From Planctomycetota bacterium (lineage in GTDB: Bacteria > Planctomycetota > UBA1135 > UBA2386): a stretch of 64,000 nucleotides of DNA. Made by a program: the position numbers and the translations under genes. Shown here piece by piece: positions 1-64,000 of the stretch. Under the pieces are notes generated by a model. That model was not told the origin of the DNA and searched no databases. It saw only the letters and a list, made by a program, of their open reading frames with translations. How positions within the stretch are numbered: the first letter of the stretch is position 1; each line of letters starts with the position of its first letter. The DNA is taken from positions 6,704 through 70,703 of the forward strand of contig JAQCBR010000003.1 of the NCBI GenBank assembly GCA_027621295.1, in the 5' to 3' direction.

Positions 1-2
1 GC

Positions 3-167
3 TACTCGGGCCGCGTGCTCAAGTTCGACGAACTGCTCGCGCGCGGCCGCGACTACTGCCCGGGTATCGACACCTACACGCTGGAGTCGATGCCTCCCGC
101 GATGCCTGGAGAGGACGGGCGCTACCCAGTCCCGGTTCCGGGCCAGTACAACCCGTTCGCGGACTGA
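3..167 (+). CDS. 3' end of a probable Gfo/Idh/MocA family oxidoreductase (partial, runs off the window start)
   Basis: Frame from nt 3 reads YSGRVLKFDELLARGRDYCPGIDTYTLESMPPAMPGEDGRYPVPVPGQYNPFAD*. The YSG...PP...D.G.YPVP.PG tail resembles C-termini of PVC/Bacteroidota Gfo/Idh/MocA proteins. Not in the ORF track. Confidence 0.6.
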   Translation, partial: YSGRVLKFDELLARGRDYCPGIDTYTLESMPPAMPGEDGRYPVPVPGQYNPFAD

Positions 168-197
168 GGTCCGCGAGGCCGCACCGCCCGCTGCCCA

Positions 198-515
198 TCA
201 GTCGTTGCGGTCGCGGTGCGTGCTGCGCCAGGTGTCGTCCTGGCGCCCGGGGCTCGACTCGTCGTCGTCCCACCACCCGTAGACCAGCGCCTGGATCGGC
301 AGCGTCACGCAGTCGAGCGCGAGCGCAAAGGGCGTGGCGAGGATGCAGAACCACAGGTTCTCGACCGCTTCGCCCGGCGCCGCCTCGAGGGCCGTCTCGT
401 CCTCACCGGTGATCGGGTCTTCCTCGGCGCGGAGCTCGTAGCCCCACACGCCCGCCGTGAAGCAGCCCTGCAGGACTGCGAGCAGGAAGAGCGCGGCTGT
501 GCCGCGTCGTCGCAT
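198..515 (-). CDS. Small lipoprotein, YceK/YidQ-like
   Basis: Start re-assigned to ATG 515 (ATGA overlap with the upstream stop). MRRRGTAALFLLAVLQGC lipobox and TPFALALDCVTLP motif. Confidence 0.6.
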   Translation of the reverse strand: MRRRGTAALFLLAVLQGCFTAGVWGYELRAEEDPITGEDETALEAAPGEAVENLWFCILATPFALALDCVTLPIQALVYGWWDDDESSPGRQDDTWRSTHRDRND

Positions 516-1090
516 CACGCGTCCTTCGCGCGGCCGAGGAACTCCCCGGTCCGCGTGTCGACCGTGATCTTCACGCCCTGCTCGATGTGCTCGGGCAGCT
601 GCAGCACGAAGCCGGTCTCGAGGGTCGCGGGCTTGGTGCGCCCGGTGGCGGAGTTGCCCTTCACGCCGGGCGCGGTCTCGGTCACGTCCAGCGCCACCTT
701 GTTGGGCAGCTCGAGCGCGATCGGCGAGCCGTTGTAGAAGATGGCGCGCATCCCCTCGAGGCCCTCGACGAGGAAGTTCCGCTCCCACTCGATCTCGTCG
801 TCGCGGAGCTCGAACTGCTCGTAGCCCTCGAGGTCCATGAAGTGCGACGAACCGGTCGCCGCGTAAAGGAACTGCACCGGCTTCTTGTCGACGTCCGGCA
901 CCGCGAACATCTCGCCGCTGCGGAAGCTCTTGTCGATGCGCTGCCCGGTCTTCAGGTTGCGCATCTTGACCCTGTGGATCGTGTTGCCGCCGCGAGCGGA
1001 CGGCGACGACACCGAGGTCGCTTCGACGACGTGCGGCGCACCGTCGTAGTCGAGGATCAGGCCCTTCTCCAGGTCGCTGGTCGAGTACAT
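515..1090 (-). CDS. efpL: Elongation factor P-like protein (EfpL/YeiP subfamily)
   Basis: EF-P motifs (ETAPGVKGNSATGRTKPATLETG, VDTRTGEFLGRA). The loop is SPSARGGNT, like YeiP SPTARGAAT rather than canonical PGKG. Confidence 0.88.
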   Translation of the reverse strand: MYSTSDLEKGLILDYDGAPHVVEATSVSSPSARGGNTIHRVKMRNLKTGQRIDKSFRSGEMFAVPDVDKKPVQFLYAATGSSHFMDLEGYEQFELRDDEIEWERNFLVEGLEGMRAIFYNGSPIALELPNKVALDVTETAPGVKGNSATGRTKPATLETGFVLQLPEHIEQGVKITVDTRTGEFLGRAKDA

Positions 1091-1234
1091 GGGGCGGGGA
1101 AGCTACCCCCCGGAACCGGGACCCGCCAGCGCCCTGGCAGCCGTGCGGGGACGAGATGGGGACGCGCCCCCCCTCACTCCTGCGGATGCCCCGGTCGGTG
1201 GACGCTGGACGCTGGATCGGCTTCGATACCCAGC

Positions 1235-2089
1235 ATGAAGGCCTTCCTGACCTGCGTCGCCCTGGCTCTGGCGAGCCTCGTTCCTGCGCAGGAGAACGAG
1301 CGTGACCCCAAGCCCGAGAGGGAACTCTCCGCGCGGGAGATCGGCCGGCAGGCCGCCAAGCGGATCAAAGAGGTCGCCGACGAGAGCGACGTCGAGGCCA
1401 TCGTCGAGACGCTCCGCGAGACCGGACGTATCGACGACGTGGACGTGGTCCGCGCGGTTGGCGGGCTGATCAAGGACGAGCGGGCCGAGGTCCGCTGGGC
1501 GGCGATCCGCTGCCTCCGGTTCAACCCGAACGAGAAGGCCGGGAGCGAGCTGATCGCTGCGGCCAGGCGGAAGGAGATCGCCGCCGAGCCCGCAACCCTC
1601 GCAGAGGTCCTGCGCGGCATCGGCCAACACCGGGACCCGCGCGCGCTGCGCATGCTCGCCGAGGGCTTCGGCCCGAAGCAGGAACCGGTCCCGGTCGCAG
1701 AGGCGCGCATCGACGCGGTCGGGCGCATCCACACCGCGGACGCCGTCGACACGCTCGTCAAGTTCGCGCGTTCGGGCTTCGCAAAGGGGCTGGAGGAGCG
1801 GATCGCGGTCGCGCTCGCCGGCCAGACGGGCGAGGACCTCGGGATGGAGCTCCGCCCGTGGGTGCTGTGGTGGACCCGCTCGAAGCAGGGCTACCGATTC
1901 CCCGAAGAAGAGCGCCCCGCGCCCGCGGCATGGGCACGCATCTGGTCGACGCCGACGACCGCGGGACTGTTCTCCCGGGACGCGGTCGGCAGCGACGGAC
2001 GCCCGACCACCGGGGAGGGCGAGCGGCGCAGGCGCGGACGCGGCGAAGAGGGCGGGGGCGGCGGCGACGGACGGCGCGGCGGGGATTGA
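1235..2089 (+). CDS. Secreted HEAT-repeat protein
   Basis: Start ATG 1235. Signal peptide MKAFLTCVALALASLVPA|Q, HEAT-like segments (EVRWAAIRCL, ARIDAVGRI) and a TGEDLG...W..WW motif. Confidence 0.7.
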   Translation: MKAFLTCVALALASLVPAQENERDPKPERELSAREIGRQAAKRIKEVADESDVEAIVETLRETGRIDDVDVVRAVGGLIKDERAEVRWAAIRCLRFNPNEKAGSELIAAARRKEIAAEPATLAEVLRGIGQHRDPRALRMLAEGFGPKQEPVPVAEARIDAVGRIHTADAVDTLVKFARSGFAKGLEERIAVALAGQTGEDLGMELRPWVLWWTRSKQGYRFPEEERPAPAAWARIWSTPTTAGLFSRDAVGSDGRPTTGEGERRRRGRGEEGGGGGDGRRGGD

Positions 2090-2149
2090 GCCTCGCGCCC
2101 GGGGCTCGGGGTCGGCGATGATGAGCGGTTCGCCCGAAACCGAACCGCC

Positions 2150-3352
2150 ATGCTCCGCCTGATCCCAGCTCGCAGCCAGCGCCCGTCCGAGGACATCATC
2201 TTCACCCTCAGCACCGAGGCGCAGCGGCGCCGCGCGGCCGGCGAGTCGATCGTCAACGCGACGCTGGGTGCACTGCTCGACGAGGACGGCCGGCTCCTGG
2301 TGCTACCGACCGTGGCCCGCGCGATCCGCGAGGTGACCGACGAGGACTGGGCCGCCTACGCACCGATCTCCGGCGCGCCGGCGTTCCTCGACGCCGTGAT
2401 CACCGACTGCTTCGGGAACCGGCCGGGGTTCCGCGAGTCCGCGACCGCCGTGGCGACGACCGGAGGCACCGGCGCGCTGCGCCACGCGCTGGTCAACTAC
2501 ATCGAGGCCGGCCAAGCGCTGCTGACCACGGACTACTTCTGGGGACCCTACGCGACGCTCGCCGCCGAGCACGGCCGTCGCGTCGAGACGTTCCGGACCT
2601 TCGACGAGTCGGGCAGCCTCGACGTCGAGGCGCTCGGCGCCGGCGTCGACCGCTGCCTCGCCGCACAGGGGCGCTGTCTGCTCTTCCTCAACGATCCCTG
2701 CCACAACCCCACCGGCTACTCGATGAGCCGCACGGAGTGGGACGCGGTGACGCAGGCTCTGCTCGCGCGTGCGGACGAGGGCCCGATCACGCTGCTGATC
2801 GACCTCGCGTACTTCCTCTACGGCGCAGCCGACGATCCGCGCGGGTTCCTCGACGCGCTGGAGCCGCTCCTGGGCCGCGTCAGCCTTCTGTTCGCGTGGA
2901 GCGCTTCGAAGTCGTTCGCCCAGTACGGGCTCCGCGTCGGCGCGCTCGTCGCTTGTGAGCCCGATCCGACCGCGCGCGAGACGACCGCTGCCGCTCTGGC
3001 GTTCTCCTGCCGCGGCACCTGGTCGAACTGCAACCGCGGCGGGATGGCCGCGATCACGCGCGTGCTCACCGATCCCACTCTGAAGAGCGCCTGCGACGCA
3101 GACCGCGAGCAGGCACGCGACCTGCTGATGCGCCGCGTGCACGCGTTCAACGAGGCGGCGAAGGGGCTGAGCTACCCGCGCTACGAGGGCGGCTTCTTCG
3201 TGACCGTGTTCCACGACGACGCGGCGGCGCAGGCCGCGCGGATGCGCGAGGCCGGCGTCTTCGTCGTGCCGCTGGGCTCGGCGCTCCGGATCGCCGTCTG
3301 TTCCGTCGCCGTGCGGGACGTGCCGCGCCTCGCGGACAGCCTCCGCTCCTGA
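2150..3352 (+). CDS. PLP-dependent aminotransferase, class I/II (aspartate/aromatic type)
   Basis: TGGTGAL, HNPTGYS, DLAY and SASKSFAQYGLRVG (PLP lysine) motifs. Confidence 0.9.
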   Translation: MLRLIPARSQRPSEDIIFTLSTEAQRRRAAGESIVNATLGALLDEDGRLLVLPTVARAIREVTDEDWAAYAPISGAPAFLDAVITDCFGNRPGFRESATAVATTGGTGALRHALVNYIEAGQALLTTDYFWGPYATLAAEHGRRVETFRTFDESGSLDVEALGAGVDRCLAAQGRCLLFLNDPCHNPTGYSMSRTEWDAVTQALLARADEGPITLLIDLAYFLYGAADDPRGFLDALEPLLGRVSLLFAWSASKSFAQYGLRVGALVACEPDPTARETTAAALAFSCRGTWSNCNRGGMAAITRVLTDPTLKSACDADREQARDLLMRRVHAFNEAAKGLSYPRYEGGFFVTVFHDDAAAQAARMREAGVFVVPLGSALRIAVCSVAVRDVPRLADSLRS

Positions 3353-3385
3353 TCTGCGCCAGGCGTCGGTTAGCATCCGGGGTCC

Positions 3386-3901
3386 ATGGACCTCTACTCC
3401 TTCATCCGTGACGTCCCCGACTTCCCCAAGCCCGGCATCGTCTTCAAGGACATCACGCCGCTCCTCGGGGATCCGAAGGCCTTCGCCCACGCCATCGACG
3501 AGATGGCGCAGATGATCGAGGCCCACGACGTGCAACGCATCGTCGGCATCGAGTCCCGCGGCTTCCTGTTCGGCGCCCCGATCGCGGTCAAGCTGGGGCT
3601 CGGCTTCACGCCCGTCCGCAAGCCGCGGAAACTGCCGTGGCGGACCCGGTCGGTCGACTACGACCTCGAATACGGGACCGACACGCTCGAGATCCACGAG
3701 GACGGGGTCCAGCACGGCGAGCGGGTCGCGATCCTCGACGACCTGCTGGCGACCGGGGGCACCGCGAAGGCCGCCACCGTGCTGATCCAGGGGCTCGGCG
3801 CGACGATCGCCGGGTGCTTCTTCGCGGTGGAGCTCGGCTTCCTGCCCGGCCGAGAGCGGCTCAAGGACCATTTCGTGGATTCACTGATCCACTACGGCTG
3901 A
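3386..3901 (+). CDS. apt: Adenine phosphoribosyltransferase
   Basis: DFPKPGIVFKDITPLL, GIESRGF, YDLEYGTD and DDLLATGGT (PRPP motif). Confidence 0.97.
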   Translation: MDLYSFIRDVPDFPKPGIVFKDITPLLGDPKAFAHAIDEMAQMIEAHDVQRIVGIESRGFLFGAPIAVKLGLGFTPVRKPRKLPWRTRSVDYDLEYGTDTLEIHEDGVQHGERVAILDDLLATGGTAKAATVLIQGLGATIAGCFFAVELGFLPGRERLKDHFVDSLIHYG

Positions 3902-3996
3902 TCCGGCTCGACCCAGCTCCGACAGGGACTTGCGTCCGTCCCAGAACGAGATCGGGCGACCTTCCCGACCTCTCCGACGGAAATCCGGTTTTGCGC

Positions 3997-4024
3997 TAAA
4001 GTCCGGCGCACTCCGAGACGATTC
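3997..4024 (+). promoter_or_regulatory. Putative sigma-28 (FliA/WhiG/SigD)-type promoter
   Basis: TAAA (3997-4000), 16-nt spacer, GACGATTC (4017-4024), against the consensus TAAA-N15/16-GCCGATAA. Confidence 0.5.
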
Positions 4025-4072
4025 CTGTCTTGCCCCCGGCACCAAAGCCGGCGGTTCTTTCTCCAGCACCTG

Positions 4073-4166
4073 CTTCACGAAACGGCAAACCCGCTGAAAG
4101 GCGGGGACGCAAAGCCACGGGCCTACCGCGACGGAAGTCGCCACGGCAGCCGGTTCCCGAACGAAG
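4073..4166 (+). ncRNA. Cyclic di-GMP-I (GEMM-I) riboswitch aptamer
   Basis: CACGAAAC-GGCAAACCCGCTGAAAGGCGGGGACGCAAAGCCACGGGCCTA...GGCAGCCGGTTCCCGAA matches the GEMM-I core: GGCAAACC, GAAA-loop P2, GGACGCAAAGC, GGCCTA/GGYAGC receptor and CCGA. It lies in the 5' leader of the sigma-28 gene. Confidence 0.9.
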
Positions 4167-4290
4167 GACGCGACCAGAGGTCAACGCGTCGTCGGCCTGA
4201 GGGCCACCCAGGGAACACCAGCTGTCGAGACCGGCCCGAGCCGAGCGTCCGCCAGATCGTGGCGCGCCCCACTCGCCCTCGACTCCCAAC

Positions 4291-5151
4291 ATGGCCCGGA
4301 CCTCTGCTGCCGCCGCTCGTTCTTCCGACCCGATCGTGACCCCGGCCCCTTCGCGCCGCTACGGCTCTCGCGCTGCTGCCCCGAAGGTCAGCGAGCCCGA
4401 GCTCGACGCGATCTGGAAGACCTACAAGAAGACGGGCGACCAGAACCTCCGGAACATCCTGATGGAGGTCCACCTCCCTCTCGTCCGGATGATCGCGGAG
4501 CGCGTGCTGCAGACGCTGCCGAAGTCGATCGAGCTGGACGACCTGATGAGCGCCGGCGTCTTCGGCCTGATGGATGCGATCGACGGCTTCGACCTGAGCC
4601 GTGGCATCAAGTTCAAGACCTACTGCTCGACCCGTATTCGCGGCTCGATCCTCGACGAACTGCGCTCGCAGGACTGGGTGCCGCGCCTCGTGCGCCTCAA
4701 GGCCCACAAGCTCGACCGCGCGACGCGCGAGCTCGAGGGTCAGCTCGGCCGCACCCCGAACCAGTACGAGCTCGCGCAGGCGATGGAGATGTCGCTCGAG
4801 GAGCTCAACGCGACCGTCTCCGAGGCGAGCGCCCGCGCGATGTTCTCGCTGTCCGAGAAGTGGGACGACGGCGAGGACGACAAGGACATGGAGAAGGTCG
4901 AGATCCTCGCCGACCAGAAGTGCGAGGACCCCTTCCAGACCACCCACCAGCGCGACCTCTTCGAGGTCATGACCCGCAGCCTCACGAAGAAGGAGCGGCT
5001 CATCGTGCTGATGTATTACCACGAGGGTCTGACCATGCGGGAGATCGGCGAGATCATGGAGCTCACCGAATCGCGCGTCTGCCAGATCCACAGCAACGTG
5101 GTCGCGCGCCTGAAGGTGCAGCTCGACCAGGCCCAGCTCCAGGTCGGCTGA
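4291..5151 (+). CDS. fliA: FliA/WhiG family RNA polymerase sigma factor (sigma-28)
   Basis: DDLMSAGVFGLMDAIDGFDLSRGIKFKTYCSTRIRGSILDELRSQDWVPR and region 4 LYY..GLTMREIGEIMELTESRVCQIHS. Confidence 0.93.
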   Translation: MARTSAAAARSSDPIVTPAPSRRYGSRAAAPKVSEPELDAIWKTYKKTGDQNLRNILMEVHLPLVRMIAERVLQTLPKSIELDDLMSAGVFGLMDAIDGFDLSRGIKFKTYCSTRIRGSILDELRSQDWVPRLVRLKAHKLDRATRELEGQLGRTPNQYELAQAMEMSLEELNATVSEASARAMFSLSEKWDDGEDDKDMEKVEILADQKCEDPFQTTHQRDLFEVMTRSLTKKERLIVLMYYHEGLTMREIGEIMELTESRVCQIHSNVVARLKVQLDQAQLQVG

Positions 5152-5189
5152 GCCGACTCGGGCCGCGCGCACGAGCGCGATCGCGCCCG

Positions 5190-6275
5190 TCAGTCGCCCG
5201 CACCGAGCCGGCGCACCGGACCGCTGGACCCATCGCCCGACTGGAGAGGGCGGTGGATCGTCACGCTCCGGCCGGCTTCCTGGCCCGCGAAGAACGCGTC
5301 GGTCACCGTGCGCGTGCCCCCACCCCGCATGCGGATGCGCGGGTTGAGCCAACGGTAGTACTCGTCGAGTCGCGGGTCGCCCCTCCACACGAGCGCGGTC
5401 GCGCGGGGATCCGCGGGTCGATCCTGCTCTCGGAGCTTCCGCAGGAAGCCGTGCAGGACACCGTCGTAGAACTGGAGCCGGGGACGCTCCGTCCGGAGCG
5501 CGTTCTCGCGCTTGTGGGCGCGCCACAGCTGCGGCAGCAGCGAGCTCAGGAACGCGTGCACGTACTCGGCCATCTCGAGGTTGGCCTTCGTGCCGTAGAG
5601 GAAGAGCCTCGTGCCCCCCTTCGCCGACTCCGCGTCGTAGTCCTCGGCCCAGATCCCGCGGACGAAGAAGAAGTCCGTGAGCACGCGCGTGAGCGTGTAC
5701 TCCCACGCAGGGTGGCGCTTCCTGATCTCACCGATCCCTCGATGCTGGAACGAGCGCGTTCGGTCTTCCTGGACGATGCCGACGTTGTGCTCGAGCATCA
5801 GCGCCCGCGCCTTGCGCATCGCGGCTGCCGCTTCGTTCTCGTTGGGTGACGAACCCAGCGCCAAGAGCTTCGACACGACACGCGTCAGCCGCGCGGCGGC
5901 GTCATCGGCCGCGGCAGCGACGGCGTCCGGTCCGGAAGCGGTCGCTCGGGCCTCCACGCGGAGGATGCGGCACGCCTTCCGGAAAGCAGGGCCGTGCGGA
6001 GGCTCTCCATGCGCCACGAGGACCTCCTCGGCGAACTGGTGCGCCATCTCGTGGCGCATCGTCGACATCACGTCCTGCCATGCGTCCGTCTGGATGTGCG
6101 CCGCCGAGATCTCGATCAGCCGACGACGGCCGTCCCAGGAGCCGAGTTCCTTCGTCGTGCCTCGCGACAGCGCGATGGAGACCGGCTGCAGCTGGCCACG
6201 GCAGTACTCGTCGTTGTAGTAGCCCCACCACTCGTGGAGGGCGACGAGCCACTCGAGTTCGCGCGCATGCTCCAT
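5190..6275 (-). CDS. SprT-like zinc metalloprotease domain fused to a DUF2786-type domain
   Basis: HEMAHQ (HExxH) followed by PHGPAF, then KLLALGSSPNENEAAAAMRKARALMLEHN (DUF2786-like). Confidence 0.8.
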   Translation of the reverse strand: MEHARELEWLVALHEWWGYYNDEYCRGQLQPVSIALSRGTTKELGSWDGRRRLIEISAAHIQTDAWQDVMSTMRHEMAHQFAEEVLVAHGEPPHGPAFRKACRILRVEARATASGPDAVAAAADDAAARLTRVVSKLLALGSSPNENEAAAAMRKARALMLEHNVGIVQEDRTRSFQHRGIGEIRKRHPAWEYTLTRVLTDFFFVRGIWAEDYDAESAKGGTRLFLYGTKANLEMAEYVHAFLSSLLPQLWRAHKRENALRTERPRLQFYDGVLHGFLRKLREQDRPADPRATALVWRGDPRLDEYYRWLNPRIRMRGGGTRTVTDAFFAGQEAGRSVTIHRPLQSGDGSSGPVRRLGAGD

Positions 6276-6301
6276 GAACGGTGGATGCTAGCATCCCGCG
6301 C

Positions 6302-7411
6302 ATGGTGGCTCCGCACAGACGGAGGCGACGCGCGCGCGCCGTGACGCTCGGCGTCCTCGGCGCGCTCGTATGCGGCGAGCTGGGACTTCGCGGACTCGGC
6401 TACACGCCGCACTTCGTCAACCCGATCGCGTCGTTCCATGTCCCGGACGCGGAGATCGGACTTCGCGGGAGGCCGGGCTTCGCGGGTCGATTCGCGCAGC
6501 CGGAGTTCGACGTGCTCGTCGAGCTGGACGAAGCGGGCTTCCGCGTCGTCGAGGACTCCGAGCCCACCGGCGCAGGGGAGCCGCGACTGTTCGTGCTCGG
6601 CGACTCGTTCACCTGGGGATGGGGAGTCGATCAGGGTGATGGGTTCGTGGACCGGCTCGCGGACTCGTTCCCCGACGTCGAGGTGGGGAACCTCGGCCTG
6701 TCCGGCACCGGCACCGTCGTGGCCCACCGCCTGTTCGAGCGCCATGCGCTCGCGGCCCTGCGGGCCGGGGACGTGGTGCTGTTGGTGACGTTCGACAACG
6801 ACCTGGCCGACAACCTCGGCCGCAACCACGACCGCTGGATCCACGCCACGGTCAGCGACGGCAGGGTCACGGTCGTCCCCGCACCGCCCCAGGGGAGTTC
6901 GGGTCGCGCGAAGGACTGGTTCAAGCAGCACTCCTGCCTGTTCAACCTGGCGGCGTTCGTCGCCGACCGGTTCAAACTGGCCCGGCGGCAGGCACAGAAG
7001 GCCACCGATTCGCCGCAGCCTCGGCACACCGACGCAGAGCCGCTCGATGCGGACGAGGAGCTGGTCTTCCGGCACTACCTGACCCTCCTGCGGGACTCCG
7101 CGACTGGGCGTGGGGCCACGTTCGCCGTCGCATGCATCCCGCCGCGTGACCTCTACGAGGGAGCCGGTCCCGACGACGAAGGGCTCCGGCACCGCCACGG
7201 GCTCGTGCAGAGCGTCCCGCGCGGGCTCGGAATCCCCACACTCGACCTGCTGCCCGCCCTCTCCGAACCCGGGGATCGAGAGGATCAACCGCGCACGTTC
7301 GCGTTCGACGAGCACTGGACGGCGGCCGGACACCGGATCGCGGCCACGGCGATGGAGGACTTCCTCCGCCCGCTGCTCTCGCCGCCCCAGGACGCGGTCA
7401 AGCGCCGCTGA
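6302..7411 (+). CDS. Membrane-anchored SGNH/GDSL hydrolase family protein
   Basis: N-terminal TM (LVCGELGLR), LGDSFTWGWGV block I, NLGLSG, DNDL and DEHWTAAGH. Start ATG 6302 chosen. Confidence 0.85.
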   Translation: MVAPHRRRRRARAVTLGVLGALVCGELGLRGLGYTPHFVNPIASFHVPDAEIGLRGRPGFAGRFAQPEFDVLVELDEAGFRVVEDSEPTGAGEPRLFVLGDSFTWGWGVDQGDGFVDRLADSFPDVEVGNLGLSGTGTVVAHRLFERHALAALRAGDVVLLVTFDNDLADNLGRNHDRWIHATVSDGRVTVVPAPPQGSSGRAKDWFKQHSCLFNLAAFVADRFKLARRQAQKATDSPQPRHTDAEPLDADEELVFRHYLTLLRDSATGRGATFAVACIPPRDLYEGAGPDDEGLRHRHGLVQSVPRGLGIPTLDLLPALSEPGDREDQPRTFAFDEHWTAAGHRIAATAMEDFLRPLLSPPQDAVKRR

Positions 7412-8645
7412 CGCGGGCCGCCACGGCGGCGAGGTCGTCGGGCTCGGCCCAGTCGCACGTGTCGCTGCCGAGCGTCCCACGCGCAATGTCGATCATCTCG
7501 GACGCGATGGCGCGGAGCGTCCGGCCGTCCGGCCCGATGGCGTCGAGCCCGTCCCGGGCAGCCGCTTCGTGCAGCGCGCGCAGCGCGTCGGGGTCGTCGA
7601 CGACCAACGCGTCGGAGAGCGACGAGGCAGCCTCGAACGCGTGGTCGCAGTAGATCAGTCCCGACACGAGGGCGAGCAGCGAGCGGCACTCCGACCACGG
7701 CAGCGCGTCGAAGCAGCGCACCTCGATGTAGTTCCGCAGCCGGACGAACGGGAACAGGCTCGACAGGTGGAGCTCGACGTCCGCGACCGTGACGACGCCG
7801 GCGCGGACCAGGTCCTCGAGCGAACCTCCCGGCGCGGCCACGACGCCACCTTCCCGCTCCAGGAACAGGACCTCGGCTTCGGCGGCGTAGCGCAGGTAGC
7901 CGTCGATCGCGGTCTCCGCGTGGAGGCAGCCGGCCGGAATCCCGGACCGCGCTCGGTCGGTCTCCCACCAGACGTGGTGACGGAAGCTCGCGTAGCCGCT
8001 GTCGCGGCCGGCAACCTCGCGGGAGTTCGCGGACAGCGCCAGGAGCACCGGTGAGAAGCGGTAGAGCAGCGCGAGGCGCCGGCCCGCGTCCTCACGATCC
8101 CGAACGTCGTAGGTCAGCTGGAAGCCCGCCGTCGCGCGCATCATGTTGCGCGTCAGCGGCCCGCGCGCCGGCATGGTGGCGTCCATGATGCGGTAGCGCT
8201 CCCGCGGCAGCAGGCCGAGCTTCTCGACGGGCGTGACCGGCGCATGACCGATCGCAGCGAGTTCGAACCGCGTCCCCTCGAGTCGCCTCTCGATCGCCGC
8301 AGTCGCTTCGTCCATGCAGGCGTCGATCTCGCGCAGGCGGCGCTTGGGCGGGGATGCGACCTCCAGCTGCCCGCCCGGCTCCATCGACATCGCGAAGTGA
8401 GCGGCCTCCAGCCCCTTGACGATCGGGCCTTCGACGACGGGGGTCGCGCCGAGGTCCTCGACGAGGTCGATCATCAGCTGCCGACAGAAGTCGAGCGGAG
8501 CCGAAGCCCGGGTGGTCCGGTCCAGGAGGAGCCGCTCGTACTCGACGCCGAGAAGCCGCTCGCCGCTCGGCATCGGACGCCCGAGGACGAGTTCGCAGAG
8601 GAGCCCGTCGAGCTCTCCCGGTCGGACGGGGCTGTTGGAAGTCAT
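7398..8645 (-). CDS. Glutamate--cysteine ligase (GCS2 family, plant/EgtA-like)
   Basis: GVEYE, SMEPGGQLE, PRERYRIM, MMRATAGFQ, ANS and HLSSLFPFVRLRNYIEVRCFDA. Start ATG 8645. Confidence 0.88.
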   Translation of the reverse strand: MTSNSPVRPGELDGLLCELVLGRPMPSGERLLGVEYERLLLDRTTRASAPLDFCRQLMIDLVEDLGATPVVEGPIVKGLEAAHFAMSMEPGGQLEVASPPKRRLREIDACMDEATAAIERRLEGTRFELAAIGHAPVTPVEKLGLLPRERYRIMDATMPARGPLTRNMMRATAGFQLTYDVRDREDAGRRLALLYRFSPVLLALSANSREVAGRDSGYASFRHHVWWETDRARSGIPAGCLHAETAIDGYLRYAAEAEVLFLEREGGVVAAPGGSLEDLVRAGVVTVADVELHLSSLFPFVRLRNYIEVRCFDALPWSECRSLLALVSGLIYCDHAFEAASSLSDALVVDDPDALRALHEAAARDGLDAIGPDGRTLRAIASEMIDIARGTLGSDTCDWAEPDDLAAVAARVSGA

Positions 8646-8724
8646 GCGCGGTTGTGGCTTACAGGTCGGAGCCGGTCCGGACAACGACGGGAGCGGCCCG
8701 ACCCCCATCGCTATGCTCCCGCCC

Positions 8725-10176
8725 ATGTCCGAACTCGCCCGCGCACTGACCGCCGAGCTGGGCCCGCAGCGCGCGCTCACGACGCCGGAGGCACTGCTGG
8801 CCTACGAGTGCGACGGGTTCACGATCCACCGCAGGCGCCCGACGGCCGTCGCCCTTCCGGAGACCACGGAGGAGGTCCAGTGGCTGGTCCGGCTGTGCAA
8901 CCGGCTCGGCGTGCCGTTCGTCGCGCGCGGCGCCGGAACTTGCCTGTCGGGGGGCCCGACCCCGACCGGCGACGCGCTGTGCATCGAGACGGCGCGGATG
9001 AAGAAGGTCCTCCACGTCGAGCCAGAAGACCTCTACGCGGTGGTCCAACCGGGCGTCGTCAACATCCGGCTCTCGGAGCATGTCGCGGTCCACGGACTCC
9101 ACTACGCGCCGGACCCGAGCAGCCAGTCCGTGTGCACGATCGGTGGGAACCTCGCTGAGAACTCGGGCGGGCCGCACTGCTTCAAGTACGGGATGACGAC
9201 CGACCACGTGCTCGGCGCCGTGGTGGTCCTGTCGGACGGCGGGATCGCACACCTCGGACACGCGGCGGGGCCGCGCGAGCCGCACGGGCTCGACCTCATC
9301 GGCCTGTTCACGGGCAGCGAGGGGACGTTCGGGATCGCGACCGAGATCACGGTCCGTCTGTCCCGGAACCCTGGCTCCGTCCGGACGCTGCTCGCGAGCT
9401 TCACTTCGGTCGACGCTGCCTGCGCGGCTGTCGGCGACATCGTCGCATCAGGCCTCACGCCGGCCGCGATGGAGATCCTCGACCAGGCGACGATCCGTGC
9501 GGTCGAGGCGTCGGTCTACCGGGCCGGCTACCCCCAGGACGCGGGCGCGGTCCTGCTCGTCGAGCTCGACGGGCTCGACGAGGCCCTCGACGAGGAGGCC
9601 CCCGAGGTCGAGGCCATGTTCAGGCGCCACGGAGCGCTCCGCGTCGAGCAGGCCAAGGACGCGGCGGAGCGCAAGCGGCTGTGGAAGGGTCGCAAGGGCG
9701 CGTTCGGCGCGATGGGCCGCCTCAAGCCCGACCTCTACGTGCTCGACGGCGTCGTGCCGCGGACCAGGCTCGTCGAGACGCTGCGCGAGATCACCGCGAT
9801 CGGCGAGCGCTACGGGATCACGATGAGCAACGTCTTCCACGCGGGGGACGGCAACCTCCACCCGAACATCAGCTTCGACGGCAGGGACGCCGAGGAGCGC
9901 CATCGGGTCGAGGAAGCAGGCCGCGAGATCCTCGAGCTCTGCGTCCGCATGGGCGGAAGCATCACCGGCGAGCACGGGATCGGCACCGAGAAGCTGGACC
10001 ACGTGCCGCTGATGTTCTCCGAGGACGATCTGGACGTGATGGCGCGGGCCCGCCGCGCGTTCGACCCGACCGGGCTCGCGAACCCCGGCAAGGTGCTGCC
10101 CGCGCGCAGCTCGTGCGCGGAGACCTCGAAGTGGCCCCACATGGTCGCCCGCGTGCTGGCGGAGAGCGATTCGTGA
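8725..10176 (+). CDS. glcD: Glycolate oxidase subunit GlcD-like FAD-linked oxidase
   Basis: ARGAGTCLSGG, YAPDPSSQSVCTIGGNLAENSGGPHCFKYG, GSEGTFG, FHAGDGNLHP and GEHGIG. Confidence 0.92.
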   Translation: MSELARALTAELGPQRALTTPEALLAYECDGFTIHRRRPTAVALPETTEEVQWLVRLCNRLGVPFVARGAGTCLSGGPTPTGDALCIETARMKKVLHVEPEDLYAVVQPGVVNIRLSEHVAVHGLHYAPDPSSQSVCTIGGNLAENSGGPHCFKYGMTTDHVLGAVVVLSDGGIAHLGHAAGPREPHGLDLIGLFTGSEGTFGIATEITVRLSRNPGSVRTLLASFTSVDAACAAVGDIVASGLTPAAMEILDQATIRAVEASVYRAGYPQDAGAVLLVELDGLDEALDEEAPEVEAMFRRHGALRVEQAKDAAERKRLWKGRKGAFGAMGRLKPDLYVLDGVVPRTRLVETLREITAIGERYGITMSNVFHAGDGNLHPNISFDGRDAEERHRVEEAGREILELCVRMGGSITGEHGIGTEKLDHVPLMFSEDDLDVMARARRAFDPTGLANPGKVLPARSSCAETSKWPHMVARVLAESDS

Positions 10177-11270
10177 CGAACCCCACCGCCTTCGATTTCC
10201 CGGTCACCGAGGTCACCTCGGTCGCCAGCGCAGCCGAGCTCGTCGAACTGCTCCAGGGCCGCGACCCCGATGCCCCTCCCGTCCGCATCTGCGGCACCGG
10301 CTCGCGCCAGCGGGAGGTCCCCGCGCCGGATCGTCCGGTCCAGGCCGTGTCGCTACGCGGGCTCGACCGGATCACGCGCCTCGACCCCGAGGACCTGACC
10401 TGCTCCGTCGAACCCGGACTGCTGCGCGCCGATCTCGACAGCGCACTCGCCGAGAAGGGGCTGCGGCTCGTCTGCCCGCGGAGCCGCGGCACGGTGGGCG
10501 GCATGTTCGCACTCGGGCGCGAGGGGCTCCCCCTCGCGCCCGGGCCGCTCGCGACGCTCGGCGCCCGCGCGCTCCTCTTGGGCATGTCGGCGGTGCTCGG
10601 TGAGGGAGTCGCGTTCCGTGCGGGCGCTCGCGTCGTGAAGAGCGTGGCCGGCTTCGACCTGCACAAGCTCTTCGTCGGCAGCCGCGGCCGCATCTGCGCG
10701 GCGACGGAGCTGCACCTCAAGCTGCGTCCGATGCCACGGGCCGCCGAGACCTTCGAGAAGGTCGACCTGGAACGCGAAGAAGCGCTGTCGCTGTTCCGCG
10801 CGCTCCGCCTGGACGATGCGCCGCCGGTCGAAGTCGAACTCGCCTGCCAGGACCCCAGCGGCCCGTTCCGGGTTCGCGGCCGGTTCGAGGGCGCTGCAGC
10901 GGTCGTCCGTTCGCGGATGCAGCTGTACCGACTCGACGCGACCTCGCCCCGCGAGCCGGCGAACCCGGCCGAGGATCCACGTGAGCGGCTGTTCGGCCTC
11001 GTCCCACCGAGCAGCCTCGGCGCGCTGCTGGCGACGCTCCCAGCACGCACAGCCGTGTGGTGTGACGGCACGGGTGGATTCGCGCTCCGCCCCGCTGACG
11101 AGGCGGATGCGAACGCCATCCTCGCAACCCTGCCCGGAGTCGGGGTCAGCGCCGAACTCGACCTCACGATTCCCGCGCGGCGCGGCCTCGGCACTCCGCG
11201 TGATCCCGGGGCCATCCTGGTCGAGCAGCGTCTCTTCGCCGAACTCGATCCGGGGAAGGTGTTCGCATGA
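10173..11270 (+). CDS. glcE: Glycolate oxidase FAD-binding subunit GlcE-like
   Basis: GTG 10173 overlaps the glcD stop. Carries GARVVKSVAGFDLHKLFVGSRG and C-terminal LDP..VF, and sits between glcD and glcF. Confidence 0.8.
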   Translation: MTNPTAFDFPVTEVTSVASAAELVELLQGRDPDAPPVRICGTGSRQREVPAPDRPVQAVSLRGLDRITRLDPEDLTCSVEPGLLRADLDSALAEKGLRLVCPRSRGTVGGMFALGREGLPLAPGPLATLGARALLLGMSAVLGEGVAFRAGARVVKSVAGFDLHKLFVGSRGRICAATELHLKLRPMPRAAETFEKVDLEREEALSLFRALRLDDAPPVEVELACQDPSGPFRVRGRFEGAAAVVRSRMQLYRLDATSPREPANPAEDPRERLFGLVPPSSLGALLATLPARTAVWCDGTGGFALRPADEADANAILATLPGVGVSAELDLTIPARRGLGTPRDPGAILVEQRLFAELDPGKVFA

Positions 11271-12502
11271 AGGAGACCCTCGACTTCTACACGCGCTCGC
11301 TCGACTGCGTGCACTGCGGCCTGTGCCTCGAAGCCTGCCCGACCTACGGCGTGCTCGGGCTCGAGACGGACTCACCGCGCGGACGCATCTACCTGATGCG
11401 CGCACTCGCCGAAGGTCGCGTCGAGGACCCGGAGGCGATCCGCCCGCACCTCGACCAGTGCCTCGACTGCCGCGCCTGCGAGACCGCATGCCCTTCGGGC
11501 GTGCGCTACGGGCGCATCCTCGAGACAGTGAAGAGTGACCTCGAGGAGAAGCGACCCAAGCGCGGAGCGAAGGCCGCGCTGACCCGGTTCCTCCTCGCGA
11601 AGGTTGTCGCACACCAGGGGCGGCTGCGCGCGTTCTTCCGCTTCGCGCGTTTCGCCGAGCGGATCGGACTGCGCAGCCTGGCGCGTGCCGTCGGCCTGCT
11701 GCCGAAGTCGATGGACGCACTCGTCCCGCACGTGCCGTCCGCGGCGGACCGCCGTCCGATCCGCGGTACCTTCCGGCCCGACGGCCCGTCCCGCGGGCGC
11801 GTCGCGCTGTTCACCGGCTGCGTGATGGAGCAGGTGTTCGGGAAGATCAACGCACAGACGCGCGACCTCCTGGTCCAGAACGGCTTCGAGGTCGTCGCAC
11901 CCGATGCGCAGGGCTGTTGCGGCGCGCTCCTGATCCACAACGGTCAAGAACGCGAGGCTCGCAACCTCGCCCAGCGCAACGTCGCCGCGTTCGCAGGCTT
12001 CGACCACGTGATCACCAACAGCGCCGGCTGCGGCGCTGCGCTGCGCGAGTACGGCGACCTGCTCGGCACCGCTGAGGCCGAAGACCTCGGGCAGCGCTGC
12101 GTGGACGTCACGGCGTTCCTCGCCGAGAAGGGACTGACCGCGACGCCCGCGCGCCGCGAGGTGACCGTCGCCTACGACGCACCGTGCCACCTCTGCCACG
12201 CCCAGGGTGTCCGCACGGCCCCGACCGACCTGCTCGCGCAGGTGCCCGGGCTTCGGCTCGCGCCGAACCCCCGCGCCGAGGACTGCTGCGGCTCGGCAGG
12301 CATCTACAACCTGCTGCAGCCGGGCATCGCGGGAGAGATCGGACGTCGTAAGGCAGAAGACCTCGCGGCGACCGGCGCCGAACTCGTCGCAACCGGGAAT
12401 CCGGGATGCATGATGCAGATCGGCGCCCATCTGCGGGCGTGCGGCTCCACGCAGCGCGTCGTGCATCCGGTCGAGCTGCTGTTGCCGAACGATTCGAAGT
12501 GA
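11267..12502 (+). CDS. glcF: Glycolate oxidase iron-sulfur subunit GlcF-like
   Basis: CVHCGLCLEACPTY, SPRGRI, CLDCRACETACPSGV and two CCG domains. Confidence 0.92.
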   Translation: MKETLDFYTRSLDCVHCGLCLEACPTYGVLGLETDSPRGRIYLMRALAEGRVEDPEAIRPHLDQCLDCRACETACPSGVRYGRILETVKSDLEEKRPKRGAKAALTRFLLAKVVAHQGRLRAFFRFARFAERIGLRSLARAVGLLPKSMDALVPHVPSAADRRPIRGTFRPDGPSRGRVALFTGCVMEQVFGKINAQTRDLLVQNGFEVVAPDAQGCCGALLIHNGQEREARNLAQRNVAAFAGFDHVITNSAGCGAALREYGDLLGTAEAEDLGQRCVDVTAFLAEKGLTATPARREVTVAYDAPCHLCHAQGVRTAPTDLLAQVPGLRLAPNPRAEDCCGSAGIYNLLQPGIAGEIGRRKAEDLAATGAELVATGNPGCMMQIGAHLRACGSTQRVVHPVELLLPNDSK

Positions 12503-13356
12503 TCCGCGCGCCGTCTCGCAGCACCTGGAGCCTCGCGCTCGTCGGTCTCGCCATCGCGGGCATCGGCGTGTCGCTGGACTTCGCCGGGGCCAGTCCCGTC
12601 GGGACGAGCTCGGCTGCGATGCTCACCGGAGTGCCTTCCGCCCCGGCGAACCCGGGTCGCCCCGGAACCACCTCCGAGGAGATCGACCGAGCCCGCCGCG
12701 AGGGCATCGCGAGTCTCGATCTCCTCATCGCCGGTCTCGTAACGAGGGCGAGCGACGCGAGCCCCGAGGACCTGCACGCGCTCGCCGAGGCGCACCTCGA
12801 ACGCTCACTGCTCCGCGACATCCGGAAGGGAATGGCCGTCGGCCGCCCGACGCATGCCGAGCTCCCCGAAGAACTGGCTGACGACGTCGACGCGGGAGTT
12901 CGCGCGGCCGAGCAGGCGATCGCCGCCGGCGACGACTCGGCGGAGATCCACCGCATCCTCTCGGCGCTGCTGTCGCGCCGCGTCACCGGAATCGCTGCTG
13001 CGCTGAAGCTGCGCGGCCGGATCGAGGCCGAGCTCCAGCTGGCCGAGGAACGGGACCCGGCGCATCCGAAGGTCCTGATCGCGCGCGGGTGCGGGCAGCT
13101 CTTCGCGCCGAACCGGCTGTTCGGCCACGACCCGGCTGCCGCAGAGGCGAAGTTCCTCCGCGCGGCCGAAGGCCTGCCGACGGACGAACGCCCTTGGATG
13201 TTCGCATCGATGTGCGCGTGGCTCCTCGGCGACGCCGAGCGCGCCCTCTCCCACATCGACGCCGCGGTCGCCCGGAACCCCGCGCACCCCTACATCGTCG
13301 AGGTCGCGCGACGGCTGAGAGAAGGCACGGACGATCCGTTCGGCCCCGACGCCTGA
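12499..13356 (+). CDS. Exported TPR-like protein
   Basis: GTG 12499 overlaps the glcF stop. N-terminal hydrophobic segment and TPR-like helices (AEERDPAHP, AVARNPAHP). Confidence 0.6.
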   Translation: MIRAPSRSTWSLALVGLAIAGIGVSLDFAGASPVGTSSAAMLTGVPSAPANPGRPGTTSEEIDRARREGIASLDLLIAGLVTRASDASPEDLHALAEAHLERSLLRDIRKGMAVGRPTHAELPEELADDVDAGVRAAEQAIAAGDDSAEIHRILSALLSRRVTGIAAALKLRGRIEAELQLAEERDPAHPKVLIARGCGQLFAPNRLFGHDPAAAEAKFLRAAEGLPTDERPWMFASMCAWLLGDAERALSHIDAAVARNPAHPYIVEVARRLREGTDDPFGPDA

Positions 13357-13413
13357 AACAACGCCCGGCACCGGGTGGTTCCGGCTCCGCTGCGGACGCC
13401 CGCAGACCACGCA

Positions 13414-13821
13414 ATGAGCCAGGAACTCCACGTCACGCTCGGCGCCGGCCGCCGCGTCACCGCCCACGTCGGGGGCTTCGAGATCCACACCGACCAGAGC
13501 GCCGCACACGGCGGGCAGGGCACGGCGCCCGAGCCGTTCGACCTCTTCCTCGCTTCGATCGGCGCCTGTGCGGGTGCCTACATCAGCGGCTTCTGCGCGC
13601 CGCGAGACATCCCGGTCGACGGCATCCGTCTCGTGCAGTCCTGGGAGCGAAACGAGGACCAGAAGGTCACGCGCGTCTCGCTCCGGATCGAGCTGCCCGA
13701 GTCCTTCCCCGACAAGTATCGCGGCGCGATCCTGCGCGTCGTCGACAAGTGTTCGGTCAAGAAGGCGCTGGCCGAGCCTCCGCAGATCGACACCGAGATC
13801 GTGACCTCGGCCACACGCTGA
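13414..13821 (+). CDS. OsmC family protein
   Basis: TDQ...GG.GTAPEPFDLFLASIGAC and a C-terminal CSVKKAL Cys pair. Confidence 0.88.
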   Translation: MSQELHVTLGAGRRVTAHVGGFEIHTDQSAAHGGQGTAPEPFDLFLASIGACAGAYISGFCAPRDIPVDGIRLVQSWERNEDQKVTRVSLRIELPESFPDKYRGAILRVVDKCSVKKALAEPPQIDTEIVTSATR

Positions 13822-13839
13822 GGCGACGGCGTCCGACTG

Positions 13840-14907
13840 TCAGCGGAACGCGACGATGTGTCGCATCCCGTTGCTGACCGCGAGCACACCGTTGCTCGCA
13901 CCCGGGTCCAGCACGATCCACTGGGAGTAGAACGACGCGCCGACGTAGGAACTCTGCCCCGGCAGCGGGAACGGCAGACGCGCGATCCCCGTACCCGGCC
14001 CTCCACCGACCGTCGGAACCGTGGCGGTCGCGACGAGATCGACGAGGAGCGAGCAGCCCACGCCGCCGAACGGTGCGAGGTCGAACGGCAGCGGCGTCCC
14101 GTTCCACCGCGTGTCGCTCGCGCCGATCAGGAACACACCGGTGCGCTGGACGGCGGCACCCGTCAGCAGCATCTGGTAGCCGCTGTTGCCAGGGATCGGC
14201 AGGCCGCCGTCGACGGTGTGGGCCGGAACGCGACCGCCTTCGCCGATGCAGCCGCTGCCGAACGGCCATGCGAGCGCCTCGTCGAACAGGAAGCGGATCG
14301 CCAGCCCGGTGTTGGCCGACGTCGTGGCCGCAGTGCGCGCGATCGGGTTGTTGATCGTGAACAGCCGCGTCGTCCGCCCGAGCGTGAACGGCGCGTATTC
14401 GAGGTCGTACAGGTAAGGCTGGTTGCCGTTGCCGTTGTCGAACACCTTGATGTCGACGACGACGCCCGACGACCCGTCCCAGACGAACTCGTCGCGGAAC
14501 TGCAGCCGGATCGGGAACGGATTGCTCGCCGGCGCCTGGAGCGTGATCAGCTGACGCGGCAGCACCGTCGTGCGGCCGCTGACGAAGTTGTTGTCGAACG
14601 TGCCGGAGTAGGTCGACGGCCGGGCGTTCGCCATCGTCACCTCGACGTCCACGACTCGGCCGCCGACGCCGGTCCGACCTGGACCCGCGAAGAACCACAT
14701 CCCGGTCACCCGGATCGGCTTCGCGGATTGGAGCTGCCACTCGAGCGCGGAGAACCACTGCTGGTAGCGCATCGACGGCCCGGCGAACGGGTAGCTGTTG
14801 TTCTGCGGATTGTTCCGCAGCGACGGCAGGTCGATCGTTCCCTGCGCGCTCAGCCCGCCCGCGAGCGCGAGCAGGAACAGCAGCGCTCCGCGCACCGACG
14901 CGCTCAT
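13840..14907 (-). CDS. Secreted protein with conserved two-Cys C-terminal domain
   Basis: Signal peptide ...AGGLSA|Q, beta-rich N-domain (MRYQQWF), C-domain FGSGC...LPFDL...GC...Q..VLDP...SNG. Confidence 0.75.
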   Translation of the reverse strand: MSASVRGALLFLLALAGGLSAQGTIDLPSLRNNPQNNSYPFAGPSMRYQQWFSALEWQLQSAKPIRVTGMWFFAGPGRTGVGGRVVDVEVTMANARPSTYSGTFDNNFVSGRTTVLPRQLITLQAPASNPFPIRLQFRDEFVWDGSSGVVVDIKVFDNGNGNQPYLYDLEYAPFTLGRTTRLFTINNPIARTAATTSANTGLAIRFLFDEALAWPFGSGCIGEGGRVPAHTVDGGLPIPGNSGYQMLLTGAAVQRTGVFLIGASDTRWNGTPLPFDLAPFGGVGCSLLVDLVATATVPTVGGGPGTGIARLPFPLPGQSSYVGASFYSQWIVLDPGASNGVLAVSNGMRHIVAFR

Positions 14908-16433
14908 CGGTAGAAGAACTCGCTCGAGTTGTCGACGCCCGCGGGGGTGTCTCCACCCAGGATGTGCAGCTGGCCGGCGGTCGTCTCGTAGTAACCCGCC
15001 GCGGCGCGCGGACGTGTCAGCGCCGGCCCGGTCGTGAACCTGCCGGTCGCGACGTCGTAGACCTCGACGGTCTGCAGCGGGGTGATCGCGAACAGCGTCC
15101 CGTCACCCCCGCCGATCTGCATGAACCGCCCGTTGCCGAGCGGATAGGCGATGTGCAGCGTGCGCGCCTGGGCCATCGAGCCGGTGGCCGTGAACGAGTT
15201 GGACGCCTCGTCGTAGATCTCTGCGGCGCTCGTCGGCGTGCCCCACTGCGTCAGCGAGATGGTCCCGACTCCGCCAGCGAGGAGCCAGCGGCCCGGGCTG
15301 ACCTCGATGGCCGTGCCCTGGGCGCGCGCCTGGCGAAGGCTCGGGCCCGAGGCCATCTGGTTCGTAGCCGGGTTGTAGATGTCCGTCGTCGACTCGACCG
15401 TGGGCAGTCGAATGATGAACGTGTACCAGCTGACGCCGCCGGCCAGGACCAGCCGGCCGTCCGCGCGGGAGAAGGACGAGTGGCCCGCCCTCGGCTTGGA
15501 CATCTGCGGGCCCGACGACCACGAGTTCGTCGCCGGATCGTAGATCTCCACCGAGCGCGTGATCGAGAACACGGGGTCGATCGGCGTGTTCGGCGAGTTC
15601 AGGTCGGTGATGCCGCCCGACACCAGCACTCGACCGTCCGGCAGACGCGTCGCCGCGTGTCCCATCCGCCCGGTCACCATGCTCGCCACCGGGGTGAAGG
15701 TCATCGCCACCGGATCCCAGATCTCGGCGGTCGCCTGTGGGTCGTTGGTCCGGTTGACGCCGCCCGCTAGCAGCCAGCGGCCGTCGAGGAGTTCGGTGGC
15801 CGTGTGCAGCGACCGCTCGATCGTCAGATCGGGACCCGGCTGGAACGCGTCGGTCAGCGGGTCGTACCACTCGGTGTCCTTCCGCGCCGCCTGCGCGAAG
15901 ATCGCGCCGGCCCCGCCCCCCGCGAGCAGGAAGCGTCCGTCCGCAGACGGCAGGATCGGGAAGAACGAACGCGCGTTCAGGAAGCCGACGAGCCGGTCGT
16001 AGAAGATCCCGCCGGGACCGAACCACACTGCGCGCGGCGCCGACACCTCGTCGACGAGGCGGGTCTGCGCCGGCAGCGACAGCCCCTGGAAGACCAGCCG
16101 CTGGTCGATCAACGACGGGTTGTTCGGGATCGGCAGGCTCGGCGGCGTGAACGTGCCGTTCGCGAAGAACGGTCCGATCTGCGCGATGTCGAGAAGCTCG
16201 AGGCCGACGCGGAGCGTGCGCGGGTCGGTCGGGTCGAGGAGCGCGAGCGGCGTCGGCCCCGTCGTCACCGAGATCATGATCGCTGCCCACTGCTGGAACG
16301 GCAGGCCGCCGCTCAGGGACATGTCGATCTGGCCCGGGAGCGTGCCCCCGCGCACCTCGAGGTCGAGGCCCTGGGCGGGAGAAGCGGTGGACAGAGCGAG
16401 GCAGAGGAGAGCGGCGGGCGCGATCCGGATCAT
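14904..16433 (-). CDS. Secreted kelch/galactose-oxidase-type beta-propeller protein
   Basis: Start ATG 16433, signal peptide ...STASPA|Q. About 7 kelch repeats (R..HTATEL.DGR.L.AGG...AEI.DP). ATGA overlap with the downstream gene. Confidence 0.88.
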   Translation of the reverse strand: MIRIAPAALLCLALSTASPAQGLDLEVRGGTLPGQIDMSLSGGLPFQQWAAIMISVTTGPTPLALLDPTDPRTLRVGLELLDIAQIGPFFANGTFTPPSLPIPNNPSLIDQRLVFQGLSLPAQTRLVDEVSAPRAVWFGPGGIFYDRLVGFLNARSFFPILPSADGRFLLAGGGAGAIFAQAARKDTEWYDPLTDAFQPGPDLTIERSLHTATELLDGRWLLAGGVNRTNDPQATAEIWDPVAMTFTPVASMVTGRMGHAATRLPDGRVLVSGGITDLNSPNTPIDPVFSITRSVEIYDPATNSWSSGPQMSKPRAGHSSFSRADGRLVLAGGVSWYTFIIRLPTVESTTDIYNPATNQMASGPSLRQARAQGTAIEVSPGRWLLAGGVGTISLTQWGTPTSAAEIYDEASNSFTATGSMAQARTLHIAYPLGNGRFMQIGGGDGTLFAITPLQTVEVYDVATGRFTTGPALTRPRAAAGYYETTAGQLHILGGDTPAGVDNSSEFFYR

Positions 16434-16587
16434 GGCGCGATTCGTCGACAGGGACGGCGATGCGCGCCGAACGGACGAATCCAGATCGGCGCACGGAGAG
16501 CCGTGACATGCTAGCGAATCGGCCCGCACCTGGGTGACCGGAGGGTCACCCGGGCGCTGCGGGCCGCAGCCCCGTCCCGGACAGGGT

Positions 16588-16631
16588 CGGCCCAGAAGGG
16601 GGCGGCCCAGAAGGGGGCGGCCCAGAAGGGG
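16588..16631. repeat. Intergenic tandem repeat, 3 x 15 bp (CGGCCCAGAAGGGGG)
   Basis: Two exact copies at 16588 and 16603, third copy 14/15 at 16618. Confidence 0.92.
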
Positions 16632-16690
16632 TCGGGATCAGGTCGACGGGGCGCCAGCCGGCAGATCACCGCGCGGCGCCGCGCACCCGA

Positions 16691-17017
16691 TCAGACCGGG
16701 CCGGCAGCGGTCCGGCCGAGGCGGCACGCCCGGCGGAGCCACATCATCGCGCGCTCGACCTCGCGCGGTCCCGTCACCGGGATCTCGACGAACTCCCGCG
16801 AGTGCGGGTCGCCGTCGTCCGGCTGGCGCTTCGCGCCCTGGATCTTGAGGGCCTCGATCACCTGCGGCGGGGCGAGGCGGACAACGACACCCTTCTTGCC
16901 GAGGTAGGCGAACACCTGCCCCCGGACGAAGAAGCTGTCCTTGCCGTTTTCGGTCTTCCGGGTGACGTCTTTCCAGGCGCAGAGGCGCTCGACGATGGTT
17001 GCGAGTGGGCCGGACAT
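16691..17017 (-). CDS. Small TfoX-N/MmcQ-YjbR-like protein
   Basis: Start ATG 17017. SFFVRGQVFAYL...VVVRL...EFVEIP...WLRRA pattern. Confidence 0.6.
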   Translation of the reverse strand: MSGPLATIVERLCAWKDVTRKTENGKDSFFVRGQVFAYLGKKGVVVRLAPPQVIEALKIQGAKRQPDDGDPHSREFVEIPVTGPREVERAMMWLRRACRLGRTAAGPV

Positions 17018-17127
17018 TGGGGCGCAGACTATAGCACGACCGCCCGCCTGCCCGAAAGCCCCGGCCCTCGGGCCCGCTGCGGTCGGGCGCAAACGGACGG
17101 GTTGGATGGCCCCGCCGCGCCCGTGCT

Positions 17128-18063
17128 TCAGCCCCGGAACAGCCAGTTCCGGGCGACCAGGAAGACCATCGACGGATACTCGTCGAGGCGACGACGCAGG
17201 TAGGCGATCGCCATCGGCCAGCCCAGCGCGAACGGCACGTACAGCCGGCAGCGCACGCCGCGCCCGCGCAGCTCACCGAGCAGCCGATCGCGCGGAACCC
17301 CATACAGCATCTGGACTTCGAAGCGGTCTGGTCCGACCCCGGTGGCCGGCACGACCTCGTCCACGAAGCGACGGACGAACGGCTCGTCGTGGGTCGCGAA
17401 CTCCACGTAGTGCCCCCGCTCGAGCAGGGTCCGGGCGAAGCGGAGCATCCGCTCCTTCATCTCCCGCTTGTCGGTGATCGCGACCGATTCCGGTTCGGCG
17501 TAGATCCCGATGACGAGGCGGACCCGGATTCCGGGCGGCAGTCGGTCCAGGTCGGCCTCGGTGCGGTCCAGCCGGGTCTGCAGCACGCAGCCGACGTCGG
17601 TCAGCCCCTCCCGGTGGAGCTGGCCCAGCAGGTCGAACGTGAAGTCCGTCCAGTGCCGGCTCTCCATGTCGAGCGTGCACCGGAGGCCCTTCCGGCGGGC
17701 GTGGGCGGCGATCGTCCGGATCGCGTCGGCAGCGCCGCGGGCATCGCCTCCACGCTCGAGGGGGCGGGTGGTGTAGCTCGACAGCTTCATCGACACCGTA
17801 GGCCGATCGAGGGCGTCCGCCGCCGCGAACCCGGGCTCGCCCACGGTCCGGTCGATGAGCTCGAGGTAGGTGTCCGTGTTTCGTTGGACCGTATCCTCGT
17901 CCTCGATGTCCTCCGCGAGGAGGTCGAGGCTGCTGCCGAGGCCGCGCTCGGACCAGAGCTGCGAAGCGGTCCGGATCGCCTGCTCCACGGAGTCCCCCGC
18001 GACGTAGGGACGCGCGAAGACGCGGACCAGGAACGGGGGAATCAGGCGGATGAGGGGGTTCAC
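17128..18063 (-). CDS. Monofunctional proline dehydrogenase
   Basis: YVAG, LDLLAE, SMKLS, TLDME, RLVIGIY.EP, FATHD, FEVQMLYGV and YVPF...YLRRRLDE. GTG 18063 start. Confidence 0.9.
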   Translation of the reverse strand: MNPLIRLIPPFLVRVFARPYVAGDSVEQAIRTASQLWSERGLGSSLDLLAEDIEDEDTVQRNTDTYLELIDRTVGEPGFAAADALDRPTVSMKLSSYTTRPLERGGDARGAADAIRTIAAHARRKGLRCTLDMESRHWTDFTFDLLGQLHREGLTDVGCVLQTRLDRTEADLDRLPPGIRVRLVIGIYAEPESVAITDKREMKERMLRFARTLLERGHYVEFATHDEPFVRRFVDEVVPATGVGPDRFEVQMLYGVPRDRLLGELRGRGVRCRLYVPFALGWPMAIAYLRRRLDEYPSMVFLVARNWLFRG

Positions 18064-18204
18064 GGTCGGGGCGGGATCATGCCGGGCGGTCGGCTCGTGC
18101 GCCAACACGGACGCGGCGGGACCGTCGAGGCCACGGCGCGTCCTTTCGCTGGTGCAGCTTCGGTGGAGCCGCGGGCGCTGGAGTCCGCCGGGACCGGGTC
18201 CGAC

Positions 18205-18233
18205 TCAAGTCCTGCACGCCGAATCGCCGATGG
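18205..18233 (+). promoter_or_regulatory. Possible sigma-28-type promoter
   Basis: TCAAG (18205-18209), 16 nt, GCCGATGG (18226-18233), 25 nt upstream of ATG 18259. Confidence 0.35.
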
Positions 18234-18258
18234 CACCGGGGTCTCCGCGGATACCCCG

Positions 18259-19524
18259 ATGCGCGTCGTCTTCGTCCTCGACCCCACCACCGGCCCGGCC
18301 GGCGATCCGAGCTCCGTCCTGGCGCTCGCGTCCCGGCTGCCGGCCCGCGGGTTCCACGTCGACCTGTTCTGGTTCGGCGACCCCGAACCGGCGGGACCGG
18401 CACCCATCCCGCACCGGGGCACGAGCCCGGCGAGCCTGCCCGCAGCGGACATTCTCGTCGCGACCTCGGCCGACACCGTCGAGTTCGCGGTCGCCGCGCG
18501 CCGCGCTCCGGTGGTCCGACTGGTGACCGAAGCCGCGCCCGAAGCGGGCCGCCCGGTGCCGACGATCGTCGCCGGCGACATCGCGCGAATCGCAGGTCGC
18601 CCCCACGGCGAGCTGCACCCGATGGGACTCTGCGTCGACCCGACGACCTTCCAGCCGAAGACCGGTCCGAGACGACCCGGTCCGACCCGCATCGGCACGT
18701 TCGGCGTCGACGCCTCGACCGGCGCCGCGCTCAGGGCGACGCTGGCCGACTTCGACCTGAAGCCCGAACTCGTCCGCATCGAGGACTCGTGCCTCGTGCG
18801 CGCCGACGTTTCCCGGGCCACGCTCCTCCAGGACCTCGACCTCCTGGTCCTCGCGGGTGACGGTGACGACCGCTTCGCGGTCGAGGCGATGGCCTGCGGC
18901 GTGCCCTGCGTCCTCGGCGACACGCGGCGCGTCCGCGGCTGGCTCGGCGAACGCACGGGCGCAGCGCTCCTCGTCGACACCGCCGACGTGCGCAGCGTCG
19001 CCGAGGGGGTGGTCTTCCTCATCCGGCACCGAAGACTGCGCGACGACGTCCAGGACGCCGCGCGTCGGATCGCCGCGGGCCACGGCTGCGACCCGAGCGC
19101 CGACGACCTCGCGCAGGCGCTGACGCGGGCCGCGGAACGCGCCTGTGCAGTCTCGGTCCGCAAGACCCCCGCGCCGACCACCGAGCCCGAACGCCCGGCC
19201 ACGATCCCTGCCTCCCCGCTGGCATGGACCCAGGTCGCCGCCGAGCGCCTCGAGCGTGGGGACGCGGACGGCGCGCTCCGCGCGACCGACCGCGCGCTGG
19301 CTGCCGGCGGCACGTCGTGTCGCCTCTTCGAGGTCCGTGCCCACGCGCTCGAAGCGCTGTCCCGCGACGACGACGCGCTCCTCGCGCTCGATCTGGCGAG
19401 CGACCACCGCGACGCGTCGCCGCAGACCTTCCGCGAACTGGCGCGCCATCTGCGCCGTTGCGGCGAGGTCGCCCGCGCGCGCATCGCCGAGGACGAAGCC
19501 GCGGTGCGCGCGGCCTGCGGCTGA
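18259..19524 (+). CDS. GT-B (family 4-like) glycosyltransferase with C-terminal TPR-like region
   Basis: ADILVATS, CVDPTTF and AVEAMACGVPCV, followed by helical repeats. Start ATG 18259. Confidence 0.7.
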   Translation: MRVVFVLDPTTGPAGDPSSVLALASRLPARGFHVDLFWFGDPEPAGPAPIPHRGTSPASLPAADILVATSADTVEFAVAARRAPVVRLVTEAAPEAGRPVPTIVAGDIARIAGRPHGELHPMGLCVDPTTFQPKTGPRRPGPTRIGTFGVDASTGAALRATLADFDLKPELVRIEDSCLVRADVSRATLLQDLDLLVLAGDGDDRFAVEAMACGVPCVLGDTRRVRGWLGERTGAALLVDTADVRSVAEGVVFLIRHRRLRDDVQDAARRIAAGHGCDPSADDLAQALTRAAERACAVSVRKTPAPTTEPERPATIPASPLAWTQVAAERLERGDADGALRATDRALAAGGTSCRLFEVRAHALEALSRDDDALLALDLASDHRDASPQTFRELARHLRRCGEVARARIAEDEAAVRAACG

Positions 19525-19566
19525 GACCGACCGTCACGGCGTGTGACGAGATCGAGTCACACGCCG

Positions 19567-20544
19567 TCAGCCGGCGTCGATCGCGATCCGGAACGCGATC
19601 AGCCCGAGGTAGCCGAGCACCAGCACCGCACCCTCGGGGCGGGACATCCGACCGCCCTTGCCGAGGAACGGCACGAGCGCGAGGCTGACGACGACGAGCG
19701 CCGGCGTGTCGTAGCGGAGCAGATCGACGCTGACGGACTGCGGCACCGTGGTGCAGCTCACGCCGAGGATGCCGAGCGCGTTGAAGATGTTCGAGCCCAG
19801 CACGTTGCCGACCGCGACGTCCGACTGACCGCGGCGGGCGGCGACCAGCGAGGTGACGAGCTCCGGGGCCGAGGTGCCGAACGCGACGACGGTCAGGCCG
19901 ATGATCACGTCCGACAAGCCCAGGCGCCGCGCGATCTCGCTCGCCGACCCGACGAGGAGGTCGGCTCCGTAGACGAGCACCGCGAGGCCGCCAGCGATCA
20001 GCAGGAGTGCGACCGGCATCGACAGGCGCCGCTCGGCGGCCGGCACCGGCGGCGCGTCGAGCAGCGCCTTCATCGCGCGCTCCTCCGCGGCCTCCGCCTT
20101 GCCGACGCGGTAGCCGCGCCAGAGGAACAGACCCATCAGGCACAGGAGCAGCGCCCCGTGCAGGCGGCCGAGCCGCAGGTCCGGGCTCGTCAACGCCAGG
20201 AACGGCACGAACGCGCAGGCGATCGCGATCCGCACCTCGGTCCGGATCACCGCGTAGCGCACCGGGATCGGCTGGAGCCACGCGGTCAGACCGAGGATCA
20301 GCGCGATGTTCATCAGGTTCGAGCCGACGACGTTGCCGAGCCCGATGCCCTCACGACCCTGGAGCGCCGCGCCGAGCGTCGCCGCGAGCTCCGGCGTCGA
20401 AGTGCCGAACCCGACGATCGTCAGCCCGATGAAGAACGACGACAGCCCGAGTCGGCGCGCGATCGCGACCGAACCCCGCACGAGCGCCTCGGCGCCGACG
20501 GCGAGCAGCAGCAGTGACCCGATCAGCAGCAGCGCGGACAGCAT
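19567..20544 (-). CDS. Calcium/sodium (CaCA) antiporter, YrbG-like
   Basis: Two alpha repeats: GLTIVGFGTSTPEL...GNVVGSN and GLTVVAFGTSAPEL...GNVLGSN. Confidence 0.93.
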   Translation of the reverse strand: MLSALLLIGSLLLLAVGAEALVRGSVAIARRLGLSSFFIGLTIVGFGTSTPELAATLGAALQGREGIGLGNVVGSNLMNIALILGLTAWLQPIPVRYAVIRTEVRIAIACAFVPFLALTSPDLRLGRLHGALLLCLMGLFLWRGYRVGKAEAAEERAMKALLDAPPVPAAERRLSMPVALLLIAGGLAVLVYGADLLVGSASEIARRLGLSDVIIGLTVVAFGTSAPELVTSLVAARRGQSDVAVGNVLGSNIFNALGILGVSCTTVPQSVSVDLLRYDTPALVVVSLALVPFLGKGGRMSRPEGAVLVLGYLGLIAFRIAIDAG

Positions 20545-20567
20545 GGGCGGCGCTCGACGTAGGGAGG

Positions 20568-21686
20568 TCAGCCGGCGCTGACCGAGAACTCTCCGGAATC
20601 GTCGAGCTCGGGTCGACCGACCTCGGCGGCCAGGACCTCGAGCCCGGCACACGCACCGTCGACGTCCGCCGCGTCCCACAGCAGGGCGGCGATGCGCTCG
20701 TGGACCTCAGGGCGCGGGTCGCGCAGCACCTGCTCGGCCGGCGAGAGTTCGCCTTCGTCGACGACCCGCGTCTGCATCAGCGGGTAGGCGCGCGCCTTCT
20801 CGACGAAAGTCTCCTCCGGCATCGGTCGGTAGCGGCAGAAGAACGAGAAGTGCCACGGCAGGAAGAACATCGCCCGCTTGCGGCCCTTCTCGTCGTCACG
20901 GAAGTGCTCCTTCGCGTAGCGGACGAGGCGCAGGTAGACCTCGACCCGCTCCGCGGTGGTCGGCAGCCAGGTCCGGCCGCTCGCGCACTCCTCGAAGAGC
21001 CACGGCTTGACCAGCACACCACGGGCGAGCATCACCGCAGCACAGCCCGACTGCGCGATCCGATCCTCGGCCTCGTGCCAAGTGAGCACGTCGCCGTTCC
21101 CGACCACCGGGATGGATCGCTCCTGGACGAGCTGCCCGACGAGATCCCAGTCCGCTGCGCGGGTGTAGCGCTGCTCGCGGGTGCGGCCGTGCAGAGTGAT
21201 CATCGACGCGCCGGCCTCCTCGACGAGCCGGGCGACCTCGGGCGCGTTGATCTCGCCCTCCTTCCAGCCCGCGCGGATCTTGACCGTCACCGGCACGTCG
21301 AGCGCCTCGACCATCGCCTCGACGATGCGCGCGAGCGCGGCCGGACGCTGGAGTAGCGTCGATCCCATGCCGCGGCGGATCACGTCGTGGATCGGGCAGC
21401 CGGCGTTGATGTCGATGAAGTCCGCGCCGCGCTCGACCGCGGTCTGCGCCGCCTGGACGCCGTCCTTCGGGTTGCCGACCGCGAGCTGGACGCCGAAGCA
21501 GGGCTCGGACTCGTGACGCCGGAGCAGCGCCATCTCGGACGGGCGACGCCGGACGACCTGCTTCGCGTAGGCCATCTCGGACATCGTGACCTTGGCCCCG
21601 AAGTCGACGCAGAGCCGGCGGAACGGCAGGTTCCCGCCCTTGGTCAGCGGGGCGAGCAGGAAGCGAGGCGGGGTCCAGCGGGACAT
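20568..21686 (-). CDS. tRNA-dihydrouridine synthase, eukaryotic Dus3-like
   Basis: LAPLTKGGNLPFRRLC, FGVQL, DINAGCP, HGRTREQRYTRAADW, GNGD, ARGVLVKPWLFEE and SFFCRY. Confidence 0.9.
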   Translation of the reverse strand: MSRWTPPRFLLAPLTKGGNLPFRRLCVDFGAKVTMSEMAYAKQVVRRRPSEMALLRRHESEPCFGVQLAVGNPKDGVQAAQTAVERGADFIDINAGCPIHDVIRRGMGSTLLQRPAALARIVEAMVEALDVPVTVKIRAGWKEGEINAPEVARLVEEAGASMITLHGRTREQRYTRAADWDLVGQLVQERSIPVVGNGDVLTWHEAEDRIAQSGCAAVMLARGVLVKPWLFEECASGRTWLPTTAERVEVYLRLVRYAKEHFRDDEKGRKRAMFFLPWHFSFFCRYRPMPEETFVEKARAYPLMQTRVVDEGELSPAEQVLRDPRPEVHERIAALLWDAADVDGACAGLEVLAAEVGRPELDDSGEFSVSAG

Positions 21687-21746
21687 GGGGGCGAAGAGCG
21701 TAGCGAGGGCCGGCCGCGAAACACGGGACTGGTCCGGCTCAGGCCG

Positions 21747-22199
21747 TCAGCCCCGGTTGAGCCAGAACAACCCGGCGTTCAGCCAGGTCGCGTAGCCGAC
21801 CCAGCACGCATAGGGCACGAGCAGCCACGCGGCCATCGCCGAGACCGCCCGGGCGGTCCGCACCAACAGCACGAGGATCGGCAGCAGGACCGTGAGGTCG
21901 ACGAGCGCCCAGCCGAGCTGGTGGAGCCCGAAGCACAGCCACGACCACGCGGCGTTCAGGAGGAGCTGCGCCGCGTACAGGCCGAGCGCCCGGGAACGGG
22001 CCGCACCGGCCGCGGCGCGCCAGAGCCGCGCGCCGGCCACCGCGATCCCCAAGTACAGCGCGGTCCAGACGGGTCCGAACACCCAAGGTGGCGGGGTCCC
22101 CAGCGGCTTCTCGAGGCCGGAGTACCAGTCGCCGGGTGGGAACAGCGCGCCGGTCGTCGCGACGCCGAACACGAGCAGCAGGAAGTAGACGTAGGTCAT
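21747..22199 (-). CDS. tspO: TspO/MBR family tryptophan-rich sensory protein
   Basis: WY..LEKP...PP.WVFGPVWT.LY, QL.LN.AWS and PY..WV.YA..LN. Start ATG 22199. Confidence 0.95.
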   Translation of the reverse strand: MTYVYFLLLVFGVATTGALFPPGDWYSGLEKPLGTPPPWVFGPVWTALYLGIAVAGARLWRAAAGAARSRALGLYAAQLLLNAAWSWLCFGLHQLGWALVDLTVLLPILVLLVRTARAVSAMAAWLLVPYACWVGYATWLNAGLFWLNRG

Positions 22200-22927
22200 C
22201 GCGTATGTCTCTCTGCGTCGTCCGGGCGACGCACCGAGAGGAACCCGATCGGGTCCCCGACGATCGCCGACTCGACGAGGACGTCGTCGGCCTCGACCGT
22301 GACGCCGAGGCGGTCGGCCGCCCGCAGCAGCCACGGCACCTCCTCGACGGTCGTCGTGAACACCGACTGCGGGCCGGTCGCCGCCAGCAGCGCGTCGAGG
22401 AGCGCTTCGATCGCCGCACGCTCGCGGGTGAACGCGTCGACGTCCAGCAGGGCCGGGGGCATCCGGCCGTAGCCGACCGCGCTGACCTGGGGCCAGGTCT
22501 CCGGATCGGTCAGGACGCTGACCATCGACACGTGGTCGAGGACGCCAGCCCCGGACGCGGCAGCTCCGGCGTCCTCCGCGACGACCGTGACCGATCCGGC
22601 GAGACCGACTTCGGTGAGGCCGGCGGCGAGGAGCCGGCACTCGGCGGCGCGGAGGTTCGCTATGCGAATGGTCCGCCCCCGCTCGACGACCTCGGCGACG
22701 ACGGCGGGCAGGTCGGCCACGCCCCCACCGGCGTAGAGGCTCGAGCCGCCGGCGGCGAGCCGCGGGAGCAGCGCGTCCGCCCAGCGCAGACCGAGTCGCA
22801 GCGCCTTGCCCCGGTGCTCCGCCCAGAACGCCTCCCCGCCCTCGTCGCAGTACACGTCGCCGAGCGCCCGCCAATCGAGCGCCCGGAACAGGTGCCGAAG
22901 CACCCGATCGGTTTCCGAACGGCCCAT
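22196..22927 (-). CDS. Hypothetical protein, possible degenerate class I SAM-methyltransferase fold
   Basis: Start ATG 22927. SLYAGGGVADL resembles motif I and LDHVSMVSVL resembles motif IV. Overlaps the tspO start. Confidence 0.5.
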   Translation of the reverse strand: MGRSETDRVLRHLFRALDWRALGDVYCDEGGEAFWAEHRGKALRLGLRWADALLPRLAAGGSSLYAGGGVADLPAVVAEVVERGRTIRIANLRAAECRLLAAGLTEVGLAGSVTVVAEDAGAAASGAGVLDHVSMVSVLTDPETWPQVSAVGYGRMPPALLDVDAFTRERAAIEALLDALLAATGPQSVFTTTVEEVPWLLRAADRLGVTVEADDVLVESAIVGDPIGFLSVRRPDDAERHTR

Positions 22928-22985
22928 TGCAGATTCCTTGTCCACGCTTTTGCCGATTCTGATCTGCGGGCCTACCCTGCGCACC

Positions 22986-23591
22986 ATGATCCTGGGTTCG
23001 ATCGTGCTGGCAGGAGGAAGCAGCTCACGGATGGGCACTTCCAAGGCCGGGCTCGCCTGGGGTGATCGGACGCTGCTCCTGCACACGGTCGAGATGCTGC
23101 TCGACTTCACGTATCCGGTCGCGGTCGTGTCCCGTGACCAGGACTTCGAGCTGCCGCCGCTGCACACCGAGTGTGACCTGATCTTCGACCAGGACCCGGG
23201 TGGCGGACCGCTGCAGGCGATCGAGACCGGGATGGCCTACGTGTTCAGCCGCTGCGACGCAGTGCTCGTCGCGAGCTGTGACCTGCCGTTCCTCGACGGC
23301 AAGGCCGTCGAATGGTTGGCCGATCAGCTCGGCGACCACACCGGCGTGATCCCGGTCGTCGACGGCAAGCCGCAGCCGCTGTGCGGCATCTACAGCGAGC
23401 GCGCGCTGCCCAAGATCCGCGAGCTGGTCCAGGGCGGCGAGCGGCGAGCCCTCGCGCTCGCCGAACTCCCCGGCATCCAGCTGCTGTCCGAGGAGAAGTG
23501 CCGCGCGTTCGACCCGGAGCTGCGCTTCCTCCGCGACATCGACACGCCCGAGGACTACGAGAACGCACGGCGCGACGCCGGGCAGGCGTAG
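22986..23591 (+). CDS. mobA: Molybdenum cofactor guanylyltransferase
   Basis: VLAGGSSSRMGTSKA, GGPL.AI, CDLPF, QPLCGIY and DIDTPED. Confidence 0.9.
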   Translation: MILGSIVLAGGSSSRMGTSKAGLAWGDRTLLLHTVEMLLDFTYPVAVVSRDQDFELPPLHTECDLIFDQDPGGGPLQAIETGMAYVFSRCDAVLVASCDLPFLDGKAVEWLADQLGDHTGVIPVVDGKPQPLCGIYSERALPKIRELVQGGERRALALAELPGIQLLSEEKCRAFDPELRFLRDIDTPEDYENARRDAGQA

Positions 23592-23639
23592 CGGGGCGCC
23601 ATCGGGGCGCTGGAACCAATCGGAGCGCTGGGACCTGCG

Positions 23640-24419
23640 ATGCGCGTGACGATCCTGGGTTCGGGCACCGCGGTGCCGAACGCCGACCGCTTCCCGGCCG
23701 GCTACCTCGTCGCGGACGGTGGGACGCGCGTGCTCGTCGATCTGGGGCCCGGCGTCCTGCGCCGCGCGGCCGCGTGCGGCATCGACCTCGGCGACATCGA
23801 CGCCGTGCTGCTGACCCACTTCCACACCGACCACTGCGCGGACCTCGCGGCGCTCCTGTTCGGACTCCGCAGCCCCCGCTACGAGGGCCGGCGGCCGCTG
23901 CTCGTCGCGGGCGCCCACGGGCTCGCCGAGCTGCTCGGCCATCTGACCGCCGCCTGGCCCTGGCTGTCCCCGCGCGGCTTCGAGCTCGAGGTGCGGGAGA
24001 TCGGCGAGGGGGGCCACGAGATCGCAGGACTCCGGGTCGAGGCGGTCCGGGTCGAACACACCGACGCGAGCCTCGGCTACCGGGTGACCGGCTCGAACGG
24101 GGCGGTCGCCGCGTTCAGCGGCGACGCGGTGTACTGCCCAGCGCTCGTGCCGCTCGCCCGCGGCGCCGAGCTCTTCATCTGCGACAGCGCGTTCCCCGGC
24201 GCATTGCCCGGCCCCGGGCACATGACCCCGGCCGAGGCCGGGCGGGCCGCCGCAGCCGCGGGCGTCCACACGCTCGTCCCGACCCACTTCTACCCGGAGT
24301 GCGACGGCCACGACCTGGAGGCCGAGGCCCGCGCCGAGTTCACGGGTGAGGTGGTGCTGGCCCGGGATCTGCTGTCGTTCGAGCTTGCGCCGGGCCGTGT
24401 CGGCCACGCCGAATCTTGA
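23640..24419 (+). CDS. MBL-fold metallo-hydrolase (RNase Z/BN-like)
   Basis: ILGSG, LVDLGPG, THFHTDH, FSGD, HMTP..AG and PTHFYP. Confidence 0.88.
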   Translation: MRVTILGSGTAVPNADRFPAGYLVADGGTRVLVDLGPGVLRRAAACGIDLGDIDAVLLTHFHTDHCADLAALLFGLRSPRYEGRRPLLVAGAHGLAELLGHLTAAWPWLSPRGFELEVREIGEGGHEIAGLRVEAVRVEHTDASLGYRVTGSNGAVAAFSGDAVYCPALVPLARGAELFICDSAFPGALPGPGHMTPAEAGRAAAAAGVHTLVPTHFYPECDGHDLEAEARAEFTGEVVLARDLLSFELAPGRVGHAES

Positions 24420-24537
24420 AACCGGGCGCGCAGCGGCGAATCCTCTTCGCCCCACGAATTCCGGCGCTCCCCCTCCCGGACGGGAGCGGACGACGCGCGC
24501 CGGGCGTTCCGAACCCAACCGAGAAACCGCCGCCATC

Positions 24538-26469
24538 ATGACCACGCAACGAGCCGAACAGCACGCGTTCGCCGCCGAGGTCGACCAAGTCCTGTCGATC
24601 GTCGTCAACTCGCTCTACAGCCACCGGGAGGTCTTCCTCCGCGAGCTGATCAGCAACGCGAGTGATGCGCTCGACAAGCTGTCGTTCGAAGCGCTGACCG
24701 ACGCGTCGCTCCTGGGAGACGACAAGCAGCTCCGCATCGAGATCGAGGTCGACGAAGAGAAGAAGACGCTGACGATCCGCGACAACGGCGTCGGCATGTC
24801 GCACGACGAGCTCGTCCAGAACCTGGGGACGATCGCGCGTTCGGGCAGCCGGCAGCTGATGAACGCCCTCGCCGCCAAGGGTGGCAAGGACGAGAACCTG
24901 TCGCTGATCGGCCAGTTCGGCGTCGGCTTCTACTCGGCGTTCCTGGTCGCGGATCGCGTCGTCGTCACGTCGCGCCGCGTTGGCAGCGACGAGGCGTGGC
25001 GCTGGGAGAGCGAAGCCAAGGACGGCTTCACGATCGAGCCCACGACCCGCGACGCCCGCGGCACCGAGATCGTCCTCCACCTGAAGGACGACGCGGACGA
25101 CTTCATGCGCTCCTGGGAGGTCCGGAACCTCATCCGCAAGTACTCGGACTACGTCCGTCACCCGATCCGGATGAAGACCGAGACCGAGGAGGACGGCGAG
25201 AAGAAGACCGACTGGGAGACCGTCAACCAAGCCAGCGCGCTCTGGACCCGCCCCAGGTCGGAGGTCACCGACGAGCAGTACGCCGAGTTCTACAAGCACC
25301 TCGGCCACGACTGGAACGACCCGCTGGCCTGGACCCACTTCAAGGTCGAGGGCACGCAGGAGATGACCGGTCTGCTGTTCGTGCCGAGCCAGGCGCCGAT
25401 GGACCTGTTCGAGAAGACGAGCCGCGGCGTGAAGCTGTTCGTCAAGCGGGTCTTCATCATGGAGGACTGCGAGGAGCTGCTGCCCGAGTGGCTGCGCTTC
25501 ATGCGCGGCGTCGTCGACAGCGAGGACCTGCCGCTCAACGTGTCCCGCGAGTTGCTCCAGCAGGACCGCGCGACCCGCGCGATCCGCAAGCAGGTCATCA
25601 AGAAGTCGCTGTCCCTGCTCCAGGAACTCGCCGACGAGGGCGTGACGAAGACCCAGGAAGAGGGCGAGGACGGCGAGAAGAAGGAAGTCGAGCGCAACCG
25701 CTACGAGACCTTCTGGAAGGCGTTCGGCCGTGTCCTCAAGGAAGGCATCCACTTCGACCCGGAGCACAAGGACGAGATCGCCGCGCTGCTCCGCTTCGAG
25801 TCGACGCGCGAGGAAGGCCTGACCTCGCTGCACGACTACCTCGGCCGGATGCAGCCCGACCAGCCGGGCATCTACTACGTCACGGGCGACGGCCTGTCCG
25901 CCTGCCGCAACAGCCCGCACCTCGAGGCCCTCAAGGCCCGCGGCTACGAGGTGCTCTACATGGCCGACCCGATCGACGAGTGGGTCCTGCAGCGCCTCGA
26001 GGAGTTCGAGGAGAAGAAGCTGATCTCCGCCGCGAAGGGCGCGCTCGACCTCCCGGAGTCGGAGGAGGAGAAGAAGGCGCACGAGGAGCAGGAGAAGCAG
26101 CTCGAGGGCCTGGTCGGCAGCGTGAAGGAAGCGCTCGGCGACAAGGTCAAGGACGTGCGGCTCTCGCACCGCCTCAAGGACTCGCCGGCCTGCCTCGTCA
26201 GCGAGGAGTGGGACATGAGCCCGCACCTCGAGCGCATCCTGCGCGCGAACGGCCAGCAGGTCCCGGACCAGAAGCGGACGCTCGAGCTCAACCCGAACCA
26301 CCCGGTGGTCCAGGCCCTCGACAAGATGGCGACCGACGGCTCGCCCGACCTCGGCTCGTGGAGCTCGATGCTCTACGACCAGGCTCTCCTCGCGGAAGGC
26401 ACGATGCCGAAGGACCCGGCCGCCTTCGCCCGTCAGGTCGCCGACCTGATGCAGAAGGCCGCGCGCTGA
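24538..26469 (+). CDS. htpG: Molecular chaperone HtpG (Hsp90)
   Basis: SLYS..EVFLRELISNASDA, DNGVGM, IGQFGVGFYSAF and GVVDSEDLPLNVSRE. Start ATG 24538. Confidence 0.98.
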   Translation: MTTQRAEQHAFAAEVDQVLSIVVNSLYSHREVFLRELISNASDALDKLSFEALTDASLLGDDKQLRIEIEVDEEKKTLTIRDNGVGMSHDELVQNLGTIARSGSRQLMNALAAKGGKDENLSLIGQFGVGFYSAFLVADRVVVTSRRVGSDEAWRWESEAKDGFTIEPTTRDARGTEIVLHLKDDADDFMRSWEVRNLIRKYSDYVRHPIRMKTETEEDGEKKTDWETVNQASALWTRPRSEVTDEQYAEFYKHLGHDWNDPLAWTHFKVEGTQEMTGLLFVPSQAPMDLFEKTSRGVKLFVKRVFIMEDCEELLPEWLRFMRGVVDSEDLPLNVSRELLQQDRATRAIRKQVIKKSLSLLQELADEGVTKTQEEGEDGEKKEVERNRYETFWKAFGRVLKEGIHFDPEHKDEIAALLRFESTREEGLTSLHDYLGRMQPDQPGIYYVTGDGLSACRNSPHLEALKARGYEVLYMADPIDEWVLQRLEEFEEKKLISAAKGALDLPESEEEKKAHEEQEKQLEGLVGSVKEALGDKVKDVRLSHRLKDSPACLVSEEWDMSPHLERILRANGQQVPDQKRTLELNPNHPVVQALDKMATDGSPDLGSWSSMLYDQALLAEGTMPKDPAAFARQVADLMQKAAR

Positions 26470-26481
26470 TCCGCGAGAGCG

Positions 26482-27414
26482 TCAGCGGCGCGGGGCCACC
26501 GAGCGTGGCCTCGCGCCGACCAGCGCCACGCCCAGCAGCACGAGCCCGGCACTGCCGGCCGTGCCCGCGGTCAGCTCCTCGCCCCGCACCGCCCAGCCGA
26601 GCGCGAGCGCGACGATCGGCGTCACGTAGGTGATGACGCTGAGCCGCGTGACCTCGGCGTAGCGCAGCAGCCAGTAGTAGAGCGTGAAGGTCAGACAGGT
26701 CCCGACCACCGCGAGGTAGGCGATGCTGCCGAGCGCCGCGGGCGTCCAGCGCGGCGTCGCATCCCGTTCGAACACGAGCGCCGCCAGGAGCAGCAGGAGC
26801 GCACCGAGCCCCATCGCGTTGCGGTTCAGCAGCGCCGAGCTGTGGCGCGTGCCCCAGAGCTTCACGCAGGTCTGCCCCACCACCGAGACCAGCGGGCTCA
26901 CCAGGAGGAGGAGCGCCGCACCCATCGGGCCGAGGAGCTCCCCTTCGCCCGCCGCGAAGTCCGAGACGTCCGTCCCGAACAGGAAGCAGGTGCCGACGAA
27001 GCCGAGCAGCAGACCCGTGAGCTGCCGAACGCCCAGCCGCTCGCCGAGCACGAAGTGACCGGGCACGGCGGCCATCAGCGGGAACACCGCCCAGAGGACG
27101 GCGACGAGGCCGGAAGGCAGCACGGTCTCGGTCACGTAGACGATCGCGTAGCTGACCGCGAAGTTCAGAGTGCCGACCACGATCCAGAGCCGCGGCGGCG
27201 GTGTTCCACCGCCCTCCCGGCGCGCGAGTCGCGGAGCGGCGAAGCACATCACCGCGAATGCGAGCGCGAACCGGACCCCCGCCGAGGTCAATGGCGGCAG
27301 GTCGTCGAGCCCCTCCTGGATGACGAGCCAAGTGCTGCCCCAGATCAGGCACAGCAGCGCGACGAGGACCCGGATCAGCGCTGGGCCGGGCGGCGTATCG
27401 GGGAGGAGCGGCAA
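26482..27414 (-). CDS. EamA/DMT family transporter
   Basis: LIWGSTWLVI, RFALA, two EamA repeats, about 10 TM segments. Start uncertain (TTG 27414 chosen). Confidence 0.88.
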   Translation of the reverse strand: MPLLPDTPPGPALIRVLVALLCLIWGSTWLVIQEGLDDLPPLTSAGVRFALAFAVMCFAAPRLARREGGGTPPPRLWIVVGTLNFAVSYAIVYVTETVLPSGLVAVLWAVFPLMAAVPGHFVLGERLGVRQLTGLLLGFVGTCFLFGTDVSDFAAGEGELLGPMGAALLLLVSPLVSVVGQTCVKLWGTRHSSALLNRNAMGLGALLLLLAALVFERDATPRWTPAALGSIAYLAVVGTCLTFTLYYWLLRYAEVTRLSVITYVTPIVALALGWAVRGEELTAGTAGSAGLVLLGVALVGARPRSVAPRR

Positions 27415-27469
27415 GGGCGGGAGTCGTAGCGGCGCTCCTCGGCCCCGTCCACCGCAGAACCGACGCCCT

Positions 27470-28366
27470 TCACGGCTCCAGCCGGAACGCTTCGGCGCCG
27501 TGCACACCGACCCAGTAGCCGAACGTGTAGCGCGCGTTCACCTCGACCAGAGGATGGAAGCGCAAGCTCCCTTCGTCGTCACGCCAGCGGAACGCGTCGA
27601 TCCCGAACGGACCGTGATAGCCGCACGCGGCCAGCGCCGCCGCGACGCGCCCGAACGCGGCCTCCAGCGCATCGCGCTCCTCGGCCCCGAGATCCCTGTC
27701 CCCCGCGAGGCGCGCGCCGAGGAACGCACCCTCGTCGGCGTTGGCGAGCACGACCGGCCCGCCGCGCTCCGCGAGCTGGCCGCCTTGCGCGAGTCGACCG
27801 TGCAGCGAGACGTCGAGCAGCCGCTCGACCAGAGGTTCGACCATCAACCCTCGCCCGTAGTCACCCATCGAAGCTTCGATCCACGTCCGGGCCGCCCGAT
27901 CGAGCCGGGACGGCACGACGACCTTCCGCATCCTGCCGCTGAATCCGAGCGGACGCTTGAGGAGCCAGGGCCGGTCGGGCGCGGACGCGGTCAGGTGCTC
28001 GACCGTGGCCACGTCCGTCGCGAACCCAGCACCCGGCAGGACCGGGCCCAGCCCCGCGCCGAACGCCCGATGGTTGACCGCACGGAGCACGTCCTCGGCT
28101 GGCGACGGCGGCGGCTCGACGCCGCAGGCCGCGAGCGCGCGACACGCGCCCGGCGTCGGGCACCAGGCGTCACCCGTGGCGCCGGCAGGAGGCCGCCCCT
28201 GATCGATCCCGACGAACCACGGCTCCGCTCCATGCACCCGGCGGAGCACCGGCCGCAGCACGCGCGCCAGCCGTGCTGTGTGACCGCGCATCCGGTCGGA
28301 GCGCGCGTAGCGAGGGTCCGACAGCTCGAACTCGGCGTCGACGTTCAGCACGAAGGCCGCGGTCAC
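27470..28366 (-). CDS. ATP-grasp-like protein
   Basis: GTG 28366 overlaps the upstream stop. WLLKRPLGFSGR, MVEPLVER..DVS, GYHGPFGIDAF and VEVNARYT are ATP-grasp motifs. Confidence 0.75.
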   Translation of the reverse strand: MTAAFVLNVDAEFELSDPRYARSDRMRGHTARLARVLRPVLRRVHGAEPWFVGIDQGRPPAGATGDAWCPTPGACRALAACGVEPPPSPAEDVLRAVNHRAFGAGLGPVLPGAGFATDVATVEHLTASAPDRPWLLKRPLGFSGRMRKVVVPSRLDRAARTWIEASMGDYGRGLMVEPLVERLLDVSLHGRLAQGGQLAERGGPVVLANADEGAFLGARLAGDRDLGAEERDALEAAFGRVAAALAACGYHGPFGIDAFRWRDDEGSLRFHPLVEVNARYTFGYWVGVHGAEAFRLEP

Positions 28367-29172
28367 CGCTGCGCCTCGAACGCTTCGAGCGCGTCGAGGA
28401 ACTCCTCGCTGAACCCAGCCCGCCGCCGGCCTTCCCGGTTCATCGGCCGGCCGCGGAAGAGGGCCGGCGTCAGCGGCGCCACGAGCGACCGCGCCCAGTC
28501 CTCGAACTCGAGCTCGGCACCGCCGAGCCGCGCGAACCACTCCGCGGCGAAGCGCACGTGCGCGATCTCGTCGGCGCCCACGGCTCGTTGGACCGACGCG
28601 CCCTTCGCATCCCCAGCCGACTCGAACCAGGCCGCGTAGCGATCCGCGTGGTCGAGGTTCGCCCCCTCGAGCCCGAGGCCGAGCAGCGCGACGAACTGCA
28701 CGACCGTCTCGCAGCTCGGGACGCGCTGCCAGAACCAGTCGCGGACCGGGAAGTCCCCGACCGCATGCCCCATCTCGCGGATGCGCGCCTCGTACATCCG
28801 CATGTGCCGCAGCTCGTCCCCGCAGATCCGCAGGAGCCCTCTGCGGAACTCCTCCGGCGCATCGGGGAACGCGAGCAGCGCCCATGCCATCAGCTCCGCC
28901 GCCTGCAGCTCGTGGTGCCAGAACGTGTGGAGCAACCGCGCGCGCTTGGTCGGATCGCCGAGTTCTCCCTGGCGGACAGAGCGCTTCGAGCGCGGCACGA
29001 CCTCGAGCTCCGCAGGACGGCCGGGTGCATCGATCCGGAGCGGCACTGCGTCCGCGGCGAAGACGATCGGCGCCTCGGGCGGCCGCAGCTTGTGCGCGAG
29101 ATCCGTGCTCGTGATGAACGCGAGTGCCCAGGCCTCGACGGTCTCCGGCACGGTTGCGGCAGCCTGGTTCAT
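28363..29172 (-). CDS. DUF455 family ferritin-like (diiron) protein
   Basis: LHTFWHHELQAAEL, DELRH, LEGANLD and DEIAHVRFAAEW diiron ligand pattern. Confidence 0.85.
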   Translation of the reverse strand: MNQAAATVPETVEAWALAFITSTDLAHKLRPPEAPIVFAADAVPLRIDAPGRPAELEVVPRSKRSVRQGELGDPTKRARLLHTFWHHELQAAELMAWALLAFPDAPEEFRRGLLRICGDELRHMRMYEARIREMGHAVGDFPVRDWFWQRVPSCETVVQFVALLGLGLEGANLDHADRYAAWFESAGDAKGASVQRAVGADEIAHVRFAAEWFARLGGAELEFEDWARSLVAPLTPALFRGRPMNREGRRRAGFSEEFLDALEAFEAQR

Positions 29173-29215
29173 CGCGCGCGACATGATGCCCGACAGCAGG
29201 CACGGGCGCCCGCGC

Positions 29216-31069
29216 TCACCGACCGATCGGGTAGAGCACGCCGTCCAACCCGAGCCGATAGCGGAGCACGTTGCGACCCGGCACCAGGGCCAACGTCCGT
29301 CCGCGCGCATCGTCCGCGGTCGCCGGACGCCAGGTCTGCATCGCGAAGCGGACGGCGCCGGGGGCGAACGCGCCGAGCGGACGGATCCGGGTCATCGCCC
29401 CCGGCACGTGGGGCACCCCCCGAGCCGGATGCCAGCTGCCGTCGTCGCCGATCCACGCCAGCCGGAGCGCCGTCTCGCCGAGCTCCTCCGTCTCGGCCGA
29501 CGCGTAGGCCCTCAGCAGCGGCTCACCTCGGGTGCCCTCGGGCGGGTCCGACCAGGCAGCTCGCGCCGCGGCGTTGGGAATGCCCTGGTCGGCGACCACC
29601 TCGATCTCGAGGTAGGAGGCGACGCCGAGTTCGACCGTGTGCTCGACGCGACCGGGCGGGGCGGGAACCTCGAGGTCGAACGCGGCGATCCGCGTGTCCG
29701 TCTCGAACCACGCCCGCCCGACCTCGAAGCCGTCGCCCAGGACTTCGAGCCGGCAGGGTCCCGGCGGGAGCAGGATTTCGCCCGAGGGAGGCAGCACGCA
29801 GAAACCCGAGCCGACGTCCGCGAGGCCGAGCGGCGCGTGGAGGAGGCCGTCCGGCCGTCGCACGCGAACCAGCGTCTCGGCAGGCCGACCACCCAGCGGT
29901 CGACGCACGTCGAGCCGGACCAGCGTGCCGTCCCGCGCGACCTCCGCGAAGTCGAGGCGGATGGCCTGACGCGCCGGCGACGACCTGACCCGGTAGCGCT
30001 GCTCGACGACGCGACCGGCGCGCGACGCAGCGACGACGACCAGCGCGCCGGGTGCCACGAAGATCGCAGTGGACGCCGTCTGCTCGACCGACTGGCGCTG
30101 GTCGAACTCGCCGACGGTCGGGATCGGCGTGCGGCCCGGGAACGCCGCGCCGACCCGGTCGGCCTGGTCCGGCGCGAAGACACGGAACGCGATCTTGTCC
30201 GCGACCTGCGGGCTGCCGTCCCCTCCGACGACGTCCACATCGATCCGGACACTCGCAACCTCGAGCCGGATCGGACCGAGTCCTGCGTCGATCTCGACCA
30301 GCGCGTCGGGAGCGTCTTCGCGAAATCCGAGCGGGATCGTGTCAGGCTCGTACTCGACCTCGTAGCGACCGGCGCGCATCCCGAGCGCGACGAACCGCCC
30401 GTCCTCGTCGGTCCGCAGGTCTGCGTCCGAGCCGCCGACGAGCCAGTCCGGCGCGTCCCGCTCGGGGCCTTCCATCCACACGAGAGCCACCGGGAAGTCC
30501 GGGAACGGAGCGGCGTCCGGACCGAGGACCCGTCCCTCGATGCGGAGATGATCGCGATCGAGAGTGAGTTCGACCGACTCGACCTGCCCCGCGCGCGGCA
30601 GCAGCACGGGCCTCGGCTCGGCGAAACCGTGTTCGGCGTGGTGCCCGGCGAGCGCCAGCTCCTCCGCGGCGTCGAAGAGCCCATCTTCCCGTCCGAACGA
30701 GAACCGCCCCTGCGGGTCAGCGCGCGTGAAGCCGATCCGGCGCTCGAGTCCTCGGTCGAGCAGATAGACGAGCGCACGTGGCACCGGCAGTCCCGCGCGG
30801 CCGCGCACGACTCCGGTGATGCCGCCACCTGCAGCGCGGACCCTCTCGACGAGGTCGTCCGTCGCGGCGGGCGCGAGCACGCGCGGCACCGCGGTCACCG
30901 CCCCGTCGGGGGTCACGTCGGTGTCCATCGACGGGGCGGCGGCTCCCGTAGGCACCTCCACGTTCGACAACGGCCCACCTTCGTCTCCCGACCCCGCGGC
31001 GAGTCCGGCGAGCGCGAGGGCCGCAGCGAGTGCTGCACACCAAGCCAGGAAACGCGCGCCACGACCCAT
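29216..31069 (-). CDS. Exported protein with carboxypeptidase-regulatory-like beta-sandwich repeats
   Basis: Start ATG 31069, hydrophobic N-terminus. ITGVVRG..GLPVP.ALV...RADPQGRF and IEGRVLGPD...TDEDGRF...G.Y repeats. Confidence 0.72.
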   Translation of the reverse strand: MGRGARFLAWCAALAAALALAGLAAGSGDEGGPLSNVEVPTGAAAPSMDTDVTPDGAVTAVPRVLAPAATDDLVERVRAAGGGITGVVRGRAGLPVPRALVYLLDRGLERRIGFTRADPQGRFSFGREDGLFDAAEELALAGHHAEHGFAEPRPVLLPRAGQVESVELTLDRDHLRIEGRVLGPDAAPFPDFPVALVWMEGPERDAPDWLVGGSDADLRTDEDGRFVALGMRAGRYEVEYEPDTIPLGFREDAPDALVEIDAGLGPIRLEVASVRIDVDVVGGDGSPQVADKIAFRVFAPDQADRVGAAFPGRTPIPTVGEFDQRQSVEQTASTAIFVAPGALVVVAASRAGRVVEQRYRVRSSPARQAIRLDFAEVARDGTLVRLDVRRPLGGRPAETLVRVRRPDGLLHAPLGLADVGSGFCVLPPSGEILLPPGPCRLEVLGDGFEVGRAWFETDTRIAAFDLEVPAPPGRVEHTVELGVASYLEIEVVADQGIPNAAARAAWSDPPEGTRGEPLLRAYASAETEELGETALRLAWIGDDGSWHPARGVPHVPGAMTRIRPLGAFAPGAVRFAMQTWRPATADDARGRTLALVPGRNVLRYRLGLDGVLYPIGR

Positions 31070-31177
31070 CGGACCGAAGTCTATCTCGCCCGGCAGATCG
31101 CCGACGGAAGGCGTTCCAACGGTGCGATGGCTGCGTAGCATCCCGACCATGCGACGGACGGCGATCCAGGGAGACGC

Positions 31178-32953
31178 GTGGCCGACTTCCTGATCGTGAT
31201 GGGAGCGGGCCCCGAGCCCGCGCGCCTCTTCGAGGCCGGTCTGCGCGTGGCCGCGGGCCAGGGCTTCGGCGCTCCGGTCCAGACCGTGGTCCGGTCCGGG
31301 GTGCGCGTCGCGACGTTCGCCCGACGCGCGTCACCCCGCGCGCCCGAGATCGTCGAGGAAGGCCCGCGCTGGGCGCTGGTGTCGGGCACCTGCCTCGTCC
31401 CCGATGCCGCCCGTTCCGTAATCGACGAGGGCGTCGAGGCCGTGGCCGCGCGGGCCGACGGAGCCTTCGCGCTGGCGGCCGGCGACGAGCGGACCGCCGA
31501 GCTCGCCACCGATCCGATCGGCACACACCACGTCCACGTGCGGGTCGGCGACGGCGCCTCGGCCTTCGCGAGCTCGGCGCTCTGGCTGGCCGCGCTGGGC
31601 GACTCACCGCTCGACGCCACGGCCTGCGAGGAGTTCCTCGCCACCGGCGTGATCTACGAGGACCGGACCCCGTGGCAGGCGGTGCGCGCACTCGCCGCGG
31701 CGACGCGCTTCGCGCTCGGTGCCAGCGGCGCACGACCCGTCGCGCGGACGTGGCAGCCGGAGGACCTGGAGCCCGGCTCGATCCGCGGCACCGAGGCTGT
31801 CGACGCGTTCGGAGCGGTGATGCTGGACGTCGGGGCCCGGCTGGGCGACGCCGTCGAACGGCCGGTCGCCGACCTGACTGCGGGCTGGGACTCGCGCCTG
31901 CTCTGCGGCTTCCTGATGCGCGCCGGGCTGCCGATCGAGACGACGGTCACCGGCCCGGCCGACGGCGCCGACGTCCTGCTGTCCGGCCGCATCGCACGCG
32001 AGCTCGGACTCCGACACCTCGTCCTGCCGCTCGGCGCGCCACCGACGGCCGATGAGGTCCTCGACGCCGTCGAGCTGACCGACGGGCTGGTCAACGCGAT
32101 CGGATACGCGCGCATCCTCCGGGTGCACCGGGAGCTGAGCGGGCGTTTCGGTGCGTCGCTGAACGGCTCGTTCGGCGAAGTCGCACGCGGCTACTGGTGG
32201 GAGATCCTGCGGCCGTCCCCGGACGCGGTCGGTCCTCTCGACCCCGCCGCGATCAGCCGCGCACGCTACGCGGCCGGCGCGCCCGATCTCGCGCTGTTCG
32301 GACCCGAGGCACGCCCGTCCCCGGTCGAGCACTTCACGGATCTGGTGGCCCGGACGGACCGCGCTGTCACCGGAGACGTGCCGATGTCGTTCCGGCTCGA
32401 CCACACCTATCTCCGACTCCGGATGCGCTCCTGGCACGGCCGGATCGCGAGCAGCACCGATCGCCTGTGGCCCTGCCTGTCGCCGCTGGCGTCGCGCGCG
32501 GCGCTCGAAGTCCTGCTACGGACGCCCGCCCACGAGCGCGTCGGCAACCGGTTCGCGCGGCAGGTGCTCGCGCGCTTCGCGCCGCGCCTCGCGGCTCTTC
32601 CCCTCGAGAGTGGAGGACCAGCACTGCCGCGGACGGTCGCGAACGCATGGCGGTTCGCGCCCGAGGCGCTCGGTTTCACGCGCCGCGCGTTCAAGAAGCT
32701 GACCGGCCAGCGGACCTACGCGCGGACTCTCGAGGAGACGTCCGCCCCCCGCCTCGCGCTCCTCGCGGACGAACGGATCGCCGACCGGCTCCGACCGGAA
32801 GTCATGGCGCTCGGGGACCACGTGGACCGGGATCGACTCGCCGGCGTGCTGACCGCGATGCGCGCTCCCGCATGGCAGCACGACCTCGCGTTCGGCAACC
32901 TGCTCGCGCTCGAGCTCGCGCTCGATCGAGCCCGCGCGCTGCGCCGCGGCTGA
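31178..32953 (+). CDS. Asparagine synthetase-related protein (degenerate Ntn domain plus PP-loop synthetase domain)
   Basis: DGAFAL, ATDPIG, FASS, PP-loop DLTAGWDSR and NGSFGEVARG. No N-terminal catalytic Cys. Confidence 0.75.
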   Translation: MADFLIVMGAGPEPARLFEAGLRVAAGQGFGAPVQTVVRSGVRVATFARRASPRAPEIVEEGPRWALVSGTCLVPDAARSVIDEGVEAVAARADGAFALAAGDERTAELATDPIGTHHVHVRVGDGASAFASSALWLAALGDSPLDATACEEFLATGVIYEDRTPWQAVRALAAATRFALGASGARPVARTWQPEDLEPGSIRGTEAVDAFGAVMLDVGARLGDAVERPVADLTAGWDSRLLCGFLMRAGLPIETTVTGPADGADVLLSGRIARELGLRHLVLPLGAPPTADEVLDAVELTDGLVNAIGYARILRVHRELSGRFGASLNGSFGEVARGYWWEILRPSPDAVGPLDPAAISRARYAAGAPDLALFGPEARPSPVEHFTDLVARTDRAVTGDVPMSFRLDHTYLRLRMRSWHGRIASSTDRLWPCLSPLASRAALEVLLRTPAHERVGNRFARQVLARFAPRLAALPLESGGPALPRTVANAWRFAPEALGFTRRAFKKLTGQRTYARTLEETSAPRLALLADERIADRLRPEVMALGDHVDRDRLAGVLTAMRAPAWQHDLAFGNLLALELALDRARALRRG

Positions 32954-33003
32954 ACGCAGCCGCTCCTGAGCACGCGGGAACGGATCAGGTATCCTCCGCG
33001 CCC

Positions 33004-36000
33004 ATGCGCGTCGCACCCGTGTCCCGCTCGCTCGCTGTCCTGCTGACCGTCGCGCTCGTCGGGGCCGCTCCCGCAGCCGGCCAGGACATGGCGACCACGC
33101 GGCAGTCGGAGCCGACGCTGCGCCGCGAGCTGCGTCATCAGGAGCTGCTGGACGCGTACAAGACGCTGACGGCCGACGATGCGGTCGCGGCCGAAGCCGC
33201 CGGGCGCCTAGCCGCGATCAGCCTCGAAGTGCAGGCGCTGGCGCGTGCCGGATCGCTCGACGACCTCCGCAAGCTCGATCCGAAGGCGCGTGTCGCGCAG
33301 GTCGCGGGCGCGGCCGAACGCACCGCGCAGGAGCATCTGGCGGTGTCCGGCTGGCTATTCCTCGTCGGCGCCAAAGCGGAGGCCGAGGACGCGCTCGCCA
33401 GCGCGCGCACGCTCGATCCGGGCCTGAAGGCGGCGACCGACGACGCGCTCGCGGCCGCACGCGGACAGGGTGTCCCGAAGGGCGGCTACCACCGATACCG
33501 CGGCCAGTTCCTGCCGCTCGACGTCCGGGACCGCGCCCGCACGATCGACCTCGCCCTCGAGGCGATCGCAGGCCTTGGCCTCGACGCAGTCCGCCTCCCG
33601 TTCCAACCCTCGACCGAGGAGACGGACCTGGAGCGCTTCGTCGCGCTCGGCGGCGCGGGCCACGACGCGCTCCGCGCGGCCGCCGCATCCATCCGCGAGG
33701 CGCTCGCGCCCGACTACGACGAGGTGCGCGGCTGGCTCGCTTCCTACGCACGGAGCGAACGGCAGCGGACCGCGGTCCTCACCGCCTACGAGGCGCTCCG
33801 CGCGCCGCGCGGCGAGCTGCTCCAGCTGATCGGCAGGTACGACAAGCCCGAGCAGGGACAGGTCGACGCACAGCGTGCGGCGCTCGAGGACCTCTACGAG
33901 ACCTACGAGCGGGAGGTCGAGCGCGATCGGGCCGCACTTGCCCGCCTCTCCGCGGAATCGGCGCACGCACTCCTGCTCCGCGTCACTGCGCTCGAGGCCG
34001 CGCTGAGCGCCGCCGACACCTGCCTCGTCCGCGAGACCGGCAAGGGCCTGGGGCCCCACCCCTACAGCCGCCCGGCGGACGCAGCGACGAGCGAGCAGCG
34101 CCACCTGCCGGGACGCGAGCAGTCCGGTCTCGAGGACGTGCTCTGGCTGCTGCTCAAGCTACGCGCCCACCAGGTCGGCGACGTGCTCGGACGGGGCGCG
34201 GACCTGATGCGCGTCCAGCAGCAGATGACGCCCTGGGAGCGGTGGCTCGTCGAGGAACAGCTCGCCGAGGCGATCGACATCTACAACGGCCAGGCCTCGT
34301 TCAGCCTGGATGCGACCGAGTGGCAGTTCGTCGACGTGCTCAACCGCTACCGCCGCGTGCTCGGCCTCCAGCCGTTCGAGGTCGAGGAGCGGATGAACGC
34401 CGCTTCGCGGAAGCACAGCCAGGAGATGGTCGACCTCGGCTACTTCGGCCACATCTCGCCGGTCGCCCGCAACCGCGGGCCCTCCGACCGCGTCCGGCTC
34501 GAGGGCTACGGCGGTGGTGTCGGCGAGAACTGCCTGGGCGGCAGCGTCGACGGTCGTGGAGCGTTCGAGGGCTGGTACCACTCCCCCGGACACCACCGCG
34601 GCATGGTCTCGCGGAGCCCACACCTCGGCGTCGGCGCTGCCCGCAGCCACAGCATGTGGACGATGGTGATGGGCGGCGGCGACGTGGGATGGAGGAGCCT
34701 GCACGCGGACCTCCCGCCCGAACGCGCCGGAGCCTGCCGCGACGCCGTGGCCGCGTGGGCCAAGGTCCTGCAGATCGCGTCGCCGAGCCCGAAGGATCTC
34801 GAGCGCGCAGCTCTCGGACGGGCGGACGTGGACGCGCTGTTCCCGGACGTGCTGCCCTTCGTCGCCCGCCTCGCTTTCGAAGCAGCGACGAACGAGCGCC
34901 ACGGATGGCACGAGGCGGCACCCGCACTCCTCGCCTACGTGGTCGATGCCGACGTCCCGGTGGCGTGGCGACCCCTCCAGGTCGCGTCTGTCGCGGCCGC
35001 GATCGACATCCTCCACCTCGGCGGAACGACCGAGGTCCGGAGGCGCGCGCTCGAGCTCGTGGCCCCTCTCACCGGCAACACGTTCGGCTACTCCCCCGAG
35101 GCCGGCCCGAGCGCCCGCCTCGACGCCACGCTGCAGATCCGCGCGCACTGGGAGGACGACGCGCAGTGGAACTACCGGCGCACGGAGCCCGCTCCCGAGG
35201 TCGTCGCACTCCCCGGCCGCAGCGATGGACCGAGTGCCAAGGCCAAGCTCCGGGTGCTCGCCAAGCCGGAGCGCCTGAAGCTCGCCCGCGCCAACGGCGG
35301 CGGCTCGGACACCGAGCGCGCGATCGAGCTGGGCCTCGACTTCCTCGCCCGCGCGCAGGATCCGGACGGTGCTTGGCGGGCGCGGGCCTTCGTCCTCAAC
35401 CACCGCGACTTCGACGCGCGGAACGCCGGCATGGGCAACGCCGAGTGGGACATCGCGATGACCGGCCTGTCCGTGCTGGCCTTCGTGTCCTCCGGCCATA
35501 CCCCGGACCAGGGCGATCACCAGGAGGTCGTGCGCCGCGGCGTGGAGTGGCTGAAGGCACGCGTCATCGACTACGGCAAGTTCGAGACCGTGTCGGGTCA
35601 CTACATGTACGGCCATGCGATCGCGACGCAGGCTCTCTGCGAGGCCTTCGCCTACACCGACGACCCGTCGCTGGGCGCCGCCGCCCAGCTCGCGCTCGAC
35701 TACATCGCGTTCTCCCAGGACCCGAACGGCGGCGGCTGGCGGTACGACGCGCGCCAGGCGGGCGACACCTCGGTCGTCGGCTGGGTGGTGATGGCGCTGA
35801 ACGCCGGCTTCAAGGCCAACCTCCAGGTGGTCGGCTTCCGCGATGCGATCCGCTTCCTCGATGCGGTGACGATGTCGGGCTACTACCAGGTCGGCTACAC
35901 GCACCGCCCGGGCCTCGCCCCCGAGAACCTGCGCCTGACGGCGGCAGGAATGACGAGCCGCCTCTTCCTCGGGCAGGAGGCCCACGAGGCGAAGATCGCG

Positions 36001-37188
36001 ATGCCGGCGTGGCGCCTCATCGAGCAAGTGCCGACCAAGCACAACCCCGACTTCTACTACTGGTACTACGGAACGCTCTCGCTGTTCCAGGTCGGTGGCC
36101 AGCACTGGAAGACCTGGAACAAGGCGCTGAAGGAGTCGCTGCTCGAGCTCCAGGAGACCAACCGCGGCTCGGCTTACGCCGGGTCGTGGCCCCCCGACCG
36201 CGCGTACGGCGGACAGGGCGGTCGCATCTACCAGACGGCGCTCGGCATCCTGATGCTGACGACCTACTACCGCTACGACCGCGCGCCGAAGATCAAGGTC
36301 TACCCGTTCACCGGCAACCTCCGGGAGCACACCGCTCCGTTCCTCGCGACGCTGCGCAACGAGAAGGACCCGCAGACCCAGGCACTCGTGCTGCAGAAGC
36401 TCGTCGACGAGATCGGCCCTTCCCTGGTACCGGTCATCGCCGAGACCGCAGCCGACCCGAAGGAACCGAAGGAGCTGCGCGAGATGCTGGCGCGCGCGCT
36501 GGTCACGATCTCCGAGCCGCGCCACGAGGCGCTGATCCTCCCGCTGCTCGGCAGCGACAACGGCGTCGTCGCCGCCAACGCAGCGCGCGCGATCGCCGAG
36601 AACGGCAGCGACACCGCCGCCCAGGCGATGATCGCCGCGCTGAACCACGGCAACCGGAACGTGCGGATCTTCGCGGCCCGCGCGCTCGGCCGCCTCGGCA
36701 TCCACGAGGCGGCCCTCGCACTCAGCACCCGCGCGGACGCCGAGGGTGACAACGGCGTGAAGAACGAGCTCGCTGCGGCGCTCCGCATGCTCGCGACGCG
36801 CGACAGCCTCAGCAAGCTCGTCGACCGCGCGCTGCCCAAGGGAGAGCAGGGACGTCTCGCCGTCTACGAGGGCCTCGACCTGCTCCACGGCGACGGCATC
36901 GCTGACCGGCTGGTCGCGCTGGAGAGCGCAGAGGAAGACCTGTTCGACAAGGCCGTGGGCGCGATCGAGGAGCACCGCGGCGGCGCGCTCGTGCCGCTGC
37001 TCGTCGTGATGCTCGAGTCCGACTCGATCGAGAACCGACAGGTGGCGATCAAATACCTGCAGGCGATCACCCGCCACACCCACGGCTTCAAGCCGGAGGA
37101 CAGCCAAGGGGACCGGAAGAAGGCCGTGAAGGAGTGGGAACGCTGGTGGAAGCAGGCCGGCGGCGGCTACGCGGAAGAGAAGCGCTGA
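33004..37188 (+). CDS. Large secreted multidomain protein: CAP domain, prenyltransferase/squalene-cyclase-like alpha-toroid, HEAT repeats
   Basis: Start ATG 33004 with signal peptide. CAP motifs (N.YR...GL, HS.EM...YFGH, GEN, W.HSPGH), QW-like repeats (QDPDGAW, QDPNGGGWRY, YYWYYGT) and C-terminal HEAT repeats. Confidence 0.82.
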   Translation: MRVAPVSRSLAVLLTVALVGAAPAAGQDMATTRQSEPTLRRELRHQELLDAYKTLTADDAVAAEAAGRLAAISLEVQALARAGSLDDLRKLDPKARVAQVAGAAERTAQEHLAVSGWLFLVGAKAEAEDALASARTLDPGLKAATDDALAAARGQGVPKGGYHRYRGQFLPLDVRDRARTIDLALEAIAGLGLDAVRLPFQPSTEETDLERFVALGGAGHDALRAAAASIREALAPDYDEVRGWLASYARSERQRTAVLTAYEALRAPRGELLQLIGRYDKPEQGQVDAQRAALEDLYETYEREVERDRAALARLSAESAHALLLRVTALEAALSAADTCLVRETGKGLGPHPYSRPADAATSEQRHLPGREQSGLEDVLWLLLKLRAHQVGDVLGRGADLMRVQQQMTPWERWLVEEQLAEAIDIYNGQASFSLDATEWQFVDVLNRYRRVLGLQPFEVEERMNAASRKHSQEMVDLGYFGHISPVARNRGPSDRVRLEGYGGGVGENCLGGSVDGRGAFEGWYHSPGHHRGMVSRSPHLGVGAARSHSMWTMVMGGGDVGWRSLHADLPPERAGACRDAVAAWAKVLQIASPSPKDLERAALGRADVDALFPDVLPFVARLAFEAATNERHGWHEAAPALLAYVVDADVPVAWRPLQVASVAAAIDILHLGGTTEVRRRALELVAPLTGNTFGYSPEAGPSARLDATLQIRAHWEDDAQWNYRRTEPAPEVVALPGRSDGPSAKAKLRVLAKPERLKLARANGGGSDTERAIELGLDFLARAQDPDGAWRARAFVLNHRDFDARNAGMGNAEWDIAMTGLSVLAFVSSGHTPDQGDHQEVVRRGVEWLKARVIDYGKFETVSGHYMYGHAIATQALCEAFAYTDDPSLGAAAQLALDYIAFSQDPNGGGWRYDARQAGDTSVVGWVVMALNAGFKANLQVVGFRDAIRFLDAVTMSGYYQVGYTHRPGLAPENLRLTAAGMTSRLFLGQEAHEAKIAMPAWRLIEQVPTKHNPDFYYWYYGTLSLFQVGGQHWKTWNKALKESLLELQETNRGSAYAGSWPPDRAYGGQGGRIYQTALGILMLTTYYRYDRAPKIKVYPFTGNLREHTAPFLATLRNEKDPQTQALVLQKLVDEIGPSLVPVIAETAADPKEPKELREMLARALVTISEPRHEALILPLLGSDNGVVAANAARAIAENGSDTAAQAMIAALNHGNRNVRIFAARALGRLGIHEAALALSTRADAEGDNGVKNELAAALRMLATRDSLSKLVDRALPKGEQGRLAVYEGLDLLHGDGIADRLVALESAEEDLFDKAVGAIEEHRGGALVPLLVVMLESDSIENRQVAIKYLQAITRHTHGFKPEDSQGDRKKAVKEWERWWKQAGGGYAEEKR

Positions 37189-37192
37189 CCCG

Positions 37193-38746
37193 TCACGAGC
37201 TGCAGGACAGCATCGAGCAGCCAGCCTTCACGCGCGCCCAGTCCGGGCGCTTCTGGCAGAAGCGCGCGATCTCCGGCCCGTCGTCGTAGGGCCGCCGCGA
37301 AGCCTCGAGCAGCTCGCCGATCCGCTCGGTGCTGCCGGCTTCCGCCTGCTCGATCGCTTCCTGCACCAGGTAGTTGCGCAGCACGAAGCGCGGGTTGGCC
37401 GCGTTCATCCGGGCTCGGCGCGAGTCGGAGTCCAGGCGACCGAGCGCCGCCGCATAGCGGTCGAGCCACGCGGCGAGACCATCTCGCTCCGCCACGAACG
37501 TCTCGTCCACGTAGTAGCACTCCCGGAGCGCGTCAGGATCGGGAGACGCCGGATCCACCGCGGCCAGCGCGCGGAAGAACAGCGTCATGTCGACCTCTCC
37601 GCGCTGCAGCAGCGTCCAGAGCTCCTGGACGAGCTCCGTGTCGGGCTGCTGACAGTCCTCCATGCCGAGCTTCGCCGCCACGATCCGCGCGTGCGCAGCT
37701 TGGAACGTGTCGACGTAGACCTGGAGCCCGGACTCGAGCGCGTCCGCCGGCAGCAGGTCCTCGAGCGCGAGCGCCAGCGCGCGCAGGTTCCAGTGGGCGA
37801 CCGCAGGCTGCTGGCCGAACCGGTAGCGTCGCGTCTGCGCGTCCGTCGTGTTCGGGGTCCAGTTCGTGTCGAAGTTGTCGATCCAGCCGTAGGGCCCGTA
37901 GTCGATCGTCAGCCCGAGGATCGACAGGTTGTCGGTGTTCATCACGCCGTGGACGAACCCGACGCGCATCCAGTGGGCCATCAGCACAGCCGTGCGCCGG
38001 CAGACTTCGGCGAACCAGTCGGACCGACGCTGGTCCCGGTCCCCTTCGAGATCCGGAAAGAGCTGGTCGGTCGTGAAGTCGACGAGACGCTCGAGCAGCG
38101 GGCGGTCACCGCGCGAAGCCGGCAGCTCGTAGGTCCCGAAACGCAGGAAGCTCGGCGCCACGCGGCAGACGACGGCGCCGGGCTCAGCCCTCGCGTTGCC
38201 GTCGTAGAACATGTCGCGCACCACGTCGTCCCCGGTCGCGACGAGGCTGAGCGCCCGCGTCGTCGGCACGCCGAGGTGGTGCATCGCCTCGCTGCACAGG
38301 AACTCGCGGATCGACGAGCGGAGCACCGCGCGGCCGTCGGCCCGCCGCGAGTAGGGCGTGGGGCCGGCTCCCTTGAGCTGGAGCTCCTGGTGGCTGCCGT
38401 CGGTCGCGAGGGCCTCCCCGAGCGAGATCGCGCGGCCGTCGCCGAGCTGCCCTGCCCAGTGGCCGAACTGGTGGCCGCCGTAGCACGCGGCCACGGGCTC
38501 CATGCCCGGCCACACGCGGTTGCCTCCGAACACCTCGGCGAAGTCCGCGGACGCGACCTCTGCTTCGGTCAGACCGAGGAGCTCTCCCGCGACCTCAGGA
38601 CTGTGGGCGAGGAGCCGCGGCGCTGCGACCGGCGTCGGATCGACGAAGGAGTAGGCCGCACCCTCGACCTGCCGCGGCCGGTTCTCGCGACTCGCGTCAG
38701 CGGGGAGCTCCCGGACGAAGCGGTTGTCGAACGTCAGGCCCTGCAT
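37193..38746 (-). CDS. selO: Protein adenylyltransferase SelO (YdiU)
   Basis: [60 protein letters not shown] and terminal LSCSS. Confidence 0.96.
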
Positions 38747-38795
38747 GGGTCGCTCCCTGGGACGGGTGAGTCCTCGACGCAACCGCTGCGCCCGC

Positions 38796-41561
38796 TCACT
38801 CGCCCCGGATTCCCGACACGGTCCGCGATCCGGCTCCCTGGATCGCGTTGAAGAACAGCTTGAAGGTTCCGACCGGCTGACCGCGGTAGACGACGTCGGC
38901 TCCGAACAGCACGAACTGCCCTTCACCCCGCGGGACGCGGGCAGCCGCAATCTTGCCGTGCAGGTGCTCGGTCCCGATCGCCCAGCCGCTGGCGAGGACC
39001 GGCTCGGCGGTCGGCCAGGTGGCAGCCGCGACCACCCCTTCCCCCGTCGCCGCGAACACCGGACTCCGCCGAAACATCCCGACCTGGTCCCTCGCGACGC
39101 CGTAGCCGAGGTAGTCGTCGTCCGTGACCTCCATGCGGAGCAGGGAGCCCGGCACGAAGAACTCGCTGCTGTCCGTCGCGCGGCGCGCGCCGTCCGCCTC
39201 GATGTAGGTGCCCTCCTCGAGCGGCAGGTCGAAGTGCGCGATCGCCGCGGTCGCCTCTCCCTGGAGCGCCACCAGCGTGCCGCCTCCGTCGACGAACGCG
39301 CGGAGCGCCGCGAGGCCGCGTTCCCGGCTGATCGGCGTCCGCCGCGCCGCCAGGTTCGACCAGTCCTCGAACGGCGGCAGCGCCTCCTGCAGCTTGCGGT
39401 CGGTCTCGGCGGTGGGCGTCCGGGTCCTGGTCCGCCCTCCGGACCGCGCACGGGCCGAAGGCAGGCCGGTGTGGAAGACCAGCACGTCGAAGTCGGCGTT
39501 CAGATTCCCCGCCTCGATCCGATCGCCGTAGACCAGCTCGACCGGGAACTCGTAGTCCCGCAGCACCCACTCGGTCCAACCGGTCGGCATGTTGCCGCCG
39601 AACGTGTCGAAGAGACCGACGCGCACCTTCGAGAGCCTCCGCATCGGACCCGCAGGATCGACGTCGACCGCGGCGATGCGCACGCCGAGCTCGTCCGCCC
39701 CCTCGGCCAGAATGCGCGTCGCACCCGGCGTCGCGCGGACGTGCACAGCACCGCGCGGCCACGTCTCGCCGGTGACCTGGACCGGGGCTTCGGCCCAGTG
39801 CACGCGTTCGCCGGCTGCCAGCAGTCGGTTGACGAGGACGAACTGGTTGCTGCAGCGGTGATCCAGCCAGTAGCCGGAAGCCCGCGCCGGCATCACACGC
39901 GGACCGAATGCGACCTCGACTTCCGGGACCGGCGCGGTCGGCAGGTCGATCGGCCCCAGGACCCGCGCGACCTCGACGCCCATCTGCATCGCCAGCGTCC
40001 ACCCCGCAGCGTCGTAGGGCCGGATCGGATCGCCCGACGCCCCGACGTCGTCCGGGTGCCACTGCGGCTCCATCATGTCGCGCAGGTGGGCACGGAACGG
40101 CTGGGCGGCGCGGAGCACGAAGCTGCCGACCGGCGCGCGCGTCCCGTCGGGAAGATCCACGACCTCGGTCAGCCGCTCGGCCTCGACGCCCGCCCGGCGG
40201 AGCGCGCGGACCAGACGCGTCGCCGCCGCGAAGTCCGGCTGGTCGGACGGCAGCACGTAGGAGCGAGGGTCGCGCAGCGCCGGGTCCTCGAACGCATCGA
40301 CGACTCCAGCCGCCCCGAGCCCGCCCTCGCCCGCATCACCGGCCGCGCGCTTCTCGGCGTCGCGCTCACGCTGCAGCGCCACGAGCCTCGGGGTCGGCGT
40401 CCAGCGGTCCTCCGAACCCCACGCGATCGCACGACGCGCCATCCGCCACGCGTTCAGCAGGAAGTCCTCCCGGTAGCGGGACGCGAGGTCGAGGATCGCG
40501 AAGTTCGCGGTCTGCAGGTACTCGATCGTCTGCCGCGCGTGCCAGTCCTGGGTCGCGATCGGGTCCGGATAGTCGGAGTAGGGCACCCGGCGCGACAGGC
40601 TCTGCTCGACGCGCGACGGAGTCGGGCTCCCGAACGCCTCGGTCAGGATCCCGACCATGTTGTGGAAGTAGACCGTCGTGCGCAGCCCGCCGTTCCACCA
40701 CGTCGAGTAGGACGCGCCGCTCCGCGAGATCACGCCCGGTTTGCCCTCGGCGGAGAACCGGTGGTTCATGTGCGCCGACACGAGGTCGATGCCGCGGATC
40801 ACCAGCGGGTCGACGTTGTGGTTGAACGGGTCGCGGAACGGCGGCGTGAACAGGATCGTCCCGCGCGGCGCGGTCTGGTGGTGGTTGTAGACCACCTGCG
40901 GATACCAGCGCCGGTACAGCGCGCCCATGATGTTCCGCGTCTCCGCCAGGTTGCCGGCGTAGTAGTCCCGGTTGTTGTCGTGCCCCGCGAAGCGCTGGTA
41001 GAGCACCGGGATGCCACCGACGCGGCCGGTCGCCATGTAGGCGTTGGCGACCATCTCCATGCCGTCCGGGTTGGCCGGGCAGACCAGCAGCACGACCTCG
41101 TCGAGGATGCGCCGCACCTCGGCGTCGTCGCGCGACACCATCTGCCAGACGAGCTCCAGGATGTTCTGCGCGGCCACCGACTCGGTCGCGTGCATCCCGG
41201 CGTCGATCCAGATCACCGTGCGGCCGCGGACGGCGAGCTCGCGCGCAGCCGCCTCGCCTTCGACCTGCCCCAGCGCGAGGCGCTCGTTGATCTCGCGGAG
41301 CTCGTCGATGCGGGCCAGGTTCTCCGGTGCGCTCACGATCGCGAGCTGCATGTCGAGCCCGTAGGCGGTCTCGCCGAGCGACTCGAGCCGCATGCGATCC
41401 GACTGGGCCGCGAGCTGCCCCCACCACGCCTTCAGCTGCGTGTAGTTGGCGAGGAAGTGGTCCGCGCCGACCTCGTGACCGAGCGCCTCGCGCGGGGTCG
41501 GGAGCTGGGCGGGCAGGACCGCCGCGGCGGCCAGGACACAGAGAGACAGGGCGCGACGCAT
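38796..41561 (-). CDS. Secreted M14 family zinc carboxypeptidase with C-terminal class I GATase-like domain
   Basis: Signal peptide ...VLPA|Q. HATE zinc motif, NPDG, HDNNRD, HHQ, PYD..GWTL and FV..GGTLVAL. Confidence 0.9.
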
Positions 41562-41612
41562 CGCCCGGGAGGATAAGCCGGGCTGCCCCTCCAGCGCCCC
41601 AGAAGCCCTTGG

Positions 41613-42227
41613 CTACCCGCCGCCCTTCTTCCCGCTGCCCGCCTCGACCTCCGCCGGCGGCACGATCGGAGCGCGGCGCTCCCCGGTCTCGCCAGCGGCC
41701 GCACGTGCTTCCATCTCCCGGTCGATCTCCGGCTTGCGCCAGATCTTGCCGTCCTTGTCGATGCCCATCCCGAGCGTGAACAGCTCGCCGTCGTGCAGGA
41801 GCACGTTGGACGCGCCGTCGACCCCGACCGAGAGGTGGATGCGCGGAAGCTGCTGCTCGTCGTGGAGCAACACGTGCGGGAACTGGTCCACCGCGAGGCC
41901 AAGCCGATTCTTCAGCTTCTGGTCCTTGAAGAGCAGGTAGGCGGTCTGCGGGTCCGCGGCCAGGATCATGCGATCCCCGCCGTCCGGGTCTCGCATCACG
42001 AGTTGGGGGTGCCCCTCACCCACCAGCTCGAACACGCCCCGCTCGACGCCCTTCGCGTCGGTCAGCACGAAGCGCTCGGCGCGCACCTCGGCGAAGTGCT
42101 CGAACACACGTGCCGCACCGAGGAGCGGCACCGACAGCAAGAGTGCGGTCAGCCAGCCCGTCCGGCGACGGAGTCTGCGGTTCTCGGCCTCGAGGTTCGC
42201 GAGACGGCGTTCGAACGAATAGGTCAT
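41613..42227 (-). CDS. Hypothetical membrane-anchored protein with repeated beta-hairpins
   Basis: ERRL..LE.ENRRLRR followed by a TM segment, then VRAERFVLTD..G..R and repeated L...D....R..L units. Confidence 0.65.
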   Translation of the reverse strand: MTYSFERRLANLEAENRRLRRRTGWLTALLLSVPLLGAARVFEHFAEVRAERFVLTDAKGVERGVFELVGEGHPQLVMRDPDGGDRMILAADPQTAYLLFKDQKLKNRLGLAVDQFPHVLLHDEQQLPRIHLSVGVDGASNVLLHDGELFTLGMGIDKDGKIWRKPEIDREMEARAAAGETGERRAPIVPPAEVEAGSGKKGGG

Positions 42228-42271
42228 GGCTCTCGGAGTCAGCAATGGAGGTGGGAACCCAGACATGAGAG

Positions 42272-42303
42272 CGGGTGCGCAGCTCTGTGGAGCCGCGCAC
42301 CCG
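42272..42303 (-). terminator. Stem-loop downstream of the 42330-44891 gene (possible terminator)
   Basis: Minus strand CGGGTGCGCGGCTC-CACA-GAGCTGCGCACCCG, a 14-bp stem with one G-U pair and only a weak pyrimidine tail. Confidence 0.5.
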
Positions 42304-42329
42304 TGTCGGGCATCAGGCGAGGACGGGCC

Positions 42330-44891
42330 TCACCGGTTGCCGCCGACGCGCGTCTCCCGCGCGTTCGACAGAGTCAGCGCCGCAGGACGCCCGTTGCCGG
42401 GGTCGACCACGAGGTAGCTCGTGTAGTGCGGGACGCCGATCGTCGCCACGTCGACCGGCCACGTGTAGGTCACGGTTGCCGTTCCCAGCGCGCTGGTCGC
42501 GACGCCGACGGACGTCACGAGGTTGTGGTAGAGGAAGCAACCCGGGTTGTTGATGATCGACAGGTCGAGCGGCAGCGGCAGCCCGCCCAGCGTCGAGTTC
42601 GACAGCCCGAAGTTGTAGGCCGCAGGCGTAGAGGACCGCGCGAGGGAGAGCTGGTAGCGCACCGGCGAGCCCTGCTGCGGGCCGTTGCCGGCCAGCCAGG
42701 ACACGCTGTGGACCGGCACGAGGCCATTGGAACCGGTGCAGCCAGCACCGATCGAGGTCGTCGTCCCCGCCACGTTGTCGTAGTAGGTCGCGACCGCGGT
42801 CTTGGTCCCGTCCATCGTCAGGCTCAGCGTCCGGCCGAACGGGAGCTGGAGGACCCCGTTGACCCGCCAGTAGCGGAAGTCGTTGAAGCCGACGCTCGCG
42901 GGCGCCGTCAGGGTGACGACCTCGCCGTCCAGGTAGGTCCGCGAGAACGTCGTCGACCCGTTGCCGAGGCCGTTGATGTCCCCCGGCGTCGCGGTGATCG
43001 AGACACCCGTGGACGGGTTCGTCGACTGGACCGTCAGCGAACGACGCGCGCGGTAGTCGGCGATCGCAGTGTCGTCGAGAGACCCGATGGTGCTGACCGA
43101 CAGGATGCGGTCTCCGAGCGTGCCGTTGACGAAGCCGCCGGTCGGCGAGACGCGGTAGCGCCACCGCTCGAACTCGTAGGTGACGAGCCCCACCGTGTGC
43201 GTTGCAGGTGCGGTCAGCGTGTACGGCTGACTCGGCGTGAAACGACGCGTCAGGTTGGTCGATCCGTCCTTCCGGCCGTCCATGTCGGTCTGCTCGATCG
43301 TGATCGACACGCCGGTGACCGGACTGCTCTCGACGGCTAGCGTGACCCAACCCGGCTCGTAGTCATCCCGACCGAACCAGAACGCCCGCGGCGTGTTGCT
43401 CGCGCCCGTGGTGCCGTTGCGCTGGCTCATGCCGGTCGCAACGAAGGTGTCGGTGTAGCGGGAGTGCTGCTGGACCGTGAAGTAGTCCCCCCAGCGCGCC
43501 TGATTGGGGCTGGTCGTCCCGGCAGCCCCGGTGAAGTAGGTCCCCGGCCAGCCGTTGTAGTTGTCGACGAGACCAGCAGCCGTCTGCAGCTGGATCGTCG
43601 GCGACGAGAACGCCGCAACGATCCCGACGTGGCCCTGCGCGTTGGTCGCCGCGGCCCCGTAGGCCCAGGCGCCGGTGCTGCTCCAGATGTCGTGCTCGCT
43701 CGACACGGTCCGCGCCGGATGCGGCGCGACGCGAATCACGCGGATGTGCGGGTTGGCACGCGTGCCGACCGGGCCCGATGTGAACATCAGCCCGAATTCC
43801 GCCGAGCTGCCGAAGGCACCGCGGAAGCGCGTGTTCGCGCGCGCCGCCCAGTTCACGCTGTCCGGACTGGGGGTCGAGCTGATCCCACCCGACGTGATCG
43901 AGCCGATCGTCCGGACGTCCCGCGAGTAGGTCCCCGCGTCGGAGTAGAAGCCGACCTGGATGCTGGAAGAACTCTCGAGACAGCCCCAGTGGATGCCGTC
44001 GCCTGCACCCGCCTTGGCCATCCGCGGCGCGAAGTTCAGCCCGTGCGAGATGCTGTTGATGAAGCCGAGCGGGATCGAACCGTTGGCCTGCAGTGCCGCC
44101 AGATCGGTGCGAATGAGCGCCGTGCCGACGAAGTTCGAGCTCGCGTCGTAGACGTTCGCCGACAGGTAGAAACCGTCGTTCGAGTAGGCGATGTCCGGGA
44201 AGTCGAACCAGACGTTCGTGCCGAAGCCGAACCGGTTCTGCGGCGTGATGTAGTAGCTCGTCCAGTCCGCGGAGTTCCCGCTGCCGAGTTCGGCATCCCC
44301 GTTCGCCACCGCGATGCGGTAGCCGGCGGTGCCGGTCGTGCCGCTATAGCTGTACTGGAGCACCCAGACGGTGATGTCATGCGAGGGGATGTAGACGATC
44401 CGCTGGTCGCAGCAGAACCCACCGTCGCGCGACGGGAAGAACGTGTAGGGGCTGATGTGCTCCCACGACGCGCCGTTGTCGCGGGAGACCGCCGCATACC
44501 AGTTCCCCGTCTGGAACATCACGTGGTCGGTCTGCGCGATCGACGGCTCGCCGGTCGTCGAGCGCGACGCGCCGGCGGGAGTGACCTCCTCGTTCTGGAA
44601 GAAGCGGAACTGGCCGGTGTCGATGACCGCAGGATCAAAGACCTCGGCTTCCGGTGTGTTGGGGCCGGCCCGGAACGGCCCGACCGGTACCGGAGGGCTG
44701 TTGTGCCCCGAGAGAGCACCCATCATGACCTTCGGCGGCATCGGGGCGTCGGGCGCGTAGCCGTGGTAGACCGGCTCGGGGTCGATGAAACCCTCGAACT
44801 GCGCAGCGCCCTGCTGTTGGGCGGCCAGCGGCAGCAACGACAGGGAGAATAGAGAGAGAGCCGTGGAGCGGCTGAGAAGCGACAGAGTCAT
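42330..44891 (-). CDS. Large secreted protein: beta-rich N-domain, two InlB-B/Flg_new-like repeats, two-Cys C-terminal domain
   Basis: Signal peptide ...PLAA|Q, GGFCCDQ, RWGDYF, two ~90-aa repeats (GVSIT...D.[DN]G..[DN]GST...TLTAPA...F..W) and a GAGC...GC C-domain. Confidence 0.8.
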   Translation of the reverse strand: MTLSLLSRSTALSLFSLSLLPLAAQQQGAAQFEGFIDPEPVYHGYAPDAPMPPKVMMGALSGHNSPPVPVGPFRAGPNTPEAEVFDPAVIDTGQFRFFQNEEVTPAGASRSTTGEPSIAQTDHVMFQTGNWYAAVSRDNGASWEHISPYTFFPSRDGGFCCDQRIVYIPSHDITVWVLQYSYSGTTGTAGYRIAVANGDAELGSGNSADWTSYYITPQNRFGFGTNVWFDFPDIAYSNDGFYLSANVYDASSNFVGTALIRTDLAALQANGSIPLGFINSISHGLNFAPRMAKAGAGDGIHWGCLESSSSIQVGFYSDAGTYSRDVRTIGSITSGGISSTPSPDSVNWAARANTRFRGAFGSSAEFGLMFTSGPVGTRANPHIRVIRVAPHPARTVSSEHDIWSSTGAWAYGAAATNAQGHVGIVAAFSSPTIQLQTAAGLVDNYNGWPGTYFTGAAGTTSPNQARWGDYFTVQQHSRYTDTFVATGMSQRNGTTGASNTPRAFWFGRDDYEPGWVTLAVESSPVTGVSITIEQTDMDGRKDGSTNLTRRFTPSQPYTLTAPATHTVGLVTYEFERWRYRVSPTGGFVNGTLGDRILSVSTIGSLDDTAIADYRARRSLTVQSTNPSTGVSITATPGDINGLGNGSTTFSRTYLDGEVVTLTAPASVGFNDFRYWRVNGVLQLPFGRTLSLTMDGTKTAVATYYDNVAGTTTSIGAGCTGSNGLVPVHSVSWLAGNGPQQGSPVRYQLSLARSSTPAAYNFGLSNSTLGGLPLPLDLSIINNPGCFLYHNLVTSVGVATSALGTATVTYTWPVDVATIGVPHYTSYLVVDPGNGRPAALTLSNARETRVGGNR

Positions 44892-45058
44892 CGAATCTCC
44901 TGATCTGGTGAAAGAGCGAGCAGTCCGAGGCTATGGACGCCCATGCTTCTTCCCAGCCGGAGTCCGTCGTCGCGGGAAGAATGCCACCGACAACTTCGCC
45001 CGGCTTCCGGGGCCCGCGGCGCACGACGCGAGCCGCGCGGCGCCGCTGCGTTCGGCTC

Positions 45059-47110
45059 CTAGCCGAACGGGTGAGCGAAGTCCTCGGGCGGCAAGTCTCT
45101 GACGAGACTCGAGTTGCCATCCTCCAGGTCAGCCCCGATCCGCTCGAGCTGGACCCGCATGGCGTCGATCTCACGCAGCCCGGACAGAATGCGGATCGCG
45201 CGGAACTCGTCCTTCAGCTGCGCACAGCGCAGCGCGGCTACGGCCTGCTGCGACGCGTCCTGGGCCGCCGCGTGGTGACAGAGCACGAGCATCGATACCA
45301 GGTGTTCGATGCCCTTGCCGAAGCGCTGCAGCGGGATCTGCGCGCGCGTCAGGTCGAGCTGGAACCAGAGGTTCGTGCCGAGGTACGCCCAGCGTCGACC
45401 GCGGAGCTTGCGCTCGGCGTAGCGCGCGAAAGGCCGTAGCGCCTTCGGCAGCCCCGCGTAGCGCCCGATCCACGAGGTCGGGACGAGGCGACCGGGGAGG
45501 CGCAGCACCTCGGTGACGAGGCCTCCGGCGATCCAGCCGACGAGGCGCCAGAAGCCAGCGTTGGTCAGCAGGCGGATCGTCGCGAGGGCCACGCGGACCG
45601 GATGGCGGACTGCCGTGCTGGGCGCGATGCGGAACAGGATCTGATCCTTGGGCAGCGACTTGCCGTCCGGCCCGACGTTGATCGAACGGATCACGCCGAG
45701 CATTCCGGCCATGTAGCGGTCGGTGAAGCGCGTCGTGACGTCCTTCACCATCCCCATCAGGATCAGGTCGTCCTCACCCTCGACGACGCCGAACACGTGC
45801 ATGTTCGAACGGGACTGCGCGACGCGGGACTTCGCGTCGAAGGTCCGACCGCCGAGCACGCGCTCACACGCCGTCAGCGATCGGAGCGCCGTGGTCGCGG
45901 CGGCCGACTTGGTCAGGTCGCGGAGACCGGCGAGGTCGACGCCGTCCGCATCCTGCTGCAGCGAGAGGTGCGACAGCGCGCGCGCCTGGAGCGCGCCACC
46001 GAGCATCGTGCCGAGCGCGAGCCTCGGCAGTTCGTGCTTGATGACGAGTCCGCCGACGCCTGGACGCTGGCGTGCGTAGTGCACGGCGTCCGCCGCGAAC
46101 ATCCGCTGGTAGCCCGCCGACATCGCCGCGAGCATGCAGCGCCCCATCCGCAGGCAGTAGAACAGCACCTCGACGCCGTCCGCCTCGATGCGGTTGGCGG
46201 CCGGCACCGGGAAGTTGTCGAAGTGGATCCGGCTGTTGTGGTTCGGCTGGAACGCGTCGACATCCGACGAGCGGAGCCAGAACTCGTGGTCGCACGCATC
46301 GCTCCGCACGATGTCGGCATCTGGCAGCTCGATGACGAACAGCCCGACGTCGCGACCACCCTTGCCGATGCGGACGACGAAGCCCGCCAGGGCGCCGTAG
46401 GTCGCGTTCGTGATCCACAGCTTGTTGCGCGCGCCGTCCGCGAACAGGCGGAAGCCGCCGGTCTCCGGGTCGGGCTCGACGTAGGCCTGGACCTTCTTCG
46501 CGTTGACGCCGATGCCGACCTCGCTGAGTGCGAACGCCATCAGGCGGCCGTCCGAGATCATCGGCAGGAACAGGCTCTGCTGGGCCTGGTTGCCGTAGCC
46601 GAGCAGCGAGCCAGCGCCGATCGTCAGTTCGCCCGAGATCTCGACCGCGAGCGGCCCGAGTCCGTTCGCGGCGAGCTGCTCTTCGATGACCGCGAGTTCC
46701 GGGTAGGACGCCGCGCGCCCGCCGAACTCGGTCGGCACCGTGAACCCGTAGCCGCCCGCCGACGAGACCGCCGTGCGGAGCGCGGTGGACAGCTTGCCGT
46801 CCGCCTCGAACGCCTCACCCTTCGCCAGGCAGCCGAGCGCCGCGTCGAGGACGTCCTTGCCGGTCTCGCCCGCCTGGGCGGAGATCCGTGCCCCGGAGCC
46901 AAGTTCTTCGACCGGCGGGAGCGGCCCGTAGATCAGTCGCTCGACGAGGCTCTGCTTCGCGCGGCCGAGGCGCTGCGCGGCGCGGGTCGCGACGTCGTCC
47001 AGGGCAGCCACGTCGCGGGCCTGCTCGGCGTCACCCGCCGCAGCCAGCGCCTGGGCAGCGGTCGAGAGGGCGGGCTCGGTCTCCGGGGACTTCGTGTCTC
47101 GGCTGGTCAT
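45059..47110 (-). CDS. Acyl-CoA dehydrogenase family protein (long form)
   Basis: YGFTVPTEFGG, MAFALSE, KLWITNA, LGGR.F and VVEGEDD. Confidence 0.85.
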   Translation of the reverse strand: MTSRDTKSPETEPALSTAAQALAAAGDAEQARDVAALDDVATRAAQRLGRAKQSLVERLIYGPLPPVEELGSGARISAQAGETGKDVLDAALGCLAKGEAFEADGKLSTALRTAVSSAGGYGFTVPTEFGGRAASYPELAVIEEQLAANGLGPLAVEISGELTIGAGSLLGYGNQAQQSLFLPMISDGRLMAFALSEVGIGVNAKKVQAYVEPDPETGGFRLFADGARNKLWITNATYGALAGFVVRIGKGGRDVGLFVIELPDADIVRSDACDHEFWLRSSDVDAFQPNHNSRIHFDNFPVPAANRIEADGVEVLFYCLRMGRCMLAAMSAGYQRMFAADAVHYARQRPGVGGLVIKHELPRLALGTMLGGALQARALSHLSLQQDADGVDLAGLRDLTKSAAATTALRSLTACERVLGGRTFDAKSRVAQSRSNMHVFGVVEGEDDLILMGMVKDVTTRFTDRYMAGMLGVIRSINVGPDGKSLPKDQILFRIAPSTAVRHPVRVALATIRLLTNAGFWRLVGWIAGGLVTEVLRLPGRLVPTSWIGRYAGLPKALRPFARYAERKLRGRRWAYLGTNLWFQLDLTRAQIPLQRFGKGIEHLVSMLVLCHHAAAQDASQQAVAALRCAQLKDEFRAIRILSGLREIDAMRVQLERIGADLEDGNSSLVRDLPPEDFAHPFG

Positions 47111-47234
47111 GAGGTCGGTCAGGGGGACGCGGGGTCCGGAGATCGCCGGACACCCTGGTCAGGGCGGGCTTTCGAAGGCCGACCGCCCGGAGACGCACCT
47201 CGAACTGGCGCGGGGCGGGAACGCCTCGGTCCGG

Positions 47235-47465
47235 TCAATCGAGCGCCTCGGCGTCCGCGGTGTCCTCCGGATCCTCGTCCCCGCCCCGGAGCCGCGCGAC
47301 CTTGGCGCGGACCTTCTTGTTCTGCTTCCGGAGACGGTCGTTGCTCTGCTGGAGGCGCTGCAGCTCATCGCAGAGAGCGCGCACCTCGCCGCGACCGAGG
47401 GTGAGCTCGGCCTCTTCGCCGGGGTTCGTCTGGAGCCAGGAACGGAGCTTCGTCGCGTCGATCAT
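47235..47465 (-). CDS. Small coiled-coil hypothetical protein
   Basis: 76 aa with a heptad pattern (LCDELQRLQQSNDRLRKQNKKVR), typical codon usage, and TAGCAT upstream. Confidence 0.6.
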   Translation of the reverse strand: MIDATKLRSWLQTNPGEEAELTLGRGEVRALCDELQRLQQSNDRLRKQNKKVRAKVARLRGGDEDPEDTADAEALD

Positions 47466-47479
47466 CAGGGGCGAAGATG

Positions 47480-48496
47480 CTACCGCCCGCCGGTGTCCGA
47501 ACCTTCGGCGGAACCAGGCACTTGCCAGGTGAAGTCCCAGGAACGGAGCTCCTCGACCCCCTGCGGGTCGCCGCCTTCCGGCGACGGGCGCTCCATGCGG
47601 AATCTCGCCTCGACGTGGAGCGGGAGCAGGCGCGCGGGATCGAGGATCGCGATCCGCTCGACCTCACCACGGACACCCATCAGCGTCGCGCGGACGTTCT
47701 CAGGGACGTCGGCCGGCAGCTCCTCGGCCACCGGCTCGACCATCCCCCGGATCTCCAGCCGGACGTGGTCGGCGGGATCGGCGATGTAGCCACGCATCTT
47801 CACCGGCAGCTCGAGCTCCGAGCCGAGCGGCGCCCAGGGCAACGTCGTGAACACGGGTCGGGTCACGGTCTCGCCGGGAGCGGCGCGCAGCCCCGCCCAG
47901 ATGCCGACCCACACCGCGTAGCGATCGCCGGCGGCCCGGATCAGACCCTCGCGCTGCTCGGGCGAGCGCATCATCGCCGCGCGCGCCCGGAGCGCCGACT
48001 CGATGTCCGCTCGCTCCGCGAGGTCTTCACCGGCCGATTCGATCTGCGCCTCGACCGCCAGGGCCGACCGCTCGATCCAGGCGTCGGCGTCCTCGACTCC
48101 GACGAAGCTCCCGTCTGCGCCCACGAGGATCGCCGGCATCGCGGACTCGAGGGAGCCGAGCATGCCCGCGAAGCGCTGGCCGACGGCCTCCCGGTCGGCG
48201 CGCTCGCCACCGACCTCGACGAGGTCGAGATCACTGGTGCGGATCACGAGCCCGCCTTCCGCCACACCTTCGACCGTCAGCAGGTAGCGCACGGAGAATC
48301 CGAGGCCGGCACCCCGGATCCGCTCGACGACCTCGGCCCGCGCGCCGGCCGGCCAAGCGAATCCAAGCTCGATCGGCCCCGCCGGCTGCTCGGCCTCGGG
48401 TCGCACCGTCGCGTCGACCACGCGGCCCGCGTCGGCACCCCCACAGCTGTAGAGAAGGGTGACGATCGCGAGAGCAGCGGCGTGTCTAGGGAGCAT
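47480..48496 (-). CDS. Hypothetical lipoprotein
   Basis: Lipobox LLYSC followed by GG. IELGFAWP motif. Confidence 0.65.
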   Translation of the reverse strand: MLPRHAAALAIVTLLYSCGGADAGRVVDATVRPEAEQPAGPIELGFAWPAGARAEVVERIRGAGLGFSVRYLLTVEGVAEGGLVIRTSDLDLVEVGGERADREAVGQRFAGMLGSLESAMPAILVGADGSFVGVEDADAWIERSALAVEAQIESAGEDLAERADIESALRARAAMMRSPEQREGLIRAAGDRYAVWVGIWAGLRAAPGETVTRPVFTTLPWAPLGSELELPVKMRGYIADPADHVRLEIRGMVEPVAEELPADVPENVRATLMGVRGEVERIAILDPARLLPLHVEARFRMERPSPEGGDPQGVEELRSWDFTWQVPGSAEGSDTGGR

Positions 48497-48561
48497 CCCC
48501 GCCGATCATGCCCGCGCCGGACCGGGTGGTCCAACGCGGACGCGACGTCGGCGAACCTGCT

Positions 48562-50256
48562 TCAGCGCACCTGCAGGAACACCGGCCCACGCTCGGACTC
48601 GAAGTCCCAGTTCGCGTTCCGTGCCCTGACCTGCACGCGGATGCGCGCCCACTCACCCTCGATCGGGAAGTGGCATTCGATCCCGCCGTCGGGCCCCTGC
48701 CGATGCGCGAAGCCCGCACCGCCGTCGCCGAAGTGCGCGCGGTTCTGGAACGCGACCCTGGCCTGCAGGCCCGTGTCCCAGTCGACGAGGATCTCGTAGG
48801 TGTCGGTCGGCTCGACCAGGAACTGGGTCAGGTCCTCGTCCAGCAACAGGTAGACGTCGGTCGCATCGACCGAGGTGAAGACACCGCCCATGTCCGGACG
48901 GCTCTCCCACAGACGATCGCGCGTCTGCAGCATGATCCGGTCACGATCACGATCCCAGTCACCGAGATCGCCGTCGATCGTCTTCGTCGCCATGGTCACG
49001 GCAGCGTTGTCGAGCAAGAGCGCGTAGCCCGGATCTTCCTGGAGGATACCTGGTTCGGGTGCCGTGCCGCCGATGGAGACGAGAGCCCCGCCGAAGGACG
49101 CCATCTCCGCGGTCAGTCCGGCCAGCGACGTGACGCCGAGCAGGCGCCTCGCCGTCAACGGATCGGCGATCGACTTGATGTAGAGCGCCCGTAGATCGAC
49201 GCCGGCGAACAGGCGGCGGAAGTCGAGGACGGTGTGCAGCTCCTGCGGCAGGACGGTCCCGTCGGGCAGCGTCGTGATCGTGAACGTGCCGTCCAGCGCC
49301 CCGACCATCGCACGGAGCCAGTTCCGCAGCTGCTCTTCCTGCTGCAGCATCAGCTGCCGCATCGTGGGGTCGGCGATCCACTGCTCGAGGCGCGCCATCG
49401 ACATCACCCCTTCACGCTGCTGCTCCTGATTCTCGGCGCGGACCTGCTCCATGCAGCTCTCGTAGCAGAGGAAGCAGTCCTGCAGGCGATCGCGCAGGCG
49501 CGTCAGGTTCTGCGTGCGGAGCAGCGTGCCGAAACCCGGGTGCTCGATGTCGACCACCGCGATCGGGTCGATCGTCGGGTCGTCGACGAAGTCGAGCTCG
49601 TTCGGCGACAGCGCGTCGTAGTCGTAGACCGTCAGCCCCTCGATCAGTGCGCGCAGCGCCTCGACGACCGCGAGTGCTGCCATCGCATCCGCGTGGTCGA
49701 GACGGATCGCGTGGTCACCGCCGGGCGACAACCAGGCGAGGAACCGTCCACCACGGTCCGCCGGGATCACGTATTCCCAGTCCTCGGGGACCTCACCCAG
49801 CGCGGTCGACACGGCGTCCAGCACCGGGAGCACGTCGTCGATCAGGAGCGTGGCGAGCTCGTCGAGCGTCGGGAAGTCGTCCTTGAACAGCCCTTCGCCG
49901 TGCTCCTCGAGGGCCAGGAGCAGATCCCAGAACGTCGCGCCATCGATGAACTGGATGCCTGCTCGCTCCAGCGTGAGGCGGAAGCGATGTTGGGCCTGGG
50001 TCCTCGTCTGGATCTCGTCGAGCGCAACGACGCTGGCCAGGACGACCTGCGCGTCGACGTTCGACGGATCGAGCCGTGTCGCGGCGAAGAGGTCGTCGCG
50101 CATCGCCTCGAAGTCATCGCTGCCGTCGAACAGCGCGGTCACGGTGTCGAGTGTCAGCCTCGCGGCTTCGTTGGTGTTCTTGCCGGTCGACTTGTCGTGG
50201 CAAGCGGTTGCAGCGAGAAGCAGTGCCAAGGCTGCAGACGGGGCTCTGTGCATCAT
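48562..50256 (-). CDS. Hypothetical acidic lipoprotein
   Basis: SD GGAGG, start ATG 50256, lipobox AATAC, helical body, C-terminal TIDGDLGDW motif. Confidence 0.7.
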   Translation of the reverse strand: MMHRAPSAALALLLAATACHDKSTGKNTNEAARLTLDTVTALFDGSDDFEAMRDDLFAATRLDPSNVDAQVVLASVVALDEIQTRTQAQHRFRLTLERAGIQFIDGATFWDLLLALEEHGEGLFKDDFPTLDELATLLIDDVLPVLDAVSTALGEVPEDWEYVIPADRGGRFLAWLSPGGDHAIRLDHADAMAALAVVEALRALIEGLTVYDYDALSPNELDFVDDPTIDPIAVVDIEHPGFGTLLRTQNLTRLRDRLQDCFLCYESCMEQVRAENQEQQREGVMSMARLEQWIADPTMRQLMLQQEEQLRNWLRAMVGALDGTFTITTLPDGTVLPQELHTVLDFRRLFAGVDLRALYIKSIADPLTARRLLGVTSLAGLTAEMASFGGALVSIGGTAPEPGILQEDPGYALLLDNAAVTMATKTIDGDLGDWDRDRDRIMLQTRDRLWESRPDMGGVFTSVDATDVYLLLDEDLTQFLVEPTDTYEILVDWDTGLQARVAFQNRAHFGDGGAGFAHRQGPDGGIECHFPIEGEWARIRVQVRARNANWDFESERGPVFLQVR

Positions 50257-50354
50257 CTTCGGTGTTCCTCCGGTTCGGCCCAATGCGGGCGCCCGGTCGA
50301 ACGCCTCGTGCCCCGTGCCGTTGCGTCCCGAATCGCACGACGAATCAGCCCCAT

Positions 50355-50370
50355 GGGCACCTCGTTTGCG
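50355..50370 (+). promoter_or_regulatory. Putative sigma-54 (-24/-12) promoter
   Basis: GGGCAC-CTCGT-TTGCG matches TGGCAC-N5-TTGC, about 110 nt upstream of ATG 50481. Confidence 0.6.
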
Positions 50371-50480
50371 CGTGAGACCAGGGCGTGCATCCCCCCCTTG
50401 CCGTCGGACGAAGGTCGCGGGACGCTGTCTCCCCCCCGGCCTGCCCCGAGTCAGACCCTGGCCGCGAGCCCACGCTCGTC

Positions 50481-51539
50481 ATGACCATGCGCATCCAGAA
50501 GATCCTCACGACGCTGGGCTTCGCCCTCATCGCAAGCGGCGGAGCCACGTCGCAGACGACGGTCACGCTCGAGCCGGTCGCCGACACGACGCTGTACCAG
50601 TTCGATCCGTTCGCCAGCAACGGCGCCGGGACCCGCCTGTTCTGCGGCAACGACCTCGCGGCGTCGTCCAAGCGCGGGCTGCTGCAGTTCGACGTCCACG
50701 CATCGATCCCGCCCGGCTCCGTGATCCGCTCGGCCCAGCTGGGCATGAGCGTGGTCCAGACCAGGGCTCCGGCGCTCCCGGTCGACCTGCACCGCGTCCT
50801 CTCGCCCTGGGGTGAGGGGACTTCGTTCGCATCGAGCGGACAGGGCGGCGGCGCACCGGCGACCCCGGGAGATGCCACCTGGTTCGACGCGAACTTCGGG
50901 GTCCAGCAGTGGGCGCAGATGGGCGGCGACTACGCGCTCTCGTCGAGCGCCTCGACGGTCTGCGGCTCGACCGGCCGCTTCACGTGGTCGTCGACCGGCC
51001 TCGTCAACGACGTCCAGGCCTGGGTCAACGGCACCGCCGCGGACTTCGGCTGGATCGTCATCTCGGGTGAGTCCGGAACGATGACGGCGCGCGCGTTCGC
51101 GACGCGCGAAGCGGCGGCCGGCCAGCGTCCGACGCTGACCGTCACCTACGACCCGCCGACCGCGGCCATCGTCGGCTACGGCACCGGCTGCGCGGGCGGG
51201 GGAATCCTGCCGATGACGATCACCGCGTCGTCGCAGCCGACCGTCCCCAACGCGCAGTTCTCGCTCCGCCGCACCGGCGGCCCTCGTATCGCGACCTTCG
51301 TGCTGAACCTGTTCGGGGACATCCTGTCCTCGCCGCTCCCGCTGACGCCTGGCTGCGACCTCTGGGGGAACCCGGGGACGCTGCTCGCATCGGTGACGAT
51401 GCCGGCCGTCCTCCCGCTGCCGATCCCGAACGACCCGGGCATCCTGGGCGCAACGCTCGGCCTCCAGGCCTTCGCGATCGACCCGGCGACGCAGACCTTC
51501 GCGTCGTCGAGCGCGCTCCAGCTCCGCTTCGGGCTGTGA
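50481..51539 (+). CDS. Secreted DNRLRE/CBM96-like domain protein with two-Cys C-terminal domain
   Basis: Signal peptide ...GATS|Q. ADTTLY, RGLLQFD, WGEG, VQAWV...FGW, F.TRE and PTLTVTY, then GYGTGC...PGC...Q..DP...S.AL. Confidence 0.82.
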   Translation: MTMRIQKILTTLGFALIASGGATSQTTVTLEPVADTTLYQFDPFASNGAGTRLFCGNDLAASSKRGLLQFDVHASIPPGSVIRSAQLGMSVVQTRAPALPVDLHRVLSPWGEGTSFASSGQGGGAPATPGDATWFDANFGVQQWAQMGGDYALSSSASTVCGSTGRFTWSSTGLVNDVQAWVNGTAADFGWIVISGESGTMTARAFATREAAAGQRPTLTVTYDPPTAAIVGYGTGCAGGGILPMTITASSQPTVPNAQFSLRRTGGPRIATFVLNLFGDILSSPLPLTPGCDLWGNPGTLLASVTMPAVLPLPIPNDPGILGATLGLQAFAIDPATQTFASSSALQLRFGL

Positions 51540-52552
51540 CGGAGGGGAGAGGCCCCGACCTCGAGCGCCTGCGGCGTCTGCGGGACCTGTTCCTCGACGC
51601 GACGGGCGCACCGCGCGCCGTCGCCGCCTACTGGCAGAGCGACGAGGACCTCGCCGCCTACGACGCGGTCTTCGCCGCGCGGATCGGCTGGAAGTGGGAC
51701 GCAGCCCTCGAGGATGCGATCGCCCGCGGGTTCGCGCCCGGGAACGGACTCCACGTCGTCGACTTCGGATGTGGCACGGGCATCGCGGCACGGCGATTCG
51801 CCGCACGCTTCGACGTCTCGGAAGTGCGCTGCGTGGACCACTCGGCGCGGGCCGCCGCGTTCGCCGCCGCTCGTCTGCGCGACGAGCGCCCCCAGGTCGC
51901 CACGTCCGCGGCCATGCCCGGTCCCCACGATGCTGACCCGGACGTATTGCTGATCAGCCACGTGCTCGACGAGCTCGGACCGTCCACGGAGGACGCGCTG
52001 CTGGAACTCGCCGCCCGATCGAAGCACGTCGTCTGGGTCGAACCCGGCAGCCGCGTGGTGTCGCGACGGCTCGCCACCCACCGCGACCACCTGGTCGCGA
52101 ACGCCGGCTTCTCGATCGTTGCGCCGTGCCCACACCAGGGACCGTGCAGCGCGCTCCGCGCGGACGGCAGCCACTGGTGCCACTTCTTCGCGTCTCCGCC
52201 AGCCGAGGTCTTCACGGACGGGGACTGGGTGCGACTCGGCCGCGAGCTCGGCATCGACCTGCGCGCCCTGCCGTACGCCAGCCTCGTGCTGTCACGGGCC
52301 CCCTCGGGCGACCTGGCATCCGTGGGCCGCGTCCTGGCGAGACCAGAGGTCTCCGGCAAGGAAGCGCGCGTCTTCGTCTGCGACGCGGAGGGCCTCCATC
52401 ACCTGGCCGCGTTCAAGAGCCGCGGCAGCGCCGACGCGTGGCGCACGCTGAAGAAGGCCGGCTCCGGCCTGCGCGATGTGCGCGTGGAGCGGGATGGCGC
52501 GAAGCTTCGCGCCATCGAACCGCTGCACGCGTCGGATCAGCCCCAGTCGTAG
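51536..52552 (+). CDS. Rsm22/METTL17-like SAM-dependent methyltransferase-fold protein
   Basis: YDAVFA.R, VVDFGCGTG, SHVLDEL, VEPG, IVAPCPHQGPC...WCHF and a distal VC. Confidence 0.82.
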   Translation: MTEGRGPDLERLRRLRDLFLDATGAPRAVAAYWQSDEDLAAYDAVFAARIGWKWDAALEDAIARGFAPGNGLHVVDFGCGTGIAARRFAARFDVSEVRCVDHSARAAAFAAARLRDERPQVATSAAMPGPHDADPDVLLISHVLDELGPSTEDALLELAARSKHVVWVEPGSRVVSRRLATHRDHLVANAGFSIVAPCPHQGPCSALRADGSHWCHFFASPPAEVFTDGDWVRLGRELGIDLRALPYASLVLSRAPSGDLASVGRVLARPEVSGKEARVFVCDAEGLHHLAAFKSRGSADAWRTLKKAGSGLRDVRVERDGAKLRAIEPLHASDQPQS

Positions 52553-53409
52553 AAGCCTCGGCCCGACTTCTTGCCGAGCTTGCCCTCGGCCACCATGTCG
52601 CGGAGCAGCTGCGGCGCCTCGAAGACCGGGCTGTCGAGCTCCTTGCGCAGGTAGTCGGCGATCGCGAGCCGCACGTCGAGGCCGACGAGGTCCGTGAGTC
52701 GGAGCGGACCCATCGGGTGTCGGTAGCCGAGCTCCATCGCCTTGTCGATGTCGGCGGCCGAAGCCACCTCGGCCTCGACCATCCGGATCGCCTCGAGGCC
52801 GATGCAGACGCCGAGGCGGGACGTCGCGAACCCGGGGCTGTCACGCACGACGATCGGCTCCTTCTGGATCTGCGTCGCGTAGGTCCGCACCCCCTCGAGC
52901 GTCGCGTCGCTCGCAGCCGCGGGCCGCACGATCTCGAGCAGCGCCATGATCGGCACCGGGTTGAAGAAGTGCATGCCGATGCAGCGCTCCGGGGAAGGGA
53001 GCCCCTCGAAGATGCCGGCGAGCGAAAGCGAAGAGGTGTTCGTCGCGAGCACGGCGGTCGCCGGCGCCGCGGCGGCCACTGCCGCGAACACCTCGCGCTT
53101 CAGCTCGAGCCGCTCCGGCACGGCCTCGATGATGAGATCGGCCCCGGCGACCGCCGCCGCCAGATCCGTCGTCGTCCCGAGCCGTCCGAGCGTCGCCTCC
53201 CGCAGCTCGGGCGCGACCTTGCCCTTCTCGACGCCCTTGTCGAGGAAGCCGCGGATCGTCCCCATCCCGCGCTCGACGAACGCATCCTCGACGTCCCGCA
53301 GCACGACCTGGGACCCGGCCTGCGCACAGACCTGCGCGATCCCGGCCCCCATCGTCCCGGCACCGAGGACTGCGACACGGGGGAAGACGACGTTCTGCGA
53401 ATCGGTCAT
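52537..53409 (-). CDS. 3-hydroxyacyl-CoA (3-hydroxybutyryl-CoA) dehydrogenase
   Basis: GAGTMGAGIA, EAVPE...K, TNTSSL, GMHFFNP, DSPGF and HPMGPL. Confidence 0.95.
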   Translation of the reverse strand: MTDSQNVVFPRVAVLGAGTMGAGIAQVCAQAGSQVVLRDVEDAFVERGMGTIRGFLDKGVEKGKVAPELREATLGRLGTTTDLAAAVAGADLIIEAVPERLELKREVFAAVAAAAPATAVLATNTSSLSLAGIFEGLPSPERCIGMHFFNPVPIMALLEIVRPAAASDATLEGVRTYATQIQKEPIVVRDSPGFATSRLGVCIGLEAIRMVEAEVASAADIDKAMELGYRHPMGPLRLTDLVGLDVRLAIADYLRKELDSPVFEAPQLLRDMVAEGKLGKKSGRGFYDWG

Positions 53410-53500
53410 GGTTCAGGCTGGGTAGGCGGACGAGCGATCAAACACGACGTGCGCGAGCGGCTCCAACGCAAAGGCCATGACGCCGCGGCGGTTCCGCCTC

Positions 53501-54274
53501 TCACTTCTTCGCACGCTTGTCCAGGAAGGCCTGCATGCGGTCGTGCTTGTCCTGGCTGTCGAAGAGCACCGCCTGGAGGGAGCTCTCCATCGCCATCGCC
53601 ATCTGCTCGTTGGGGCGCGCGAGCGCGTTCATCGACGCCTTGGCCAGACGGACGGCGAGAGGGCCGTTGTGCGCGATCTCGCGCGCGAGCGCGAGGGCCG
53701 CGTCCAGCACCTCCTCGTCGGGCACGACACGGTTCACGAGCCCGATGCGCTCGGCCTCCGTCGCGTCGACGATGCGGCCCGTGTAGACCAGCTCGCGCGC
53801 CCGGCCGAGGCCGATCAGGCGCGGCAGGCGGTAGGTCGCGCCGGCCGCGGGAATGATGCCGAGCGAGACCTCGGGCTGCCCGAGGCGCGCCGATGCGCCG
53901 GCGACGCGGAGGTCACATGCGATCGCCAGCTCGCAGCCGCCGCCCAGGCACCAACCGCGGATCGCGGCGATCACCGGGACCGGGAAGTCCTCGACGCGCT
54001 TGAACAGCGACGAGTTGATCGAGGCGAGGGCGTCGCGCGCGTTCCGCTCCTTGAGCTGGGCGATGTCCGCGCCCGCGGCGAACGCCTTGTCACCCGCGCC
54101 CGTCAGGACGATCGCCGTCAGATCGGGCTCCTCGAGCAGGGCGTCCAGGTTGCGGTGCAGCGCCTGGACCATCTCGAGGTCGATCGCGTTGCGGCGTTCT
54201 GGGGCGTTCAGGGTCAGGACCGCGATCCGGTCCTCGATCCGCAGCAGCGTGCGTGGGGTGTCTTCGGCGCTCAT
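53501..54274 (-). CDS. Enoyl-CoA hydratase/isomerase
   Basis: AFAAGADI, CLGGGCELAIACDLR and QPEVSLGIIP. Confidence 0.94.
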   Translation of the reverse strand: MSAEDTPRTLLRIEDRIAVLTLNAPERRNAIDLEMVQALHRNLDALLEEPDLTAIVLTGAGDKAFAAGADIAQLKERNARDALASINSSLFKRVEDFPVPVIAAIRGWCLGGGCELAIACDLRVAGASARLGQPEVSLGIIPAAGATYRLPRLIGLGRARELVYTGRIVDATEAERIGLVNRVVPDEEVLDAALALAREIAHNGPLAVRLAKASMNALARPNEQMAMAMESSLQAVLFDSQDKHDRMQAFLDKRAKK

Positions 54275-54732
54275 CGCATGTCCTCCTGGTCGGGCCGACG
54301 ATCATCCCCCTCGGGCCACGCCCCGTCGAGGAAGCGTGGACGTTCGGCCGGGGCCAGCATCGCGCAGACGTCGGCAGAGCCGAACCATCGGACCCGGTTC
54401 CGCGCAACCAGCCGGTAGACGAGATCGCGCAGAGGGCGCGGCACGATCGCCAGCACCCGGAGCCACGACCACGGAGCACGCAGTTCGGACGCGAGCCGCA
54501 GCGCGGCCGCCGAACGCACGTGCACGCCAGCGGCATCGACGACGACCACGCTGTCGGGGAGCTCGGCCAGCGTGACGCCTCGCGCGCGAAGAACGCCCTC
54601 TGCCGCCCCCGACCCGAGCGGTGCGAAGCGCATGCGTCCGCGCGCATCGTGGCGCAGCAGGAACCGCACCGTCCGGCTGCAGAGGCCGCAGCCTCCGTCG
54701 AACAGGACGATCGGCTCCTCGCTGACGCTCAC
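54271..54732 (-). CDS. DCC family thiol-disulfide oxidoreductase (YuxK-like)
   Basis: VLFDGGCGLC, RSAAAL and RD..Y..VARNR..WFG. Confidence 0.92.
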   Translation of the reverse strand: MSVSEEPIVLFDGGCGLCSRTVRFLLRHDARGRMRFAPLGSGAAEGVLRARGVTLAELPDSVVVVDAAGVHVRSAAALRLASELRAPWSWLRVLAIVPRPLRDLVYRLVARNRVRWFGSADVCAMLAPAERPRFLDGAWPEGDDRRPDQEDMR

Positions 54733-55757
54733 GGCTCGACGACCAGCTTGCCGAACACGTCGCGCGCCTCGAGCCGGCGATGCGCGTCCGCGAGCTCGTC
54801 GAGAGGCATCACGGAGTCGACGACGGGCCGGAGCCGCCCGGCCCGGAACAGGTCGAGCACGCGGCAGAGGTCACCCTTGCTGCCCATCGTGTTGCCGAGG
54901 ATCGACAGGTTCTTGAAGAAGACCTGGTGCAGCGAGATCTCGACCTGCCCACCGGTCGTCGCCCCGCAGGTGACCAGACGACCGCCGCGCGCGAGCGACT
55001 TGATGCTGCCGGCGAAGGTCGCCGCACCGACGTGTTCGAAGACGACGTCGCAGCCCCGTCCGGACGTCGCCGCACGCACCTCATCGAGCCAGTCGACCGT
55101 CGTGTAGTCGATCGCGATGTGCGCGCCGAGGTCTTCGGCGTGACGGCACTTCGTGGCGCCACCGGCCGTCGCGATCACCGTCGCCCCGAGCAGCCGCGCG
55201 ATCTGCACGCCCGCGCTGCCGACTCCCGACCCGCCAGCGTGGACCAGGACGGTGTCGCCCGCCCGCAGCCCGGCCTTGCGGACCAGCATCGACCACGCGG
55301 TCTGGAAGACCAGCGGGACCGACGCAGCCTCTGCATAGTCGAGGTTCTCCGGCTTCGGCTGGACGTTGGCCGCGGGCACGCAGACGTACTCCGCGCACGT
55401 CCCGTCCCGACTCTCGCCGAGGATCCCGTACTCGCGGCAAAGCTGGTCCTCGCCGGCCAGACAGGTCGGACAGACTCCGCACGACGTGCCGGGCAGGAGC
55501 ACGCACGGCTCGCCGACCTCGAGGCCGCCGACGCCGGCGCCGAGCGCGTCGACCACGCCAGCACCGTCCGAGCCGAGGACCAGCGGCAGCGGGAACGTGT
55601 GCCCGGGCACGCCGCGACGCACCCATGTGTCCAGGTGGTTCAGGCCTGCGGCCTTCACCCGCACCCGCACCTCTCCCGGGCCCGGCTCGGGAACCGGACG
55701 GAGTTCGAAGACGATCTGGTCGAAGTCTCCGTGCTCGCGAACGACGGCGGCCTTCAT
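54729..55757 (-). CDS. Zinc-binding MDR dehydrogenase / quinone oxidoreductase-like
   Basis: Start ATG 55757. NHLD, LGSDGAG, CGVCPTC...C structural Zn site, GGSGVG and GRLVTCGAT. Confidence 0.9.
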   Translation of the reverse strand: MKAAVVREHGDFDQIVFELRPVPEPGPGEVRVRVKAAGLNHLDTWVRRGVPGHTFPLPLVLGSDGAGVVDALGAGVGGLEVGEPCVLLPGTSCGVCPTCLAGEDQLCREYGILGESRDGTCAEYVCVPAANVQPKPENLDYAEAASVPLVFQTAWSMLVRKAGLRAGDTVLVHAGGSGVGSAGVQIARLLGATVIATAGGATKCRHAEDLGAHIAIDYTTVDWLDEVRAATSGRGCDVVFEHVGAATFAGSIKSLARGGRLVTCGATTGGQVEISLHQVFFKNLSILGNTMGSKGDLCRVLDLFRAGRLRPVVDSVMPLDELADAHRRLEARDVFGKLVVEP

Positions 55758-56548
55758 CGTCCTTCGAACCTCGGCGCGCGCTTCTCCTGGAAGGCCGCGA
55801 GCCCCTCGCGCGCATCGGCGCTGGCGAACAGTTTGGCCTGCAGCTCCCGCTCCAGCGCGAGCCCCTGCTCGAGCGGGATCTCGGCGCCGCTCTGGACCGC
55901 GCGCTTGATGTGCCCGATCGCCATCGACGCCGCGTCCGGCGTCGTGAACTTCGCCGCATAGGCGAGGACCTGCTCGAGGAACGCGCCGGGCTCGCAGTCG
56001 ATGACCTGCTGGACGAGCCCGAGCGCCGCTGCCTCGTCGACGTCGAGGTTCGAACCCGTGGCCATCAGCTCGATCGCCTTGGCCTTGCCGACGACGCGCA
56101 CGAGACGCTGGGTACCCCCGGTTCCGGGCAGCACGCCGAGCTTCACCTCGGGTAGCCCGACCTTGCCGCAGCTGCGGCGCGCGATGCGCAGGTCGCAGGC
56201 GAGCGCGACCTCGAGTCCTCCGCCGACGCAGTGGCCGTTGAGTGCGGCGATGACGAGCTTGGGAGTCTGCTCGAGCCGGCTCAACGTCTCGTTGGCGTGC
56301 AGGCAGAACCAGTACTTCCAGGTCGGGTCGACCCGGTTCAGCATCTCGATGTTCGCACCCGCGCAGAAGAAACGCTCGCCGGACCCGGTCAGCACGATGA
56401 CGTCGACCTCGGGGTCCATCCGCGCGTCGAGGATGCATGCGTCGAGCGCACGCATCATCTCGTAGCTGTAGGTGTTGGCCGGTGGGTCGCAGAGCGTGAA
56501 GACGGCGATTCGGCCGTGTTTCTCGGAGCGGACGAGGGCTTCGGTCAT
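55754..56548 (-). CDS. Enoyl-CoA hydratase/isomerase family protein
   Basis: Start ATG 56548. FFCAGANI, NGHCVGGGLEVALACDLR and LPEVKLGVLPGTGGTQRL. Confidence 0.92.
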   Translation of the reverse strand: MTEALVRSEKHGRIAVFTLCDPPANTYSYEMMRALDACILDARMDPEVDVIVLTGSGERFFCAGANIEMLNRVDPTWKYWFCLHANETLSRLEQTPKLVIAALNGHCVGGGLEVALACDLRIARRSCGKVGLPEVKLGVLPGTGGTQRLVRVVGKAKAIELMATGSNLDVDEAAALGLVQQVIDCEPGAFLEQVLAYAAKFTTPDAASMAIGHIKRAVQSGAEIPLEQGLALERELQAKLFASADAREGLAAFQEKRAPRFEGR

Positions 56549-56631
56549 GGCGGGCAGTGCGGGTCGGAGCGCGGGGAGCGCGATGCTAGCTCGGTGGTTC
56601 CAGGGGTCCACGATGCGCGCCCCCCAGCCCG

Positions 56632-56976
56632 TCAACCGTCGAAGGCTTCCGGCAGGCTGCCTCTCGGCTGGCCGCGCAGTGGGGTCCACAGATGCCACCG
56701 CCGGAACTCGGGAGGAAGGTCGGGGTGGTCGGCCTGCGCAACTGCGCAGCGCAGCACGTCTTCGACGCAGGGGTCCTGACGGGTGCCGGTGCGCTCACAG
56801 AGTTCTGCGAAGAGCACATTCGGGTCCCGACCCTCCAGGTCGGCCACGCTCCGGATGCCCAGCAACAAGAGGTCGTCCGCGCTCGCCGGCCCGACCGAAC
56901 CCAGCGATTGCAGTTCGCGCCAAGCCGCGCGGAGCTCGGGGTCGGTCGGTCCGCGGAGTTTCCGGCGCGTCGCCAT
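56632..56976 (-). CDS. Helix-hairpin-helix protein (Cdd1 / mitomycin-resistance-like family)
   Basis: LQSLGSVGPA.ADDL..LGI..V.DL.GRDP...C..TG..QDPCV.D..RCAV, then WHLW. Confidence 0.82.
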   Translation of the reverse strand: MATRRKLRGPTDPELRAAWRELQSLGSVGPASADDLLLLGIRSVADLEGRDPNVLFAELCERTGTRQDPCVEDVLRCAVAQADHPDLPPEFRRWHLWTPLRGQPRGSLPEAFDG

Positions 56977-57045
56977 GCGGCACCAAGGCTAACGGACGCG
57001 GGCTCCGGCCGTGACGCATCGGGCGCTCGTGGGATGATGCCCGCC

Positions 57046-58869
57046 ATGCGGAAGCACGTGGCCGGGCTCCTGATCACCACACTGATGGGCAGCGCCGCCC
57101 GGGCGCAGTTCCCGGTCGCTGCGCCGATACTCGACCCGTTCTTCTCGTCGCACATGGTCCTGCCGCGCGACGTCCCAGTGCCGATCACCGGGGCCGCCGA
57201 TCCAGGAGGACTGGTCGACGTGTCGTTCGGCGACGCGCGCGCTTCGACGCGAGCAGACGATCGGGGGCGCTTTCGCGCGGTGCTCCCCGCACAGCCCGTC
57301 CGGCGTCACGGCGAGACGCTGTTCGTGCGCGCGGGCCAGGGCACGGCGCGATGTGACGACGTGCTGGTCGGCGACGTCTACCTGTGCGCCGGACAGTCGA
57401 ACATGGCATTCGAACTGCGCTCGTCGATCGGTGCCCAGGACGAGCTGACGGCCGCACTGCCGGACGACGTTCGCCTGATGTCGTGGCGGCCACGCCTTTC
57501 GACCGGGTCCGCTCGCTACACGCTCGACGAAGTCAGCGGACACAGCGCGGAGACGCTCTACGTCCGCGCGCCGTGGGACCGCGCTCGGGTAGACAGCCTC
57601 GCGAGCTTCTCGGCCGTGGCGTGGCACTTCGGCCGGCGCGTCACCGCTGGGACGGGCATCCCAACCGGCCTCGTCGCGGTCGCCGTCGGCGGGTCGCCGA
57701 TCGAGGCGTGGCTGCCGCGCGCGCACCTCGCCACGGACCCGGAGACGCGAGCATTCCTGCACGACTGGCTCTCGACCGACTCCTATCCGCCTTGGTGCCG
57801 GGAGCGGGCCCGACAGAACCTCGCCGCATGGCTCGAGTCGAACCCCGGAGGTCCTGCACACCACGCGTTCGAACCGGCGATCCTCTTCGACGCCGGGGTC
57901 GCGCCGTTCGCCGAAGTGCCGTTCCGCGCCGTGCTCTGGTACCAGGGGGAGTCGAACGCCACGCTGGCCGATCCCGCCGGTCGACCGACGGACGCCGCGG
58001 TGCAGGAGAAGCGGCTGAGCGACCTCGTCGCGACGTGGCGCGCCGCGCTCGGGGTTCCGGGACTGCCGTTCCTCATGGTCCAGCTGCCCGGCTACCGCCG
58101 GTCCTGGGTCGAGTTCCGCGATGCGCAGTCGCGCGTCGCCGCTGCAGACGCGGACGTCCATCTCGCGATCACTCTGGACGTCGGTGACCCGACCGACGTC
58201 CACCCTCGTGACAAGGCTCCGGTCGGCGATCGACTCGCGCGCCTCGCGCTCCGGCACCTCCACGGTCAGCGAGAGATCGGGACCGGGCCATGGATCGCCG
58301 CGGTCGAGTTCGATCGCAGGCCGGACGTCCGCGTCGTCGTGGAGGGAGCGGAGGAACTCCGCTCGGGCGACGGCGAGGCAATCCGCGGCTTCGCGCTCGC
58401 CGCTGCGGACGGCATCTTCCGCCCCGCCCGTGCGGAGCTCCTGCCCGACCGGACGCTCCGCGTGCGCGCGCCGGGCGTCACGCTTCCCGTCACGCTGCGC
58501 TACGCGTGGCAGGACGACCCGCGACCGAACCTCGTCGACGGGAATGGTCTGCCCCTCGCGCCCCATCGGACCGATCAGGGTCCGCTCGCGCCGCGCGTGA
58601 GGATCGCAAACCTGGCCGGTCTGCCCGAGCGCGCGCTGGAGCAGGTGCTCGGGCCCGACTTCAAGGTCGGCACGTTCAGCGGGCCTCGAGGGGCGATCCA
58701 CAGCGAGTCGTGGGAACCCGACCTCGCGGTGATCCGGTCCACCGACGCTTGGGATCACGGTTTCCCCGCGGTCCGGTGGGATGGCCCGGAGATCGACCCG
58801 GACCTGGACGCGCTCGCCGCAGCCGCGAGCGCGGCCGCGGCGCAGTGGCTCAGCGACCGGAAGCGGTGA
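57046..58869 (+). CDS. Secreted sialate O-acetylesterase (SASA) family protein
   Basis: MVLPRD, VGDVYLCAGQSNM, FSAVAW.F, GGSPIEAW, WYQGESNA, VQLP, DVHP.DK and RYAW. Start ATG 57046. Confidence 0.92.
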   Translation: MRKHVAGLLITTLMGSAARAQFPVAAPILDPFFSSHMVLPRDVPVPITGAADPGGLVDVSFGDARASTRADDRGRFRAVLPAQPVRRHGETLFVRAGQGTARCDDVLVGDVYLCAGQSNMAFELRSSIGAQDELTAALPDDVRLMSWRPRLSTGSARYTLDEVSGHSAETLYVRAPWDRARVDSLASFSAVAWHFGRRVTAGTGIPTGLVAVAVGGSPIEAWLPRAHLATDPETRAFLHDWLSTDSYPPWCRERARQNLAAWLESNPGGPAHHAFEPAILFDAGVAPFAEVPFRAVLWYQGESNATLADPAGRPTDAAVQEKRLSDLVATWRAALGVPGLPFLMVQLPGYRRSWVEFRDAQSRVAAADADVHLAITLDVGDPTDVHPRDKAPVGDRLARLALRHLHGQREIGTGPWIAAVEFDRRPDVRVVVEGAEELRSGDGEAIRGFALAAADGIFRPARAELLPDRTLRVRAPGVTLPVTLRYAWQDDPRPNLVDGNGLPLAPHRTDQGPLAPRVRIANLAGLPERALEQVLGPDFKVGTFSGPRGAIHSESWEPDLAVIRSTDAWDHGFPAVRWDGPEIDPDLDALAAAASAAAAQWLSDRKR

Positions 58870-60052
58870 TCCGGACGTCGATGTAGGTCAGCTGGTGCTT
58901 GTAGTCGATCTTCGGCCGCGCGCCGACCGGGGCACCACCCTGGCCGCCTCCGCTGCCGCCGCCGCCTCCGCCGCCGCCCACCTTCGGGCCGTCGGTCGAC
59001 TCCTCGTCACCGAACGGGACGATCGCCGTCACGTCTTCGTGGAAGAACGTGTTCTTGCGGACGGCCAGAGGCCCCTGCTCGAGCGCGAACGTCAGGCGGT
59101 AGTCACCGGCACCCTGGTTCATGTCCCGCACGTTCCACGTGTAGCCGTAGATCACGCGGCCCTTGATGTTGATCTCGGCCTTGTAGAAGCCGGGTCCGTC
59201 TCCGCTCTGCCAGACGCGACCGTCGTAGATGGGTGGTTCGATCAGGCGGGCGGCGGTCGCTGCGGGTTCGACCCAGCCAGCATCCCCACCCCAGTAGAGG
59301 TGCTCGGTCCGCGGGTCATCGCGGCGGATGTTCATCTTCTGGATCACGAATCGCACCGAGTGCGAGTAGACGGTGGCCTCTTCGCCGAGCCCGACCTGCG
59401 GCACGCCGGCCATCACCGCGAGGCCGTGCATCTCGGTCGCTCCCCAGCCCGACGTGTGGAGCATCGTGTACTGGATCGGCGTTCCCGCCGGCTCCCAGCC
59501 ACCGTGGACAGAGTCGTTGGTCCGCAGATCCTCGAGCAGAACGACCTCTGTCCGCACCTGCGAGCGGAGGTTCCAGTTGCGCGCTTCGAGGTTGTCGCCC
59601 CAGTCGACCCAGTCGACGAGGACAGGACCCTGCGCGTAGTCGTTCCACGCCTGCCAGACGTTGAACTCGTCCTTCTGGAGGAACGCCTGGAAGACCTCGT
59701 TGCCCGGGTGGTTCGCACCCGGCCTCGGTCCGGTCGCCCGGCCGGGAACCCCGTCGTCGCAGCGCGTGATGTCATCGGGGTCGGGCGGGCAGCTCAGCGG
59801 CGTGTCATCGCCGGGGTTGATGCCCCACCAGTACCACCAGTCGCCGAGCAGGACGGGGAGTTCATCCGGGCTTCCCCGCAGCGTCAGCGCGACGCGGTCC
59901 GACCAGACGACCGGGACGGACAGGTTGTTGCCCGCCGTCTCTTCTTCGATCCGGCCGGCAGACTTCTGGGACGTGGCGGTCGTCGCCACGAAGAGTGCAG
60001 TGGAGATGGTCCACGCGGTGCGCAGTCCCCAGCTAGAGAGCTTCTTCATCAT
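58850..60052 (-). CDS. Secreted hypothetical protein
   Basis: SD AGGAGG, signal peptide ...TATS|Q. GNNLSVP, VDWGDNLE, EINIKGRVIYGYTW and a Gly-rich insertion. Confidence 0.75.
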   Translation of the reverse strand: MMKKLSSWGLRTAWTISTALFVATTATSQKSAGRIEEETAGNNLSVPVVWSDRVALTLRGSPDELPVLLGDWWYWWGINPGDDTPLSCPPDPDDITRCDDGVPGRATGPRPGANHPGNEVFQAFLQKDEFNVWQAWNDYAQGPVLVDWVDWGDNLEARNWNLRSQVRTEVVLLEDLRTNDSVHGGWEPAGTPIQYTMLHTSGWGATEMHGLAVMAGVPQVGLGEEATVYSHSVRFVIQKMNIRRDDPRTEHLYWGGDAGWVEPAATAARLIEPPIYDGRVWQSGDGPGFYKAEINIKGRVIYGYTWNVRDMNQGAGDYRLTFALEQGPLAVRKNTFFHEDVTAIVPFGDEESTDGPKVGGGGGGGGSGGGQGGAPVGARPKIDYKHQLTYIDVRITASGR

Positions 60053-60126
60053 CGTCCTCCTGCGGGCCACGTGGCCCGCGCAGAGCAGGCAGCTCGCCCC
60101 GGGCGCGGGGTCGAGGACGATCCCCT

Positions 60127-60143
60127 CTCAAGGACCGTGCCGA
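60127..60143 (-). promoter_or_regulatory. Putative sigma-54 promoter for the 58850-60052 gene
   Basis: Minus strand TCGGCACG-GTCC-TTGAG against the consensus TGGCACG-N4-TTGC (-12 is GA instead of GC). Adjacent to a sigma-54 activator gene. Confidence 0.5.
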
Positions 60144-60260
60144 ACCATCGACGCGGGGTCAGAGTCCCCGACCGGCGAGGAGCGCATCCGCGATGCTGCC
60201 CCCCTGACGCGCTCCTGCGCCCCGACGCCGCGGGTCAGTGGTCGATCCATGCCACACGCG

Positions 60261-61565
60261 TCAGTCCGAGGCAGGCAGTGATCGTGCGTCGAGCGCGCGC
60301 AGCTTGCGGTAGAGGCTCCGTTCGCTGATGCCGAGGATCCGCGCGAGCGACCTCCGATCCCCGCGGTGCGACGCGCTCGCCCACTCGAGGTACTGACGCT
60401 CTGCATCGGCGAGCGACACGATGTCCACACCTGCCGGGAGCCCCCCGGCAGGGTCATGGCCGAGCCAGTCCTCGGGGAGGTGCCGCTCCGCGATGGGCCC
60501 GCCGCCGGCTCGGAGCCAGGCCTGCTCGAGTCCATGGCGCAGTTCGCGCACGTTTCCCGGGAACGGCAGCCCAGCGAGCCGGCGTGCTGCGTCCTCTTCG
60601 AGTGCCGCTCCGTACGCGCCTCCGAGTTCGGCGAGCAGCGATCGGGCGAGCCCGGCAATGGCACGAGGCGTGGCCCGAAGCGCCGGTAGCCGCAGCGAGA
60701 ACGTCGCCACCCGGTAGTAGAAGTCCCACCGCAGCCTGCCGCTCTCTGCCTTCGCACGCAGCCCCGGGTGTGCTGCGCAGATCAGACGGAAGTCGCTCGG
60801 GACCGATTCGCTGCTGCCGACGCGGCGGTAGGTGCGGGCCTCGAGGAGGCGAAGCAGCTTGAGCTGCACGTGCGGCGGCACGTCGCCGACCTCGTCCAGG
60901 AAGAGAGTCCCGCCGTCCGCCGCTGCGATGAGCCCGGCGCGACCGGCCGTCGCACCGGTGAACGCCCCCCGCTCGTGCCCGAAGAGTTCGCTGTCGAGGA
61001 CCCCATCCCGGAAGTCCGCGCAGTCGACGGCGATGAAAGGTGCGGACGAGCGACGCGGATGGAGCGCATGGATCGCGCGCGCGAGCCGCTCCTTGCCGGT
61101 GCCCGTCTCGCCCTCGAGCAGTACCGACACGTCGGAGCCGAGAACGAGCGCGGTGTCGGCGAGGAGCCGGCTCGAGTCGGCATCCAGTTCGTCGCCCGGT
61201 TCGGCGAGGACCAGGAGGCATGCGGTCTCGGAACCGCGGCGCCCTCCGGGGATCGGTAGCGCGTGGACCAGAGCGGTGCGCGCGCAGGGCGCAGTGCCGT
61301 CCGGCGGCCGTGGCCCCACGTGGACGGGCTCGCGAACGTCGACGCAACGCGCGACCGGACAGCCGTCCGAACCCACGGCGCAGCGGGCGCTCCGCCCCAG
61401 GATCGCACCGTGGCACGTCGAACGCCCCGGGCCGAAGCACGCGTCGAACGCAGCATTGGTCTGCTGCAGCGTGCCATCGGCTCCGACGATCGCCGCGCGC
61501 CGGAAGAAGTCCGGGGTCACGACTCCGGAGCCGGGCGGCTCGACCCGCTCCGCCGGATCCGACAT
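60261..61565 (-). CDS. Sigma-54-dependent Fis-family transcriptional activator with Cys-rich PAS-like sensor
   Basis: GETGTGKE, ELFGHERGAFTGA, GTLFLDEVGD, QLKLLR, FPGNVREL and C-terminal HTH LARILGISERSLYRKL. Confidence 0.95.
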   Translation of the reverse strand: MSDPAERVEPPGSGVVTPDFFRRAAIVGADGTLQQTNAAFDACFGPGRSTCHGAILGRSARCAVGSDGCPVARCVDVREPVHVGPRPPDGTAPCARTALVHALPIPGGRRGSETACLLVLAEPGDELDADSSRLLADTALVLGSDVSVLLEGETGTGKERLARAIHALHPRRSSAPFIAVDCADFRDGVLDSELFGHERGAFTGATAGRAGLIAAADGGTLFLDEVGDVPPHVQLKLLRLLEARTYRRVGSSESVPSDFRLICAAHPGLRAKAESGRLRWDFYYRVATFSLRLPALRATPRAIAGLARSLLAELGGAYGAALEEDAARRLAGLPFPGNVRELRHGLEQAWLRAGGGPIAERHLPEDWLGHDPAGGLPAGVDIVSLADAERQYLEWASASHRGDRRSLARILGISERSLYRKLRALDARSLPASD

Positions 61566-61645
61566 GGCGGGACAACGCCGGGCGATCGCTCGCCTTTCCG
61601 GAGCAGCACCCGACCCCGACGGATCGGGCCGAGGCCGCGTCCGAC

Positions 61646-62374
61646 TCAGGAACCGAGAAGCTGTCGGATGCTCGGCTCGATCGTGTCAGCCCAGCGGCGG
61701 TAGCCCTCGGGCGACAGATGCAGCGCGTCCGGCATCACGGTCTTCGAGATCGAGCCGTCGTCCTCGACGAAGGTCGCGCCGATGTCGAGGAAGTGCACCT
61801 GCTCGTCCTCGAGACGCGCCAGAGCCTGGTTCACCTGGAGGATGTCACCCCGCATCGCGTTGAACCGCTCTCCCCTCGGGAAGATGCCGAGCAGCAGGAT
61901 CGCCATGTCGGGCCGCTTCGCGCGAAGGCTCGCGATCACCGCCTGGATGCCCTCGAGGACCTGGGGCGCCTCGTGCGTCCCGTGCCCGAAGTTGTTCGTG
62001 CCGATCATCACGACCGCGAGCTTGGGCTGCAGCCCGTCGAGGTTGCCGTTCTCGAGCCGCCAGAGCACGTGCTCGGTGCGATCTCCCGAGATGCCCAGGT
62101 TCGCCGCGCGGCGCTTCGCGTAGCGGTCCGCCCACACTTCCCTGCCCTCGTCCTCGAAGCCCTCGGTGATCGAGTCGCCGACGAAGATCAGGTCGCAGGC
62201 CCCCTTCATCGCGGCGACACGCGCGTTGATCCGCTCGTGTCGCTGGAGCGCACGGCCGTCGCGGGCCTCGGGCAGAGTGGCAGTGTTCACGGGCGGCTCG
62301 GGCGGCTCCTCGGTTTCCTGGGCAGTGGCGAACGGGGCGATGCAGAGAGAGGCGAGCAGGAGGCGTCGGATCAT
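61646..62374 (-). CDS. Secreted GDSL/SGNH esterase (PAF-acetylhydrolase Ib-like)
   Basis: FVGDSITE, NLGISGDRTEHVLWRL, MIGTNN and DALHLS..GY. Start ATG 62374. Confidence 0.92.
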   Translation of the reverse strand: MIRRLLLASLCIAPFATAQETEEPPEPPVNTATLPEARDGRALQRHERINARVAAMKGACDLIFVGDSITEGFEDEGREVWADRYAKRRAANLGISGDRTEHVLWRLENGNLDGLQPKLAVVMIGTNNFGHGTHEAPQVLEGIQAVIASLRAKRPDMAILLLGIFPRGERFNAMRGDILQVNQALARLEDEQVHFLDIGATFVEDDGSISKTVMPDALHLSPEGYRRWADTIEPSIRQLLGS

Positions 62375-62494
62375 GGGACTGGGGTCGGGGGCGCCCAGCA
62401 TAGCCTTGGAACGATGCCCGGGCGCTTGTGCGGCGCGGGGCCCGTCCTAGAGCCTCGCCGACGTGCACGCAGCGCGTTAGAGTCCTCGCCCCCC

Positions 62495-62710
62495 ATGTCC
62501 GACATCCGCAAGGTCTGGATCGAAGAAGGCTGCATCTCGTGCAGCCTGTGCCAGGACATCTGCGCGGACGTCTTCCTGGTCGAGGACGGGCTGGACTGCG
62601 TGGTGCGCGACGACGCTCCCAAGCACTTCGCGGCCAAGGACGAGGAGATCCGCGAAGCCGCCCAGGACTGTCCGGTCGAAGTCATCAAGTTTTCCGAGCG
62701 GGACGAGTGA
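62495..62710 (+). CDS. Monocluster [4Fe-4S] ferredoxin
   Basis: MSDIRKVWIEEGCISCSLCQDIC...AAQDCPVEVI. Start ATG 62495. Confidence 0.92.
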   Translation: MSDIRKVWIEEGCISCSLCQDICADVFLVEDGLDCVVRDDAPKHFAAKDEEIREAAQDCPVEVIKFSERDE

Positions 62711-62775
62711 GTCGGGCGGTCGGGCCTTCCGACCTGTGACGGCTGGTCGAGAGTCCGCTATCCTCCGCCGGCCCC

Positions 62776-63222
62776 ATGTGGAACCTGAGCAAGAGCCTGG
62801 TGGCGCTCGCCGCGCTTGCGCTTCCCGTCGCCGACGAGCCGCAGACGGTCGACTTCGCGTCGCTGTCGGACTTCGAATACGTCGAGGGGATGGAGCTGCC
62901 GGCCCACGTGACCAAGCTCCACGAGAAGAAGATCCGCATCTCGGGCTTCATGGCCCGCGAGGTACAGGGCGAGGGGCCGGTCGAGTACTTCCTGCTGATC
63001 AACGACGCCTGCGGCTGCGAAGGGGTCCCGCTCCTCAACGAGATCCTGTTCTGCGCGATGCCGGAGGGCGAGAAGACCGAGATCCTCCCCGGCTCGATCT
63101 CGCTCGTCGGCACGCTGTTCGTCGGTGAGATCGTCGAGGACGACTGCGTGATCGCGCTCTACTGCCTGGACGTCGACAAGATCGAGTCGGGCTCGCGGTC
63201 GGGGTCGGGGTCGGGGAGCTGA
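62776..63222 (+). CDS. DUF3299-like exported protein
   Basis: KKIRISGFM, YFLL...CGC...P..NE and LVGTL pattern, with an N-terminal signal segment. Confidence 0.75.
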   Translation: MWNLSKSLVALAALALPVADEPQTVDFASLSDFEYVEGMELPAHVTKLHEKKIRISGFMAREVQGEGPVEYFLLINDACGCEGVPLLNEILFCAMPEGEKTEILPGSISLVGTLFVGEIVEDDCVIALYCLDVDKIESGSRSGSGSGS

Positions 63223-63236
63223 ACCACCGGAGAAAG

Positions 63237-64000
63237 ATGCGCACTGCGCTGATCACGCTCGGCCTCCTCTTCGCGGCGAGCGGAGCGCTCCCCGCACAGG
63301 ACACCGCGGACCCGTTCGACGACGCGGTCCAGAAGGCGGTCACGCACGGCCGCTACGCGGTCCGCAGGGCCGCCGCGGGCAAGCTCGCCAGAGCCGGCGA
63401 CGACGCGGTCCCCGCCATGCGTCGCTACGTCGACGCGCACGGGCTCGATGCGATCCCGCTCGAACTCGTCGACGCGCTCGCCCAGTCGGACGTGCGCGGG
63501 CCCGAGATCGAGGCGCTCCTCACCGAGTGGGCCGGCAACCGACGGTTCTTCTGGCGCTCCCAGGCGCTGGGTGGACTCGCTCGGCGCGGCGTCGAAGGGG
63601 CCCGGCCGATGTTCGAGGCGGCGATCGGCGACCCTTCCCATCTGTTCCGGATCGAGGGAGCCCGCGGCCTGCTGACCGTCGCGACCGACGACGAGGAAGC
63701 GACCGCCCGCGTGCGCGCGCGGCTCGGCGACGACGATCCCAGGGTGCGGCTGAGGGTCGCGCTCTTGCTGCTGGAGCGCGGCGACGGTGGCGGCGCCAGG
63801 CAGATCGGCGAGGCAGTCTTCGGCGCTGCACGGACGTTCCTCGATGACCGATGGGGTGCCCGGGAAGCGACGCTCGCGGTCCGCGAGCTGCAGCGCATCG
63901 CCGGCCTCGACGTGGCCGCGATCCTCGGCGACGACCTGGACGCGGCAGCCGAGGCCCGCGCCGTCGCGACCGCATGGGTCCAGGGCGCAGCTCCGGACTA
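63237..64000 (+). CDS. Secreted HEAT-repeat protein (partial, runs off the window end)
   Basis: ATG 63237 after GGAG. MRTALITLGLLFAASGALPA|Q, then VRRAAAGKLA and LGDDDPRVRLRVAL. No stop before the end. Not in the ORF track. Confidence 0.72.
   Translation, partial: MRTALITLGLLFAASGALPAQDTADPFDDAVQKAVTHGRYAVRRAAAGKLARAGDDAVPAMRRYVDAHGLDAIPLELVDALAQSDVRGPEIEALLTEWAGNRRFFWRSQALGGLARRGVEGARPMFEAAIGDPSHLFRIEGARGLLTVATDDEEATARVRARLGDDDPRVRLRVALLLLERGDGGGARQIGEAVFGAARTFLDDRWGAREATLAVRELQRIAGLDVAAILGDDLDAAAEARAVATAWVQGAAPD

Follow-up and report, generated by a model that had tools for sequence, protein, structure and literature searches.

A class I c-di-GMP riboswitch aptamer directly ahead of a sigma-28-family gene, with a sigma-28-type promoter-like element, in Planctomycetota

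A class I c-di-GMP (GEMM-I) aptamer, by its sequence of the c-di-GMP (G20) type, lies in cis and directly ahead of a gene for a sigma factor of the sigma-28 family in a 4.6-Mb Planctomycetota MAG. The two are conserved together in related genomes, and a promoter motif of the sigma-28 type lies upstream of both. The reading favoured here, with somewhat better than even confidence, is that of a c-di-GMP-I riboswitch in a sigma factor gene leader of approximately 260 nt, transcribed from the sigma-28-type promoter, with an output set after initiation and a lean towards an OFF switch. All positions refer to the window, the whole stretch of 64 kb of DNA that was analysed.

The aptamer and the sigma factor gene

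The aptamer extends over 4074..4161 of the forward strand and matches the complete Rfam model RF01051 (model positions 1–87 of 87) at 75.4 bits (E 5.6e-13; gathering score 35), which confirms the near-consensus GEMM-I aptamer that the initial annotation had placed ahead of the ATG at 4291. It is the sole Rfam match above the gathering score in the window, and RF01051 matches just once in the genome. The score is mid-range for the family (45–79 bits), and 129 nt separate the end of the aptamer from the ATG.

Both ligand-contacting bases that had been assigned, a G at the G20 position and a C at the C92 position, can be read from the Rfam alignment using Vc2 numbering, placed onto the model by our own mapping. 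The G at 4084 aligns to model position 11, an unpaired G that the paired GC of GGCAAA follows directly, and is equivalent to G20. At the 3' end CCCGAA (4156–4161) aligns to the six unpaired 3' model positions (consensus gCCgaa), so the C92 equivalent is a C at approximately 4157, bases 4156–4158 all being C. The equivalent of A47, a ligand contact of GEMM-I aptamers that intercalates, is an A at approximately 4111 by alignment to the Rfam consensus. The GGC triplet at 4084–4086, which includes the G20 equivalent, is invariant in 22 aligned orthologs.

As described in PMC6140456, G20 recognises Gα of c-di-GMP and C92 pairs with Gβ. The same source describes how a single-nucleotide change can switch the ligand specificity of GEMM-I aptamers, which leaves room for the predicted aptamer to sense 3',3'-cGAMP or another dinucleotide instead. 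However, the cGAMP-sensing variants, such as the GEMM-Ib riboswitches of Geobacter, which share this fold and the same Rfam clan, differ in having an A at the G20 equivalent (PMC6140456), whereas the window and the 22 aligned orthologs have G. The genome also contains seven matches to the GGDEF domain, and a ligand other than c-di-GMP is considered most improbable. A response of the aptamer to c-di-GMP would be predicted from these bases.

The two-hairpin architecture, consisting of P1b with a GNRA loop and P2, is supported by compensatory changes. Among the 22 orthologs 8 of the 19 predicted aptamer pairs show double changes, in an alignment fitted to a model of the same structure and hence with counts biased towards it. 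In alignments fitted to that structure and sharing its bias, helices 4 and 7 have double changes at all five pairs each (72 distinct sequences), the aptamer helices are paired in 95.1% of cells compared with 84.8% in shuffles, and the covariation score is 0.291 compared with 0.104, a value as high being reached in 0 of 500 shuffles. The covariation is located in P1b and distal P2. Pairing and covariation also define an extended P1 helix, formed from a 5' strand GCTTCACG (4072..4079, forward strand) and a 3' strand CGAACGAAG (4158..4166, forward strand), in which 4073–4076 of the window pair with 4163–4166, and 4078–4079 with 4158–4159. Once the P1 pairs had been added to the alignment (A2), the two P1 helices were 88.9% and 89.8% paired, with six double changes at one pair (72 distinct sequences). 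A strain variant present in RNA-library contigs carries 4093 G>A together with 4102 C>T, a compensatory change that keeps P1b.

The gene that follows (4291..5151, forward strand) encodes a sigma factor of 286 amino acids belonging to the FliA/WhiG (sigma-28) family. Its product scores 252.4 bits against TIGR02479 FliA_WhiG (cut-off 189.6), Sigma70 regions 2, 3 and 4 are all above their Pfam cut-offs, and the match to the NCBIfam WhiG equivalog NF004935 falls below the cut-off (265.5 bits; cut-off 343). The N-terminus, M-A-(R/K)-(T/S), is conserved in relatives and supports the start codon at 4291. The protein would be predicted to recognise promoters of the type TAAA-N15-GCCGATAA. It is not the only sigma-28 paralog, the genome having two further FliA/WhiG-like genes.

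Conservation of the linkage and its flagellar context

A survey of ortholog leaders found the aptamer–sigma linkage to be strongly conserved. There is one RF01051 match in each of 22 of the 24 family relatives, always on the same strand and upstream of the sigma ortholog, and three genomes that represent two further families of the order (G030, G037 and G035) also have a linked aptamer. With the custom model R1 an aptamer is found 5' of the sigma gene at 74 of the 80 related loci; the related genomes behind these counts are not independent samples, and the genome and locus sets overlap (locus L061, for example, is the same genome as G011). Rechecking with Rfam was positive for 15 of 15 R1-positive loci and gave nothing in 5 of 5 R1-negative loci.

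The upstream neighbour is apt (3386..3901, forward strand), identified as adenine phosphoribosyltransferase by several NCBIfam equivalogs over their cut-offs and included here for context only, as it does not belong to the switch; 65 of the 80 related loci have a homologue upstream in the same orientation. The downstream neighbour (5190–6275, reverse strand) carries SprT-like, DUF2786 and DUF7168 domain matches. These NCBIfam and Pfam matches confirm the flanking genes as first assigned, with no flagellar gene adjoining.

The description of the sigma factor as an orphan, standalone gene is correct for this genome and a few close lineages; it fails in flagellated relatives, where a flagellar cluster lies downstream. 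In the single-contig relative G011 the riboswitch–sigma unit heads genes for a CheY-like regulator, CheX, FliP/Q/R, FlhB, FlhA, FlhF, FlhG and a second FliA. Of the 18 family genomes with FlhA, 14 encode it on the same contig, 5.5–24 kb downstream. The genome studied here, which is 89.7% complete, was also checked for flagellar genes, and no match was found to FlhA, flagellin, the anti-sigma factor FlgM or the rod/hook family Flg_bb_rod. This planctomycete appears to have lost its flagella. The association with flagellar genes and FlgM, present by context in the relatives, is therefore missing here, which lowers the case for a 'flagellar FliA' without touching the assignment to the sigma-28 family. 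In the present genome a second FliA paralog has been retained as well. Five family genomes in which no FlhA or flagellin was found (G000, G013, G014, G020 and G021) retain the riboswitch along with the sigma factor. With the flagellar genes apparently lost and the riboswitch–sigma unit surviving alone, a regulon beyond flagella would be implied.

A sigma-28-type promoter-like element and the transcribed unit

A promoter-like element of the sigma-28 type (3996..4024, forward strand) consists of CTAAA (3996–4000), a 16-nt spacer and GACGATTC (4017–4024), and its -10 element ends approximately 48 nt 5' of the aptamer. The motif CTNAA-N16-GCCGAT, at five or six of six scored positions, is found in 73 of 74 upstream regions (those of 73 related loci and the window's own), the spacing being 16 in all 73, and is absent from the four riboswitch-less loci with at least 800 nt of upstream sequence. 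This family motif, for which the consensus is CTCAA-N16-GCCGATCAT, agrees with the published sigma-28 consensus TAAAGTTT-n11-GCCGATAA (PMC2859248). The copy in the window is a weak version, GACGATTC being degenerate; it scores 12.3 bits, compared with a family median of 24, the lowest value among the 74 regions. A scan of 3850–5350 for sigma-70 promoters gave 0 sites, and the sigma-28 matrix had no match above 14 bits anywhere on this contig; neither scan showed a promoter-like site between the aptamer and the ATG. Transcription of the riboswitch–sigma unit appears to start from a promoter of the sigma-28 type, in which case the leader would be driven by the sigma factor that it precedes or by its FliA paralog.

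In one study, two runs yielded RNA-library contigs that start at 4047, continue through the aptamer and spacer, and end in the coding sequence at 4715 and 4788. Their depths are 84.5 and 290.9, compared with 9–30 over apt, figures that come from assembled contigs of a single study, in which DNA carry-over is possible, and that do not establish RNA ends or levels. From runs X17 and X18 there were only short contigs, with depths of 2–6, over parts of the coding sequence.

The weakness of the promoter copy, together with the lack of a Shine–Dalgarno sequence or anti-Shine–Dalgarno pair in the window (see below) and the loss of the downstream che/flagellar cluster, would fit a decaying relic, a switch that regulates nothing useful in a genome without flagella. 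This is judged very unlikely, as the aptamer still scores in the middle of the family range, the sigma factor ORF is intact (98% identity to the ortholog of a same-genus genome and 73% to that of G011), the variant strain preserves P1b by a compensatory change, and contig depth over the riboswitch–sigma unit exceeds that of its neighbours.

The genome, genic and intergenic DNA alike, was scanned with a position-weight matrix derived from the 73 copies of the promoter, and reversed sequence served as a control. Eleven sites score above 16 bits compared with 0 in the control, and 27 above 14 bits compared with 4. The ORFs 3' of the top sites encode an AI-2E transporter, a cyclophilin-domain protein, a DUF4388-TPR-PQQ-PEGA protein, a VWA protein, NfeD and a HEAT-repeat protein, and four more have no Pfam match; no common theme is apparent among them and no regulon is claimed, so that the initial idea of a master switch for a whole regulon is at most a possible one. 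When applied to 14 flagellin upstream regions from four relatives, the matrix gave no match above 12 bits beside a flagellin gene. The regular expression CT[ACT][AC]A[GT]-N14-17-CCG..CA occurs in 6 of these 14 regions against a shuffle mean of 0.06, an observation recorded as noticed only because the expression was chosen after inspecting the sequences.

The leader, its output and the sign of the switch

The only terminator-like match in 3850–5350 is a hairpin, CCGGCACCAAAGCCGG followed by CGGTTCTTTC (4036..4061, forward strand), located 3' of the promoter-like element and 5' of the aptamer. Most relatives have a hairpin with (G/A)TCTTT behind it at the equivalent place, and the hairpin and T-run could represent the apt terminator rather than part of the leader. 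The same scan gave no hairpin with a U-tract 3' of the aptamer in the window. Directly 3' of P1 the predicted fold contains the hairpin GACGC-GACC-AGA-GGTC-AAC-GCGTC (4167..4190, forward strand), exactly as it had been drawn in the initial annotation and likewise lacking a U-tract, with two T in the next 10 nt. In 66 of 75 leaders an equivalent hairpin begins 0–6 nt past P1; it is followed by at least four T within 10 nt in 1 of 75, and does not exceed shuffled sequence in stability (mean z -0.21, 75 leaders). A role for the post-P1 hairpin as a conserved intrinsic terminator was rejected on these grounds, its stability being no higher than that of shuffles and the U-tract being absent. With no U-tract terminator present, control of the output would come later than initiation, by way of Rho-dependent termination, of how easily ribosomes reach the start region, or of both.

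The spacer between the aptamer and the start codon is long, GC-rich and C-rich, measuring 109–381 nt in 72 of 74 relatives. In the window it contains a candidate anti-aptamer, the mid-leader segment GGGAACACCAGCTGTCG (4211..4227, forward strand), which is complementary to the aptamer 3' strand at 4144–4158 and forms 14 bp with it in the minimum-free-energy fold. The duplex has a predicted energy of -21.4 kcal/mol, shuffled sequences average -16.9 (z -1.84), and 51 of 1000 of them equal or better its value. Across the family, complementarity between the aptamer 3' strand and the spacer is weak (best mean z -0.63; 26% of sequences below -1.5). Windows of 12 nt moved along the aptamer give a weak signal against the spacer at the GGUUCCC region, and GGGAA is present in 43 of 74 related leaders compared with 12.5 expected.

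The 21 nt preceding the ATG, CACTCGCCCTCGACTCCCAAC, contain neither GGAG nor AGGA, and the window is thus devoid of a clear Shine–Dalgarno sequence, as had been noted before. CTCGAC (4278..4283, forward strand), which ends 7 nt before the ATG, is complementary to GTCGAG at 4224–4229 and is paired with it in predicted folds, providing a candidate helix to sequester the ribosome-binding site. The ribosome-binding site is complementary to the spacer at chance level in the window (z -0.04) and modestly so across the family (mean z -0.52; 10 of 73 below -1.65). Pairing of an upstream CUCCAG with a Shine–Dalgarno-bearing CUGGAG located 6–10 nt before the AUG is seen in 29 of 75 leaders, and flanking pairing lengthens this helix by a mean of 2.45 bp compared with 1.81 bp in partner-swapped controls (0 of 500 as high); the window itself has neither a Shine–Dalgarno sequence nor an anti-Shine–Dalgarno pair. 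Modelling of ribosome-binding-site accessibility in apo-like and holo-like truncations of 72 orthologs gave means of 0.385 and 0.391, with 18 orthologs preferring one of the states and 25 the opposite one (Wilcoxon p 0.53), and values of 0.23 and 0.23 for the window. Thermodynamic accessibility was dropped as a basis for an ON or OFF call, there being no difference in the orthologs or in the window.

The equal accessibility of both states, the long GC- and C-rich spacer, the missing Shine–Dalgarno sequence of the window and the hairpin that abuts P1 in most leaders are also what a purely transcriptional output would lead one to expect, in which the ligand state decides Rho-dependent or non-canonical termination at the post-P1 hairpin and the ribosome-binding site has no role. 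This alternative is a serious one but remains doubtful, given the near-universal lack of a U-tract past the hairpin, its shuffle-like stability and the covariation-like support for a Shine–Dalgarno-covering helix in 29 of the leaders. The RNA-library contigs that bridge the leader and coding sequence also speak against it, while being compatible with partial termination.

According to the favoured reading, a post-initiation c-di-GMP switch, transcription of the riboswitch–sigma unit would start at the sigma-28-type promoter 5' of the aptamer, and c-di-GMP would gate the amount of sigma factor made. Ligand binding would lock P1 and P2, withdrawing 4144–4158 from pairing with 4211–4227, and the long GC-rich leader would refold as a result. 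The effect of c-di-GMP may then be to lower sigma output. High c-di-GMP generally represses flagellar genes, and the OFF sign is favoured by analogy since the flagellar context in relatives, where the unit heads a flagellar export and chemotaxis cluster, resembles this known control of motility. The opposite sign, in which c-di-GMP raises sigma expression and so drives a sessile or attachment programme rather than motility, would also explain why the sigma factor is retained after loss of flagella, as in the five genomes named above, and the accessibility modelling shows no OFF bias. It would find a parallel in sigma-28-family factors with regulons other than the flagellar one, such as that for type IV pili in Rubrobacter described in PMC8325347. 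An ON switch is nevertheless regarded as fairly unlikely, as the unit heads flagellar export and chemotaxis genes in most relatives, and ligand binding would break the alternative pairing of the window and free the mid-leader to pair near the start codon, albeit by a pairing that is not above chance.

Relation to known systems and meaning

Two routes from c-di-GMP to sigma-28 regulons are known, a flagellar-operon riboswitch in Clostridioides difficile and an anti-sigma protein in Actinomycetota. The C. difficile riboswitch Cd1 precedes the flgB operon, which includes sigD, and is an OFF switch that acts via an intrinsic terminator with sigD far down the operon. The flagellated planctomycete relatives resemble it in that a class I aptamer heads a flagellar cluster with a sigma-28 gene, so that c-di-GMP would reach a whole sigma-28 regulon through one RNA. 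In contrast to Cd1, the sigma gene is here the first gene after the aptamer, U-tract terminators are lacking, the promoter is itself of the sigma-28 type, a second fliA closes the cluster in flagellated relatives, and no flagellar genes were found in the present genome. The RsiG–(c-di-GMP)–WhiG system of Streptomyces and Rubrobacter likewise places a sigma-28-family factor under c-di-GMP, but does so with an anti-sigma protein that is armed by the messenger, whereas the sensor here is an RNA in the leader of the sigma gene; moreover, FlgM was not found and the WhiG equivalog cut-off was missed. The reference GEMM-I riboswitch Vc2 of Vibrio cholerae, from the tfoY leader, is of the same aptamer class with G20 and C92 and also belongs to the gene of a regulator, not of an enzyme or structural protein, although the regulated protein and the phylum differ. 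In the literature searched, no paper was found that describes a c-di-GMP riboswitch from a planctomycete or one that immediately precedes a sigma gene, although the gene-context tables of surveys could hold such a case, and the riboswitch–sigma-28 arrangement has apparently not yet been described.

What appears to be new is a c-di-GMP sensor placed directly on a sigma gene and conserved in dozens of uncultured planctomycete species, the aptamer being the only class I c-di-GMP riboswitch in each family genome that bears it. Together, the sigma-28-type promoter, the riboswitch and the sigma gene could make up a feedback loop with c-di-GMP as its gate. A broader and more speculative proposal, thought rather unlikely as a whole, is that of a self-reinforcing, c-di-GMP-gated sigma-28 cell-fate switch between swimming and attached states across the planctomycete family, rewired to a non-flagellar regulon in lineages without flagella and forming an RNA counterpart of RsiG–WhiG. 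Re-use of sigma-28-family factors in non-flagellated lineages, for sporulation and type IV pili, is described in PMC8325347 and PMC7005675, and the persistence of the unit where no flagellar genes were found makes such re-use of a motility sigma factor directly testable. The family also provides some 75 natural variants of a GEMM-I riboswitch with a long, terminator-less leader. For the Planctomycetota, in which the regulation of development is poorly known, the riboswitch–sigma unit offers a compact handle with a single input.

The aptamer and its sigma factor gene

A scan of the whole 64-kb window against 4227 Rfam families gives a sole match over the gathering score, a c-di-GMP-I aptamer (RF01051) at 4074-4161 on the forward strand (75.4 bits, gathering score 35; E 5.6e-13), aligned over the full model length, positions 1-87 of 87. 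It is also the single RF01051 match across the 4.59-Mb assembly (279 contigs, 89.7% complete). The covariance model supports the near-consensus GEMM-I aptamer proposed in the initial annotation. Model position 11, the unpaired G preceding the paired GC of GGCAAA, aligns to nt 4084, a G, which we take to be the equivalent of G20, the transfer of Vc2 riboswitch numbering to the Rfam model being our own. At the six unpaired 3′ positions of the model the window reads CCCGAA (4156-4161), which puts a C at the C92 equivalent, and both ligand-contact bases are as first proposed. Of the two guanines of the ligand, one is recognised by G20 and the other pairs with C92, and the cGAMP-sensing GEMM-Ib RNAs contain an A at position 20 (PMC6140456). 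The aptamer helices covary, with 95.1% of cells paired (84.8% when shuffled) and a covariation score of 0.291 against 0.104 in shuffles, none of 500 being as high. Pairing reaches about 89% in an extended P1 helix (5′ GCUUCuCG with 3′ CGAaauGAAGC). P1b carries a compensatory change in a variant strain seen in RNA-library contigs, where 4093 G>A is matched by 4102 C>T.

The ORF at 4291-5151 (+) encodes a 286-aa protein with sigma-70 regions 2, 3 and 4. Its assignment to the FliA/WhiG family is confirmed by TIGR02479 (FliA_WhiG; 252.4 bits, cut-off 189.6), while the WhiG equivalog cut-off is not reached (265.5 bits vs 343). The start codon, ATG 4291, is backed by an M-A-(R/K)-(T/S) N-terminus conserved among relatives. 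The neighbours are those described previously, apt (3386-3901, +) and a SprT/DUF2786 gene (5190-6275, −) that is convergent on the sigma gene. The latter combines SprT-like, DUF2786 and DUF7168 domains in one ORF and is found at this position only in the window's subgroup (loci L043-L045). With seven GGDEF-domain matches in its genome, the organism has the capacity to make c-di-GMP.

Conservation of the riboswitch-sigma link

The survey of ortholog leaders that had been proposed was performed on two overlapping sets of kin genomes, and for these reasons the counts are not independent. The first covered the 40 nearest species genomes and the window's own, searched with the sigma protein and RF01051. 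Within the window's family exactly one RF01051 match is present in 22 of 24 relatives, in all 22 upstream of the sigma ortholog on the same strand and 130-430 nt from the aligned part of the gene. Genomes G005 (81% complete) and G010 (69%) have neither an RF01051 match nor an ortholog-level sigma hit, and in G019, one of the 22, the sigma gene is split across two contig ends. Outside the family, the order retains the link in G030, G035 and G037. The riboswitch is not at the sigma gene in G027, G031 (four copies), G033, G038 and G040, and eight genomes (G025, G026, G028, G029, G032, G034, G036 and G039) have a sigma ortholog with no riboswitch match. The c-di-GMP-I riboswitches of G031 (four matches) and G038 (two matches), in the same order, have multiplied unlinked to the sigma ortholog; these genomes represent one sister family without flagellar genes.

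The second survey, of species-representative genomes, gave 385 sigma-factor relatives, and the best 80 of the 385 loci were used. A model built from the 22 Rfam-confirmed aptamers matches 74 of these 80, always upstream and on the gene's strand. Two of the six unmatched loci have little or no upstream sequence; the aptamer is truly absent from the other four, each with at least 800 nt upstream. Rfam, applied again to 15 of the model-positive loci and five of the negatives, confirmed 15/15 and 0/5 respectively, and found no second Rfam family in these leaders.

Putative promoter, leader and direction of regulation

When the 170-nt stretches preceding the aptamers are aligned, 73 of 74 contain CTNAA-N16-GCCGAT(C)A(T), matched at five or six of six scored positions, and the spacing is 16 in every one of the 73. 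The −10 block precedes the aptamer model by 36-77 nt (median 56). This spacing is within one base of the sigma-28 consensus, TAAAGTTT-n11-GCCGATAA (PMC2859248 and PMC8325347). The promoter-like element of the window consists of CTAAA at 3996-4000 and GACGATTC at 4017-4024 (+), and at 12.3 bits is the weakest of the 74 copies (median 24). The motif is absent from the four loci that lack a riboswitch and have sufficient sequence upstream, and from three riboswitch-less orthologs in the order (760 nt upstream each); promoter and aptamer therefore travel together. At L054, a close relative with 83% identity in the sigma core, aptamer and sigma-28-type promoter are both lost, and apt is followed by a short gap and a sigma gene whose N-terminus differs and is longer. 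A sigma-70 scan of 3850-5350 gave no sites, and nowhere on the window's contig does a sigma-28-like site score over 14 bits; the separate promoter between aptamer and ATG that the initial annotation had allowed for is therefore not seen. Six of 14 flagellin genes (clusters L135-L138, in relatives G011, G002, G015 and G037) have CT[CA]AAG-N14-17-CCGxxCA 61-79 nt upstream, by a regular expression written after inspecting the sequences. Its −35 block is the same as that ahead of the riboswitch and its −10 block is different, and it may be a second promoter class, used by the second sigma-28 paralog.

Between the promoter-like element and the aptamer is a conserved GC-rich hairpin followed by (G/A)TTCTTT (4036-4061, +). 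Hairpin and TTCTTT occur at the matching position in loci L042-L121, with a second hairpin (UUGGUG...CACCAA) on the 3′ side in most relatives. The hairpin with its TTCTTT looks like an intrinsic terminator set directly after a promoter; it may stabilise the 5′ end, act as an attenuator or terminate apt.

Six RNA-library runs contain part of the stretch, and contigs of four were compared with the window. Two runs, both from one study, gave contigs that share 95-99% identity with the window, start at 4047 and end at 4715 and 4788. They span aptamer, spacer and coding sequence at depths of 84.5 and 290.9; depth is 9-30 for apt and 8-46 for the SprT gene. Another contig has 21 unlike letters 5′ of 4047. 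The contigs fit a transcript start shortly upstream of the aptamer and show leader and coding sequence together on one assembled RNA, with DNA carry-over possible; this evidence is graded weak, as contigs fix neither RNA ends nor levels and the signal comes from a single study.

The spacer from aptamer to ATG is 129 nt in the window and 109-381 nt in 72 of 74 relatives. At L053 and L113 the sigma ORFs seem to be extended at the N-terminus by a long lysine-, alanine- and proline-rich stretch with repeated AAGAAGGC-type codons, which places the conserved sigma core more than 500 nt from the aptamer. The hairpin 3′ of P1 (4167-4190, +) has no T-run behind it, exactly as described at the outset, and the absence of a clear Shine-Dalgarno sequence also holds, the 21 nt 5′ of the ATG containing no GGAG or AGGA. 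Just 1 of 75 leaders has at least four T within 10 nt after this hairpin, and the stability of these hairpins does not exceed that of shuffled sequence; an intrinsic terminator as the platform is rejected on these grounds.

In the minimum-free-energy fold of the window the aptamer 3′ strand (4144-4158) pairs with 4211-4227 over 14 bp (z −1.84; 51 of 1000 shuffles as good). CTCGAC at 4278-4283, ending 7 nt 5′ of the ATG, is complementary to GTCGAG at 4224-4229. Spacers of the 74 relatives are enriched in CTGGAGT (31 observed, 0.6 expected), CTCCAGC (23, 2.4), GGGAA (43, 12.5) and CCTTCCC (19, 2.6), which form nested long-range helices over the Shine-Dalgarno sequence; the window leader lacks the CTGGAGT/CTCCAGC-type motifs. 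CTCCAG and a start-proximal CTGGAG are both present in 29 of 75 leaders, where flanking pairing is 2.45 bp vs 1.81 bp after swapping partners, a value reached by none of 500 controls. The nested helices have at their centre a block, CCTTTCGACGC(G/A)TC(A/C)GGAGCCG, that is conserved in L046, L049, L052, L056, L062, L076, L081, L087 and others; its pieces TTCGACG and GGAGCCG occur in 17 and 20 of 74 leaders, and no Rfam family matches it.

We infer that the riboswitch acts by refolding of a long structured leader and not via an intrinsic terminator; the output would be translation, Rho-dependent termination or both. Direct tests for the direction of regulation failed to give a sign. We lean, slightly, towards c-di-GMP as an OFF signal that lowers sigma output, on account of the flagellar genes around the unit in relatives and of how the alternative pairing is arranged.

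Flagellar context and apparent loss

Among the 24 family relatives FlhA is found in 18 and flagellin in 20, and in 14 of the 18 with FlhA it lies on the contig of the riboswitch-sigma unit, 5.5-24 kb downstream. In the single-contig relative G011 one strand carries, in order, riboswitch, sigma factor, CheY-like receiver, CheX, a weak FliO-like ORF, FliP, FliQ, FliR, FlhB, FlhA, an SRP54-type GTPase (FlhF-like), a MinD/ParA ATPase (FlhG-like), a 171-aa ORF and a second FliA/WhiG sigma factor. The classical gene order is flhA-flhF-flhG-fliA, and the second sigma factor occupies the fliA position. The description of the sigma gene as an orphan thus fails at the level of the family. Across the 80 loci an apt homolog is 5′ of the sigma gene in 65, and a CheY-like gene (at least 56% identity) lies within 3 kb 3′ of it in 32, CheX in 27; the window's subgroup has the convergent SprT-like gene in place of the downstream flagellar/chemotaxis cluster.

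The suggested check for flagellar genes gave no match in the window's genome (89.7% complete) to FlhA (PF00771), flagellin (PF00669), the rod/hook N-terminal domain (PF00460) or, even at E up to 0.1, FlgM (PF04316), and no FlhF or CheX homologs. Since relatives have 2-9 flagellin-domain matches each and dozens of flagellar genes, flagellar loss is the simpler reading, which with 10% of the genome missing is not proof. The same genome also holds two more FliA/WhiG-like genes, on its contigs C4 (5657-6940, −, 213 bits) and C32 (about 5931-6716, +, 171 bits). At 51% identity the C4 gene is the counterpart of the FliA next to flhG in G011, and no recognisable flagellar neighbours accompany it on its 7.9-kb contig. 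Riboswitch and sigma factor are kept in all five family genomes in which neither FlhA nor flagellin was found (the window's own, G013, G014, G020 and G021), of which G020 is 91% complete in two contigs.

Two known systems come closest. One, the C. difficile Cd1 riboswitch of the flgB-sigD operon, has the messenger, aptamer class and regulon type in common with this unit, but another platform and gene order. With the other, the RsiG-(c-di-GMP)-WhiG protein switch, the common ground is the messenger and a sigma family that has been re-used in lineages without flagella, but the mechanism is different. No description of the riboswitch-sigma arrangement was found in the literature searched, a search of limited reach with supplementary tables outside it. 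The aptamer class and sigma family are ordinary. What is out of the ordinary is a riboswitch wired directly to a sigma gene, as the one class I riboswitch per genome in the window's family, with a putative sigma-28-type promoter in front of it, and the survival of this unit after the apparent loss of flagella.

Follow-up and report, generated by a model that had tools for sequence, protein, structure and literature searches.

A recurrent C-terminal domain of diverse exported Planctomycetota proteins, with a possible role in anchoring or docking

The window, a stretch of 64,000 nucleotides from contig JAQCBR010000003.1 of a Planctomycetota bacterium (assembly GCA_027621295.1), encodes three putatively exported proteins, A, B and C, that end in the same C-terminal domain (CTD), together with a Kelch protein, D, that adjoins A (Table 1). 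The genes for A, B and C are open frames with high GC3. The frame of C is open from 50385, and its start at 50481 was assigned from the signal peptide. The cargo part of A did not match any Pfam or NCBIfam family, and a model of the full-length protein from a 5-sequence alignment reached a pLDDT of only 36.2. The sole Pfam match of B was weak (Flg_new_2, E 0.029), and its cargo part has no confident family. Protein C matched the NCBIfam DNRLRE family NF033679 (E 1.3e-15) and, below the cut-off, Pfam CBM96 (E 6.9e-5). As originally noted, a Gln at position +1 is seen in the translations of A, B, C and D.

Table 1. Features of the window that carry or adjoin the shared domain.
Feature	Position	Strand	Description
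Protein A, 355 aa	13840..14907	-	ORF; signal peptide, cargo part of ~205 aa and CTD
CTD of protein A	13843..14346	-	Family-HMM envelope, ORF aa 253-419 of 420; ends 1 residue short of the stop
Signal peptide of protein A	14845..14907	-	Read from the translation; putative cleavage before Gln, placed by eye
Kelch beta-propeller protein D	14904..16433	-	Kelch families, E down to 2.3e-24
Divergent domain relative lacking both family cysteines	16062..16370	-	N-terminus of D, directly after the signal peptide
Protein B, 853 aa	42330..44891	-	ORF; signal peptide, cargo part of ~700 aa and CTD
CTD of protein B	42333..42845	-	Family-HMM envelope, 696-866 of 866; ends at the stop codon
Protein C	50481..51539	+	ORF; signal peptide, DNRLRE/CBM96-like domain and CTD
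CTD of protein C	51099..51536	+	Family-HMM envelope, 242-387 of 387; ends at the stop codon

Pairwise BLASTP detected the homology of the tails weakly, with E 1e-7 for A and B (30% identity over 155 aa) and 0.004 for A and C, and gave no significant match between B and C. The question is decided by profiles. A family HMM built solely from members off the window's contig scored A, B and C at E 1.7e-27, 1.1e-23 and 2.2e-18 (Z = 38,925), by which measure the three C-terminal modules are homologous, as the original prediction had held; the module coordinates it gave also agree with the HMM envelopes. An HMM made from the tails of A, B and C alone retrieved 57 more ORFs at a domain E <= 1e-4 among the 38,925 six-frame ORFs of the genome (4.6 Mb, 70% GC, 89.7% complete). 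The genome-wide count came to 123 copies, one per ORF, with 110 ending at the stop codon and 7 located N-terminally or internally. The best 150 representatives from a protein library showed the same C-terminal bias that had been claimed for the window, since in 146 the domain ended no more than 5 aa from the C-terminus, one copy each, and 4 carried it at the N-terminus. The tails end 0-4 residues past the last beta-strand glycine and have no hydrophobic stretch. Upstream of the domain we saw no compositionally distinct linker and no conserved linker or cleavage motif, and the alignment columns flanking the domain are unconserved.

Most carriers also begin alike. Among 104 carriers outside the window, 70 passed a strict test, a heuristic of our own, for a signal peptide with a small-residue-Gln motif. 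Eleven of the 34 that failed were cut by contig ends, and in 16 others a peptide of this kind could be seen by eye, which upholds the proposed tie to signal peptides. Judged from the translations, nearly all carriers start with a Sec signal peptide, and Gln comes directly after it. The Gln motif was found in 55 of 59 family members versus 258 of 707 other signal-like N-termini. A paper on a Gln-at-+1 rule for exported proteins describes it as specific to Bacteroidetes.

Residues 206-355 of protein A were modelled by AlphaFold with a pLDDT of 94.1 as an all-beta domain of 8 strands, an Ig-like beta-sandwich, in line with the fold that had been anticipated. The two cysteines by which the domain was originally described are not a constant feature of the family: across 125 aligned rows both were present in just 57, one in 28 and neither in 40. 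Judging solely by the co-occurrence of the two residues, a Cys-Cys bridge may brace about half of the copies. In an alignment of 43 copies, no stretch of 7-10 columns was conserved. Individual Gln, Pro and Gly positions of the domain are almost without variation. The predicted fold had no specific relative in the PDB. Foldseek with the domain model returned nothing at E <= 0.001 (best TM ~0.4), a structural-neighbour search reached a best Z of 8.8 with 508 chains at Z >= 5, a noise band, and the family profile gave a lone chance-level match to PDB sequences (1fux, E 0.1).

None of 43 copies matched a Pfam-A or NCBIfam model at E <= 0.01, so the module indeed lacks a named family there, and no description of the domain was found in the publication listings and matched passages covered. 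The family profile matched 27,937 cluster representatives (50% identity) in a library of 1.84 billion proteins, and all named matches were from Planctomycetota. By these profile counts the family is very large, and it is absent from the domain catalogues searched. A protein search with the tail of B returned only B itself and one 88% relative; an alignment-based search at longer lengths gave 34 matches, all unnamed or from Planctomycetota, and no Pfam family was found on their tails. Among the genomes sampled, 81 of 81 from the class had the domain, as did 31 of 151 from the phylum as a whole and 0 of 5 from other phyla; one genome from the same order (G015) had no match. The domain is therefore confined to part of the Planctomycetota, and the claim that it is lineage-specific holds.

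The proteins that carry the domain are diverse. Pfam assigned 46 families among 73 cargo parts, confirming that unrelated cargo is united by one tail. The commonest were FG-GAP (8), Kelch (7), Laminin_G_3 (4), CCP_MauG (3) and Peptidase_S8 (3), and families found once include sulfatase, M28 and endonuclease I. NCBIfam added choice-of-anchor B, DNRLRE and ELWxxDGT. The cargo includes PQQ dehydrogenases, di-haem MauG-like enzymes and subtilases (Peptidase_S8). Clustering of the 972 ORFs that lie up to 6 kb from a carrier gene picked out no partner, scaffold or receptor; the recurrent neighbours were large families generic to Planctomycetota (sulfatase, PSCyt/DUF1553-like and DUF1501-like).

Choice-of-anchor B proteins allowed tails to be compared on one type of cargo. 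In the phylum sample, 11 of 30 such loci have this domain as their tail (8 at E <= 1e-9 and 3 at 1e-5 to 1e-6), all from genomes having the family. Seven loci from genomes without a domain match end in dockerin-type tails. Matches for the three of these that were scanned were to the GC-type dockerin NF041540 (E 1.9e-13), to Dockerin_1 (PF00404, E 1.2e-8) and, for the third, L210, weaker at E 0.0029 and 18.2 bits, below the Pfam cut-off of 22.9 bits; the other four, judged by eye, are near-identical to two of the scanned three. These matches support the view that, on the same cargo family, the domain occupies the C-terminal slot of dockerin-type anchors in other Planctomycetota. Slot equivalence shows that the tails are interchangeable; that they do the same job does not follow. 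The dockerins have no sequence relation to the domain: they are short, match a calcium-loop repeat family and have model lengths of 67 and 57, and profiles PF00404 and NF041540 matched 0 of 43 domain copies. Like this domain, the GC-type dockerin has multiplied within its own lineage, another Planctomycetota family, where there are 200-222 candidates in each 3.3 Mb genome. In the present genome and its family NF041540 gave no match, and one genome with the domain (G087) had a single match; within the sample the dockerin expansion and the domain never occurred in one family.

We tentatively read the module, at a little short of an even chance, as an interchangeable C-terminal domain, specific to its lineage, by which exported proteins are anchored or docked. 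It would most likely tag them to be attached to the cell envelope or sorted there. Its position, the signal peptides, the diversity of the cargo, the lineage and the slot shared with dockerins all support the secretion, anchoring or docking module originally proposed, the function of which we infer. The signal peptide suggests that the precursor would cross the inner membrane via Sec, and signal peptidase I would presumably cleave at the observed motif to leave an N-terminal Gln. The last ~150 residues are predicted to fold as the Ig-like sandwich, with the putative bridge in about half of the copies, and one shared envelope partner might then recognise the common tail, so that unrelated cargo would be retained or displayed. 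By analogy, this role would resemble that of the dockerin-type tails on the same cargo; to our knowledge, no cohesin-like partner is known in Planctomycetota for the dockerins or for this domain. Di-haem MauG-like enzymes and PQQ dehydrogenases are classically periplasmic, and the destination of carriers may therefore lie inside the envelope rather than at the surface.

The near-absolute placement at the last residues would fit a translocation signal too and so counts against anchoring. In that case the module would resemble the T9SS CTD of Bacteroidota (TIGR04183/Por_Secre_tail) in directing secretion across, or sorting at, the outer membrane, and a dedicated translocon or sortase would read the folded tail, carry the cargo out and then cleave it or attach it covalently. 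We consider this unlikely, although the genomic signature agrees: T9SS cargo likewise has a Sec signal peptide with Gln at +1 and, at its extreme C-terminus, a single Ig-like beta-sandwich per protein, on many unrelated cargos per genome, here tens to hundreds. The CTD of PorU (6za2_B, 1054-1158) was also among the structural neighbours (Z 6.5, rmsd 3.5, 97 aligned, rank 44), but in that search this score lies inside the noise band. The present domain is ~150 aa with 8 predicted strands, whereas the abstract of PMC11285876 gives ~80 aa and 7 strands for the T9SS CTD. The T9SS CTD models (type A TIGR04183, Por_Secre_tail and type B) matched 0 of 43 copies, and TIGR04183 was silent genome-wide. 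SprA (two models), PorV, GldM and Peptidase_C25 gave no match in this 89.7% complete genome, in searches of which 4 of 5 had silent controls; sortase, Slam/SlipAM and Glu_cyclase_2 gave none either, again with most controls silent. The lack of a conserved linker or cleavage motif also speaks against such a signal, and, unlike the T9SS CTD, the domain belongs to another phylum and is N-terminal in some proteins. These non-terminal copies sit better with docking than with a signal whose C-terminus has to be free. PEP-CTERM/exosortase and LPXTG/sortase tags are likewise C-terminal on diverse exported proteins, and this genome has an exosortase gene. However, the domain tails end in a beta-strand without a hydrophobic helix or basic tail, and no PEP-CTERM/LPXTG-type profile matched among the 43 copies.

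The domain could instead bind a ligand or substrate, in the manner of a carbohydrate-binding module (CBM) or adhesion domain, and aim enzymes and adhesins at an external substrate rather than at the cell. Its beta-sandwich fold, though generic, recurs in many CBMs and in many domains of adhesins; hydrolases and proteins with adhesin-like repeats are frequent among the carriers; the domain is tolerated at either protein end; and 10 of the 27 sulfatase paralogues have a carrier gene within 6 kb, compared with a baseline of 972 among 5,566 ORFs. We nevertheless regard this as improbable, since 89-97% of the copies are at the extreme C-terminus and single, a confinement not normal for CBMs; the redox enzymes, nucleases and peptidases among the cargo have no common substrate; and no Pfam CBM family matched among the 43 copies. 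A general folding, stability or self-association domain without a targeting role would suit a compact, often disulfide-capable fold on many unrelated exported proteins. Such a role leaves unexplained both the strict terminal position and why the same cargo has dockerin-type tails instead in other genomes, and seems very unlikely to us. The domain might mark something larger, an undescribed sorting and surface-display system of the whole Planctomycetota class with its own machinery and Gln-at-+1 rule, an independent analogue of the T9SS; this is a speculative extension, which we doubt at present.

Planctomycetota have unusual envelopes, and how their enzymes and adhesins are placed is not understood. 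About 120 proteins of this genome share one tail that is nameless in the catalogues searched, and a name for the family would, in a single step, supply annotation for the exported proteome of a Planctomycetota class with almost no cultured members. The tail could serve as pull-down bait, as a surface-proteomics marker and as a profile for phylogenetic profiling of enzyme and adhesin placement in these bacteria. The parallel expansion of the GC-type dockerin suggests that the phylum has a general, so far unstudied habit of mass-producing lineage-specific C-terminal tags.

The Kelch protein D had been said to carry a Cys-free relative of the domain at its N-terminus. The relationship is real by a leave-window-out HMM (E 2.5e-5, 25.3 bits, ~100 profile positions), but the segment is divergent, and hhalign backed only a 31-column IPN..P...Q stretch with a probability of 46%. 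The stop codon of D overlaps the start codon of A (ATGA), and the two proteins are therefore probably co-translated.

Pairwise BLASTP between the C-terminal tails of the secreted window proteins A, B and C was weak: A and B matched at E 1e-7 (30% identity over 155 aa), A and C at E 0.004, and B and C gave no significant match. Homology, as judged from sequence, was settled by profiles. An HMM built from the three tails alone retrieved 60 of the genome's 38,925 six-frame ORFs at a domain E-value ≤1e-4 (the three seeds included), and after four more rounds the search converged genome-wide at 123 copies in 123 ORFs. A further HMM, for which no sequence from the window's contig was used, detected A, B and C at E 1.7e-27, 1.1e-23 and 2.2e-18, bearing out the predicted common C-terminal module (CTD). 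The same HMM found the proposed relative at the N-terminus of the Kelch protein D at E 2.5e-5. Homology of this region therefore stood, but since hhalign supported only a 31-column stretch (probability 46%), it is a divergent relative and not a typical member.

All four genes have the GC3 bias expected of genuine genes at the 70% GC of this genome, and in each product Gln comes directly after a signal-peptide-like N-terminus, as had been noted.

Open frames and putative signal peptides of the four window proteins
Feature	Position	Strand	Remark
Protein A	13840-14907	(-)	355 aa, open frame
Protein B	42330-44891	(-)	853 aa, open frame
Protein C	50385/50481-51539	(+)	open frame
Kelch protein D	14904-16433	(-)	open frame
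Signal peptide before Gln, A	14845-14907
Signal peptide before Gln, B	44820-44891
Signal peptide before Gln, C	50481-50552
Signal peptide before Gln, D	16374-16433

The stop codon of D overlaps the start codon of A as ATGA (14904-14907), and because of this overlap the N-terminal variant and the C-terminal form are probably co-translated. The shared tails had no match in Pfam or NCBIfam, which recognized just two features of these proteins: a DNRLRE/CBM96-like domain in C and the Kelch repeats of D. Four sizeable window ORFs with coding-like GC3 (41613-42266, 47480-48496, 48562-50283 and 58850-60127) also lacked a Pfam match at E ≤0.001. The first of them separates the B gene from an M14 carboxypeptidase gene, being immediately downstream of B and on its strand.

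Within the genome, the CTD reaches to 0-1 residue from the stop codon in 110 of the 123 copies; six others have an extension of 15-28 residues, and seven are N-terminal or internal, some with good scores (72-93 bits). The original observation was confirmed and greatly extended. Conservation is highest at a Gln (92%), at two Pro (89% each) and at several Gly. The two-cysteine pattern held in part: among 125 aligned rows both Cys occur in 57, but neither is present in 40 and only one in 28. The two co-occur with an odds ratio of 15.5 (Fisher p 1.3e-10; being paralogues, the rows are not independent). No Pro/Thr/Gly-rich linker was seen ahead of the CTD. An in-frame TAG splits one copy (G000:C252:4202-4789) into two ORFs, which means either a pseudogene or a misassembly.

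The association with signal peptides was likewise upheld. Our own strict heuristic (signal peptide, then small residue-Gln) was passed by 70 of the 104 C-terminal carriers outside the window; the 34 that failed include 11 lacking an N-terminus at a contig end, 16 in which inspection by eye shows such a peptide, and one lipoprotein-like sequence. The Gln motif follows the hydrophobic core in 55/59 family members vs 258/707 other signal-like N-termini, a comparison set that includes membrane proteins. Exported proteins across the whole genome tend to carry Gln directly after the signal peptide. A paper on the Gln-at-+1 rule describes it in the abstract as Bacteroidetes-specific, and nowhere in its text do Planctomycetes appear. 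No Glu_cyclase_2 gene was found in this genome.

AlphaFold2 on a 43-copy alignment agreed with the predicted beta-sandwich (pLDDT 94.1, pTM 0.88): the model has eight strands and lacks a long helix. Foldseek with this model returned nothing from the PDB at E ≤0.001, and an exhaustive structural aligner ranked Ig-like receptor and macroglobulin domains best (Z 8.8-7.5). The predicted fold is a common Ig-like sandwich without a specific relative. None of the 43 copies matched a Pfam-A or NCBIfam model at E ≤0.01, in agreement with the claim that no named family could be assigned; the CTD profile matched no solved structure by sequence, and no published description was found in the literature passages searched.

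The profile matched 27,937 representatives at E ≤0.001 in a library of 1.84 billion proteins (14,416 at ≤1e-10 and 538 at ≤1e-30). Among the best 150 of these the CTD is always single; in 146 it ends no more than 5 aa from the C-terminus, and in four it is N-terminal. Source names, where given, were hypothetical protein, serine hydrolase or arylsulfatase A; NCBI names gave Planctomycetota or Planctomycetes as the organism, and JGI/IMG names give none. ESM Atlas neighbours were Planctomycetota clusters without Pfam families. HtpG from the window is most closely related to proteins of Planctomycetota MAGs. The CTD was found in 20 of 21 relatives' genomes (from 11 to at least 150 matches per genome), the one without a match being a same-order genome (2.9 Mb, 91% complete). 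It is present in all 81 genomes sampled from the class, with many copies in some families and just 1-12 in most genomes of two others, and in 31 of 151 across the phylum, each of the listed families either having it throughout or lacking it; five genomes from other phyla had none. In low-copy genomes it again terminates a secreted protein.

We tentatively favor an interchangeable C-terminal anchoring or docking module, for which we infer the functional steps beyond the sequence features. The cargo is diverse: the 73 parts passing the signal-peptide test (70 elsewhere in the genome and the three from the window; failed or truncated carriers left out) contain 46 Pfam families, most often FG-GAP (8), Kelch (7), Laminin_G_3 (4), CCP_MauG (3) and Peptidase_S8 (3), then GSDH, PKD, reprolysin-like and beta-helix (2 each), and single cases including sulfatase, GHL10, M28, endonuclease I and LTD. 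NCBIfam added choice-of-anchor B, DNRLRE and ELWxxDGT. A substrate-binding module is a less probable but live alternative. Sulfatase paralogues lie within 6 kb of carrier genes in 10/27 cases vs a baseline of 972/5,566 ORFs, which hints that carrier genes are located in polysaccharide-use regions; genes recurring near carriers belong to generic families only. A sorting signal like that of the T9SS is likewise a live alternative, slightly more probable than substrate binding. The PorU CTD is a structural neighbor at Z 6.5, a range in which 508 chains reach Z ≥5. Searches of this genome for candidate machinery (SprA, PorV, GldM, Peptidase_C25, sortase and Slam) gave no match, but as the controls were mostly silent too, true absence does not follow. 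The genome also codes for an exosortase (EpsH family, E 5.9e-42) at G000:C82:60411-61175; the CTD tails lack the helix on which exosortases act.

The most informative comparison is that of choice-of-anchor B. NCBI "choice-of-anchor" names denote cargo met with alternative C-terminal anchors. This cargo (TIGR04312) occurs in 30 of the 151 phylum-sample genomes, 21 of which also have the CTD. Among the tails of 30 fetched loci, 11 are CTDs (eight at E ≤1e-9, three at 1e-5 to 1e-6), and every one of these comes from a genome having the family. Seven end in dockerin-type tails, all from genomes without a CTD match; three of these were scanned (NF041540 GC-type dockerin, E 1.9e-13; PF00404, E 1.2e-8; one below cut-off at 18.2 bits), and the remaining four are near-identical by eye to two of them. 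TIG domains end two loci, and the other tails were left unassigned. The GC-type dockerin is expanded in one family (G060, G086 and G164; 200-222 candidates per 3.3 Mb genome), was not found in the family of the window's genome, and in the phylum sample its expansion shares no family with the CTD; one CTD-bearing genome, G087, has a single match. Two of the choice-of-anchor B proteins (L220:136-645 and L224:178-687) finish with a tail that contains Cys and a YWYRD-like motif; this tail has no Pfam or NCBIfam match, is only marginally similar to the CTD (E 6.5e-4 and 0.022 among the 30 tails) and may be another uncatalogued tail.
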